A stretch of DNA of 64,000 bases, taken from Lepidodermella squamata (taxonomy: Eukaryota; Animalia; Gastrotricha). Positions 1-64,000 of this stretch are shown one piece after another (the stretch's first letter is position 1; the number at the start of each line of letters is the position of its first letter). The position numbers and the translations under genes are program-made. The stretch is from the NCBI GenBank assembly GCA_047495785.1, contig JBLDXI010000036.1, positions 930,001 through 994,000 on the forward strand. The letters are read 5' to 3'. The notes beneath the pieces are model-generated. The model saw nothing but the letters and a program-made list of their open reading frames with translations. It had not been told where the DNA came from and did not search any database.

Positions 1-899
1 GGCAGTTCTATGGCCGTAGTAATATAACATATAACCAGACGAGGATGATTCTTGATAGGCCCCTCGCGAATGAAGGCCGCTCTCCTCATCATCAAACTCA
101 ACTTCTTCAACAGGATCAAACCCAGATGATTGCGCGACCACAAAGAGCGGAGCTATAACTCAATTATTACGCTATTACGCGCAGTTAACTTGGAGGAATT
201 ATCTCTATGTCATCCTCATCATGAAAATGTCATTCTCATAAGCTTCTGATTCTACTTATTCATCATCAGTAACTCACAATTTCTAGGAAAATCCAATATC
301 GAAGAGTAAAACCAAAGCATGATTGAATGATGCTAAATCATGGCGAGCTGTTTCAAATAATCAGGTCTCGCGCATTCCGAATTCCGACAGGTTAAGCTCA
401 TGTTCCGATAAATTAAGCTAATGTTTCGATGTAATAATGCAGTAAAATGACTTTCCGATGGTTTAATTTAGTTTTCACCCTTTCTATATATTTCCGACGT
501 TTTAAGTAAAAATGGTTCGCGAAAAGAAATTATTAGTTCGATGGAATGATGTAGACCCCATCTACTTAACCGAAGTTTAGCAATTTCAGAGAGACTTTCA
601 GCGAAATGTTGACCTGTTTTTTACGTTCGACCGTTCGGCCGAAATTTCCTAAATTTCCGCCCGGGCTGACATTGAAATCTAAATTATAGAGGATAATTTA
701 TATTTTATCTCTTATGAAGATTTTCGCGATCATTCTAGGGATCCCAAGTCAGCCAGCGGAAATTAGAACGTTATTGGAACGCATGTGTTTAATATGGCTG
801 CTAAGTTCAGGACTTGCCGATCAACTCTCAAAATCACGGAGAATCTTCAAAATGTCCTCGCTTCTCACGTCATTGTGTTGAGTCATTTAACGACGAGGG

Positions 900-1090
900 A
901 ATGACAAGGGAAGCGACAACAGCTTGTAACAGTAGCAAAAGTGTTTCTACTTTCCCTGGCAAGTCCAATATCCAAGGTCGCACCTTGTCGAACGGCCTAA
1001 GAATAAAAGTATGATTGACGCTGGCCATAAGTATGAACCCCGTCATCGACACATCAGGGGCAAAGTACAAGAAAGTGATTCCAGAAAGTT
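900..1090 (-). pseudogene. Relic fragment of the second LamG-like domain (a second, more decayed copy at ~12530-12630)
   Basis: FAPDVSMTGFILMASVNHTFILRPF matches FAPDASTTGFRLTADVNRTFILRPY of intact copies. Confidence 0.65.
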
Positions 1091-1328
1091 CCAGAAAGAC
1101 TCTTGTCTTATTCATATAGTTTCTCATATGAAGCTCTAGAAAAAGAAAATTCAGTTCAGCCTCGGGTCGGCCTGTAGCGTTTTTGATTTATTCTTTATTC
1201 TAAACACCAGCGTTATATATCAGCCTCGTTATTACACTACTTGAACACTTCATATTTCCAATTCCCACAGATAAACACATTAATAATTTAGAATTGTCTT
1301 CACTGGAAATTGATGATGATAGCCGATC

Positions 1329-4300
1329 TCACAGCAATTCAGGAATCGCAAAAGCAGCACAATAGATTTCTAGAACTCGCTGGTTTTCGAAGGAAACATA
1401 AGCAGTTGAGAAAACATTGAGGCAAGCGATGCTTCCCATCAACGGCTCGACCGGAGTAGCCCAGGATCTATGAACAAAAAACGCATTCTCGTCAATAAAC
1501 ACTTCTGATTATTAGTAAATGGTACAAACCCTGCCAAGTTGAATGAAGCGGATGTGGTGAACGGAGAGGCAGGCGGAAAATCCGCGGGTCCAGTTCTTAA
1601 ATTACAAGTAATGTACACTGTTCCTGCATCGGCGTCGTAACCTATCTTAAGATGGTGCCATGCGTTTTCAGCGGTTCCGTCACATTTAACTGATATATCA
1701 GCCGACCCATCGCCATACGGCCTCAGCGTAAACGTTTGACCGACGTCGGCTGTAAGTCTGAAACCAGGCATCGATCCATCAGGAGCAAATTCGAGGATTG
1801 TGCCTTTCTGCGAAGCCGAAGCAGCGAACAAAAACATCGTGGAATTAGCGTTCAGCTTGAACTTCTCAGCAGTCGCAGTTATGGGATTGGTTGAGTTGTA
1901 GTAAAAGGCCGTGTTAGGCCTGCCGAACGGCCCAGACACTTGTTTAAGAGCGGTATTTGTGAAATCAGCTCTAGGATCGATGCGGTCGTTCAGATCAGAA
2001 ACTAAAGGCCAACTGGCAATTAACCCAGGCAGTCGAGAGTTTAACACGTCCATGGTCAAAATCTTTCCGAGCTGGATTTGAAGACACTTTTTGCGTAGAA
2101 TCCATAATTGGTCCTCGGACATCAAGTGCTTGTGAAGCGAAAAACAAGCCAGCCTGCCTTTGAACGTGTCGGTTACGGCAAGTCCTCCGCCGAGTTTCAT
2201 TTTTGAGCTGACTTGCGGTCTAAATCCGAGTAATGGTGCCGGGTCGACACGATTGTCTTGTAACATCAGTAAATTATCCGTATCAAAGTTGTAAGATATA
2301 GCGATGAAAGACCAATTCGGATCCACATTTGGCACAACCGTCATTTCTTGAGCGGTAAGCGGACCTATAAAGACAATCTCCGATGATTTTGACAGTGTAC
2401 GGAATATGGAGAACTTCATATCAGAAACGTTTTTTTTCACGCAGTCAGGAAGAAAGGGGAGAGGGGAGTTGCTGTAAAAGTTCATATTCGAAGGGCGATA
2501 TTTCCCTCTCAGTTGTCTTTCGGCCACTGCTAAATACGCTACATCAGCATCAAAAAATTGGTACGTGAGGGACGTGAATAAAAACATGAATATAGTTTCG
2601 GCACTTGCGAATAGTATGAAGTCTTCAATTCAATGGGGCTTAATCAAGGCTGGATTAAAATTCGGGTGGCCCCTGGGCACTTCCTGGTTAGTATATTTTC
2701 CCGCAAAACCGGTTGTCTAAAAGCCATGAGTCATTTTTCTGAAATTTAGGGCGCCTGAAGCAACGAAAATTCCATTTATTATTAAATTGTGTATTGACAT
2801 TTCTTTAATTTCTCCTCAATTACAAAGCTCAACGACCGAGCCCAGAAAAAATATAGAATTGTCGTCAAAAATATAGGTCGAGTCGCTATGACAATTCGAT
2901 ATTTTACGGTATAACATTCGTAAATCGTTCATATCTGAACTCGCCGCACTCGATTCACTCATCGCAACTCGCCTCCGGCTCGTTCCGACTCGTAAATCTC
3001 GGGCGGCTCCGTACAGATATAAACGTTTTACTCATGTCATACCATACAAATATAACACTGTGTCTATATTTTTAACCTTGAAACACAAATCTATATTTTT
3101 TCATACTTCAAATATAGATTTGAGTATGAACTATATTTCTGATCTATATCTGAAATATAGATTCAGGTGTGTCTATATTTTTGACCTGGAAAATCTATAT
3201 TTTGAATATAGATGCCCATTTCCAAGCCCAATACTTTCGAGTTCTTGGAACAGCCAATTCTAACGGAAAAACACAGGGATATAGTTTTCGCAACGCAATT
3301 TATTATGAAAGAAAATGGAGAAATTCAATTTCGAGAATAATTTAGACGGGGAAAGCTTGGCAGGCGGGCAGCAAAAATTGGCCGTAGGAACTAGAATTTC
3401 TCAGAAAACTCCGGAAAATCGGGCAGCATTTCGTCCCCGCTGTGCATGAATTCGCAGCGATTCGTGGGTCGGATCGCGCAGAAGATCCTCGAACAGGTAC
3501 GGTCAGCAAGTCGCCTCCAAAAGCACCGGGAGCGCTGCGCAGAAGATCCAGAAAAATCCGACAGCATTTAGTCTTTAGTCCCCAACTCGCAGAAATCACC
3601 ACCTGGGATTGCATCTTGCAGCACTTGGTCAGCGACAGTTCCGATTCGATTGCAGTGCAAAAATCGATGTCCCAAACACCGTTGCAACGCGCTTGTCCGA
3701 AACTGAGCCATTTTCAACGACCGGAGATGAAATCCAGACGGACTGTCATCGATTCTCGTGCATCGCATCCAGACGCGTGTCGTTCAAATCGAACCAGTTT
3801 CTTCAGGTTGTAAAGGCGCAAGGTTTTCGCGAACGAATTTCGAGGGAAGCAGGCTTCAGGGTTGATGGGTAATCGAGCTATTCGGCGTCGAATGCGGCAG
3901 GATTGCCAATCGGAGCAGAATTCCGGGAGCATTTGTTCGCAAAATTCGAGCATAGGGTGGTGCGGAAATTCGACGTTCAAAACGAGACAAAATTCGAACG
4001 AATGAGAAAAAATGAGCGAAAATGAATGGCAAGCCAGTTTTAGATGAAATTTTAAGATGTATTTTTTATATTTATTATTTCTGCGTTGCGAAAAATATAG
4101 ACACTCGTATAGATCGAGTAAAACTCATTCACCTCGTGAAATCTCGTCTCCACTCGCCTGCCGGCTCGTTCTGCCTCGATTTCACTCGTTTCATTCGTTT
4201 TACTCGATCTATATTTCGTGCTTCACTCAAATATAGATTCCTACTCATGTTATATATAGCTTGATCCCAACAAAATTGCTGAATATCCTGCGAAATTCCT

Positions 4301-7300
4301 CACTCAGATTATTCCCTAAATGTCGACTGTACTAGTAAATACTAGTGATAAATCTTTGGGGATTGGGGATCAGCATTACTAGAGATTAACAATAAAGCAT
4401 CAGCCAATGCTAATACCTGTCCAGCTTCGAAATATTTCGTTTTCTCTGTCAATTGCAGCGCCAGTCAAATCTGCTGTATCGTCGTAGTACTCAAAAATTC
4501 TTTGCAAGCCGGTGGAACCTAACGGGAAGAAAACGTATGCAGCAAGCGTGAAAGACGAATTTTTGACATCGAGCAAGCTGTTTTCCAAGAGCACGGATCC
4601 AGCTGTTGAATCAATAGAAAGCGCTGAGCTGCTGTAGGGACCGCTGTCGTAGTTCAAGGATGCACCAGTGTAATTTCCGTTGATGCCGTTACCACTGATG
4701 TCACTCGTACCGAATTCCTGGCTGAGAGGCAGATAAAGTGTTTCGAATGGGAGCCCGAACGGAGTCTCTGGGAAGAAATTGTTTCTTAAATGCGTCGAAA
4801 ATTAATAAATGGTGGCTTACGCGTATCACAGAGCTCAGCACTTTTAAACATCAATGTTGAAGTCTGAACATGGAAATAGCTGTGATGAAGTGATGAAACA
4901 TCAGCATAAAATTGCAGGTCTCACCCAGTTTTGAGGGCAGTCGTTTGCTACAGGAACGCATTTCGCCGCCATAAGTAGGGGATAGGTGCAAAGCTTGTGC
5001 TAAAAAAAAAGAAAAAATTGTGATAAAATATCTTGCCTAACAGAATCATGATCGGAAATGGAAAGAAATGTTCAAACTTTAAGTCTTGACAAATAAAAAC
5101 TGGCCCAGAAGTAAGGTTTGGTCAGCGAGTTTGAGCCGAACTGAAGAAAGTAGACAAGTGCGAGCGAAGCGAGCAATTTTTTTGAAAATTTTTTGGTCCA
5201 AAAGCTCTGTCCAAAGGCTGAAAAATTGATAGTTAAAGCCGGTTTCACAAATCATAAGGGTCCCCCCCTGTGGAATTTTCCAACTAGATTCAGAAAATAT
5301 GGGGGCCCTTGGGGCATAAGGGTCCCCCCTTTGGATTTTTCTCGAAGGGCCCGAAAATTGCCTTGTTTGCCTAATGGAAAATCCGGCACTGAAACTGGGC
5401 GAAATTCAGCTCTTATGAGGTGGTTGATTTGTTGCGTAACAAAATTTTGTATAAGATCATCGCATCGGCTCGAGCAGTCCTTAATGCTGAATCGCCTCTT
5501 ACTAGAAAATGTTGACGACTTGCGCAACACGGCTAAATTCCGATCGGAAATCAGAGGTTGGGAGAATTTATTTGGAGAATCAGTTGGCAGTTGGCAGTTG
5601 GCAGTTGGGAGATCAAGATCAGGAACTAAAAAACAACAAACCAGAAATTTCGTTAGATCATGACTACTGCCGAAATTTAAAATTATTAATAAATTAGTAA
5701 AAATTAGCCATGCAAAGTATTTTTCCTCTATTATTGGGACGATTCATAATTGTTGCCAAAATAATCAACGAATTAGGTATGTAACAAAACTCCAGGAAAT
5801 AACGAGGATAAAAGACTACAAGACTAAAAAAAGTTTTTGTATCGTTTACATCGTCAAAAATACCGTAAATTCATCAGTAGCGTCCGTCTTGCAAGTGTCG
5901 TGATTTTCTTTGAACGACGTCGAGTTACCATAGATTTTAACCTGACGCAATGAAATACATTGTTGCAGATTCAAAACCTTATCGAGACGATGGCCCAAGT
6001 ACCCGTGTACCAGTCGTAAAAGCTCCATAGCACTGCTTGCCGTTGCTTGTTTCACACTTGGCGGCTCTCTGTGAAGGATTAATAAATCATTACATGAAGT
6101 CCCAAGTTGAACATGGTATTTTAATTGATTTGTGGACGAAAGTTTCAAAATTGTTACGAGAATAGCATGAAAATGACATAGATTTACCCCTTTCAGGCAG
6201 TTTTCCCTGTTGCTGAACGTAGCAGATGACAATTCCCGAGTTTCAGCACCAGCCTGGCAGCCAGTTGTCTCGAGGCGGCAATCAATGAAGCTCCCGTTGG
6301 ACGAGCTGAAGCACCTCACATGCGGTTTCTGGGTGTCTGGAACTTGAACTGTTAAAATTCAATATACAAGTTCAACATTCGATAATTAAAATCAAAATTG
6401 AAGAAAAACTCACGTGAAGTTCCCGATATGCATTGACCAAGATTGCCAAATGGACTGCCACTTGATTCGAGCTATCAGTATTTTGGTAACATGATCATCG
6501 AAAATTCACACTTATAATTTCTAACCCAGTTCTCGGGGCAGGCGAAGTTGACTGGTACACAAGTTTTCACCACTCCGTTGTCCGTGCATCGTTTAAAAGC
6601 TTGATTCTAATAATTACAATTTAAAACGCAAAGGTAGCAAATAGCAAATAACGAAACATTTACCGCGAATTTTGACCTCGCGCTGTTACAAGCGGCCAAG
6701 CTGTCTTTAAGTGTAATGTTTCTGTACCAATCTAGCTGGAATTGAATGAAGTTACAAATTTAAATTAAATCGATCGCCGAGCAGTGGATTTACCTCGATT
6801 TCTCTGTCTGCAGCTTCCTCTTCACTCAATTGACACTTGCCCAGGCCGGGATTGCAACGTGGTGTTAGGGCGCCGTATTTGTAGCACATTTTAGCATTCT
6901 CATATTGATACAAAATTGCAGCAAAAATGAGCGGCAATTTAAATATTTCATACCCCCAATCGGCAGGTTTGTAGATCTGGGAACAAGGGTCCCCACTAAG
7001 GAAAATAAATGGGAATTTATCAATGGAATTGGAGCGATTGGATAGGATCTTCAAGCAGAAAATAAAATTGAAGATTGAAGATTGAATTTTAAATTTTAAA
7101 TCCTTCAATTCATTTTATTTTTTGTTGTGATTTAAGATAAAAACGTTCCTAAATCCTGAAAGCCATGAGATCGAAGTAAATGTTTTCATTAAATTCGGGT
7201 AAATACTGAAGATTCTATAATTTTTGAACACAATCGGCGTCCAATTTATTGAAGTTCCCTGTTTGACCTCAAATAGGACAACTTTAATAAAATTTGGCTG

Positions 7301-7623
7301 AAAACGACAAAATCTGGCAAAAATAAAACCATCTTGAATCCTGAGAGCCTTGAAATTATTCATAATTTATATCAAAACATAAATTACACCAAGAGGAATT
7401 TTGAGGTAAAATTTCGATGTAGAGTAATTTATTCGATTTATTAAATAAAATTATCTAAAAATACCTGATACTCGGTGATAGGATCACATGTTGGGTTGTT
7501 ATCACGGCATGAAGTGAATGCGTTGTTGGTCACTTGGAAGCATCGCTTGAAAACCTGGCCTGACCCCAAGACGATCAACGTGAACAAAATCACGCAGATG
7601 ATTTCGGTATTAAAGCTTCGCAT
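1329..7623 (-). CDS. Array copy 1: secreted Cys-rich module x6 + tandem LamG/pentraxin-like protein (14 exons)
   Basis: ATG 7623 MRSFNTEIICVILFTLIVLGSG signal peptide. Exons are homologous to the other copies, with GT-AG introns (KRCFQVTNNAFTSC, MCYKYGALTPRC, RCFSSSNGSFIDC, DISGNGING, ACFSLHKH, WPLVSDLND, GPFGRPNTAFY). Last exon SWATPVEPLMGS...AIPELL-TGA at 1329. Intron 12 is expanded to ~2 kb. Confidence 0.85.
2905..4260. mobile_element. Composite insertion in intron 12 of copy 1: two hairpin elements plus tctatattt/aaatataga repeats around a GC-richer core
   Basis: Palindromic hairpins at ~2909-3042 and ~4107-4213 share the loop actcgcct(g)ccggctcgttc. gtgtctatattttt (3059) is inverted with aaaaatatagacac (4091). 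The region is absent from the copy 2 intron. Confidence 0.5.
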
Positions 7624-7993
7624 TGCTAGTTTATTCGAGAAAATAAAAACGAATAATGACAGGAGAGGCTGAATTCACTCGTTTAGGACTGGCCCGTGGC
7701 TCGTGCTAAAAAATGACATCACATGATTAAAATACTTTCAAAACAACATCACATGCAATTTTTGAACCAGACATGCTAGACAAAAAAATAGCATCGATTT
7801 AACCCGACATGGCGATATCACAAAAGCAGGCGATATCATGATTTTGAACAAACGTCTACCGTTATGCGACATTTATTTTTTAAACTCTTCAGCCAATTTG
7901 AAACAATGGACTTCGAAACTGTCGCTCATTTGAATTCGAGTCGAATTGTCTCGGGATTTTGTGTGAAGAGTTGGCCGTTATCTACACCAAATA

Positions 7994-9666
7994 CGGTAAC
8001 GGGTCCTAACTTTGGACAAAACACCTTTTTTAATTTTAAAAAATTCGGTTTTCGTCTAAAAAATGGAAAAAAATAGCCAAACCTCCGCCCAAACCTCTGC
8101 GTGGACAGGTTTGGAAAATTTAGAAGCTCACCTTGATTTAAAAAAAAATAGGTAAAGAAACCTCTAAATTTGGACACTCGTTCCCAAATTTGGACACCTC
8201 ATTTGCATATGCTAATTCGACCTTACACACATTTTATTCCTTGTTGCGCAATTTTTCTCGTTTTTCGTTTTTAAAGGCGACTTTTGTAGCCACTTGACAC
8301 TAAAATATTGCTACCGATAGGATTCACTCATCGTCAGATTTAATGCAGATGTACGCAATACCAATTATACACCAGGCTTTTAATACCGTTAATGAACGAT
8401 GAATCTTCTCAAAACTATGATAAACCAGGCGAAAATGTCTCTGAAGCACCGAGTCTCACTTAGAAAGTAGACGGAGGGACTCATTCAAACCTCAACCCAT
8501 GGTTTAACCTCAAACTCAGTTTCTTTATCGCCGAACTATTGATATTATTTACCGAAAGTGAACTGTCATTTGTCCCATGGTACCTGCTGTTCACCTGTTT
8601 AATTAAAGATTGAGCGCCGTCGGATTTGTATTCGGATTCGGATTCATTATTATTCTCTATGCTCTCTAGCCAAAATCATGAAAGCATAGCCTAGGCCGGG
8701 AGTCATTAAGCTAATTCCAAGGTTCCATCAATGCGTTGCCATTCTTTTCAAAAACTGACATAAAGCATACATTTCGTTTGCATATGCATAGAGATAAAAA
8801 TATCATTAGAAGTGTCCAAATTTAGAGGCTAAATTCAAAGTCACCTGTATCAAAATTGGCTTGTCCTTCTGCCGAGATTTTTTTACAGAATTTAGTTTAG
8901 GTAAATCCTTATGCTGAGGAATAACGGAAAAATAAAAACATGGTTAGATAGATATTAAAATTGTAGATATCAGAAAAATAAAAGCTCATCCAATGGCCTC
9001 GGTTGGGGTCACCTTAAAAGCAAAAAACACATTTTCCGGAAGTAGTACCGGAAGCACACCAAGTTGCGTGACGCGCGCGCGCGTACAACTAAAATTATGT
9101 AGTGCGCGTAAAACTTTTTTATTTTGATTTTTTCACGCGAGAACCCCATATTCATTTGAAAGAGAATTGTCTGAAGTTTATTTTGGTATAAAAACCGCCA
9201 CGAAACTGTAATGTAGCCCTTTGACATCAGCGCGCGCGGCCTAATTTCTTTAAAAATTTCGTGTTTCGCGCACATAATACGCAAATAGGTAGCGCTACTG
9301 CGCGCACATACACACACACAACACACACAACAGGAGGTGGCTACTTTCCTCAAATAAATTCGCTTATTTAATGTTATGATATTAAGCGATTGAGCGCACG
9401 GTGCAAGGTGTTAGGAAAAAATTACATATCAGCTTGATTTTTCGCGTTATAGCTCCCTATTAGCTCCCCAATTTTCCTCACAAACTGTTACCCATAAATT
9501 GCCAAATTATTTACTTAAAATGTATGCATTACACGGAGTCCACGAGCAGATAAATTTACAGGATCTTATCTGAAATTTTAATGGCTTCTCTATATTTTGG
9601 ATGGCCCCCCTGCTTTTGCTAGTTTGGGTCGAAGTTCAAAGTGTCCAAATTTAGGGCGCGTTACGG
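7994..9666. mobile_element. Non-autonomous Tc1/mariner-superfamily-like DNA transposon
   Basis: Imperfect TIRs cggtaacgggtcctaactttggaca / tgtccaaatttagggcgcgttacgg, flanked by TA on both sides. Internal aaatttggacac repeats. Absent from the paralogous site near 18170. Confidence 0.75.
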
Positions 9667-9861
9667 TAGATAATAATAACGCTTGATTTTTCCTTCAATG
9701 AGTGAGCTTTTTTGAGCTTGGACGCAACAAGATATTTTCTATCACAGGACCCACTCACGATGTTGCCCTGGTATGAAAAAATGCAAATCACTGAATTTCG
9801 GACTTTTCACAGTGAAAACTTCGATAAATTCAGTTTTGATTTTTGAGACAGAAGTATTTGA

Positions 9862-10054
9862 GGCAGACCGCCATAACAGCGAATACCCGAAACAGCGAAC
9901 GCGACAAAACAGCGAAAAATCTAATTTGCGACATAACAGCGATTTTAATATTGCACATCACACAGCATTTTGGGGAGGATTTATCGCTGTTTCGTCGCTT
10001 TCGCTGTTATGTCGCTTTCGCTGTTCTGCGCATTCGCTGTTTTGACGTCCTACC
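9862..10054. mobile_element. MITE with 8-bp TSD (Merlin-like GG...CC termini)
   Basis: TSD gtatttga at 9854-9861 and 10055-10062. TIRs ggcagaccgccataacagcgaat / attcgctgttttgacgtcctacc with internal aacagcga repeats. The empty site (a single gtatttga) is at ~18373. Confidence 0.8.
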
Positions 10055-10254
10055 GTATTTGAATATTTAAATTTTAAGAAATTAATTATGAATTCGAGTT
10101 TTTATCGTAAGAATTTTACCGCGCAATTTCCGAAAACTGAATTTTTCGTCAAATAACCAAAATTTCGACGTTTTCCATTCACAATTTGCCCCTTGTTTTA
10201 AAATAATCAGCTAGACAAAAATGCTTCTTTTATCTGGAGGATAATTTAGAAAAC

Positions 10255-10970
10255 AGAAAACCACGTCTGTTCTGGAAGGAGTTCAAATTCTTTTCGAACA
10301 CTAGCACGGCTTCAAATATCACACATCACCAATCACACTCGGCGATGAAGCCGGCATCAGCGACAAGAAAAAAAGCAAACATCTTTGCAAAGCACCTAGC
10401 TGTGCGGATGATCTCGCCAAAGCCCACTGGCATTTTCAACGCTAACCTGAAAATCAGCGATGTACTTAAGATGTGGAAGGTCACAGAAGCTAGGACCCTA
10501 AAGAAGGGAAAGATTTGAAATCACCAGGGCTGGTTACCGTCGTCTGGAACTGCCTGCCGAAGGATTCAGAGAGGCTCGTCGCTCATCGTGTCCTAAAAAA
10601 TGATCACCAAGAAGATTATTTCGAGAGAGAAGAGCGCGTATGATGGTGGAGTTCCGCAAGTCTCGCCACTCAGCCCCATCTTGTACACGCTGTACACAGC
10701 CGACCTCGTTCGGGATCTTCGACCTCTCGCTGCTGCGAAAAAGCACAAGAGCGAGAAAAGCGCGATCGATCGGGTGAATGATTCCCTCCAGAAAATTGGA
10801 CATAGGTTCAACGAAAGTTAATGTGTGCCTGGATATCCCGATGCCAACCACGGTAAGGCTCATAGAAGCCACTACGAGGCCCTTCGGCCTTCGGGCTTTT
10901 AACTGGGTAAAAAAAAACTTACCAGAATTATACTTGAGACACTGTAAGGCATTTCGAAGGTTCGAAGGTT
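10255..10970 (+). mobile_element. Degenerate non-LTR retrotransposon (LINE) reverse transcriptase fragment
   Basis: GVPQVSPLSPILYTLYTADL corresponds to RT motif GVPQGSxLSPxLF/Y; a PKEGKD motif lies upstream; frameshifted and deleted; paralogous to 19100-19860. Confidence 0.8.
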
Positions 10971-10989
10971 GATCCTACCGCATAGATTC

Positions 10990-11400
10990 AGCTATGCTTC
11001 CCATTTCCCATCAGCGGCTTGACTGGAGTCGTCCATGACCTGTTGAAACAACAGACGATACAAAAAGATACAAATACAGTCATCATACAAACCCGGCCAA
11101 GTTGCATGATCCAGCTGTTGCGAATGGATCTAGCGGTGTAACAGCCTCGGCTGCGGCTCTTGAATCACATTCGAAGGAGATCGCTCTTCTTTCTTGGACT
11201 ATTGTCATTGTTAGAATGTAAATAACAAATGTTAAGACAATGCCATTGAATTCCGCTCGACTCCGCCTCCGGCACATCGAACTGTTGAATCAGCATGGAA
11301 ATTGACATTACCAGGCAAATCGCCACCGAGTTTTACTTTCGAGCCAACCAGTGGTCTGGAAGTGAGCGATTCCTCGTGGATGAAGTTACCGTGAACGAGA
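10990..11400 (-). pseudogene. Internally deleted relic of an array gene (exons 13-14)
   Basis: NFIHEESLTSRPLVGSKVKLGGDLPGNVNF is joined directly to ADSTVRCA, then SFECDSRAAAEAVTPLDPFATAGSCNLAGFV and a degenerate last exon; frameshifted. Confidence 0.8.
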
Positions 11401-11864
11401 TGAGACGAGATGAGAGATGGCGCTGCGACGTTTCTTGCAGAGCCAACTAGTAACATATTGTTCGCAGACGAAGTCGTCAGGCTCTGGTCCATTACATTTG
11501 ATGAGTATGGCTGGGTATAGAAAAGTGGAAGTCATCAATTTCAAATAAATCATGAAATCGACATCTTCAACTGTCTTGGATTTGGGACTTGAAGCTTGAA
11601 CGCTCGTCAATCACAGCAGATTCATTGCGGAAATGCCCCTTTCACACTCAGCAGAGCAAAACGGCAACGTCTTCATAGCTTCGTAAACAAGAAAGCCAGT
11701 TCCCGAGATTGGCACGATATCAAAGAGTCGTTTCATTATGTCGCCCTAATTTGATTGTTGAATATCTGCTTGTTAAATATTCATATACTTATTTTCATAT
11801 TTTTCATGTTGTGTTGACTATTGCATTGTTTTCGATGCTCATCTCGATCAGTCTACTTTTTACG

Positions 11865-12137
11865 GGTGTGACTTTTTTCAACCGACAACCAAAAATGTGA
11901 CTAAAATCATCCGACATGAAAATATCGATTTTCTCGATTTTCCCAAGTTCGATTTTCCGTTGGGGCATGCCCCTTTTATACACCCTATTTTGGCCCCTGA
12001 ACCGGCGGAATTTTATGGTGAAAGATTCATGGCGATCCGAGAAGTCACTTTTTTACTGTAATTTTTTGAGAATATGAAAAAGCAAGTCGGCTGGTTTTAG
12101 TCGTATTTTTGGTTGTCGGATGAAAAAAGTTTTCCCC
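11865..12137. mobile_element. MITE with 9-bp TSD (MULE- or Merlin-like)
   Basis: ctttttacg is duplicated at 11856-11864 and 12138-12146; ~50 bp imperfect TIRs (ttttcaaccgacaaccaaaaat / atttttggttgtcggatgaaaa). Confidence 0.75.
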
Positions 12138-12847
12138 CTTTTTACGCTACCATTTTCAATGTTGTTGTTGCTGAAACATTTCCATTGATCACTTGTCTGA
12201 GCTGTCCTCTTCTGGGCGTTATGGCTCCCTAAATTAATAATAAATAAACAGCTAGTGAAAATGCCTGAACCTTTAGCCGTCTCATTCTGGATGATTATAA
12301 TTTAGACTTGACTTTTGAAGATTTTCGCTGCATTGTTTTCAGGAGGATCCCAAGTCAGCATTTGAACATTATTAGACGCCTTTGTTTGCTATGTTTTATG
12401 AAACTCAAGACACGCCTATCAACATCAAAAGCATTGAAAATCTTCACAATTCCGTCGGTTTGCTCTTTTTTGTTGTATCAACAGTCATTTTGGCAGATGC
12501 AGCAGCAACAAAATTTCTATCCTTGATAAAGGTCGCACACTGTGGTACAGCCTGGCGTCGGCCGTGTTAGGCTAAACCCAGACCATCTCTAAATCAGAGG
12601 CAAAGTATCGGAAAGTGAGTCCAGGAAGTTCAGGTTCAGCTAAAATACAGTGACTCATTAAAATTTCACATATGAAGCTCAGAAATTCAGATTCAGTCGC
12701 CAGCCTCATAGAACTGCCAGCTACGTTGTTTGATTTATTACATTAATCGGCTTTAAATATCAGCCTCGTTATAACTCTACATGAACACTTCATACTCGCA
12801 ATTCCCACGGATAAGCACATGTATAATTTAGAATTGTCTTCACTGGA

Positions 12848-15800
12848 AATTGATGATGATAGCCGATCTCACAGCAATTCAGGAATCGCAAAAGCAGCAC
12901 AATAGATTTCTAGAACTCGCTGGTTTTCGAAGGAAACAGAAGCAGTTGAGAAAATATTGAGGCAAGCAATGCTTCCCATCAACGGCTCGACCGGAGTAGC
13001 CCAGGATCTATGAACAAAAACCCATTTTCAGAAATAAACACATTTGATTATTAGTGAAAGATGCAAACCCTGCCAAGTTTAATGAACCGGATGTCGTAAA
13101 CGGAGAGGCGGTAGGAAAATCCGCGGGTCCAGTTCTCACATTACAAGTAAGGTACACTGTTCCGGCGTCGGCGTCGTAACCTATCTTAAGATGATGCCAT
13201 GCGGTTCCACCCGCTTTGGAACAGTCAACTGATATATCAGCCGACCCATCGCCATACGGCCTCAGCGTAAACATTCGATCGACGTCGGCTGTAAGTCTGA
13301 AACCAGGCATCGACCCATCGGGGGCAAATTCCAAGATTGTGCCTTTCTGCTCTGCCGATGTAGCGAACAAAAACATCGTGGAATTAGCAGTCAACGTCAT
13401 CTTCCCGGCGGTAACAGAAATAGGTTCGGTTGAGTTGTAGTAAAAGGCTGTGTTGGGTCGACCGAAAGGTCCAGTCACTTGTTGAAGAGCGGTATTCGAG
13501 GTTGTAAAATCAGCTCTCGGATCGATGCGGTCATTCAGATCGGAAACCAGCGGCCAACTGGCAATTAACCCAGGCAGTCGCGATTTGAGCACGTCCATAG
13601 TCAAAATCTTCCCGAGCTGAATTTGAAGGCACTTTTTGCGAAGTATCCAAAATTGTTCGAGGTTCAACGCGTGTCTGTGAAGCGAAAAGCAAGCCAGTCT
13701 GCCATTGAATGTGCCGGTTCCGTCAAAATTGCCACCAAGTTTTATTTTTGTGCTGACTTCCGGTCTTAAGTCACCAAGGGGTACCTCGAAGATGCTATTA
13801 TCATGCGCGACAATGTAATTTTGCGTATCAGCGTTGTAAGATATAGCGATGAAAGACCAATATGGATCCACATTAGGCACGGCCCACAGTTCCGTACCGC
13901 CACCCTGAGCTACAAAGAAAAATTTCAGATAAATCATTTTGATAGGGACTATGGATGCCTTAATATCAGAAGCACGCCAAGCAACAATGAAGACAAATTT
14001 TATATTCTTTCCTGCAGTCAAGAAGAAAGAGGAGAGGGAAGATTCGCAATGAAACCCAGCCTTCAAACCGCTTAAGAGTCTTATTCGAAAAAGGATATTT
14101 CCTTCTCAGTCGCTTTTCGGTCACAGCTGAAACATTACACATGTGCTAAATTTGTATTAGAAAATCGTTAGCGTGTCGTTAATGAATGCATGGATAATTT
14201 CGGCACTGCTATCGGCAAATAGCATGAAGTTACTACGTAAATAGTTACTGTTTTAGGGGGCTGGGATTCAACAAACCTACCTATTATTACATACAAACGG
14301 GGTAATCCTCTGTCAATGATAACGCCGGTTTGATCTGCTGTGTCGTAGAACCCAAAAATTCTTTGCATGTCTGTTGAACCTAACGGAAAGAAAACGTAAG
14401 CAGCAAGCGTGAAAGACGAATTTTTGACATCGAGCAAGGGGTTTTCCAAGAGCACGGATCCAGCTGTTGAATTAATAGAAAGCGCTGAGCTGCTGTAGGG
14501 ACCGCTGTCGAAGTTCAAGGATGGACCAGTATAATTTCCGTCGATGTCGTTTCCACTGATGTCACGTGTACCGAATTCCTGGCTGAGAGGCAAGTAAAGT
14601 GTTTCGAATGGCAGCCCGAACGGAGTCTCTGCAAAGAAATTGTTTCTTAACACGCCGGAAATTAATGGTAGCTTACGCTTGTCACAGAGCTCAGCACTTT
14701 TGAACATAAATGTTGAAGTCTGAACATGGAAATTAGCTGTGATGTAACATTAGCTCCAAATTGCATTGCTCACCCAGTTTTGAGGGCAGTCGTTTGCTAC
14801 AGGAACGCATTTCGCCGCCATATGAAGTGCAAACGTACAAAGCTTGTGCTAGAAATAAAAGCAAAAAATGAAATACCCTTGCCTTACATGGCTTGTGCTG
14901 AAAAGAAAAGTTCAAACTTCAAGTCTTGACAAGAAATATGAATGGGCGAAATTTTGCTCTTATCGGGTCGTTGTTTTGGTGTTTGGTGCGGAATAAAACA
15001 CGTAAATTTACACTTTTCCTTCGATCGTCGCGTCGATTCCAGCAGTGCTTAATACTGACTCGCCCCTAAGAACTGTTGACATCCACCGACGCAACACGGC
15101 TAAATTTCAATCGGAAATCAGAGGTGGGGGAATCTATTAGAATCAGTGGCAGTTGGGAGATGGGGAACCACAAAACCCGAAATTTCGCTCGAGCGTGATT
15201 ACGGCCGTAATTCAAATTGGTAATAAATTAGTAAAAATTAGCCGTGCAAGGTATTTTTTCCTCTATTATTGGGACGCTTCGTAATTTTTGCCAAAAAATC
15301 GAAGATCGACGAAATATCGAACATTAAAGTAAAGTAAGGTTGGCATTATTAAAAAATACCGTAAATTCATCAGTAGCATCCGTCTTGCAGGCGTCGTGAT
15401 TTTCTTTGAACGACGTCGAGTTACCATAGATTTTAACCTGACGCAATGAAATACATCGTTGCGGATTCAAAAAGCTATCGAGACGATGACCCAATTACTC
15501 GTGTTCCAGTCGTAAAAGCGCCGTAGCACTGCTTGCCGTTGCTTGTTTCGCACTTCGCGGCTCTCTGTGAAGGGGAAAAATCATTACATGCAATCCCAAT
15601 TTGTATTTCGTCCCACTATTTGGTATTGCAAATAATTTGTCAACACAAATTTCAAAATTGTTACGAGAATAGCATGAAAATGACATCGAGGAAGCCTTCA
15701 CCCCTTTCAGGCAGTTTTCCCTGTTGCTGAACGTAGCAGATGAAAATTCTCGGGTTTCAGTCCCAGCCTGGCAGCCCGTTGTCTCGAGGCGGCAATCGAT

Positions 15801-17844
15801 AAAGCTTCCGTTGGACGAGCTGAAGCACCTCACATGCGGTTTCTCGCTGTCTTGAACTTGAACTGTTACAATTCAATCAGGCGCGTTTGACATTCGATGA
15901 TCAAAAATGAAAATTATATAAAACTCACGCAAAGTTCCCGAAATGCATTGACCAAGATTGCCAAATGGACTGCCACTTGATTCGAGCTATCAGTATTGTG
16001 GTAACATGAGCATCGAAAATTCACACTTATAATTTCTAACCCAGTTCTCGGGGCAGGTGTAGTTTGCTGGGACACAAGTTTTCACCACTCCGTTGTCCGT
16101 GCACCGTTTGAAAGATTGATTCTTAAAATAACAAGTTAACAAGTAATGTTGAAAAATTTGGAGTGAATTTACCGCGAATTTTGATCTTGCGTTATTACAA
16201 GCCGCCAAGCTGTCTTTCAGCGTAATGTTTTTGAACCAATCAAGCTGGAATTGGAAAAAGTTAAAAAGTGAATGTTTAGGTGTAAATTTACCTCGATTTC
16301 CCTGTCAGCCGCTGGTTCTCCAGTCAATTTACAATTTCCAAGGCCGGGATTGCAACGTGGTGTTAGGGCGCCGTATTTATAACACATTTTGGCATTCTGA
16401 TATCAATAAAAATTACAGCAACAAGAGGCCAGCCATACCAATATTTCATACCCCTAATCGGCAGGTTTGTAGATCTGGGAACAAGGGTCCCCACTGAGGA
16501 AAATAAATGGGAATTTATCAATGGAATTGCGGAAAATATTTTTTTTAACATCAAATTTACTTTTTTCAACATCAAATTTCTTTTTCTATCATCAAACTCT
16601 TTTTTCAACAGCAAAATTCAGAAATTATTATTTGATAGGGAAGAATATGCTTTCATGATGAAGTTGTGGATTTCAAGTGCTTATGACCTCGGGTGATGAT
16701 AGCGGGGCCCAGACTCGTGCCAATAAGGTAAGGTGATCATATCCAGAGGTGGAAACAGGTCGGGTTAATCGGCCGGTAAGCTGACCGGTTGCCGGTTGGG
16801 TCAGTGCCGGGCATAGTTGCTTCTCGACGGCGAGACATGGGTGCTGATGGCATCCGGGGCGAATCAGCGTCACAAGACCACTTTCCAACTAACGACACCA
16901 GTCGAGAAGCGAATCGAGGAATATTACAATCGAATCGACACATCTCCGGGGTGTGAGTTGAAAATCTCCATCAACATTGGCAATGCCCGCCCTCAAGACA
17001 GGGAGCGCATGCGGCTATTCAGTGCAGCGTACCGGCGTAAGACGTTCCGGCAGCTTAACCTTGAAGGGCCCTGACTAATTTCACTCATTTGCATCATTGT
17101 CTTCGCAAAAATCGTAAAATTATTCGGATAAATATTTAAAAATTCAATTTCTTTGGCCAAAAATCAAATATTTGTTCGTAACTTTGCAAAATTGCAGCTA
17201 ACTCAATTTTCTATACTTTTATAAACGGGTTCGACAGCAATAAACTACAATGCTTTGCCGAATTTTCTGTGATTTTTCCGGACTGGTCATCATCAAGGGC
17301 TTTAATGAGTGTTGATCGCAAAAATTAACATATCGAAATTTGCTGTTGAAAAAAGAGTTTAATGGTAGAAAAAGTAATTTGATGTTGAAAAAAGTAAATT
17401 TGATGTTGACCAAAGGTGACCCGAAATTGCGAGCGATTGAAGGAGATTTTTAACCAGAATAAAAATGGAGAACAATATAATTTAAATTGAAAGATTAAAT
17501 ACAAAATCGTTCAATTATTTTATTGATTTTTTTAAATCAAGGAAAGAACTCTTAAATCCTGAGAGCCTTGAAATTATTTAAAATTTCAATCAAAACATAA
17601 ATCACACCAAGAGGAATTCTGAGGTAAAAATGTCGATGTATAGTAATTCATTCGATTCATTGAATAAAATTATCTAAAAATACCTGATACTCGGTGATAG
17701 GATCACATGTTGGGTTGTTATCGCGGCATGAAGTGAATGCGTTGTTAGTCACTTGGAAGCATCGCTTGAAAACCTGGCCTGACCCCAAGACGATCAACGT
17801 GAACAAAATCACACAGATGATTTCAAAATATTAAAGCTTCGCAT
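12848..17844 (-). pseudogene. Array copy 2, apparent frameshift in exon 1, remaining exons look intact
   Basis: Closest paralog of copy 1. Reads ATG CGA AGC TTT AAT ATT TTG AAA TCA TCT GTG TGA: +2 nt versus copy 1, stop at codon 12. Downstream exons (ORFs 15495-15833, 14168-14707, 13008-14066) stay open with normal splice sites. Confidence 0.7.
16532..17422. mobile_element. MULE/Foldback-like non-autonomous element in intron 1 of copy 2
   Basis: ~75 bp inverted arms built of ~20 bp subrepeats (aacatcaaatttactttttc). Flanking near-duplicated 9-mer ggaattgcg / gaaattgcg. Absent from the copy 1 intron (~7030). Confidence 0.75.
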
Positions 17845-18839
17845 TGCTAGTTTATTCGAGAAAATAAAAACGAATAATGAGAGGAGAGGGTGAATTCACT
17901 CGTTTAGGACCGGTCGATGGCTCGTGCTAAAAAATAAAATCACATGATTAGAAAACTTTCAAAACAACATCACATGCAATTTTCGAACCCGACATGCTAA
18001 CAAAAAATTAGCACCGATTCAACTCGACATGGCGATATCACAAAAGCAAAAAACTTCTACCGTATGCGACATTTTTTTTTAAACCTAACAGCCAATTTGA
18101 AATCCTTGAATCAGTCGCTGATTTCAATTCGATTCTCTCGGGAATTTGTGTGAAGAATTGGCCGTATACCAAATCAATAATGATAACGCTTGATTTTTCC
18201 TTCAATGAGTGAGCTTTTTTGAGCTTGAACGCAACAAGATATTTTCTATCACAGGTCAAAAAATATCACCGCTCACGATGTTGCCCTGGTATGAATAAGT
18301 AAAAAATCACTGAATTTCGGAATTTTCATAGCGGAAACTTCGACAAATTCATTTTCGAATTTCGTAACAAAAGTATTTGAATATTCAAATTTTAAGAAAT
18401 TAATTATGAATTCGAGCTTTTATCGTAAGAATTTTACGGCGCCGTTCCGAAAACTGAATTTGTCGTCAAAAAAACCAAAATTACGACGTTTTCCATTCAC
18501 AATTTGCCTATTACTACGGCTGTTTGTTCTGCACGATCTCCCATCGGCACGTGCCAAATAGTGCGATCTCGCAAATATTCATTCACGAATTACGTGAAAA
18601 GCTCGTTTTAAAATAATCAGCTAGAAAAAATGTTTCTTTAATCTGGAGGATAATTTAGGCTTTATCGCTCATGTAGATTTTCGAAACTATTTATTTTCGG
18701 GTTTCAGGTGGACCCACATCTATTCAACGGCAATTTGAAAGTTATTGGAATTGGAATGCCATTTATTGTTTGCCGAAGCTTAAGACATGCCCATCAACTT
18801 CGAAATTCCAAAATCGAGAAAAATGTTCGAAATTGTTCT

Positions 18840-19010
18840 CGCTCTTCCCTCAGAAATTGTTAAATCAGCCGACACATCGCCATACAGCCTGAGAATATAA
18901 GTTGGACTGGTATTGGCCGTAATTCTTAACCCGGTCTTCGAATCATCGGGAGGGAACTTCAAGATTGTGTGGTCAGAGCGCATAAAGGGTCATCGTAAAA
19001 CTGTTATCTG
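18840..19010 (-). pseudogene. Relic fragment of the second LamG-like domain
   Basis: TILKFPPDDSKTGLRITANTSPTYILRLYGDVSADLTI matches TILEFAPDASTTGFRLTADVNRTFILRPYGDGSADLTV. Confidence 0.75.
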
Positions 19011-19099
19011 GTATGTAATAGATCTCTAAAAATCTCACTTGAATCGCGAAGCGAATGTATCCTTGAGTTAATGCAGACAAGTTGAACAATCTACTCATC

Positions 19100-19860
19100 G
19101 AAAAACCACGTCTGTTCTGGAAGGTGTTCGAATTCCTTTCGAACACTAGCAAGGCTTCACATAACACGCATGCTTCACCAATCACACCCGGCGGTGAAGC
19201 CGGCATCAGCGACAAGAAAAAAAGCAAACATCTTAGCAAAGCACCTATAGCTGTACGGATGATCTCGCCAAAGCCCACTGGCATTTTCAACGCTAACCTG
19301 AAAATCAGCGATGTACTTAAGGTGTGGAAGGTCACAGCTGGACCATGATCCCTAAAGAAGGGAAAGATTTTAAATCGCCAGGCCTGGTTACCGCCGTCTT
19401 GAACTGCCTGCCGAAGGTTTCAGAGAGGCTCGTCGCTCATCGTGTCCTACAAAAAATGATCACCAAGAAGATATTTCGAGAGAGAAGAGCAAGTATGATG
19501 GTGGAGTTCCGCAAGGCTCGCCACTCAGCCCCATCTTGTAGGTACACGCTGTACAAAGCCGACCTCGTTCGGGATCTTTCGAGCGACGTGCTTAACGGCG
19601 TGTTTGCTGACGACCTCGCTGCTGCGAAAGAAAAGCGCGATTGATCGGGTGTATGATTCCCTCCAGAAAATTGGACAATCGTTCAACAAGTGGCGGTCGA
19701 AAGTTAAGGTGTGCTTGGGTGTCCCGATGCCACCCGAGCCACGGTAAGGCTCATAAAAGCCACTACGAGGCCCTTCGGCCTTCGGGAATTTAACTGGGTA
19801 AAAAAACATACCAGAATTATACACTTGAGACACTGTAAGGCATTTCGAAGGTTCCAACAT
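19100..19860 (+). mobile_element. Degenerate LINE reverse transcriptase fragment (second copy)
   Basis: MIPKEGKD, LNCLPKVSERLV, GVPQGSPLSP (shifted frame) and catalytic FADD motif in VFADDLAA. Confidence 0.85.
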
Positions 19861-20038
19861 CCATGATTTATTTGATAAACCAGTTTAACACATACTTGCC
19901 CCGTCCGGTATTCACACCCGGCACCCGGTATTGTATTTTCATGAATAGCTCACTAATTTCAACTGAGATATAATTTTAAATATTGTGCAGCTGATGTTGC
20001 TGTATTGAGTTCACGTGGAATGACTGATACGTATATTT

Positions 20039-23000
20039 TCAGAGCATTTCAGGAATCGCGTAGAAAGCGCAAAGAATTTCCGTAAGCCGTAGTTGATGAG
20101 GGGTATAATACGCTCCAGATATGCTCAGGCAAGCTAAACTTCCCATCAGCGGCTCGACTGGAGTAGCCCAAGACCTGGTCCAACAATTAGTGATAAAATA
20201 GACGAACAAATAGATAATCAAACAAACCCAGCCAAATGGAATGACCCGGCTGTTGTGAATGGGTCGGAGGATGTGGCAACCTCAGTTCCAGCTCGCGAAT
20301 CACATTCGAAGGAGAGCGTTCCTTGCATATCGCCAGTGTTTGGATTAAAATAGCGGATTTTAAGATAATGCCATTGAATTCCGCTCGATTCGGCGCAGTG
20401 AACCGTTAAATCAGCCGACCCATCGCCATACGGCCTGAGAATGAAGGTGCGATTGACGTCGGCCGTAAGTCTGAAACCAGTAGTCGACGCATCAGGGGCG
20501 AATTCCAGGATTGTGCCTTTCTGCTTCGCCGGAGCAGCATAAATTGTTATCGTAATACCAGAATTTATCGATAAATCTTGAATAGATAAAGCGATAGGAT
20601 CGGTTGAATTGAAATAAAAGGCCGTGTTAGGCACGCCAAACGGTCCAGTTAATCCTAGCATCAAAGCTACGGTTGAGGTCGTAACATTAGCTTCAGGGTT
20701 TCTGTCATTCAGATCGGAAACAAGAGGCCAAGTGATAGGTGTGTTTAACTGATAGTAGAGCTCTGCCGGATTCATAATCCACATCGCCCGAACCTGGAGG
20801 CATTTCTTCCGAAGTATCCACAACTGGGCGACGGTCATGGCGTGTTTGTGGAGCGAGAAGCATGCCAGTCCGCCTTTGAAGTTTATGTTACCACCCAAAT
20901 CGCCCCCGATTTTTACTCGCGAGCTAACAAGTGGTCTCGAAATGAGCGATTCCTCGTGGATGAAGTTATCATGAATGACCAACAGCTTCTGCGTATCGTA
21001 GTTATAGGATACAGCAATGAAGGCCGAAGTCGGGTCAACACTGGACACTGCTCCCTCAAGAGAAATTGTGTAGTTCTGACCTATGACAACAAATTCATGC
21101 TTATTCCGATCACCGTGAACAGTGCGCGAAGTATACGAAGTATCGAACCCCCAGTTCACGAAGCAAAAGTTGAAAATCCGAAAAAGCAACAGGGGCACCC
21201 TTTTGTCATGAAATTGGAGCCAGAGTTCCGAACCCCCTAGTTCGAGGATCCTACTATACCTTAGAAGTTGAACATGGCTTGGCGCCCAGAACAAGGAGTG
21301 ATTCGAATGAAAATTCAGTAACGCTAGTTTCTTTATGGCCTTACAACTTACTTATCGTTATTCGAAGAAAGTCTATTGCTCTGTTAATGTCGATGCTAGT
21401 AAGGTCCTTCTCGTTGTAGAACTCGAAAATTCTTTGCAAGCCGCTGGAATTCGCCACAAATATCGGGTAAACGGCTATCGTGAAAGATGAATTCTCGACA
21501 TTTAGCAAGCTACTATCCAAGTGAACGGAGGCTTCGGCTGTATCAATAGAGAGCGCTGCGTTGTTAAATAGTGGGTCCGAGTAATCCAAAAATGATCGAG
21601 ATAGATTCCCGTTAATGCCATTTCCACTGATGTCCATCGTATCATTTATGAAAGGCAGGTAAACTGTTTCCATTGGCAGACCGAATGGAGTCTCTGGATG
21701 TAAAATTGAAATAATGCCCCTTATTGGAGAAAGAGTAGGCCGAACTCACGCTTATCACACAGCTCAGCAGTTTTGAACATCGATGTCAAGTTCTGAAGTA
21801 AAAGAAAAACTCAGCTGAAAGAGTACCGATTGTCTCTACAAGTGAGAGAACTTACCCAGCTTTGAGGGCAGTCGTTAGCTACCGGAACACATTTCGATGC
21901 CATGATCAAATCATATGTGCAAAGCTTGTACTGGAAAACAGAAACAAGCCTTATAACTTGGAATGGAACTGATGAACAGATTGATCATTTTTAATCTTCA
22001 TGGGGACCTTTTCAAAACATTTTATCACCCCTATTCATCTCGAGATCTATGATGTTTTAAAAATCGACCTAATTCAGTGGCATTTTCTAGATGCGACTGC
22101 TTACCATTCTTGTATTTGGGAATAGTTGAGGGTATTTGTAATATTTAGTTTACTGGTAAAAATTGGAGCAAAAGACAAAATACCGTAAATTCCGTGGCTT
22201 CCAACTTGCAAGCGTCGTGATTTACTTTGAACGACGTCGAGTTGCCGTAGACTTTAACCTAGTTTCATTAAATCGTTTTAGATTTTAGATAACGTCTAAC
22301 GTGATGTTTGGATTACTAGCTTACCCGAGTCCCATTCGGAAAAGCTCCAAAACAATGCTTGCCATTGTTTGTGGAACATTGAACGGCTCTCTATTGGAAG
22401 AATAACATCATCAGAAGCTAAAATTAGATATATTGACATTTCACCCTACCCCTTTCAAACAGTTTTCCCTGTTGCTGAACGTGGCCGATGAAAATACTCG
22501 AGTTTCAGCTCCGGCCTGGCAGCCAGTTGCCTCGAGGCGGCAATCGATGAAGCTCCCGTTAGACGAGCTGAAGCACCTAACATGCGGCTTCTCGCTGTCT
22601 GGAACTCGCACTGTTGCCGTTTAAAATAGACAGCTTCATTTGATAGCCTATATTATGAAAACACACGAACATGTGGATCCAGAGATGCAGAGGCTGAGAT
22701 TAGTAAAATTGCTGCCACCCGCGAGCTGAAGCAGACACAAATCATAAAAAATATTTCGGAAGGTTGGTAATTTGCGTCAACCCAGTTCTCGGGACAGTTG
22801 AAGTTGACTGGGACACACGTCTTTACTACCCCATTCGCCGTGCATCGTTTAAAAGCCTGATTCTAAAAAAGAAAAAATGAAAAATTATCAATTTTTGTTG
22901 AAGCTTTTGTAATCTATTCACCTCAAATTTTGATTTCGCGTTATTGCACGCGGCCAAGCTGTCTTTCAACGTGTTGGCCCGGTACCAGTTAAGCTGAGAT

Positions 23001-24547
23001 TTAAAAAGAGAAAATATCCGAATTCGAATACAATCGATTGGCAGGCCCAGCGAGGAAAGTAGGCCGGCCAACCTGCCAGGGGCGCAGTTTATCTGTCAAA
23101 AAATTTGCCGCTCGCTATGCTCGCTCGCGAACACCTATGATGTTTCATATAATTGGGTATCGAGAGCGCTAGTTTGCGAATTTACTTTTTTCCCCAGTTT
23201 TCCGACCCTGATTAGCCTGAAATTTTCAATTGAGTGTGAACTTCGAATGTTCCTATGCAACTGTGTTATGCGAGCGAAACGTATGGTGAATTTAGCGTAT
23301 GGTGAATTTAGAGGTTTTGCAGCGGGAATGGCCTGAACATGCTCAAAATCTCGTAACATTTCTAAAATAAATAAAAAAAACAAAATTGACCTTGATTCAC
23401 CTATAAAGGACTTGAAACTTATCACCTTGTGATGAATACATTATATATTTCCAAGTTTTCACCTCAAATAAATACTTCTGTTCTTCTCTGAAAGACGAGG
23501 GCAAATTTCAAATTAGCGTTCCCCATGATTTTAGCGAGCGAAGCGAGAAAAGCTAAGATATTTTGCCGTACGTAAGGCTGAAAATAGCCTTGGCTACACT
23601 CATTTTGCGATAGAACTCTAGCAGCCAACCTACCGGGGATTTCAGCGTCCCTGGCGACGACGCTTCGACCCTCAAACCTACCAGGTACGCGTCCCTGGTA
23701 CTACCCTCATCGTCCCTGGCGTCTGGCGTCCCTGGTGCTACTTTCCTCGCTGGGCAGGCCTGACTTTTACCTCGATTTCTCTGTCAGCTGCTGGCTCCCC
23801 AGTCAATTTACAGTTGCCGAGGCCGGGATTGCATCGTGGGGTCAAGGCGCCGTATTTATAACACATTTTAGCATTCTGTTCCCGAGTGGAAAGAAAGGTA
23901 CAATAGCGAGTGACATTGATTTCACGTAGCTCACCCCCGATCGGCACGAGGCAAAGTCAGCGAACAAAGGACCCCACTAAGGAAAAGGAACAAACTTGAA
24001 AACTCGAATTGAATTTCATGAATAAATTCGAATTCATCACTTAAAAATGACAAAAATCACCATTTAAAACCAAATTTTATTTAAATTCATAAAAAAACTA
24101 ATATAATAATTAATATTGGATTGAGGAATTTTCGGAATGGTTCGCAAACATTTCTTTCCGATAGAATTTTTTTGATCGTGATTTTAATTTCACAATTTCC
24201 TCTGCAAAAGTAACCGTGAAGTTCGATTGGGTCAAGTAACCCTTACCCCTTACCTCATATCATATCATATCACATCATAAAATTCCTCGAAATACCAGAT
24301 ACTGGGTGACTTTATTTAAAAAATTCAAAAATTCAAAAAAATTTGAAAATGCCCTCAAAGTGACTTTTTCGGTGAAATTTCCTAGAAATACCTGATACTC
24401 GGTGATAGGATCGCAGGTGGGGTTGTTATCGCGGCACGAAGTAAAAGCGTTGTTTGTCACCTGGAAGCATCGCTTGAAGTTCTGGCATGATGCCTGACCG
24501 TTTAAATTGAATAAAATCACGAGCAATAGTGAAATAAAGCTTCTCAT
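20039..24547 (-). CDS. Array copy 3: secreted Cys-rich + tandem LamG-like protein
   Basis: ATG 24547 MRSFISLLLVILFNLNGQASC; all homologous exons found; ends ...CAFYAIPEML-stop at 20039. Confidence 0.85.
23046..23754. mobile_element. Non-autonomous DNA transposon in intron 3 of copy 3
   Basis: Perfect 17 bp TIR cccagcgaggaaagtag / ctactttcctcgctggg; cagg on both flanks; empty site gcaggcc in copy 4 (~28771); subterminal cgtccctgg repeats. Confidence 0.8.
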
Positions 24548-25958
24548 TTCTGTTTGTAAAATATGAAAATAAACGATTTAAAAATAAAATGAAAGCGTTG
24601 AAAATAAGCTGAGAGCACGCGTTTTGGCCTGGATCGTGGCTCGTGCCCTATTTCAAAACATCATATGGGATTTAACATATCATTACAATTTAACCGACCC
24701 CAGACCAGATCTTAGTAATATTGTTATTCATGTAGGTTTTGTGTTGATCTGTATAGCCAATTACTAGCTTTTATGATAAAAGATATGAATAATTGTGGGC
24801 AAGGGTGCTCCTGATTAAGGCCGTAAATCACATCGGAGCAAATTTTTGACAAATAAACATTGATCAGACCAGGAATTTCGGAAAATCCAACAAAAATGTT
24901 TCCTTCCAAGATCCCACACTGCTTATACCACATAGGCAATACTTTGGTGCCTGAATTTTCAGGGAATTTATTTTAACGTAGTCACCTAACAAATCGCCAT
25001 TACAAAAGTAAAATTAGGCGAAAGTCGGTGCTGCATGTTATTAAAAGCATTCGAGTCAGCATTTCGGATCTCGGTCAGGATCCGCGGTGGGAGCGTCTCT
25101 AGTCTCTAGTTATCGGGACTTGGTGACCGGAATCTTCAAGGTTAAATATAATCGAGGCCACCGATCAAGATTCCGAAGTTGAAATCACTCCATCAGCTTC
25201 GGAAAACATCGATTCGTCAAAATCGATACCAATTGATATCAAAATCGATGACTTCCTTACTGGGGGAATTCTCTAACAAACGTCTTCATATGCCACAGGG
25301 TTGGAAACACTATTTCATAGGAATACAGTCATCAGCCAATTGAAAATAAATTATGGTCGATTCTCATTAATTTTCCGATTAGTAGCGTTTCAGGGCCATT
25401 TATCGATGTTATTATTCTATTTATCGATCAGGAGTTCAATAATCTGAACCTATCCGACTTTCGCTAATCATTGCTCGTAATTTCAAAGCGAATTTACAAG
25501 AATTTAAATGGAATTTTTAGTATACTTAGAAATGATCAGCGAAGTGTCCGGAATCGGAAAAGTGAAAAAGTGGGGGTGAAGTTCGAGTTACGTTTTGTAA
25601 TACCCCTGGAGCCAGTGTGTTAAATGTTAAAAAGCCTTGAATTAGACTATTTTATTGCACAGCTTTTTGCCACTGTCTTTCAAGTTTGACTCATAGGAAA
25701 ATCAGATATCTCAAAATAGTATATACTATTAGGTTTAATTCCGTTATTTTGTTTATTAAAATATGGAGTTGGGACGCGGAATCATTTTGATCTATGAGAC
25801 GAACCCGAATAACGATCAAGCTCGTTATTTATCTAGGATCCATCGCCATTCAATTGATACTTGACATAAATATTTAACTATTTTCAACACAGGTTAATAT
25901 ATATTAATCTAAATCAGATTGCTTAGCGTTTTCACATTTCATAGGGGTCAGCATAAAT

Positions 25959-28900
25959 TTAGAACATCTCAGGAATCGCGTAGGAAGCACATAGAATTTC
26001 CGCAATCCGTAGTAGGTCGAGGTCCAAGACCACACCAAGTCTCAGGCAAGTTATGCTTCCCAACAAGGGCTCGATAGGAGTGGACCAAGACCTGTGTACG
26101 AGAGGTTATATTAAACGGTAACACCTATAATCAGTTAAAGATACAAACCCTGCCAGGTGGAATGATTCAGCAGCGGTGAATCGCTTTACTACGGCAACGT
26201 TGGATCCAGGTCTTGAATCACATTCCAAGTAGACCTTTAGGTTCGTTGCGCTTAAGCGAACCCTGAGATAATGCCACTCGATTCCGCTCGATTCGGCACA
26301 TCTTACAGTAGCCTCAGCCGAACCATTGCCATACGGCCTGAGAATAAAGGTTCGATTGACGTCGGCTATGAGCTGGAAGCCAAGCGTCGACGCATCGGGA
26401 GCGAACTCCAGAATCGTTCCCTTCTGCTTGGCCGGGGCGGCATATAGTGCCATGGTATAATCACGATTCAATATGTTAGCTGGGGCAGACAAAGCAATAG
26501 GATCGGTTGAATTGAAATAAAAAGCTGTGTTCGGAGGGCCGAACGGTCCAGTTATTCGCTGCAAAGCCGCAATCGAGGTCGTCGAGTTAGCTGTAGGTCC
26601 CCGGCGCTCATCTAGATCGGAAACCAGGGGCCAAACAAACGGCGTGCTAAGTAAGGAGAGAAGAATGTTCCTAGTCATAATGCTACTTTTCCGGATCTGA
26701 AGACACTTCTTTCGAAGTATCCACAATTGGGCGACGGTCATTGCGTGTTTGTGGAACGAGAAGCATGCCATTCCGCCTTGAAAATTGACATTACCAGCCA
26801 AATCGCCACCGAGTTTTATTTTCGAGCTAACCAGCGGCCTTGAAGTGAGTGATTCCTCGTGGATAAAGTTATCATGAACGACCAGCAGCTTCTCGGTTTC
26901 GCGGTTGTAAGAAATAGCAATGAAGGCTAAATTCGGATCCACGCTGGACAGTGCTCCATTGAGATCTACTGTGTAGTTCTGATCTGTAGCAAACATTCTT
27001 ATTCGATCTCGCGAACTAATCCCCCTGAGAACTTACCTAGGGTTACTTGGAGAAAGTCCGTAGCCTTGTTGATATCAACGCTAAAGAGATCTCTGTCGTT
27101 GTAAAACTCAAATATCCTCTGCATGCCGGTTGAGCCATTCGAAAAAAACGCAAATACAGCGATTGTGAAAGACGAATTGTTGACATTGAGCAAGCTACTA
27201 TCAAGGTACAAGGAGCCGTCAGCTGAATTGATAGAGAGCGCACCGGAATGGTGTAGGTCAAACCCGTATTCCAGAGATGATCCTGTGAAATTTCCATTCA
27301 CGCCATTCCCGCTAAGGTCTCTGGCTCCGGATGCCCTCCAGAGGGGTAGGTACACTGTTTCAATGGGCAGCCCGAAAGGTGTCTCTGCATAAACGAGAAA
27401 TTCGATTCCCGGAATAGAGTAACAGTAATGCCGACTCACGCTTATCACACTTCTCAGCAGATTCGAAGATTGAAGTAGAGTTCTGTATAGGAAGTAATTC
27501 TGATAAAATGGCCCTTTTTCGGCATTTCAACTTACCCAATCTTCAGGGCAGTCGTTCGCTACTGGAACGCATTTGGCTGCCATGAGCCGGGGATATGTGC
27601 AAAGCTTGTACTACAAACATAAAATCAGCGTGAACCTGCCTAGTCGGATTAGAGTTTCAAGAGGATTTCGGAAAAGCTAACAACACCGTTTTGTGGGATG
27701 AATTCGGAGGATCTTCGAACCCCAAATTTACGACCAAAGGGTCCACCCTGTAATTCTTTTGGGGGAGGGGGTCCACTTTGGCCTGCCGAACTGGGGGGCA
27801 CAAAACCCCTCATAACCCCCTTCCCCCCTCCTTTCCCCCTCCCCCGTACAACAAAAACAGAATACCGAGTTGTTGGCATTGAGCGTGGCTTCCATCCGGC
27901 AGGCGTCGTGATTTTCTTTGAACAATGACGAGTTGACATAGACTTTGACCTGGATCGAGAAACATCTAGAGAAATTCTATAATGAATTCAATATAGTCCG
28001 CTTACCCGGGTGCCGTTTGGAAAAGCTCCATAGCACTGCTTGCCATTTGTAGTCTCACATTGAACGGCTCTCTAAAGAAAACCGAAAGACGAAGCTGATG
28101 ATTAATAAAAATAAAAATAAAAATTTATTTGCATAGCCGGGAATTTTAATGACAATTAGCATCAGAGCAAAATCGAAAAAGCTAAAATCTTACCCCCTTC
28201 AAGCAATTATCCTTGTTGCTGAATGTGGCCGATGAAAATTCCTGAGTTTCAACGCCAGCCTGGCAGCCAGTTGTCTCGAGGCGGCAATCGATGAAGCTCC
28301 CGTTAGACGAGCTGAAGCACCTAACATGGGATTTCTCGGCGTCAGAAACTTGAACTGCCACAAATGAAGACAGGCAATTCAATTTTAAATGATCAAAAGT
28401 CTCAAAACACTTACGCGATGTTCCTGAGATGCATAGGCTGAGATTGGCATAAGGGCTCGATGCGAGCTGAAAAAATCCATGCGTTCAAAATCGAAACCTA
28501 GGAATCATTATCTCTGACCCAGTTCTCGGGACAGGCGTACTTGGCTGGGACACACGTCTTCACCACCCCGTTTGCCGTGCATCGTTTGAAAGCCTGATTC
28601 TGAAATACCAAAATCGAATTTATCTAGGACATTTTGTTACTGATCAATTTACAGCAAATTTTGATCTCGCGTTATTGCAAGCGGCCAAGCTGTCTTTCAA
28701 CGTGTTGGCCCGGTACCAATTAAGCTAGAATAAAAAAGAGAAAATATTAGGATTTGAATACCATCAAATGGCAGGCCGGGAATTTACCTCGATTTCTCTG
28801 TCAGCTGCTGGTTCGCTAGTCAATTTACAGTTGCCAAGACCGGGATTGCACCGTGTTGTTAGGGCGCCGTATTTGTAGCACATTTTAGCATTCTGTTTTG

Positions 28901-29351
28901 TAAAGGTGATTCATAGTGGCGACATAATTTTAACACAGGTATCTCACCCCAAGTCGGCACGTGGCAAAGTCTGCGAACAAGGGGCCCCACTATGAAAGAA
29001 AAAAAAGTAAATAAATAGCTGAGTCAAGTCAATTCAAAAGCGTTATTTGTTATTTTGTCAAACTGAAATTTTAAATGAAGAATCATAATAATATCGAAGT
29101 GAGAATTTATTTTAATTCTGGAAAGAAGCCACCAAATATAGGTTTCCGAATGAAAATGAATCTTAATTTTAAATCTTAAAATTTCTCAAAAATACCTGAT
29201 ACTCGGTGATAGGATCACAGGTGGGGTTGTTATCGCGGCACGAAGTAAAAGCGTTATTGGTCACTTGGAAGCATCGCTTGAAGTTCTGGCATAAGGTTTG
29301 ACCAATAAACGCGAATGAAATCACAAGAATTAATGAAGTAAAGCTCCTCAT
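25959..29351 (-). CDS. Array copy 4: secreted Cys-rich + tandem LamG-like protein
   Basis: ATG 29351 MRSFTSLILVISFAFIGQTLC; homologous exon chain; ends ...AIPEMF-TAA at 25959. Confidence 0.85.
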
Positions 29352-30380
29352 TGTTGTTTGATATAACAAGAATGAAAATATTTACTGCTCTAAAAAAATA
29401 TTTTCAGCTGAAAGCACGCGTTCAAGCGAAGCTAGCTTCTGGTGTCATATTTTGCTTTCAAAACAACATCTCACCATAATATTTGTCCTGGATTTCGGCA
29501 TGAATGTAAAATTTAACCTGATTTATGGGATAATTTCATTTTTTTTATTTATCAGCTCGTTTGCTGTCTTTTATTCGAGTTGTGAGCGATCCAGCTCTAA
29601 GAGTATCATCGTGATTTAATCGGGATTTCTCCAGGCTCTAAACTGTTCGTTGATTTGAATTCGACTCAAGTTTCACGAAATTATAGAAGCGGAGAATTTG
29701 CTGCTAATTACATAACTATCATTTCAGTATAGTACAAGGTACAAGGAACTTGATTCGTGCTATACTTGATTTGAAATTTAGCTGTTTGAGCTTCGACGTT
29801 GTCTCATGTATCGTATATTATCAAGTGATGATGTGACATTCTAGGATAAATAATAGCCCGATTTTTTCACAATTTTTCGAGTTCGGAAATGTAATAAATT
29901 CACTGTGAAGCTATGGCATGTTTAAAAGCGGCCCTTTTAAACATCGATGTGGACGTTTGCGAATGGAAAGGCGATATCTGAGCGGAAACAGGATGACAAG
30001 TCCGGCATCACTCCAAATTAATACAGTGGACGCTCGAATCGCAATCTAAGAAAATCTTTTTTTACTGATTGAGATTTTCTGGAAGCTTTCTTTGACCACT
30101 TTATTACAGCCAACGAAAATAACCAAGCATTTATTAATCAAGACAGTCTCTCATCAGAACTGGTATGTCAAGCAGCAATTGGAAAAATGATTAAATAATA
30201 CATAATTGTTCACGGCATCTAGAAAAATTGTCTTTTCTATGATTTATCTTATTATATATTATTTCCTTTTGCTCGTTATTAACTATACAACCTATAAAAA
30301 CTTTTGATACTTGATATTATCATAAATACATAACTCTAATAGCGGATAACTCAAAATTGCCGAATTGTCATCATGCGGCA

Positions 30381-33300
30381 TCAGTATAAGTTTAAGTTTA
30401 TCACTGTGTAGAACATTTCAGGAATCGCGTAGGCTGCGCATAGAATTTCCGTAATATACATTAACTCTTCATACGCGTTAATGGTCAGGCAAGTAACGCT
30501 CCCAATCAACGGCTTGTTAGGGGTAGTCCAAGACCTACGAACACGTGGTGTTACAAAACAATATGGTCACTTCAAGGTGCAAACCCTGCCAAGTGGAATG
30601 ATCCAGAATCGGTGATTTCTTCTGCTTGTACAGCTTCGGATTTAGCTCTTGAATCACACTCGATCTCGAGCTTACGGGCTTGAAAACTGGACCGTATCCT
30701 GATGTAATGCCACTCCATTCCGCTCGATTCGACGCAGCGAACTGTTAAATCAGCCGAACCAGTGCCATACGGCCTGACAGTAAAAGTTTCATTGCCGTCA
30801 GCCATGACTTTGAAACTAGTCGGCGAACCCACGGGAGGGAATTCCAGGATTGTGCCCCTCAGCTTAGACTTAGCATAGAATGCCATCGAAAAAGGGTTAG
30901 ACAACGTGTATTTTCGTGTAGAAAAGGCGATAGGATCTGTTGAATTGAAATAAATGGCCGTGTTCGGGGGGCCGAACGGTCCAGTTACAAGTTGCAAAGC
31001 CGCAGCCGACGTCGTAGAATTATCTGTAGCCAGCCCGGTCAGTCGGTCGACCATATTAAAATCGGAAACTAGGGGCCAAGTATAGGGTGCGTCTGCTTGG
31101 ACGTAGAGATAGCCCAAAGCCAGAATCCACCCTATCCGGATTTGAAAACACTTCTTTCGAAGTATCCACAATTGGGCGACGGTCATTGCGTGTTTGTGGA
31201 ACGAGAAGCAGGCCATTCCGCCTTGGAAATTGACATTACCAGCCAAATCGCCACCGAGTTTTATTTTCGAGCTAACCAGCGGCCTTGAAGTGAGTGATTC
31301 CTCGTGGATAAAGTTATCATGAACGACTAGCAGCTTCTCGGTTTCGCGGTTGTAAGAAATAGCAATGAAGGCTAAATTCGGATTCACGCTGGACAGTGCT
31401 CCATTGAGATCTACTGTGTAGTTCTGATCTGTAGCAAACATTCATATTTCGATCTCGCGAACTAATCCCCCTGAGAACTTACCTAGGGTTACTTGGAGAA
31501 AGTCCGTAGCCTTGTTGATATCAACGCTCAAGAGATCTCTGTCGTTGTAGAACTCAAATATCCTCTGCATGCCGCTCGAATTACTTGGAAAAAATGCGAA
31601 GACGCCGATTGTGAAAGATGAGTTAGCGACGTCGAGCAAGCTACTTTCCAAGTACACAGAGGCGTTGGTTGAGTTGATAGAGAGCGCACCGGCACCGAAT
31701 AGACCGAACTGATCGTATGGGGTGGATGATCCTGTGGACGATCCTGTGGTGCCATTTCCGCCCTCGCTCGGAAGTTCGTATTCGTCGGCAGTTAAATTGA
31801 TAGAGAGCCCATCGTCATTGCCATTGGACTGGTTCGCCATTGAGGATCCAATCAAATTTCCGTTGATGCCATTTCCACTGATGTCACTGGTATTATATTG
31901 CAGGAAAAGAGGAAGGTAAATTGTTTCCATTGGTAGCCCGAAAACGATCTCTGCAGAACAAATTTCGAAGATTCCCTAGATCGAAGTAAACATAATACCG
32001 ACTCACGCTTATTGCACAGTTCAGCCGATTCGAACGTTGAATTGGTGGTCTGGATGCGGATGGAAAGATGAAACGGCATTTTCGAATTTGGAACTTACCC
32101 AATTTTTAGGGCAGTCGTTTGCTGCTGGAACGCAATTGGCTGCCAGGAGAAGCTCATACGTGCAAAGCTTGCGCGACGTTTGTGTAGCAGTCTGATTTGA
32201 CTAGATTAATTTCATATTTAGAAAAGTGGATCCGAAGTCTAGGCTACCGCGAATTACCATAATTTGTAGGTAGCAAAATATACATCTCTTCAAATTAGAA
32301 ACCCTGTATTTTGCCCTCAATCCAATCAGTCTGAATTTAGTTTTCGTGTTTCGTGTGAAAAATTAACGAGCCACGCGTCCTAACCATGGGGATGAGGGTT
32401 CTCTTTTGAGTGTGACTCTATAATTTCAAAAGAGTGTCCTCATTAAAAATAGTAAAAAATACCGAATAGTTCGTAATGACGGCAGTTTCGAACTTGCAAG
32501 CGTCGTGGTTTTCTTTAAACAAGGTCGAGTTGCGATAGACCTTAATCTAGAGTCATGAAAAGTATATTCAAATTGAATCAGATATACTTAGATGATTTGC
32601 TAACCCGAGTTCCTTTCGTAAAGACTCCATAGCACTGCTTGCCATTGCTCGTTGCACATTGGGCAGCTCTCTATTCATTGGAAGGAAAAACCATCAAGAG
32701 CAATCAGAATTCAAAGGTTATTAGCCTAATGCCACAGAGAATAGAGTTAGCTATTCTCTAAGGTAACTAAGGCCTAATGCCTTATGAATAGGGTGAAGGG
32801 TGACTCGTCCTTATCTCATAATACTCTCCAGAAAGCTGCAAACCGTCTTTCGGCTCTTTTCAGTCAAAAAAATCGTATTACCCCACGCAAACAGTTTGCC
32901 TTATTCGTGAATGTGGCCGATGAGAACTCTCGAGTTTCAACCCCAGCCTGGCAGCCAGTTGTCTCGAGGCGGCAATCGATGAAGCTCCCGTTAGACGAGC
33001 TGAAGCACCTAACATGGGGCTTCTCGCTGTCTGGAACTTTAACTGGTATTATTCAAGATGTGAATTTTTATTCGATGAATTAGGTTACAGGTTACAAAAA
33101 CTCTCACGCGAAGTTCCCGAGATGCAAAGGCCGAGATTAGCGTATGACTTGCCGCTTGATGCGAGCTATGAAACAAAAACAAATACTGATTAAAATGCTA
33201 GACCTGATGATTCATTATTTCAAACCCAGCCCTCCGGACAGGTGTAGTTGGCTGGGACACAAGTTTTTACCACCCCGTTCGCCGTACAACGCTTGAAAGC

Positions 33301-33690
33301 TTGATTCTAAAACCACAAATTGAAAATGAAAACCGATAATTTGTTGAATTGAGTTTACCGCGAATTTAGATCTCGCGTTATTGCAAGCGGTCAAGCTATC
33401 TTTCAAGGTCTTGGCCCTGTACCAATAAAGCTGGAATGGATGAATTTTTCGATTGGAATACACTTGAAAGATGGGCAGTGAATTTACCTCAGTCTCTCTG
33501 TCAGCAGCTGGTTCGTCACTCAAGTTGCACTTGCCAAGGCCAGGATTGCACCGCGTTGTTAGGGCGCCGTATTTGTAGCACATTTTAGCATTCTATTTAA
33601 AATAGGATGACGATTAAAAGAGCGAGATCTGAATTCACGTAACTTACCCCCGATCGACAAGTTACCATATCCGGGAACAACGGACCCCAC
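30381..33690 (-). CDS. Array copy 5: exons 2-14 present, signal-peptide exon 1 not found
   Basis: Exon 2 (WGPLFPDMVTCRSG) at ~33648-33689 has intact splice sites. No exon-1 or promoter homolog lies between it and the stop of copy 6 (34296). Ends AIPEMFYTVINLNLY-TGA at 30381. Confidence 0.65.
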
Positions 33691-34295
33691 TGCGGATGGA
33701 AAATGTAATATCAAAAATCAAAATGTATGCCGTAGTTAATCGCGTCCAATAGGCTAATAATAGACAATAGACAAGCGGTGGCTGCAAGCGATGACCTCCT
33801 TTCTCGCCTAATTTCGTCACAGTTTTATATTTGCACTTCAGATTGCTTTGAATTGGGTGCTTCTTTACTGGTCACATTGATCAATAAGTTGATTTTACAA
33901 CCTATTGTTAACTGCTTATAGTAACGAAAATCAAAATAAAATGACAATCAGATTTTTATTTGGTTTGCATCTATTTTTTATTCAAGAAATCGGCGCCATA
34001 TCTGTAGCGGCGTTGAATAACTTGGATTTAGACTTTAGACTTGTTTATATCCGTTCCGTGAAAGGTGACAAGTAAATAGTGGAGTTTTTTAACGTAAATG
34101 AAGAGGCAAAAGCTATTGACTTTTCACTTGTTGCCCCTCACCTTGAAAGCCTAAATCCGAGTTATTCAACGTCGCTAACGATATATCATCATCATATAGC
34201 TCTAGCGTCTAGCTGAATATTATTACTTAATACTCACGATTTCTAAATTCAGAGTTTGAATTTTATTTACAAGACATTGATAATGTTTAGCTGTT

Positions 34296-37200
34296 TCACA
34301 GCAATTCTGGAATCGCAAAAGCAGCACAGTAAATTTCTAGAACACGCTGCTTTTCGTAGGAATCTGCGTAATTGAAAGGCTCTGAGAAAATGTTCAGGCA
34401 AGCCATGCTTCCCATCAACGGCTCAACCGGGGTAGCCCAAGATCTAGGAAACAATTATTCACTTGGAAATTATGATAATTCGAGAAAGAAACAAACCCTG
34501 CCAAGTGGAATGAACTGGACTTGGTGAACGGAACTGGAATTGTTACATCCCAGATGCCAACTCTCGTTGAACACGAGAAGAACGTTCCCTCATCTTCGTC
34601 GTGGATAATCTTGAGATGATGCCATGCTACTCCATTTGACCCGGAACACTTAAGCGATATATCAGCCGACCCATCACCAAACGGCCTCAGCGTAAAGGTC
34701 TGATCGACATCGGCCGTAAGTCTGAACCCAGTATTCGATCCATCGGAAGCGAATTCCAGGAGTGTGCCTTTCTGCGAAGCCGAAGCAGCGAACAAAAACA
34801 TCGTGAACTCAGAAGTTAGCTTGATCTTTCCGGAATTCACAGCGATAGGATCGGTTGAGTTGTAGTAAAAGACTGTGTTAGGCCGGCCAAATGGCCCAGT
34901 CACTTGTTGAAGAGCAGTATTCGGTGTCGTAAAATCAGCTCTTGGATCGATGCGGTCGTTCAGGTCTGAAACCAAAGGCCAACTGGCTTTAAACCCGGGT
35001 AATCGCGATTTCAACAAGTCCATAGTCAAAATCTGCCCGAGCTGAATTTGAAGGCACTTTTTTCGAAGTATCCACATTTGTTCGAGGGACATGGCGTGTC
35101 TGTGAAGCGAAAAACATGCCTGCCTGCCGTCGAAAGTGTTGCTTCCGCCCAAATCGCCTCCGAGTCTTAGTTTCGTGCTAACCTTCGGTCTAGATCCGGT
35201 TAATAGCATCTCTTGGACAAAATTATCATGCACAACCAGCAATTTTTCGGTATCAAAGTTGTAGGATATAGCGATGAAGGACCAATTCGGATCCACATTT
35301 GGCACAACACCTTGCAGTTCACCAACGTTATCCTGAGCTGTAGAGAAGAAATGTCTCTCTTTTAATTACTACGGTGAGACAACGGAAAATAAAATGTAGT
35401 CGATGCCAAACGTACCTGTTTTTACTCGTAAAATATCAGTTTCTCTGTTTATTGCAACGCCAGTAAGATCTCCCGTGTCGTAGAACCCGAAAATGCTTTG
35501 CAAGCCGAAGGATCCCGATGGAAAGAATACGTATTCAGCAATCGTGAAAGATGAATTAACGACATTGAGCAAGCTGTTTTCCAAGAGCACGGATCCAGCA
35601 GTTGAATTAATAGAAAGCGCTGAGCTGCTGTAGGGACCGCTGCTGAATGACCAAGATGCGCCGGAGTAATTGCCATTGATGTCGTTTCCACTGATGTCAC
35701 TCGTGCCGAATTCCTGGCTGAGAGGCAGGTACAGAGTCTCCAATGGTAGGCCAAAAGGAGTCTCTGCGTCAAAAATGCGACTTATTGTCTAAATAAACCG
35801 AGGAATCAAAGCTAACTAACGCTTATCACATAGCTCGGCGCTTGTGAACATCGAAGTTGATGTCTAAACAAGGAATTTTTAGACTGAGGCTGAGACGACG
35901 TATTATTCTTTAATTTTATATGGGCTTACCCAGTTTTGAGGGCATGAATCAGCTAGTGGAACGCATTTTGCCGCCATGTGGAGGGCGAATGTGCAAAGCT
36001 TGTGCTAGTTTACGGAAACAAATTAATAAATGAATAGTTACCAGTTATGACCAGGAATCTCCCTGGTAATGGCTTTTAGCTCTTGGCGTTTCTTCACAAA
36101 TTATTGAAAATTTTTGAAAAATACGACGGCCATAGAAAATAATTGAATGATGCAAGATTCAAGAAGTTTGAATTCGGAAGAAATACCGGAAATTCATTAG
36201 TCGCCTCCATCTTGCAGGCGTTGTAGTTATCTTTGAACGACGTCGAGTTGCCAAAGACTTTAATCTGTTAAGGCAAACTTTTTGGCGAATTCGAAAGCCA
36301 GCTGGAACGCCTAACTTACCCGCGTACGACTCGGAAAAGCTCCATAGCACTGCTTGCCCTTGGCTGTGTCGCATTGTACGGCTCGCTGTTCGGGGTAAAA
36401 ATAATCGGAATTTGAGGCTTACCAAGAAAATCGAAATGTTTTCAATCATTATAGTATTTCTAATGAGAAAAACATGAAACAAGAGGAAGTTGGGACTATG
36501 TTACCCCTTTTAGGCAATTTTCCCTGTTGCTGAACGTTGCCGACGAAAATTCCCGAGTTTCAGTCGCAGCCTGGCAGCCGGTTGTCTCGGGGCGGCAATC
36601 GATGAAGCTCCCGTTAGACGAGCTGAAGCACCTAACATGGGGTTTCTCGCTGTCTGGAACTTGAACTGTTTTGCCAGACAGAAATTTCATGATCATTTGT
36701 CAATGAAATTTATGAAAAATACACACGTGATGTTCCAGAGATGCAGAGGCCAAGGTTACCATAAGGAGTGCCACTTGATGCAAGCTGAAAAAAAAATTGA
36801 AAAATATACGTAAATGGATTAATTGCTCCCCTAACCCAGTTCTCGGGACAGGCGAAGTTGATTGGGACACATGTTTTCACCACTCCGTTTTCCATGCATC
36901 GTTTGAAGGCTTGATTCTAAAAACTTGGAATGCAGAAATTCGAAAATTTAAAAACCCCAAACTTACGGCGAATTTCGATCTCGCGTTATTGCAAGCGGCC
37001 AAGCTGTCCTTTAACGCGCTTTTCCTAAACCAATTGAGCTGATATTAAATGAAGATTGTAATAGAATAGATTAGAACATGGTGCCGACGTTTACCTCGAT
37101 TTCTCTATCAGCAACTGGCTCGCCAGTTAATTTGCAGTTGCCAAGACCGGGATTGCACCGTGTTGTTAGGGCGCCGTATTTGTAGCACATTTTAGCGTTC

Positions 37201-37678
37201 TTTTTTCGGAGATGGATAAAATTAACAGTACCGATAGCAACACTTCCCATTTCTCACCCCCGAACGGCACGCTATCAAATCTGCGAACAAGGGACCCCAC
37301 TAAGGAAAATAAAAAAAATTAGCCATCGGATGAAAAAGTCGAATTATTTATCAGCCTAATTCGAATTAATACTAACAAAATTTGGAAAATAACACCGTGA
37401 GACGAATCTAGAAAATGGCACTCAATTATTCTAAAATCGACTATAATTTAAGATGTGCTACATTTTGAAATTTTTCACCCATTCAAATTTGAGATTTTGC
37501 TGAATAAACATTTAAAAAATACCTGATACTCGGTGATAGGATCACAGGATGGGTTGTTATCACGGCACGAAGTAAAGGCGTTGTTGGTCACCTGAAAGCA
37601 TCGCTTGAAGTTCTGGCATGATGCCAGGCCGAAAGAAGCTAGCGCAATCGCGAAAATTATTGAAATTAAGCTTTTCAT
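34296..37678 (-). CDS. Array copy 6: secreted Cys-rich + tandem LamG-like protein (LamG region of the copy 1/2 type)
   Basis: ATG 37678 MKSLISIIFAIALASFGLASC; full exon chain; shares IQLG.ILTMD..SRLPG with copies 1 and 2; ends AIPELL-TGA at 34296. Confidence 0.85.
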
Positions 37679-38726
37679 TGCTATTTTATTTGAAAAGAAT
37701 TAACGTCAAATGACCAGCATGGCCTGAATGGTTTCTTAACCACGCGTGTTTGGCCTGGCTCGTCGCTCGTGACTGATTTTATTTTTCAAAACAACTTTTA
37801 TTAATCATTGAACACTTTTTGTTAACCCACTTAATTTGACCTGGTAAAAAGGACTGTCGAACTTTCTATTGTTGCAAATGAAAACTGGTGATCGATCGCG
37901 TGGCATCGCGGTTTCTGCGAAAAATAGCCACTATTAGCATTGATTCCTATCTGTACAGTGCCGGCCGTGCTTGAACTGCTCCAATGCCGCGATCAAGATT
38001 TGCAGCAACCTCACCAAATCATGTTTTGTTTTAAATCATTTTGAGGGGGCGGGGTCGAACTGTTGCCGCCTAAGGCAACTGTAGCCTAGGCAAAAATCAA
38101 ATGGGCTTTGTCATTCTGAGCCCTTGTATCCGCCTCCTGAAAGTTAGGTCCTGTACTAAACGAGGTGAAATCATCAGCTTACGCGTCCTGGGACGTACCA
38201 AGGGCTTCGAGTAATAATACTTGTTCCCCATGTGTTACTTGTGTTCCCATGCAGCCTTCACGTTCACCGTTTGGAGCTTCTACCTTTTTACAATAAGAAG
38301 GTTATTGATATCCATATAGAACGCGAGCTTCTCTTTCACGTATAAGATTTGAGGTAGGCAATTGCCGATCAGTCTTGAGTCTTGATCTCATCAAAATAAC
38401 AGAAACCATAGTAAAAAGAGGCTCTTGTATCGGTTAAACAAGGGACAAATATGTTGTGAAAAATTGAACTATGAATAAAACTGAAGATTCTGAAATCTTA
38501 GCTTGAGTGCTTATTCTGGTCATTTTTTTCTCTATGTGTTCAAATTATTGCGATAAATTTATTTGATATACTTGCGATATTCATTTTCAATTTGATCCGC
38601 TCGGTATTAGCAAACACTTAATCATAAGCTTCATATTTTATATTTAATATAACATAAGAATTAGTTCGCAGATCGTTTAGGCCGTATTTCTGACATTTCT
38701 TCACGATACACTGGGTTTAACTCGAT

Positions 38727-41700
38727 TCATAGCATCTCAGGAATCGCATAGGAAGCGCACCGAATTTCTGAGATTCGTTGATGAATGGAGGTTAACGTTG
38801 GAAATTTGTTCAAGCAAGCAACGCTTCCCATCAACGGTTCGAAAGGTGTAGCCCACGATCTATTATAACGAGTAATAAATCGTAAATTAATGTTTTAAAT
38901 TATTTAATATTAAGTTATACCCTGCCAAGTGGAATGCTTTTGCTGTAGTTAATGGCTGTGTTAGCGTTACTTCAGATCTGCTACCTGAATCACAAACAAG
39001 TGAGAGCGTTTGCGTTAGAGGGTCGAAAAAAATCCTGAGATAATGCCATTGAATTCCGCTCGATTCGGCACATCGAACTGTTAAATCAGCCGACCCATCG
39101 CCGTAAGGCCTAAGAATGAAGGTTCGATTGACGTTGGCTGTAAGTCTGAACCCCGCCGTTGACGCATCGGGAGCGTATTCTAGGATTGTGCCTTTCTGCT
39201 TGGCCGGAGTAGCGTAAAGTATCATCGTGAAATAGGAAGCCAGCGCGATCTTTTCGGCAGTTACAGCTATAGGATCGGTTGAATTGAAATAAAAAGCTGT
39301 GTTAGACCGGCCGAACGGTCCAGTCACCTGTGGCAGAGGCGTAGATGGGGTCGTGAAATCAGCTCTAGGCTCGCTGTGGTCATTCAGATCAGAAACCAGA
39401 GGCCACGTCACCACCGGCGTTTGCGTGAGACCATTGAATACATCCGGTGTAACAATCATCCCCGCCCGAATTTGAAGGCACTTCTTCCTAAGAATCCACA
39501 ATTTGTCGAGAGTCATCGCGTGTTTGTGAAGCGAAAAACACGACAGCCACCCTTGGAAATTAGTGTAACCGCCCAAATCACCACCGAGCTTTATTTTCGA
39601 ACTAACCAGCGGTCTCGTATTTTGAGTTACTGACTCTTCATAGACAAAGTTATCATGAACGATCAGCAACTTCTGCGTATCGTAGTTGTAGGATATAGCG
39701 ACGAAGGCAGTCGTCGGGTCAACACTCGGCACTGCACCAGCAAGAGGAATAGCGTAGTTCTGATCTATCACAGAGAAATAGATTATTCGTTGGATAAAGC
39801 ATCACTATGTTTGAGTCTCAAGAACAGAAACAGAAAAAAGGCAATTGAAAACTCACTTGTGGTTACTCGAAGGAAGTTCGTTGCTCTGTTAATATCAACG
39901 TTAGTAAGATCTCTTGTGTCGTAGAACTCGAAAATTCGTTGCAAGCCGCTAGAGCCCGACGGAAACTGGACGTATACAGCAATTGTGAACGATGAATTCT
40001 CGACATTGAGCAGATTGCTATCCAGGAGTACGGAACCATTTGCGGAATCAATAGACAGCGCATCGATGTCTAACGGGGAAGTTGCGTATGTCAACGATGA
40101 GCCGGAGTAATTCCCGTTAATTCCATTTCCGCTGATGTCAGTCGTGCCGTAGTCACTGCTGAGGGGTAGATATACAGTTTCAAGTGGCAGCCCGAAAGGA
40201 GTCTCTGATAAAGAAATCCGAATCATCCATTGTACTAAAGTATTAAAGCAGCAGCTTACGCTTATCACACAGCTCAGCACTTGTGAATGTTGTCGATGAT
40301 GAAGTCTGTTGAAAATTAGCTGTGATGAAACATTGGCTTCATATCGTAGAACTCACCCAGTTTGGAGGGCAGTCAGCTGCTACTGGAACGCATTTCGCCG
40401 CCATAATACGAGCTAACGTGCAAAGCTTGTGCTGAAAACCAGAAAACAAGAAATCTTATCGGCTGAAAAGTTGAGCAATTGTTGTTTCATATTCTTACTT
40501 TAGCCACATAAATCTAGCTAGGGTCTTTTTCATAAAAAAATACCGTATTCTCTGTGGTTTCCACCTTGCAAGCGTTGTAATTTTCTTTGAACAACGTCGA
40601 GTTGCCATAGACTTTGATCTAGATAAGCATGACATCGCTTTATAATTAGGAAACCGAGTAATGATGCCTCACTCACCCGAGTACCATTTGGAAAAATTCC
40701 GTAGCACTGCTTGCCGTTGCTTGTGGCACATTGGACAGCTCTCTATTGGAAGAACAAATCAACTAGAAATCCCTATACTAAGAGCTTAATAAATTTCGAT
40801 TTACTATCCAGGAGTATTTTCTGGGATAAAAATAATTATAATTTTGAAAGATAGATAGAGCTTGAGCACTTCAGGGGCCAGATTCTCAGGTAAAAATTGT
40901 TGTTTGAAAATATTAGTTTACCCCTTTCAGGCAGTTATCCCGGTTGCTGAATGTAGCCGATGAAAACTCCCGAGTCTCAACCCCTGCCTGGCAGCCAGTT
41001 GTCTCGAGGCGACAATCGATGAAGCTCCCGTTGGATGAGCTGAAGCACCTAACATGCGGTTTCTCGCTGTCTTGAATTTGAACTGTTACAATTCAAGACG
41101 TATAGGTTTATTCGACATTCGATGGGCAAAATCGAACTCACGTGAAGTTCCCGAGATGCATTCACTGAGATTACGATAAGGACTTCCACCTGATGCGAGC
41201 TACAAAAGCATGAATTCCGAAAATCCATATCAAGAAATTATCTCTCCTATTCATCATACCCAGTTCTCGGGACAGGCGTAGTTCGCTGGGACACAGGTTT
41301 TCACTACTCCGTTGGCACTGCATCTTTTGAAAGCTTGATTCTAAAAATGTCAAGTTAAAAAGCAGAGGTAGCAAATAACATAACATTTACCGCGAATTTC
41401 GATCTCGCGTTATTGCAAGCTGTCAAACTGTCTTTCAGCATATTGTTTTTGAACCAATTAAGCTGGAATTAAAGGAGAGACTAAATTAAATTTTTAATCG
41501 AACAGTGAGCTGTGAATTTACCTCGATTTCTCTGTCAGCTGCTGGTTCGCCAGTCAATTTACAGTTGCCGAGGCCGGGATTGCATCGCGGTGTCAGGGCG
41601 CCGTATTTGTAACACATTTTAGCATTCTGCGCACCAAAGCGATAATTCAACAGTGAAACACGTGGATTTCTCGTAGCTTACCCCCAATCGACACGTTGCT

Positions 41701-43150
41701 AAGTCTGCGAACAATGGACCCCACTAAGGAAAAGAAACAAATTTGAAAATCAGAATTCAATTTAATGACTAAATTCAAATTTATTTCAACCTAATGATCA
41801 TGGAAATCATAAAGATTTTAAAATTTCCCCCGCACTTGGGAATGAATTTCGATGGGATTTTCCAGCAATTTACTTTATTTTTCTTTATTTATTTATTTAT
41901 AATAAAAATAATTATAATTTTGAAAGATAGATAGAGCTTGAGCACTTCAGGGGCCAGATTCTCAGGTAAAAATTGTTGTTTGAAAATATTAGTTTACCCC
42001 TTTCAGGCAGTTATCCCGGTTGCTGAATGTAGCCGATGAAAACTCCCGAGTCTCAACCCCTGCCTGGCAGCCAGTTGTCTCGAGGCGACAATCGATGAAG
42101 CTCCCGTTGGATGAGCTGAAGCACCTAACATGCGGTTTCTCGCTGTCTTGAATTTGAACTGTTACAATTCAAGACGTATAGGTTTATTCGACATTCGATG
42201 GGCAAAATCGAACTCACGTGAAGTTCCCGAGATGCATTCACTGAGATTACGATAAGGACTTCCACCTGATGCGAGCTACAAAAGCATGAATTCCGAAAAT
42301 CCATATCAAGAAATTATCTCTCCTATTCATCATACCCAGTTCTCGGGACAGGCGTAGTTCGCTGGGACACAGGTTTTCACTACTCCGTTGGCACTGCATC
42401 TTTTGAAAGCTTGATTCTAAAAATGTCAAGTTAAAAAGCAGAGGTAGCAAATAACATAACATTTACCGCGAATTTCGATCTCGCGTTATTGCAAGCTGTC
42501 AAACTGTCTTTCAGCATATTGTTTCTGAACCAATTAAGCTGGAATTAAAGGAGAGACTAAATTAAATTTTTAATCGAACAGTGAGCTGTGAATTTACCTC
42601 GATTTCTCTGTCAGCTGCTGGTTCGCCAGTCAATTTACAGTTGCCGAGGCCGGGATTGCATCGCGGTGTCAGGGCGCCGTATTTGTAACACATTTTAGCA
42701 TTCTGCGCACCAAAGCGATAATTCAACAGTGAAACACGTGGATTTCTCGTAGCTTACCCCCAATCGACACGTTGCTAAGTCTGCGAACAATGGACCCCAC
42801 TAAGGAAAAGAAACAAATTTGAAAATCAGAATTCAATTTAATGACTAAATTCAAATTTATTTCAACCTAATGATCATGGAAATCATAAAGATTTTAAAAT
42901 TTCCCCCGCACTTGGGAATGAATTTCGATGGGATTTTCCAGCAATTTACTTTATTTTTCGTGAATTATTAATAAAAAACTTCGATAGAAAATACCTGATA
43001 CTCGGTGATAGGATCGCAGGTGGGGTTGTTATCACGGCACGAAGTAAATGCGTTGTTGGTCACCTGAAAGCATCGCTTGAAGTTCTGGCAAGACGCTTGA
43101 CCAAGCAACGTGGAAGACGTTACAAGAATTAGTGAAATAAAGCTTCTCAT
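38727..43150 (-). CDS. Array copy 7, containing an internal tandem duplication of exons 2-7
   Basis: ATG 43150 MRSFISLILVTSSTLLGQASC; exons 2-7 appear twice (1076 bp period); ends AIPEML-TGA at 38727. Confidence 0.8.
40826..42959. repeat. Near-perfect tandem duplication, 2 x ~1.06 kb (period 1076 bp)
   Basis: 40826-41883 matches 41902-42959; identical ORFs are called at 41171 and 42247. One substitution noticed (gtttttgaac vs gtttctgaac). An AT-rich ttta spacer sits at the junction. Confidence 0.9.
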
Positions 43151-43199
43151 TGCTGGTTTATTCGCATAAAATGAAAAGGATTAATGACAGGGGAGGGTT

Positions 43200-43270
43200 G
43201 AAAATTCACTGAAGGCACGCGTTTATGGCTGGCCCGTGGCTCGTGACTTATTTGGCTGTCAAAACAACGC
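43200..43270 (-). promoter_or_regulatory. Conserved upstream motif block of the array genes (also ~7675-7755, 17895-17975, 24605-24665, 29405-29470, 37735-37795, 48590-48635)
   Basis: On the + strand: gcacgcg ... tggcc.gtggctcgtg ... tcaaaacaac recurs 55-130 bp upstream of the ATGs (partial in some copies) while the flanking DNA is unalignable. Confidence 0.65.
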
Positions 43271-43642
43271 AATATGACTCTTCAAATGGAATTTGGCCTG
43301 AAATTCGAATTAACCTGACCTGGACATATTTTTGTCCATTATTATTTTATCTGTCATTAATGGCTTTGCTAATTATTGGCTCTGGTCGATAGGCAATGAA
43401 TAATTTAGAAAAGCTCGCGATTTAATTTGAGGCCATGGGTACGAAAAATACTTAAGACACTGAAGACATTTAATTCTCTCATCACTACTATGATTTGGCC
43501 CGCGTGAATTAGGGCGATTTCCCAAATATTGCTAGGTGAAAAATGTGAATGAATAAGCGTGAATAAGCTTGCTATCGGAAAAGCAGCTGAAATGTTTTAA
43601 AAATGCTTCATTCTTCTGTCGGCTGATTCTGATAATTTAGAT

Positions 43643-44086
43643 CAGTGTGGTCCAAACGTGGACTCCGGAGCCTTTTGGACTCTTTTCGACATTTTGTGGG
43701 CTCCGAAACGTTATTTGGTTTTTCGAGGTTGGACTCCGAATGGGCTCCGAACCTGGCCTCCGCCAGGCTCCATCGGAATCCTTCACCTGAAATTGGTCAC
43801 CAACGAGAGGTTGCTCATGAATCCTCGAACTTTTAATGCATTTTAAGCCAATTTTCGGCTTGAAAATGCTCAAATAAGCGTTAGCTCGCCAGTCGACTTT
43901 TCTGAGCAGTTTTTTAGGCCACAAATTTTTTGAACCCAGGGGTAAATACATATCACCCCCTTCTCAAGAAAAGAAGAGCTTAAAAAAAGCACATCACCCC
44001 CAAAATTTTACTGAAAATACCCTGTGTGGACTCCACCGGCCTTTTTGGGCTGCGGACTCCAAAATTTTTGGGCTTGGACCACACTG
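43643..44086. mobile_element. hAT-like MITE
   Basis: 13 bp TIR cagtgtggtccaa / ttggaccacactg; repeated ggactcc/gggctcc subterminal motifs; TSD not clean. Confidence 0.6.
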
Positions 44087-44998
44087 TAAAATTTAGATTT
44101 TAGCATGCTCATGTAACTCCCGGTAACCAATGGACCGAGTTCAGCCTATACGGCGAATCACAGTATGGGCCAGGCAACACCGAAAGATGTCAAAGTTTCA
44201 GTTAAAACAAGATCGAGCCATTTCATCACCGCTTTGGATGGGTTCCCTGGAAACACGCCAGTTGCGACTCTGGCTATTGCATATAGAGATCAGATTAACC
44301 AGAGAGGAATTTCATCCTCTCTGGAACCCCTTGATTCGTTTGTGTTTTTCATGGTCCAGCCAGATTAATTTTGATTTACCCTTGAGGATGCAATCGAACA
44401 ATTGATGCTGTGGTTCTAGAATCTCTCCTCCTTTTTGTTGAAAAATTGCTTTAGAGAGGAACGACAGTTTTAAAATCGCTCTATTTTATCAATTGCTTGA
44501 ATTTTGGGAGCCAACATCTCGTGAACATCCTGATTCTTTGTGATTATCGGTGTCGGTGATTTGATTTGATTGATTATTTGATTGATGGACTTCCCGGACG
44601 TAACGGGACGAAATAACGAGCGAAGCGAGGAAATTGCGAAGATTTCCTATTAATGCACGCTCAAAAACCTCTCAAACCTAACCCTAACGAAACGGTGGGA
44701 TACCTTCGCATTTTGTTGGCTGGCCCGGCCGAGCTGGGGGGATAATTTCAAAACGAATCGTTATGGCTTCTGGATAAATAAATTTGACGAAATGTTGAAC
44801 GGCATTATGAAATTGTTTTTACCGAATATTATTTATTTTAATAACCTGCATATCATTTGCTGCTTCGTAAATTACACAAGCGTGATTAAAAATTGATACT
44901 TGACATCTTAAATCATAAATAGGTCACTATTTTCAACACACAAGTCTAGGTAATTAGTTGTTCAGATTGGCAAATTTTCTTAAATACAATGCCGAATG

Positions 44999-47900
44999 TT
45001 AGAACATTCCAGGGATCGCGTAGGAAGCGCAAAGAATTTCCCTAATCCTTTGTTGATCGGGGGTGAGGTTCCCGCTAAAGCTCAGGCAAGCTAAGCCCCC
45101 CACCAACGGCTCGTTAGGGGCAGTCCAAGACCTACGAACAGCAGTAATTCAAAAAAGAACAAATGTGATAATTTCAAGGTACAAACCCCGCCAAGTGGAA
45201 TGATCCAGCAGTAGTGAATCGCTGTACTATTGGAGCTTCGGCTACAATCCTCGAATCACATATGAAGGATAGTTTTAGGTTTTGAGGGTCGATGCTAATC
45301 CTGAGATACTGCCATTCGATTCCGCTCGACTCGGCACAACTAACTGTTAAATCAGCCGATCCATTGCCGTACGGCCTGAGAATGAAGGTTCTATTGACGT
45401 CGGCCGTCAGTCTGAACCCTGTCGTCGACCCATCAGGGGCGAATTCCAGAAGTATGCCCCTCTGCTTGGCTGAACTAGCATACAACGCCAACGTAGTAGC
45501 ACCATTTATCACGTTATTTGCGGCAAACAAAGCAATAGGATCGGTTGAATTGAAATAAACGGCCGTATTTGGGGGGCCGAACGGTCCAGTCACCCGTTGC
45601 AAAGCCGCAATCGAGGTCGTAGATTTAGCCGTAGGCTCCCTGCTCTCTTTCAGATCGGAAACCAAAGGCCATATTGAAGACGCGTTTACTAAGGTGTAGA
45701 CTATCTCCCGAGTCATAATCCACCTTTTCCGGACTTGAAGACACTTCTTACGAAGTATCCACAATTGAGCGACGGTCATAGCGTGTTTGTGGAACGAGAA
45801 GCATGCCATTCCGCCTTCGAAATTGATGCTTCCACCCAAATCGCCACCGAGTTTCAGTTTCGAGCTAACTAGTGGTCTTGAAGTGAGTGGTTCTTCGTGG
45901 ATAAAGTTTTCATGAACGACCAGCAGCTTCTGCGTATCGTAGTTGTAGGAAATCGCAACGAAGGCAGACGCTAGTTCAACGCTAGACACTGCACCATTGA
46001 TGGCTAGGCCGAGGTTCTGATCTATGACAAAAAATTTCAAACTTGTAAATTCCTATTCAAAGATCCAATCAAAGGGGGTGGGAGGGGAAGGGGTTTCATA
46101 TCCTCAGCTCGCAATGCGCGCAAGGTGGGAACCTCCTAGCTCCTAGAAACCAACAGGGGAACCTTTGGTCATCAAATGCGGACCTGAAAATTCCCTCTAG
46201 GTCGAGGATCCTAGGTCATAAACAACGTTTTTCCCGAAAGTTGAATGTTTTTCAACGGGAAATCAGTGGAGGGGAAATCAAGGTTCCATTGTATACTTCA
46301 AAACTTACTTATTATTACTCGAATTGTGTCCGTTGCTCTGTCAATATCGAAGCTAGCAAGATCTTCTTCATTGTAAAACTCGAAAATTCTTTGCAAACCG
46401 CTGGAACCCGGCAGAAATATTGCGTAAACAGCGATCGTAAACGATGAATTGTCGACATTGAGCAAGCTATTGTCCAATAGCATCGAGCCGGTAAATGAGT
46501 CAATATTTACTGCATAGTCGTCGTAAACACCGACCCGGTATGAAAACTGTGATCCGGTGTAATTTCCGTTGATGCCATTGCCACTGATGTCCCTCGCATC
46601 CTCGTTGAAAGGTAGGTATACAGTTTCAATTGGTAGCCCGAAAGCGGTCTCTGAATAAAAAAAGGGGAGTTCCAGAATTAGAGGTAATACCGACTCACGC
46701 TTATTACACAGCTCAGCAGATTCGAACGTTGAATTGGAGATCTGGATGAAAATTAATTCTGATGAAACGGCGTTTTTTCACCATTGGAACTTACCCAGTT
46801 TTGAGGGCATTCGTTAGCTACTGGAACACATTTGGCAGCCATGATCAGATCATATGTGCAAAGCTTGTGCTGGAAAAGAGAAAAAATTGTAACAGTTTGG
46901 GAATTTAAATCTTGCTATTGTTCTTTCAATGAGTGCTCTCATCGAAAATTATGATGACAATCAGTGCGTGTAGGATCCAGGGCGCGAAGTACGGGGGAAT
47001 GAGGGGTATCGTTTCCCCCAGTTCAGCAGGCCAAAGTGAAAAATCCCAAAACCACAGGGGAACCTGTGGTTTTGGGGAAATACCCCCTAGTTCGAGGATC
47101 CTACTTCGACCAAAAGGTCATCCCTGTGGATTTTTTGGGGGTTGGGGAGGTATGGCACCATAATTCCCATACAACCCCTTTCCCTCTCCCCCAACCTCGT
47201 ACTTCGCGCTGTAATGGCAATTACCATTTGTTCCGTGGGCTTCGTCTTGCAAGCGTCGTAATTTTCTTTGAACGACGTCGAATTGCCGTAGACTTTTACC
47301 TAGAATCATTGAATCGGCTTAGATAAGCAGATATAGATGACTTGCTTACCGGAGTACTAATCGGAAAAGCTCCGTAGCACTGCTTGCCATTGCTTGTCTC
47401 ACATTGGACAGCTCTCTGTTCGGAGAAAAAGAATCATCAAGGTCAAAATTGATCTCACCATTTGATGTTACCCCTTTCAAACAGTTTTCCCTGTTGCTGA
47501 AAGTGGCCGAGGAAAATTCTCGAGTTTCAGAGCCAGCCTGGCAGCCAGTTGTCTCGAGGCGGCAATCAATGAAGCTCCCGTTCGATGAGCTGAAGCACCT
47601 AACATGCGGTTTCTCGCTGTCTGGTACTTGTACTGATATCGGTCGAAAGAAATAAATCCCTTCGATGTTAACTTATCATGTTATGAAGAACATACATGTG
47701 GTTCTGGAGATGCAGCGGCCAAGACTATTGTAATTACTTCTACCTTTGAGCTACAGTGACATTTTTTTAAATTATGGCAATAGGTTAATGATTTTTCTAA
47801 CCCAGTTCTCAGGACAGGCGAAGTTGGCCGGGACACAAGTTTTGACCACCCCATTCGCCGTGCATCGTTTGAAGGGTTGATTCTAAAAGATGAAAGTAAT

Positions 47901-48534
47901 CGGATTTTTCAACATTTTACAATTTACCGCGAATTTCGATCTGGCGTTATTGCAAGCGGTCAAGCTGTCTTTCAACGTGTTAGCCCTGTACCAATTAAGC
48001 TGAAGTTGAAAAAGTAGTAAATTGAAATGAGATTGAACATAGAGCTGTTAAGTTACTTCAATTTCTCTATCAGCAGCTGGCCCGCCACTCAATTTGCAGT
48101 TGCCGAGGCCGGGATCGCAGCGTGGTGTCAGGGCGCCGTATTTGTAGCACATTTTAGCATTCTGTTATCGATAGAAAATTGCAGGAATATGGGACCAGCA
48201 ATTCATAATCTCGTACCCCTAAACGGCACGTTTTGACATCTGCGAACAAAGGCCCCGACTATGAAAAATAAAACGAAATTAAACATTAGAAATCAAATTT
48301 TCAACAAGAAAAAAATTGGAAAAAATTTAAAAATTTGTTTACATTTGTTTAAATGTGTTTCGAATCGAATAAAATTCTTCAAAATACCTGGTATTCGGTA
48401 ATAGGATCACAGGTAGCATTGCACGAAATGAATGCATTGCTGGTCACATGGAAGCATCGTTTGAAGGCTTGGCACGATGCCTGGCTGATAAAAGCGAACG
48501 AAATCACGAGAATTAGTGACAAAATGCTTCTCAT
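44999..48534 (-). CDS. Array copy 8: secreted Cys-rich + tandem LamG-like protein
   Basis: ATG 48534 MRSILSLILVISFAFISQASCQAFKRCFHVTSNAFISC; full exon chain; ends AIPGMF-TAA at 44999. Confidence 0.85.
46962..47210. mobile_element. Small TIR element family in introns (relatives at ~21119-21290, ~27626-27850, ~46070-46290)
   Basis: gcgcgaagtacg / cgtacttcgcgc inverted ends; shared core cccctagttcgaggatcctact also at ~21235 and, diverged, at ~46195. Confidence 0.55.
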
Positions 48535-48859
48535 TGCTGTTTTAATCGAAAAGAAAATAAAAAATATGAATGAGAGCCAAAGGTTGGGAATTCACTGAAA
48601 GCACGCGATTTAGGCAAGCGCGAAGCTGGTGCCAAATATTGTATTAATAACTTTGGCCCTATGAACAATTTTTACTGCCAATGACCAGCTACAATCGAAT
48701 CAGCTCTGGAAAATGAGCAACGACTCATTTTAGGTTCGGGAGGTTGATTAAAGCCTTGAATCAGATCAGGGCGAGATAGTTTTCTCGAAACATTGATACC
48801 ATCAAGCGATCCGCTTATCTTTCTATTCGCTATTCCAACTTGAAGAGATTGAGCATTCG

Positions 48860-49260
48860 AAACTACATCACAGAATGGTGTAGTCTGAAAAATAAATACC
48901 TGGTATGAAGTGCGAAAAAATGATTGATTACAAGGCTTGCGGGCCGCAACCAATGCAAGTTACCTACTTGAATGCCGGGCCGCTCAAAATCGGGCTTAAA
49001 ATGTAGGATGAGAAGCACTGTAATAGAAAATTAAAAGAAGAATGGAAATTTAATTTAGAATTCTTACTGTCCTGGCTGCAAGGACGATCCGGCTGATGTT
49101 CGAAGCCGAAAATTAACCCGTTAGAACTTTCAAGCCTCCAGGTACATTCAGACCCAGCTTCGTAGGGCGTTGGGTAGTTGGGCGAGGTGAAATAAATAGT
49201 TGAACAAGGTTCGATCAATGATCCCGCCGCATCTAGGATCTTTGGTCAGGTTGGGGGAAA
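48860..49260 (-). pseudogene. Relic duplicate of the astacin gene CUB and kringle exons
   Basis: CSTIYFTSPNYPTPYEAGSECTWRLESSNGLIFGFEHQPD nearly matches 52580-52770 but has a 2-nt deletion after CGGII; QTTPFC kringle remnant at ~48868-48886. Confidence 0.8.
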
Positions 49261-49623
49261 AATTCATGGCTATTATTCGATAAAGTGCGGTTTTTGCACC
49301 TGTCACTTATGAGGTCATCTAACCAAATTCATTCTATGTATTTCAAAATCACGTAGTACGTGATGATGTACGTTTGTCAGTGGAAAAATCGCCCACCATT
49401 CAATCAACCACTGTCGAGTGCAAAATATGCATAGGCATAATTTTGGATACTTAGATTATGATATAAGATGGCGATATTTATGGAACTACAGAACGTCTTA
49501 CTGCATTTCTACGCATTGGATTTGGTAATTAGGTGGTGTACAGTTTCTCGACGCCCTCTTGCGTTCATAGTGTACTTAATAAAATTGTTTTTATGCAATT
49601 TTTAGCAATTTACTCACAATCAA

Positions 49624-51897
49624 ATGAAATCTTTATTAAGATTATTTTCCGGAGTAGTTTTTTTCCTGGTATACCCGGTACATGGGGAAAATACCAGGTT
49701 GGAGATGTTTTTCGGCACAAGCTCAATCCAGGTTGCCGATCCTGCTGGGGACATATGCCCACACGTTCAAACGCTGCTCATCGACATGGTCAACAAACGA
49801 AACGATATCTTGCCCGGCTACGATTTGGTCGCCTGTAACCAGGACGAAGGGCCAGGGAGTGTTCTGCTAACCCAGCGAGTGATAGAATTCTTCAGGAAAC
49901 CGCCGGCGAATAATTCAGTAAAATCGCCTGTTATTTTCGCAGGGGCCTACACTGCTGGATGCAAATCCTTGGCGCAAATTCTTCACCACTCAAATTTGGT
50001 CGCTGTTTCGCCGGCTTGTTTATCGCCCTTTTTTACCGCCAATCGGGTAATGCTTCCGAATTTCTATCGCACCCACTTATCGGGAGAGGCTGTAGCCATG
50101 CCTAGGCTTCATTTCATCAAAACGGTCGGAGGGTGGCGAAAGATTGCGATACTTGCCAATGCCGCTTCTACGATTTTCAATTTTTACATTGCGTCATACT
50201 TCTACGATTTGGCTGTCACGAACGGCCTAGAAGTTGTGCATTACGATGCTGCTTTTGACCTGAGCGACGACCTGTTGCTAGGATTGAAGAAATCCGGTGC
50301 AAGAGTTATAGTCTATGAAATTTCTGATTTCACTAATTCTGTCCTGTTTCTATGCAAATGCTTGAGTTACGGCTTGACTGGACCTCGGTACGTTTTCATT
50401 ATGGCTGGGCTCACCTTTGGGGATCTGAGTACAAGACCCGATGTTATCGCTCCGGGGTGTACCAAGGCTACTGTCCTACAACAGTATGAATCGACTGTTT
50501 TTATCGGATCAATATGGACAAGCTTTGGGGTCGAAAATACGGGCAAAACCAGTCTAGGCTACGACACCAAGCAGTTTGACGAAATGCTTGACAGGGCGTT
50601 TCCCGATGCGAGAAAACTTTCCGGCTACGGAAGGCGTTACATCTGCCACGATCAGTTTCTCCAGGCCATTCTAACGCTGGACGGGGCTGAGAAGATTCTT
50701 AAAATGAAAAATCTATCACTCAAAGATTACGAGAAAAATCCAAAGGTCGTCATGGACGCTGCGAATGAAAGTGCAGCCTCCATCAGGTTCGTTGGCTTCA
50801 GGCAGGGTGTTATCGAGTATTCGAGTAGGCTTGAACAGGACTCGGAGCCTCAGTACATTTTCCAGTTGATACCAGAGGAAAATAGAGCTCGGATTAGCTA
50901 CGAAATCACTCTACCGCCAAACAGAACAAACGTGAGTGATGCGTCAAATTATGTTGTTCGCCGTTTTGAACCTTTCGTGTGGTACCCGGAGACTAAGCAG
51001 CCCCCGGCTGATTGGCCAGGCGAGGAAGTTGACCTAATCCACGTCCCTGAGGCTTATCTCATATTTGCTTGTGTTACGAGCGGAATAGCGACCCTCGCCC
51101 AACTGCTGGCTCTAATTTCGAAGTTGGAAATTCATAGAATTATTTTCACCCTAGCTTGCATCCTACTCAACGCAGCTTCAATTCTGTTCGCCCTGAATGT
51201 TCATACAGCAGTGGTTTGTAATATGAAATATATTTTCCTTGTAATTGGAGCAATCGTCGTCCATTTGGTTCTTTATCGCAAGCTGGCAGTTTACGTAACT
51301 GCGAAGTGCCACGCCACTATTTCCCCTCATAGCAAAATGAACACCGCAGTATATCCTCGGTTACCAGCTGAAACTGTGGTGACGAAGAGAGGTTCTTTTC
51401 GGCTGCAAATGCTTTTCGGAAATGTTGCACCCATCTTTCTCCTAATTATTTGCGTGTCTTTATTAGCTACTTGGCTCATCACCAACCCAATGGAATCACG
51501 TATTAGAATCGTCCGTATCGAGTTTGACGATGAACGTGACATTTTACGCCACGTCTACGTCGAAATATGCGAGGCTAGTGATGTTAAAGACCTGATATTC
51601 ATGATGACGTTAGCGGCGGTTGACCTAATTCCTGCAAGCGCTGCTGTTCTTTTATCCATATCCATTTCGAAAGTGAACGAGCCGGAAATCAAGCGTTATC
51701 GCATGGCCTCGCTTGTCAACTTGCCCTTAGTCATCGGAGCGATTTTCGTGATCATAGCGTCGACTAATTACGATATAACCCAGCAAATTGTAGCTTCAGC
51801 CGCATGTTTGAATATTTCGGGTCTGACCAGTATTTTCGTACTTTTTTCAGATAAATTTTTAGTGATTTTCCGTCGATTAATAACATTTATGAAGTGA
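49624..51897 (+). CDS. Intronless class C GPCR, GABA-B-receptor-like (Venus flytrap domain + 7TM)
   Basis: 757 aa. Signal peptide; VN...DILPGYDL, PNFYRT, GWRKIAIL, LKKSGARVI and GLTGPRYVFI motifs typical of the ANF-receptor domain; no Cys-rich linker; about 7 hydrophobic segments at the C-terminus. Confidence 0.85.
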   Translation: MKSLLRLFSGVVFFLVYPVHGENTRLEMFFGTSSIQVADPAGDICPHVQTLLIDMVNKRNDILPGYDLVACNQDEGPGSVLLTQRVIEFFRKPPANNSVKSPVIFAGAYTAGCKSLAQILHHSNLVAVSPACLSPFFTANRVMLPNFYRTHLSGEAVAMPRLHFIKTVGGWRKIAILANAASTIFNFYIASYFYDLAVTNGLEVVHYDAAFDLSDDLLLGLKKSGARVIVYEISDFTNSVLFLCKCLSYGLTGPRYVFIMAGLTFGDLSTRPDVIAPGCTKATVLQQYESTVFIGSIWTSFGVENTGKTSLGYDTKQFDEMLDRAFPDARKLSGYGRRYICHDQFLQAILTLDGAEKILKMKNLSLKDYEKNPKVVMDAANESAASIRFVGFRQGVIEYSSRLEQDSEPQYIFQLIPEENRARISYEITLPPNRTNVSDASNYVVRRFEPFVWYPETKQPPADWPGEEVDLIHVPEAYLIFACVTSGIATLAQLLALISKLEIHRIIFTLACILLNAASILFALNVHTAVVCNMKYIFLVIGAIVVHLVLYRKLAVYVTAKCHATISPHSKMNTAVYPRLPAETVVTKRGSFRLQMLFGNVAPIFLLIICVSLLATWLITNPMESRIRIVRIEFDDERDILRHVYVEICEASDVKDLIFMMTLAAVDLIPASAAVLLSISISKVNEPEIKRYRMASLVNLPLVIGAIFVIIASTNYDITQQIVASAACLNISGLTSIFVLFSDKFLVIFRRLITFMK

Positions 51898-52071
51898 CAT
51901 GTAAGTTGCACCTGTTATCAAAGTAAATCTGGAAATTTGTCTCATTTGTTTCTCGCAAATTTTACATAATTTCAAATGAGAAATCAAGGTTCCAAGCTAC
52001 ACTATATAAGAGAATATCATGATTGGACCAGGCACCGTGAAGTATCGTTTTATTCGCTATTAACTTAATAC

Positions 52072-53883
52072 TTAATATTCATCACATTTCGGAACAGAGC
52101 ACAATCCAATTAAATCATGATCAACATAACAGAACGGCGTAGTCTGAAGCCTAGGATTTAAATTTCGGCAAAAGTTCTCAGATGCGAAAATATCGCCCTG
52201 CGGGAACGCCAAGATGCTGTACATTGTTCGAAGGTTCGCCCAATACATGCAGTCCTTTCCATCAACTGTAACAGATTTCCGCCCTTCATAGTCAAATCCA
52301 GAATTAGTGATCCGGCAATCTTTTTTCGACTCAGCTGCCCTGGCCTTGCCACATGGGGAATGAACAGCTAGTTTGAAACCATCCCCAGGCTCAGAATTGA
52401 CATTGGATTTTAATTTTACCCAGATTTTCTCTGAATTCGAGGCGAAGATTCGGCCGCTGCTTACACCACATCGGCAATACTTAGGAGCTTGATTGATTGG
52501 CGAATCATTGATCTCGACGTAGTCACCACAGGTCGATGCTAAAAAATTATTAGAAAAACCGAAAAACAATTTATGGCTTACTGTCACCGCTGCAAGGAAG
52601 ATCTGGCTGATGTTCGAAGCCGAAAATTAGCCCGTTTGAACTTTGAAGCATCCAGGTACACTCCGATCCAGCTTCGTAGGGCTTTGGGTAGTTGGGCGAG
52701 GTCAAATAAATAGTTGAACAAGGTTCGATATCAATTATTCCGCCGCATGTTGGATCTTCAGTCAAGATTGGCGGCGGGAGAGAGTCGCATTTCGAACCAG
52801 TAGCGAATTCTGAGCAGAAACAGGTTTTACAGTCCGATTTCAAAAACCCCAAATTACAGTTATCGCTCGATTTGCAATCTGTGAATACAAGGCATTTTTT
52901 TGAATTTTATAGAATTTTTTAATAGAGCTTACTTGAACACTTGTATAAGGAGTGTATTTTCATTCGATCCATAAGAGAAACTTTCACCCTTTGACCGATT
53001 GTGAATAGGTAGCGTTTGTCTTTCGGGACAATCGTGCTGGCACTCAAACTGTGCCAAATTGAGTCTAGATGCATGATTGAGCCGAAATCATACGGCAGAT
53101 CGAGTGAGTAGTTGACAGGATGAGTTTCGAACGATTGCTCCTGGCCGCTAATACAGAACAAAAATTAATCATTGAAACAGCAGTAATTAAATTACCTAAT
53201 TATGCTGTTCTCGTTTATTGAGACATAGTCATCACGGTCTGGGCGCGTAATCTCGTCTCGCTGAAATCGAAACAAGTGAAAAAGAAGATGGATATAAGCG
53301 GTAAATTAACCAGTCCCAAAACATGACCAATCTCATGAGCGAGTTTGCCAGGCTGTAAAATTTAAAGTTAAAAATGAGCTCGATTTCGGTGGGTTGAACT
53401 TACCGTTAAGCAATCCTGTCCTATCCCAACAAACTGAGTAGTAATTCCAGTCATCCCAAGGTCTGCTAAACAGCTAGAAATTTTTTGGAATTTTCCCAAT
53501 GCTGATTTTGAATATTTCTTACTGATCACCCTTTTGAAATGTTACGCTATTGGTTTCGTGAATCTCTGCAGAATTTTCAAATTCTTCGAACGAGATGCAC
53601 GAGTCTGCCCAAAGGCCTAACCCTGCTCTAACGATTTCCTTCCAAGCTTCAGCTAAAAAACCCAGGAAATTACGGAAAATTGTGTAAATCCTCAATAAAA
53701 TTTACGAAAGTCCTGCTCGAAGCTGTATTTGATAGGAAAACTCGACCATAACTTTGGCGACTCGCCTTCCTGAAAGCAGATTAATTCAGAGCGTTCAGTC
53801 GTAAAATTCCCAGTTCTCACCCCTCCGAAAGTGAATACAAAACTTAACGCTAATACAACCAGAAAATAAATCGTGAAATTCAT
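52072..53883 (-). CDS. Astacin-family (M12A) metalloprotease-like protein: signal-astacin-EGF-CUB-kringle, multi-exon
   Basis: Spliced model: MNFTIYFLVV... signal; LWSSFPIKYSF; HEIGHVLGL|RDEITRPDRDDYV; PYDFGSIMHL; IGQR; EGF CKSSDNCNLGFLKSDCKTCFCSEFATGSKC; CUB CGG..TSPNYP..CTW; kringle YEG..S.T..G..C..W...NFCRN...PFCY. Confidence 0.85.
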
Positions 53884-54005
53884 TGTAATAAAAGTCGAAA
53901 ATATAGTATTTTGAGCACTCGATATCAAACATTTTATTGATTTCTCCAGCAAAAAATACTCCATTCATACATTATCGTCGCAGTGAAAAAAAACAAGATC
54001 ATATT

Positions 54006-55094
54006 CTAGAATGAATCAGGATAGAACGGTGCGTTTCTGCTAATGTAATCGAGCCAGTCTTTACCCCACGATTGACTAGAATACTGAACAGTGAACGACT
54101 CTTTGCCAAACTTCGCTTTGCATAGCTCCTCGCTGAAATCAGGCGAACGGCCCTCGCAAACCCTGCCAATACTCTCAGACTTCTGCGCCCAAGAGTAGGG
54201 CTGAAGAACCTTCGATGGGAATACTTTCAGATCGTAAATATCATTTGAGACCTTTTTCGGCGAGGCATCGGTATCAACCCCTGTCATTTGTTTAGAAGTA
54301 GCCATATAGGTCTCAATTGCGTTGAAAAATCCTATAGGGCCAGTTACGAATTCGGGCTTTGTCCCGGGTAGCGGGAACTTTTTCCGCTGGTAAAGGAATT
54401 GAGATAAGGCGATCGAAAATAGAAGATGGCCAGGTTTTGCTAACATAATCGAAGCTGGTAGAAAGTGCTTGCTATGCACATCTTTGAACTCATCCATCAT
54501 ATAGCCCAATAGAACAGGCTTCTCGGCTTGATCGATCAAAGGATCTATAGGTTGAAGAGGTTCAGTATCGAGATCAGCGTACATCCCGCCGTATCGATGC
54601 ATGTAGAGAATCCGGCTGACGTCAGATCGCATGACGCCAACTTGAAGATTGTCGTAAAAGTCCAAATACCAAGGATAGCCGCGCTGGACCAGTTTCCTAT
54701 TCATTTCATCCGTCCATAGCACGTGCGTCCAATGCGGGTGCATTTTCATCCAATTCGATCGGTATTTCGTGTACTTTTCGGGCAATGTGTCGTTCGTTTT
54801 CCAGGTTTGATGTAGAATTTTCGGGATTTTCGATGAATTTTTCGCAGCTACTCGGATTAACAAAGCGTCTAATTCGTCGAATTCTTCATCACCTTGGCAA
54901 GAAATCGGCTGTTGCGCCTCGCTTTGGGCCTCAGTTGTAGGTCTGCTAATGTTGCCATTAGCCACATGGACCTCGATATGGCTTCCCCAACTTAATCGAT
55001 GACTTTGCTGGCCGAAAATGAAAGCAGAAATCAGGAAGCCAATAGAAAAACTAGCTAATACTGTGAGCAGTGAGACCAGTGGGGGCGCATTCAT
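54006..55094 (-). CDS. Intronless GT32-family (DXD, Gly_transf_sug) glycosyltransferase, type II membrane
   Basis: N-terminal TM; IPKILHQTW; RSDVSRILYMHRYGGMYADLD with the DxD motif. Confidence 0.85.
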   Translation of the reverse strand: MNAPPLVSLLTVLASFSIGFLISAFIFGQQSHRLSWGSHIEVHVANGNISRPTTEAQSEAQQPISCQGDEEFDELDALLIRVAAKNSSKIPKILHQTWKTNDTLPEKYTKYRSNWMKMHPHWTHVLWTDEMNRKLVQRGYPWYLDFYDNLQVGVMRSDVSRILYMHRYGGMYADLDTEPLQPIDPLIDQAEKPVLLGYMMDEFKDVHSKHFLPASIMLAKPGHLLFSIALSQFLYQRKKFPLPGTKPEFVTGPIGFFNAIETYMATSKQMTGVDTDASPKKVSNDIYDLKVFPSKVLQPYSWAQKSESIGRVCEGRSPDFSEELCKAKFGKESFTVQYSSQSWGKDWLDYISRNAPFYPDSF

Positions 55095-55829
55095 TTATTT
55101 ACGAGCATGAAAAGTTTTTCGCATGTAATGTTGCAAAGCTCGGTGCATTAAAGTCGCTTACTTACACACACATGTACAAACACACGTCTTAAGAATTTAA
55201 GCGGCTTTTGTTAAATATTTTATGCGCCGTGACACGTAGTAGTAAAGTAATGATACTAACGGCATAAATAATATAGCCTAGCGTTGATAAATATACAGGT
55301 TGATAAATACAGTGCTGAACAGCTATAATCGTGCGGTCATCTCGCAATTTTCGGCTCTACTGAGAAATGGGAAATACTTGCAAAGGACCAGGGAAAGGGT
55401 TAGTGTTGGGGTTTCCGTATTCTTTCGCCCAACCAAGTTTTGAATTTGTTTTCGACGCGGGGAAGTCGTGGGTAAACACATTTTCCGAATACGCAACTAG
55501 GCTTATGCATCCTTCTCTCGTTGTAGCCAGCCTTTAAGATGATTTCTTCAAGAATTTTCCGCTCCGGCATGGAATCATTGTTAGCAGGTTAGTTGAACGG
55601 CTATCATCAAATCCTCTTCGATAGGACATTAAAGGGCACTTGGGGTGAAATCTTGTGGAACTTATGGACAAGGTTTTCGAACTATTTTTACGAGTAATTG
55701 AACAAGTGTTGAATGATTTCTTTTTAAAATTGACGAAAACTGAAGATTTATTCATTTCAGGACAACATCTTGTTTACGAAAAAATTTGGAAAACAACATT
55801 CAAAAAATCAGATTTTGAGCATTGAGCAT

Positions 55830-57261
55830 TCATTTTACTAGCAGGTCGTCAACTCTTGGCCAAATGGGCGCTTCATAAGGAAGCTGACCAGGGTACTTGT
55901 AATCGACGGGTTTCATCCTCGCCCAATCAGGCTGATCAAAATCTTCAAGATAAAACAGCTTAGTTTGATTTTTCAGGCATTTCCTGTAATGCAATTGAGC
56001 TCTGAAACGAAACAGCATCCTAGCTATCCATTTGTGGCCGTGGATGATCGGACAACCGCCGTGGCTTGTCTTCTCGTGGAAGATTTCATCTCGCTTCATG
56101 TTGTACCAAAACAGACCGGCGCCTTTCTCAGCTTCGAAAACAATATTTAAAAGCTGGAAAAAGGTTTGCCCGCCTTGCTCGACGTCATTGAAGTAGATCA
56201 GCAGCGTAGCTAGTCGATCGCCATGTTCGGCGTCAATCTCTGGTTGGATTTTGTCGTAGTGGGGCAGAAAATGGCCCAGGGCTTCATAAGTATTAACCTT
56301 AAGGAAGAAATAATCCGAAAAAATCCAAAAATTATTCGAAGTGCTCAGATATCAAATTTTTACCTGGTATTTCTCTGTTCCTGTTAAGGCGTCCATGCCG
56401 AAAATTGCTCCTATCCTCCTCGTCACATTAAGCATTCGATCGGTCTCAAATTGAGCGTAGCGACTGAAGCGCACAGATGCATCCACAATGTACTGAACCT
56501 TGCCATCTTTCAGGGCGTTATATCCAACCGGTTTCAGGTTAGGCCTTGCGAGTTCCATGAACCCATCTATCGCTTTCTGTCTCAACAAATCGTGGATTAC
56601 AACAATAAGTGGGTCTAGACTGAGAACTTCCTCCCGAGCCGGTGAGTAGGTTAAAAGAGGGTGCCTGTTTCTATCCGCGAACCTGCAAAACAATTTCGGA
56701 TCTTCGTGAAGTTTCTTGAGCTTCGCCTCTTTTCGACAAATTTCGTAGTCAGGAATCTGCAGAACCTTTTCAGCTAACTTTGATTTCTCCTCATTTGTTA
56801 GTTCCTCCAGAGATTGAGCTGACGTCTGAGAATGGAAAATCAGACCTTCGAATGTTGAACCCAGACTGTCTTACCTGAAAAATTTGTGCTGCAAGTTGTT
56901 CGGCATTGTAGTCCCTCCGACTTAGTAAAGTATCTTTATCGTTTTCCGATAAGTTTCCCCCATCTTCGAGGATTTTATCAATGTACTGTATAGCCTCCTC
57001 GTGCAGTTCTAAGACACCCGCAAGCTGTGATAGTGTGTCAAGAAGTTCGATGTAGCTTATTTGAGATTTATGGCCATTCTTAATGGCTTCTTCATGAAGG
57101 CGCAAGGCTAGTTTCGCTGCTTCGTAGCTGTCATTGTACCGTTTTTCTCGAATCAATGATTGAGCGCGAGAGAGAAGTTGCTGCTCGTTCTCTTTTTCGA
57201 GTGATGCTGTTACAGCTAATAGATAATAAGCTAGGATGAAAAATGCAGGTAAACTTCTCAT
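55830..57261 (-). CDS. Prolyl 4-hydroxylase alpha subunit-like (3 exons)
   Basis: Signal peptide; TPR-like helical segment; P.REEVLSLDP.IVVIHD; Q|VNTYEALGHFLPHYD (HxD); DRLATLLIYFNDVEQGGQTFF; FWYN; HGGCPIIHGHKW (distal His and 2OG-binding Lys). Confidence 0.9.
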
Positions 57262-57732
57262 ATTACACATTAAATGCGCTATGAATGATAGCTTATGCCT
57301 TAATATGTGAGGGGTGTTGTCATTACGGCGAGAAAATTACATGCACCTAACACCCTTATTGAGTCATGACAACAAGTATCAATATAATGCTTCAAAAGAA
57401 TGGAAGGGATAACATATGCCTTGTTCTTAACCGAATCCCTATCACCGGAAAGGTTATTTAGGATGTGTCTAATTTACAGACATATAACGTGGAGTTTTCA
57501 ATCAGGTGGAAATTTGAAAATCGGTGACTATTGCGGAGCTCCAAGGCAGGGGCGTAGCCAGGTTTTTTTCGGTCACCATATGACCTAGATAGCAGATAAC
57601 CAAAAGCGGTAACCAGTTACAAATTGTCCACAAATCGTCCAACTTTTAACGCATTATTAGCCCATTTTCAGCTTTTCAGTTTCTCGTAAAAGTCAACGCC
57701 ACTAATTCAAATATGAATTTTGAATTTTGAGG

Positions 57733-57923
57733 TACCGTATTTCATCCTACCTCAAATAATTAACCCCCTCAAATTACAGCTCCAGAAATGTGTTCCAGTA
57801 GCCCGCTAACTATAATCGCCCATCCCAACTCCATGGATAAAAGCCCCCTCGAATAATTTCCCGATTTTTTTTCCATTTTTTTCGAGTTTGGAAAAAAATC
57901 GCTATTATTCGATAAAATACAGT
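57733..57923. mobile_element. Possible Tc2/pogo-like MITE
   Basis: taccgtatttcatc ... gataaaatacagta inverted ends with TA flanks. Confidence 0.4.
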
Positions 57924-58231
57924 AGGTACTTCGAGGCGAGCTCATTTTGTCTTAAACCCCAAAACTAATTAGTTCATGGCCAACATTTATATAGAACGCG
58001 CGACAATTTTCACTGTCTGAAAATAGGCCACTACGCGATTACACTTCGTGCGTGAAACATAACGATATAGAGTAAAGCTAAGAGACATAACGCGCGCATG
58101 CCAATCCTCTTGGCAATCTCAGATGAGAAAGCCTTAGGCGATTAGAGGGGCTTATGTACACATGTGCTAAAACAAGTGTGCCCTCGCTCTAGCAGGACGA
58201 TTCCTGATTTCTGCTTCCATACTTAACTTAG

Positions 58232-59224
58232 ATGAAGCCTTCGCTTCCAAAAATAGTTGTGACTGTCATTTCCGTAATATTAATAGCATTTTTCATGTTG
58301 AAGCAGCAAACAGGCTCAGACAAAACTTGTCAAAGCAAATCTGATATTCTATTCGATGAATTGGACGCAATGCTACTCCGAGCAGCCACGGCAAATTCTT
58401 CGAAAATACCTAAAATCCTGCATCAAACCTGGAAATCGAAGAAATTGCCGCCAAAGTACGATAAATACCGGTCGAATTGGATGAAAATGCACCCGCATTG
58501 GACGCATGTCCTCTGGACGGATGAAATGAATAGGAAATTGGTCCAGCGCGGCTATCCTTGGTATTTGGACTTTTACGACAATCTCCAAGTTGGCGTAATG
58601 CGATCTGACGTAAGCCGGATTCTCTACATGCATAGATACGGCGGGATGTACGCTGATCTCGACACTGAACCTCTCCAACCTATTGATCCTCTGATCGAAC
58701 AAGCCGAGAAGCCTGTTCTCTTGGGTTACATGATGGATGAGTACAAAGGCATGGAGAGTAAACACTTCCTACCACCTTCAATCATGCTAGCTAAACCTGG
58801 CCATTTGCTGTTCTCAACTGCTTTGAGCCAAATTCTTTACCAAAGGAAAAAGCATCCACAAACTGGAACAAGACCTGAATTCATAACTGGCCCTATCGCG
58901 TTTTTCAATGCAATCGAGACTTACATGGCCACATATCAGCAAATAACGGGAGAGAAAACGGACGCTTCGCCGAAAAAGTTATCCAATGATATTTACGATC
59001 TCAAGATTTTTCCATCAAAAGTTCTACAGCCGTACTCATGGAAGCAAAAATCTGAGGAGATTGGTAGAGTTTGCGAGGGAAGTTCGCCTCAGTTCAATTC
59101 AGACCTGTGCAAGTCGAAATTCGGAGCGGAATCGTTTACTGTTCAGTATTCAAGCCAATCTTGGGGCTCGGACTGGTTGAAATTTTCGAAAAACCATGAA
59201 ACTCACAATCCTGAATCGTATTAA
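58232..59224 (+). CDS. Intronless GT32-family glycosyltransferase, paralog of 54006-55094
   Basis: Same motifs; a ~78 aa core is identical in protein to the paralog. Confidence 0.85.
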   Translation: MKPSLPKIVVTVISVILIAFFMLKQQTGSDKTCQSKSDILFDELDAMLLRAATANSSKIPKILHQTWKSKKLPPKYDKYRSNWMKMHPHWTHVLWTDEMNRKLVQRGYPWYLDFYDNLQVGVMRSDVSRILYMHRYGGMYADLDTEPLQPIDPLIEQAEKPVLLGYMMDEYKGMESKHFLPPSIMLAKPGHLLFSTALSQILYQRKKHPQTGTRPEFITGPIAFFNAIETYMATYQQITGEKTDASPKKLSNDIYDLKIFPSKVLQPYSWKQKSEEIGRVCEGSSPQFNSDLCKSKFGAESFTVQYSSQSWGSDWLKFSKNHETHNPESY

Positions 59225-59312
59225 GTTTCGAATTTTTCAAATATCGAGAAAATTTGCGATTCTCCACTCAAAATGGGTTTTAATATTTATTTATTTCTGT
59301 GTTTTTGTGCGA

Positions 59313-59850
59313 TTAAATCGAGCAAGCTTTCGAAAGGACTTCCTCTAGCTTTTTATCACCATGCTTCTTCATCCATTCACAGCTCGAATATTTCTCGCTG
59401 TCCGTACTCGAGAAAGCGCATTTCGCCCCAACATCAGCATTATGCTTCAACAATCCTGTCACCATTGAATATCGCTTGAGAAAAACTGCCCGGCAAAGTG
59501 CGGTTTTCGTGCCGTCTAAAATGAAACCCCGAACATCAGCCCCGTCTTTGATTGCTTGTTTTGCCTGCTCCACGTTTTCAGCATCTATCGCTGCGATGAG
59601 GGCTTTGTTAGCATTGATCTGGGCTTGGGAAACTGTTGTTGTAGTAGCGGCGTGCGTTGTTGTGACGTTCGCCTCATGCATTGCTTTATTCAATAACCGC
59701 TTCATTCCGCCTTCTTTCATCAACGCAAAGCCAGTAGAATCTAAAACCAAGTATTTTGGGCGCTGGGTAAGATTTTGAACATTGGACTATACCTGAAACG
59801 AAAAGAACAAGAACAGCGAATCCAGAAAAGAGAACCAGTTTGTTAGACAT
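59313..59850 (-). CDS. Small signal-peptide protein with ankyrin-like repeats (2 exons)
   Basis: Exon 1 MSNKLVLFSGFAVLVLFVS (59850-59793); 52 bp GT-AG intron; Thr-rich linker; ALIAAI....VEQAKQAIKDGADV and TALCRAV......V..LLKHNADV ankyrin consensus. Confidence 0.7.
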
Positions 59851-60231
59851 GTTTTCCTATACTACGGAAGCTATGGTGCAAGTGATGCGAAATCAGGCAG
59901 ATGGGTTGTGAGCTGAACTAGAACAACAGCTGCTTGAAGGATTCGTGACTTGCATCCTGGAATTAAAAGCAACATCAGCTTAATTCACTGCGGTAACTCG
60001 TTACGGTTCGAGGGCGAGCGGGAATTTTGTTGCGAAACTCGCTTTAGATTCATTTTGAGTTTAACATGTTCTTACGCTGGCGATATCATCACTAAAGCGT
60101 CATTACCAAATTACGCCTCCTCCTCCTCATATTTGATCAGCTGCGCGAAAATCTTTAGAGTTAATGGTTGCCATCATAGAAAAAATTCACACGCTACAAC
60201 TCTCAGCTAAAATATTCAACTTTTTTACAAA

Positions 60232-60684
60232 ATGATTTATCAAATAGCAAGCTTTCTCACTATCTCGGCTATCTCGGCCTATTGCGAGGTTGTTCCAGGA
60301 ATTTCTTCTGATACATCGTTCGATCCTTGGTCATTAGAATTTTTCAACTACACCGAAAGATTCGGCTCAGATGTCCTAGCTCCATACGCTAAGCATGACG
60401 TAACATCGGCCCTAGCCTGCGAGGCTGTGTGCCAGGCGAAAAATTGGCAATTTTCACGTTACTTCGAGCCCCTCCAGTTATGCGCCTGTCTCCACTACAA
60501 CCCGTTGAAATACCGTAGATTCTACACCCGTGAGGAGCTTGAATGCAAACGGCATTGCGACACTATTGAACTGCCTTACCACGTGGAACAAATCGAGGGA
60601 GACGAGGATGTGAAAAAGCTGTACGAAGGCTACAGCCGATGCGAGTGTTACTTCAACGAACAAGACAAACCCCGAGGTTTATAA
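60232..60684 (+). CDS. Small secreted Cys-rich protein (possibly PAN/apple-like)
   Basis: 150 aa ORF with a signal peptide, S...CEAVC ... CACL pattern, and AATAAA shortly after the stop. Confidence 0.65.
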   Translation: MIYQIASFLTISAISAYCEVVPGISSDTSFDPWSLEFFNYTERFGSDVLAPYAKHDVTSALACEAVCQAKNWQFSRYFEPLQLCACLHYNPLKYRRFYTREELECKRHCDTIELPYHVEQIEGDEDVKKLYEGYSRCECYFNEQDKPRGL

Positions 60685-60879
60685 TGTATTTCAATAATAA
60701 ATCATGATTTTTGTGGTTTTTGGTTTTCTCAATTTTTTATCTTGCTTCGAAAGAAGGGGTGTGACTATCAAAAATCCTGATAACATATTTTCCCTATGAA
60801 TCCTTATCAGTTTTTGATAAGGAAGGATGATGCCTAAAAAAAGAGGTTATCTTCCTCGTTTCGGTCTTTTAGGCTAAAA

Positions 60880-62124
60880 ATGAACATCCCACTAACAAAT
60901 TACAGTCAATGGGAGCTTATGGCCTCAAGCGATTTCGGCCAAGTGAAGCTCACCCATTACACGCCATTTTTTACTATTTTCATATGGATCATGATACTTC
61001 TCTCAGCTCTTTTGATAATTCCCTATTTTTTCTACGCAATATGGCATCTGTGGACCAGAGACCACGACGGGGCCTACGACACAATAAGTTCCCACTGTGC
61101 CGACCCTAATCGGCCCTCTCATCGATTCCTACTCGCTACAACTTGCGTTGTCAGCCTCTGCCTAGCAGCTCTCTACGTCGAAGAGTACAACAGCAGAGAT
61201 CAGGGCGATTTGCTGGATCGCTTCATTTTTTGGTGTGACGTAATCACAGCCCTTATGCTACCCCTAATCGGAATTTTCCATTCAGACGGAGGCGGTAGAA
61301 TTCGGAGATACGACTGTTTCTGCCTTGATCTACCTATCTGGGTCAGTAATGGCCTGCACGCCCTTGGAACAATGGCTTTCGCTGTTAGCAACACAGTGAA
61401 TAATTTGATTTGGGTGCTTTTCGAACTGGACCAGAGCCATAACGATATCAAGCCAGCTCTACTCACCCTGAGTGTTGTAACCATTGTTTTCGCTGGGACC
61501 TTCGTCCTACTTCAAATTCTAATCAAAGGAATACTCAAAAAATCGACATGGTGTATGACGAATTGGTATACAAAACGAATTTTCTATAATGATGTACCGA
61601 AACGGGTCTACCCCTTTCGTAAGGAAGTCAGGTTTCAAGAGGCTTTTGAAAAAATTCCGATTTGGAAGAATCGAAGTGATGACCAGCATTTTATCGAGAT
61701 TAACTACGACCGGCAAACATTGGTCTATGGAATTATGCCGGAAATCGACTCTCGGCCTCATTTTATCATTCATTGCTGTAAGAAGAAACGGCCCTCCACG
61801 ACTCGGCCAACCTCAGTAGCGGATGATGCTGTAGAGATAAGCGTGGATTCTGTCAATAATGAAGTGGCTGAAGTTATCGAAGAGGAGGAAACGCTACTCG
61901 TGAAGCTAGACCCAGCTTCGCGGGGTAAGGTCGAGCATAACTTGAGGATTTCTGACAAGAAATTGGTTGTTGATCGAGGTTGGCGGCTGGCGAGTTTCAC
62001 GTGTGAAGCGATAACTGTTGTGCTGATCATTGCTTCGGCTGTTGTTGAGACAGTATGTCGAAACCCGAATGTTAAAGTAACATGGCAGTGCTTACTTTTC
62101 GCTGATTGCACTGATTCAAATTGA
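60880..62124 (+). CDS. Intronless multi-pass membrane protein, possibly Frag1/DRAM/Sfk1-like
   Basis: 414 aa with ~6 hydrophobic helices; YDTISS..A.P..P and LHALG..AF motifs resemble the DRAM/TMEM150 clan; long loop before the last helix; AATAAA at the stop. Confidence 0.65.
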   Translation: MNIPLTNYSQWELMASSDFGQVKLTHYTPFFTIFIWIMILLSALLIIPYFFYAIWHLWTRDHDGAYDTISSHCADPNRPSHRFLLATTCVVSLCLAALYVEEYNSRDQGDLLDRFIFWCDVITALMLPLIGIFHSDGGGRIRRYDCFCLDLPIWVSNGLHALGTMAFAVSNTVNNLIWVLFELDQSHNDIKPALLTLSVVTIVFAGTFVLLQILIKGILKKSTWCMTNWYTKRIFYNDVPKRVYPFRKEVRFQEAFEKIPIWKNRSDDQHFIEINYDRQTLVYGIMPEIDSRPHFIIHCCKKKRPSTTRPTSVADDAVEISVDSVNNEVAEVIEEEETLLVKLDPASRGKVEHNLRISDKKLVVDRGWRLASFTCEAITVVLIIASAVVETVCRNPNVKVTWQCLLFADCTDSN

Positions 62125-62813
62125 ATAAAACAGATTTTTTCAATTTCTTCGGTTTTAGGATAAGCCTCATTTTGATTTTATTTATCCTCAGAATTCCACA
62201 GAAATATTAGAATTTTCGTGGCGAATTCGTGGCTAAGTGGTTCGATTCCACTCAGGCACACTACTATTTTTTTGTTTGTGCTGCGCAGAATAATTTGCGT
62301 AAACAAGTGGGGCATCTAGCATTGTTTCACTTTATTCCAGGACCCGGTCACAAATTTTTTTGCTCTTCCAGTTATCGCTTCTCGGCCTTTTTGGCTATGA
62401 TCAAAGTGTAGTATCTGTTCTTTGTAGTTTAATATCTACAACGGCCTCCATGTGGGGCCTACGATATTAGCCCGATTTTTGGCTAGCCGGGCGGGAGCAG
62501 CCAGCTTGCTGGACCCCGTCCACGAGTCGGCCCGGTATTGCAGTACCTCCGGGATTCGGCTCACCCCCTGAAACATGGGGGAATGAAACTAAAAACAAAG
62601 CATCTCAAAATAGCATTTACGAGCTTGAGAACTTGGTTCAGTTGCCGCTTTCGGAATTCAAAAAAGCCTTGAAGCTTCAAGCTTGAGAATTATCGATGAG
62701 CTTTTCTTAGAAACTATTTCAAAATTAAGAAGCTGGAGGATTCACATTTTTCAAATTCCTCAGGGCAAGACTGTTTGTATGTACAGGTTTTTCTGTGGAT
62801 TCGATTCGTAATA

Positions 62814-63160
62814 TTCAATCATTGTGGAACCATTGTTAAGTTGAACCTTGGCGCGCACGCTGATTGGTCAATTTATCGTTGCTAATGACTCCGGAATGAA
62901 ACATTTTCGTCGTGCGATCCACTAATAAATTATTTTATATTTATGAAAAAATGACCTTGCCACACCCTCTGCCCGGTTTCCATTAACCACGAGCGTAAAC
63001 TCCATATTAATTGTGGTAAATTGCTGCGGCAAAAACACTTGTTGCAAAAAATCTTATGGATCGCACGACAGAACGTTTCATCCGGGAGTCATAGCAACGA
63101 TCGATTGACCAATCAGCGTGTGCATTAGATTGGACTTTTAAGTGGTCAAACAATGAATGA
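62814..63160. repeat. Long imperfect inverted repeat (foldback/MITE-like)
   Basis: ~100 bp arms: cacgctgattggtcaat..tcgttgcta.tgactcc..gtcgtgcgatcca versus tggatcgcacgac..ggagtcatagcaacga..attgaccaatcagcgtg. Confidence 0.7.
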
Positions 63161-64000
63161 CTTGTTAGGTTCAATCACCATCCCACAATTGACTTATTCC
63201 CCCTTGTGAAATATACTAGACGCCGCCATGCGCTATTACCGTTTCGAGGGTGCTTATTGACGTAGTGGCTAGACGCTAGACATGACGCTGTTCTTGCAAG
63301 AAAAACATCGCCTCAGTCTGGTGTGGCAACAGCTGATATAATTCGCGAACCTCTTTCCAAGCCTCGTAGCGCTACTACATAGCTCATTTCATCACGATTA
63401 ATTGCAATATTCATGTTAAGAATCTCTCTATTGTCATGGTGAATTACGTTGTTTCTCTGATCGCATTGTTATCCTGTTTCGCTGTTGTTGCATGTTGTTT
63501 TAAATGCGACGGTCAATTACATTCGCTCTACACCCCCGATGAGTCGTCACCGCCAGGTAAATGGTACCGCAATGACTATCAATCCGTTTTAGCTCAAATT
63601 TAAAGCCATAGATCCTCAAACCAGCCTGGAAAGAAACTTACCGAACTCATACCATATATCTCGATTTTAATGATAAAATGTCGAGGTAGCATGGATCTCG
63701 GTCCTTCCAGGTTGTTCCTCGTGCATCACGTTGAAACTTTATTACGAGTCACGTGACTTTTTCCGGTATTCCTTTTCTTCAACAGAATTAAGTTTAACTG
63801 TGTTATACACTATAATGTTGGATTATAATCAAACCTTTATAACCTAACGTGATAGACGCTAATCTACTTATATCCTCCAATTATTCAAATAAATGTGATT
63901 TCTGGTGGCGGGAAAAAGCATTTGACCCGTTTTCAATTCAACAGGCAATCAAAAGCCATCCAGAAATGGCTTGCGAAGAACCGAGAACAATATCGTCTGC

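Follow-up and report, generated by a model that had tools for sequence, protein, structure and literature searches.

Tandem genes for secreted proteins with a cysteine-rich stalk and two LamG-fold domains in the gastrotrich Lepidodermella squamata, with a possible role in recognition

The window analysed here, a 64-kb stretch of the genome of the gastrotrich Lepidodermella squamata, harbours a tandem array of genes whose products are composed, in this order, of a signal peptide, a cysteine stalk of ~290 aa and two LamG-fold domains. Exon-wise sequence searches yielded no database relative; the architecture is apparently lineage-restricted and undescribed. The genes would encode secreted, N-glycosylated binding proteins of a stalk-and-head type, and their interpretation as multivalent agglutinins or recognisers of microbial or other foreign surfaces is the one favoured here, with a probability of roughly 0.45. 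Gastrotricha are the sister phylum of flatworms, and a large family built on an unmatched cysteine module provides a handle on microbe recognition in gastrotrichs, or on the composition of their cuticle, scales or glue.

Gene array and common exon plan

Comparing the window with itself revealed eight mutually related blocks, spread from 1.0 to 48.6 kb. Gene models of three copies (c6, c4 and c8) were read by hand, and the exons of c4 were then fitted onto the remaining blocks. All eight paralogs locate on the minus strand between positions 1329 and 48534 and follow a single 14-exon plan, as had been proposed in a preliminary description of this DNA; the fitted exons, the intron phases identical across the eight copies and the GT-AG introns (mostly 45-66 nt) agree on this point. 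Copy c1 deviates by an intron 12 of 2 kb and by GAG, not YAG, as acceptor of exon 3. Six of the eight copies (c1, c3, c4, c6, c7 and c8) are intact and code for proteins of 743-757 aa. The GC content of the window is ~42%.

1329..7623, minus strand: c1, intact, 14 exons, 754 aa
12869..17844, minus strand: c2, exon 1 frameshifted, exons 2-14 open
20039..24547, minus strand: c3, intact, 753 aa
25959..29351, minus strand: c4, intact, 750 aa, type copy
29351-29196, 28989-28948, 28892-28788, 28724-28653, 28599-28519, 28466-28415, minus strand: c4 exons 1-6, signal peptide and stalk
28354-28194, 28071-28006, 27949-27866, 27610-27536, 27482-27440, minus strand: c4 exons 7-11, stalk
27384-27037, 26983-26149, 26091-25959, minus strand: c4 exons 12-14, both LamG domains
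30381..33689, minus strand: c5, 5'-truncated, exon 1 absent
34296..37678, minus strand: c6, intact, 757 aa
38727..43150, minus strand: c7, 753 aa not counting a duplicated block
44999..48534, minus strand: c8, intact, 743 aa

A conserved bipartite motif precedes the start codon, with one copy ~50-100 nt before the ATG in 7/7 genes bearing exon 1 and none at c5; the pattern was built from these same copies, which renders its chance figure circular. The motif is a candidate for a shared promoter element.

29415..29444, minus strand: bipartite upstream motif, example of c4
7676, 17897, 24616, 37741, 43216, 48602, minus strand: upstream motif of the other six copies

Cysteine stalk and LamG heads

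A hydrophobic signal sequence of ~21 aa was identified in the seven copies having exon 1 (out of frame in c2), and none of the copies contains an internal membrane helix (maximum internal 19-aa hydropathy 1.1-1.7). The signal peptide, the cysteine-rich region (previously given as ~300 aa) and the lack of a transmembrane segment are thus all recovered. Between 8 and 19 N-glycosylation sequons are predicted; a basic stalk is joined to acidic heads.

Six modules compose the stalk, the number stated in the preliminary description. Its sixfold Cys-module needs amending in one respect: five modules contain four cysteines, mostly spaced C-x8/10-C-x6-C-x15/28-C, and module 5 possesses just three in 8/8 copies. 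Module 1 aligns with module 4 and module 3 with module 6, resulting in two A-B-C triplets. The mature intact protein contains 23 stalk and 6 head cysteines, and this odd total of 29 suggests that one cysteine is free or interchain.

Scanned singly, the stalk exons did not match Pfam at E<=10, and the stalk module retrieved nothing from PDB sequences, a 5.8-billion sequence set (no candidate for the module-4 exon) or metagenome contigs, nor any usable match from the ESM Atlas. The predicted model of module 4 reached a pLDDT of 51, and fold searches with it (best Z 3.4) are uninformative at such low confidence. A Kunitz/BPTI domain was considered since the F-x-S-A-E-x-C motif closing module 6 resembles one found there; it was dismissed in view of four cysteines instead of six and the lack of a Pfam or PDB sequence match, and no Kunitz domain was present among the fold matches of the low-confidence module-4 model. 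The stalk module may represent a new small disulfide domain.

The C-terminal part consists of two homologous domains, LamG1 and LamG2, which align over 138 columns. For the second domain, the predicted structure shows a LamG/ConA-like jelly-roll fold: the AF2 model of exon 13 (pLDDT about 55-79 in the LamG2 part) superposes on LG domains of agrin, neurexin and laminin with Z 9.5-9.7 and an rmsd of ~2.6 over ~113 residues in a structure search (VIA), and Foldseek agrees with the LG match at E ~1e-4. The model superposes also on pentraxins (SAP at Z 9.0, PTX3 at Z 8.2). Pfam LamG_3 (PF13385) was matched on both domains at E ~1e-4, with 20.5-21.6 bits versus a gathering cutoff of 27.6 and over partial domains, and the ESM Atlas returned a feature score of 0.98 to LamG_3 clusters. 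LamG1 spans two exons and is backed by the Pfam match on its C-terminal half together with its alignment to LamG2; exon 12 alone had no Pfam match. Both jelly-roll domains of the earlier proposal are accordingly retained. Matches to clostridial neurotoxin binding-domain and NTNH chains reflect the shared jelly-roll only and do not mark toxin genes, and the bacterial origin of LamG_3 clusters in the ESM Atlas is no evidence of gene transfer.

Database searches and structure predictions were conducted exon by exon, with lower sensitivity for the modules and LamG1, which are split across exons; spliced models served for local alignment and selection tests only. Searched in this manner, the exon-13 profile found nothing in the 5.8-billion sequence set, the exon-12 profile likewise found nothing, PDB sequences contained nothing significant and metagenome contigs matched neither module nor LamG. 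A phmmer search with exon 13 against 1.84 billion representatives retrieved one match, a bivalve receptor tyrosine phosphatase, which is spurious (score summed over FN3 repeats, hhalign probability 6.6%). Literature searches found neither a description of a stalk plus double-LamG family nor reports on gastrotrich proteins that are secreted or belong to immunity or the cuticle. The domain architecture, unrecognised already on first inspection, matched no characterised family in the exon-wise homolog searches.

Turnover of the array and selection on its domains

The relics, the frameshifted and the truncated copy, the exon-block duplication and the mosaic identity reported before could each be located in the array.

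~985..1076, minus strand: relic of exon 13 (LamG2 part)
~10940..11500, minus strand: relic of exons 13-14, internally deleted
~18804..18980, minus strand: relic of exon 13 (LamG2 part)
26697..27123, minus strand: c4/c5 conversion or unequal-crossover tract (exon 12 end, intron 12, exon 13 start), within LamG1
40826..42972, minus strand: tandem duplication of c7 exons 2-7, units 40826-41896 and 41902-42972

In c2, the reading frame of exon 1 is shifted by a net +2 nt near codon 6, and a rescuing ATG is absent; since omega of the c2 stalk is still low (0.08), the frameshift would be either very recent or a sequencing error. The copy nearest to c2 is c1 (91% identity in the stalk, 79% in the heads). 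Both genes have flanking sequence in common, with a reverse-transcriptase-like remnant present at about 10.3-11.0 kb and again at 19.1-19.9 kb, which suggests that c1 and c2 were born by segmental duplication. Copy c5, starting at exon 2, is probably a young pseudogene, because exon 1 and the upstream motif are missing and selection on its heads is relaxed (omega 0.81 vs 0.39, p=0.001); it also carries a 40-aa insertion in exon 12 (LamG1) and an extended C-terminus.

The two units of the c7 duplication, ~1071 nt each, are 99.5% identical. With both blocks spliced in, c7 remains in frame (926 aa) and gains about one A-B-C triplet. In sequencing run X1, which is probably the MDA source run of the assembly and so not independent of it, the contigs carrying the duplicated unit have a depth of 114-118 compared to 50-56 for the flanks (~2x), and a contig spanning the duplication junction has a depth of 60, i.e., single depth. 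Given the ~2x depth and the junction contig, the duplication is probably real and an assembly artefact was judged unlikely. In the same run, 171 contigs match at 90-95% identity; their matches fall mainly on the stalk exons, and a single variant is shared by up to 14 contigs. Because so many paralogous contigs match stalk exons, the family reaches well beyond the 64-kb window; depth yields no copy number.

The c4/c5 tract extends over ~430 nt at ~98% identity (permutation p<0.0002). Intron 12 of the two copies is 98% identical, whereas their other introns share 49-75%. Shorter tracts connect c1, c2 and c6. Mosaic identity is hence borne out for c4/c5, and the pseudogenes, the relics and this tract uphold the proposed birth-and-death turnover with gene conversion.

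Substitution patterns show the stalk to be strongly constrained and the heads to change faster. Identity between copies amounts to 73-91% in the stalk versus 47-79% in the heads, dN to 0.12 versus 0.31, and pairwise dN/dS to 0.11-0.26 versus 0.17-0.63, always below 1. Purifying selection acts on the stalk (dN/dS ~0.2) as well as on most sites overall, and the six intact 14-exon ORFs are all subject to it. Codon site models (own implementation, six intact copies) provided a suggestive case for positive selection on the distal domain, LamG2: comparison of M8a with M8 gave an LRT of 9.0-9.5 (p ~0.001), exceeded by 0/37 null simulations, with an omega class of 1.4-2.0 and omega ~2 at ~19% of sites. 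The sites with omega>1 cluster in the second half of LamG2. Recombination or misalignment can inflate this signal, and upon removal of columns within 3 of a gap p rose to 0.02-0.05 and M2a was no longer significant. With the same models and copies, LamG1 displayed no comparable signal, and for the stalk M8a-M8 was marginal (p=0.043) and M1a-M2a and M7-M8 were not significant. The diversification of the family proposed earlier is consistent with the faster evolution of the heads and the modest LamG2 signal.

Related designs and possible functions

Secreted LamG proteins are known from animal matrices. The LamG-domain tube proteins (LamGP) of vestimentiferans are tandem-expanded to 65 and 140 copies (PMC8476170), and the Pif/LamG3 proteins of mollusc shells are secreted, combine LamG with small cysteine domains and are likewise tandem-expanded (PMC10543319). 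The present proteins resemble both in signal peptide, small disulfide modules, secretion, tandem duplication and a C-terminal, LamG_3-type ConA-like LG domain. In Pif, LamG3 and LamGP, however, the 6-Cys chitin-binding ChtBD2 and/or VWA stand ahead of LG (PMC10543319, PMC8476170), whereas the array encodes 4-Cys A-B-C modules without Pfam match and two LG domains; no ChtBD2 or VWA match was obtained in the stalk exons, and no sequence similarity to these families was detected.

Gas6/protein S/SHBG, laminin alpha, agrin, perlecan and eyes shut likewise combine a Cys-rich stalk with a tandem LG pair at the C-terminus, and the LamG2 model superposes on their LG domains with Z 8.5-9.7 at 6-19% identity. 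Unlike these proteins, those of the array are devoid of Gla, EGF (6-Cys) and LE modules, and the Gas6-type and EGF-LG genes are conserved and low-copy, in contrast to a birth-and-death array. Pentraxins (CRP/SAP, PTX3) are also secreted and of jelly-roll fold, and PTX3 has an N-terminal oligomerising stalk. The array proteins differ by carrying two domains in tandem. The pentraxin signature HxCxS/TWxS is absent in the six intact copies, Pfam Pentaxin (PF00354) was not matched in the scanned head exons, and by inspection of the alignment the loop after the last Gly-strand is without the acidic residues that form the calcium-binding loop motif of CRP/SAP. From the original "LamG/pentraxin" label, the LamG/ConA-like fold persists, backed by the structure models, and the pentraxin assignment falls with the missing signature.

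With FREPs, VCBPs and SpTransformer the locus has in common a secreted multigene array in which pseudogenes and conversion accompany variable binding regions; the analogy drawn in the preliminary description is an analogy only. It does not extend to domains, as IgSF, fibrinogen, chitin-binding and Trf elements were not found by Pfam in the exons scanned, and divergence in the present array is old and mostly purifying. A birth-and-death family of stalks with heads of lectin fold is a lineage-specific variation on a theme familiar in several phyla. Such familiarity makes the design no more than moderately surprising, unless a function or diversity between haplotypes emerges.

As agglutinins or recognisers, the proteins would consist of a conserved rod, formed by the two A-B-C triplets, that bears the tandem pair of LamG/ConA-like domains. 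The stalk would act as spacer or oligomerisation scaffold, and the unpaired module-5 cysteine may join chains as dimers or networks. The heads, the distal LamG above all, would bind glycans or proteins with preferences differing by paralog. The array itself is renewed by unequal crossover together with conversion. Most likely, the proteins would be secreted at epithelial surfaces of this bacterivorous animal, be it in the gut, in mucus or on the body. An immune role is plausible, but tandem expansion of secreted Cys-module plus LamG genes is just as typical of the matrix proteins that form tubeworm tubes and mollusc shells. A more far-reaching version, i.e., a gastrotrich-specific diversified recognition system with a constant, disulfide-oligomerising scaffold of undescribed four-cysteine triplets, variable heads of lectin fold shuffled onto it and copy-number differences between haplotypes, appears rather unlikely; if true, gastrotrichs would have evolved a counterpart of FREPs or VCBPs independently, and the phylum would gain its first candidate for an immune repertoire.

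That the proteins instead serve as structural or adhesive matrix components, be it of the cuticle and scales, the egg shell, mucus or the glue of adhesive tubes, is quite possible. The stalks would then perhaps cross-link by disulfides and the LG pair bind matrix glycans or proteins, copy number providing dosage and fine variation. Tandem families of secreted small-Cys-domain plus LamG proteins with structural matrix functions set the precedent (PMC8476170, with 65 and 140 copies; PMC10543319), which speaks for a matrix role as much as against recognition. The same applies to the fold matches, the best of which are matrix and adhesion LG domains (agrin, laminin, perlecan, neurexin) and not lectins. 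An odd cysteine kept in all copies, as in a disulfide-linked polymer, purifying selection at most sites and a common upstream motif suggestive of co-expression are further in line with a matrix. Recognition is also weakened by the absent pentraxin signature and by a LamG2 selection signal that is modest and declines away from gaps. Against a matrix function, ChtBD2, VWA and EGF were not found in the exon-wise Pfam scans, low-complexity and acidic tracts are absent, and variable heads on a conserved stalk, together with the weak omega>1 class of LamG2, fit ligand diversification better. A search of sequencing runs with c6 matched the DNA run of one individual, with no RNA run listed, and is weak evidence of anything.

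Less probable still, the copies would be duplicates of a single secreted protein and for the most part redundant; the array would expand and decay by unequal crossover, and head divergence would stem from relaxed constraint on surface loops, with no specialisation. Pairwise dN/dS never reaching 1 (0.11-0.63), a selection signal that fades away from gaps, two broken copies and three relics would suit such redundancy. However, six copies have stayed intact at dS ~0.5-1.5 with low dN/dS, a long retention if the copies were purely redundant, and the LamG2 test is nominally significant. An allorecognition or gamete-recognition locus, brought up in the preliminary description, found no support and is highly improbable: the heads are variable, but the proteins are secreted and have neither membrane anchor nor receptor partner. 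In its favour, the genome is reported to be ~3% heterozygous (PMC11660948) and yet c7 is covered in one individual by long, bubble-free contigs at ~50x, so that the other haplotype may differ structurally at this gene. This depth pattern is, however, also explicable by MDA bias or local homozygosity. Reproduction of L. squamata is mainly by parthenogenesis, which likewise counts against an allorecognition or gamete-recognition role.

Haplotype structure at c7

Contigs from the sequencing run that is probably the source of the MDA-based assembly were compared with the region of c7, one of the eight minus-strand paralogs of the array. Across c7 and its flank (window 37596-40855), long variant-free contigs of a depth of about 50-56 were found, and no contig representing a second allele of this interval was detected among the contigs of the run at 90 % likeness. 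Heterozygosity of L. squamata has been published as ~3 % (PMC11660948). This part of the array may thus be absent from the other haplotype or differ strongly in it; alternatively, the lack of variants in the c7 contigs could reflect MDA bias or local homozygosity.

Splice sites and exon layout

In two run-derived joints (42704-42988 and 41630-42986), sequence resembling the intron downstream of exon 1 is fused directly to sequence resembling the exon 3 acceptor; the contigs spanning them have approximately single depth. In some paralogs elsewhere, exon 2 may be missing or the introns may be laid out differently. Within the array, the exon 3 acceptor of c1 (window 6898) is GAG, as opposed to YAG or AAG in the other copies, and the usual exon 10 acceptor of the 5'-truncated c5 (window ~32173) is lost, with in-frame alternatives located close by. 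Splicing may differ at these two exons.

Other features within and beside the array

The following features were identified:

10257-10966 and 19102-19857, non-LTR reverse-transcriptase-like remnant (decayed, recognised by motif)
48967-49245 (-), detached duplicate of the metalloprotease CUB exon
49606-51894 (+), intronless ORF of 763 aa with ANF_receptor domain
~52075-53960 (-), astacin-CUB-kringle metalloprotease gene
54009-55094 (-), intronless DXD glycosyltransferase (Gly_transf_sug), first paralog
~55.8-57.3 kb, prolyl 4-hydroxylase-like gene
58232-59221 (+), intronless DXD glycosyltransferase (Gly_transf_sug), second paralog
59316-59786 (-), ankyrin-repeat exon
60211-60681 (+), apparently secreted Cys-rich ORF of 157 aa
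60838-62121 (+), hydrophobic ORF of 428 aa

No Pfam match was obtained for the remnant, whose duplication also took in the flanks upstream of c1 and c2, or for the 157-aa and 428-aa ORFs. The duplicate CUB exon adjoins the array on its upstream side, and the ANF_receptor domain is of the ligand-binding type of class C GPCRs. The two glycosyltransferase paralogs, between which the prolyl 4-hydroxylase-like gene is located, are inverted to each other and share 81 % DNA identity.
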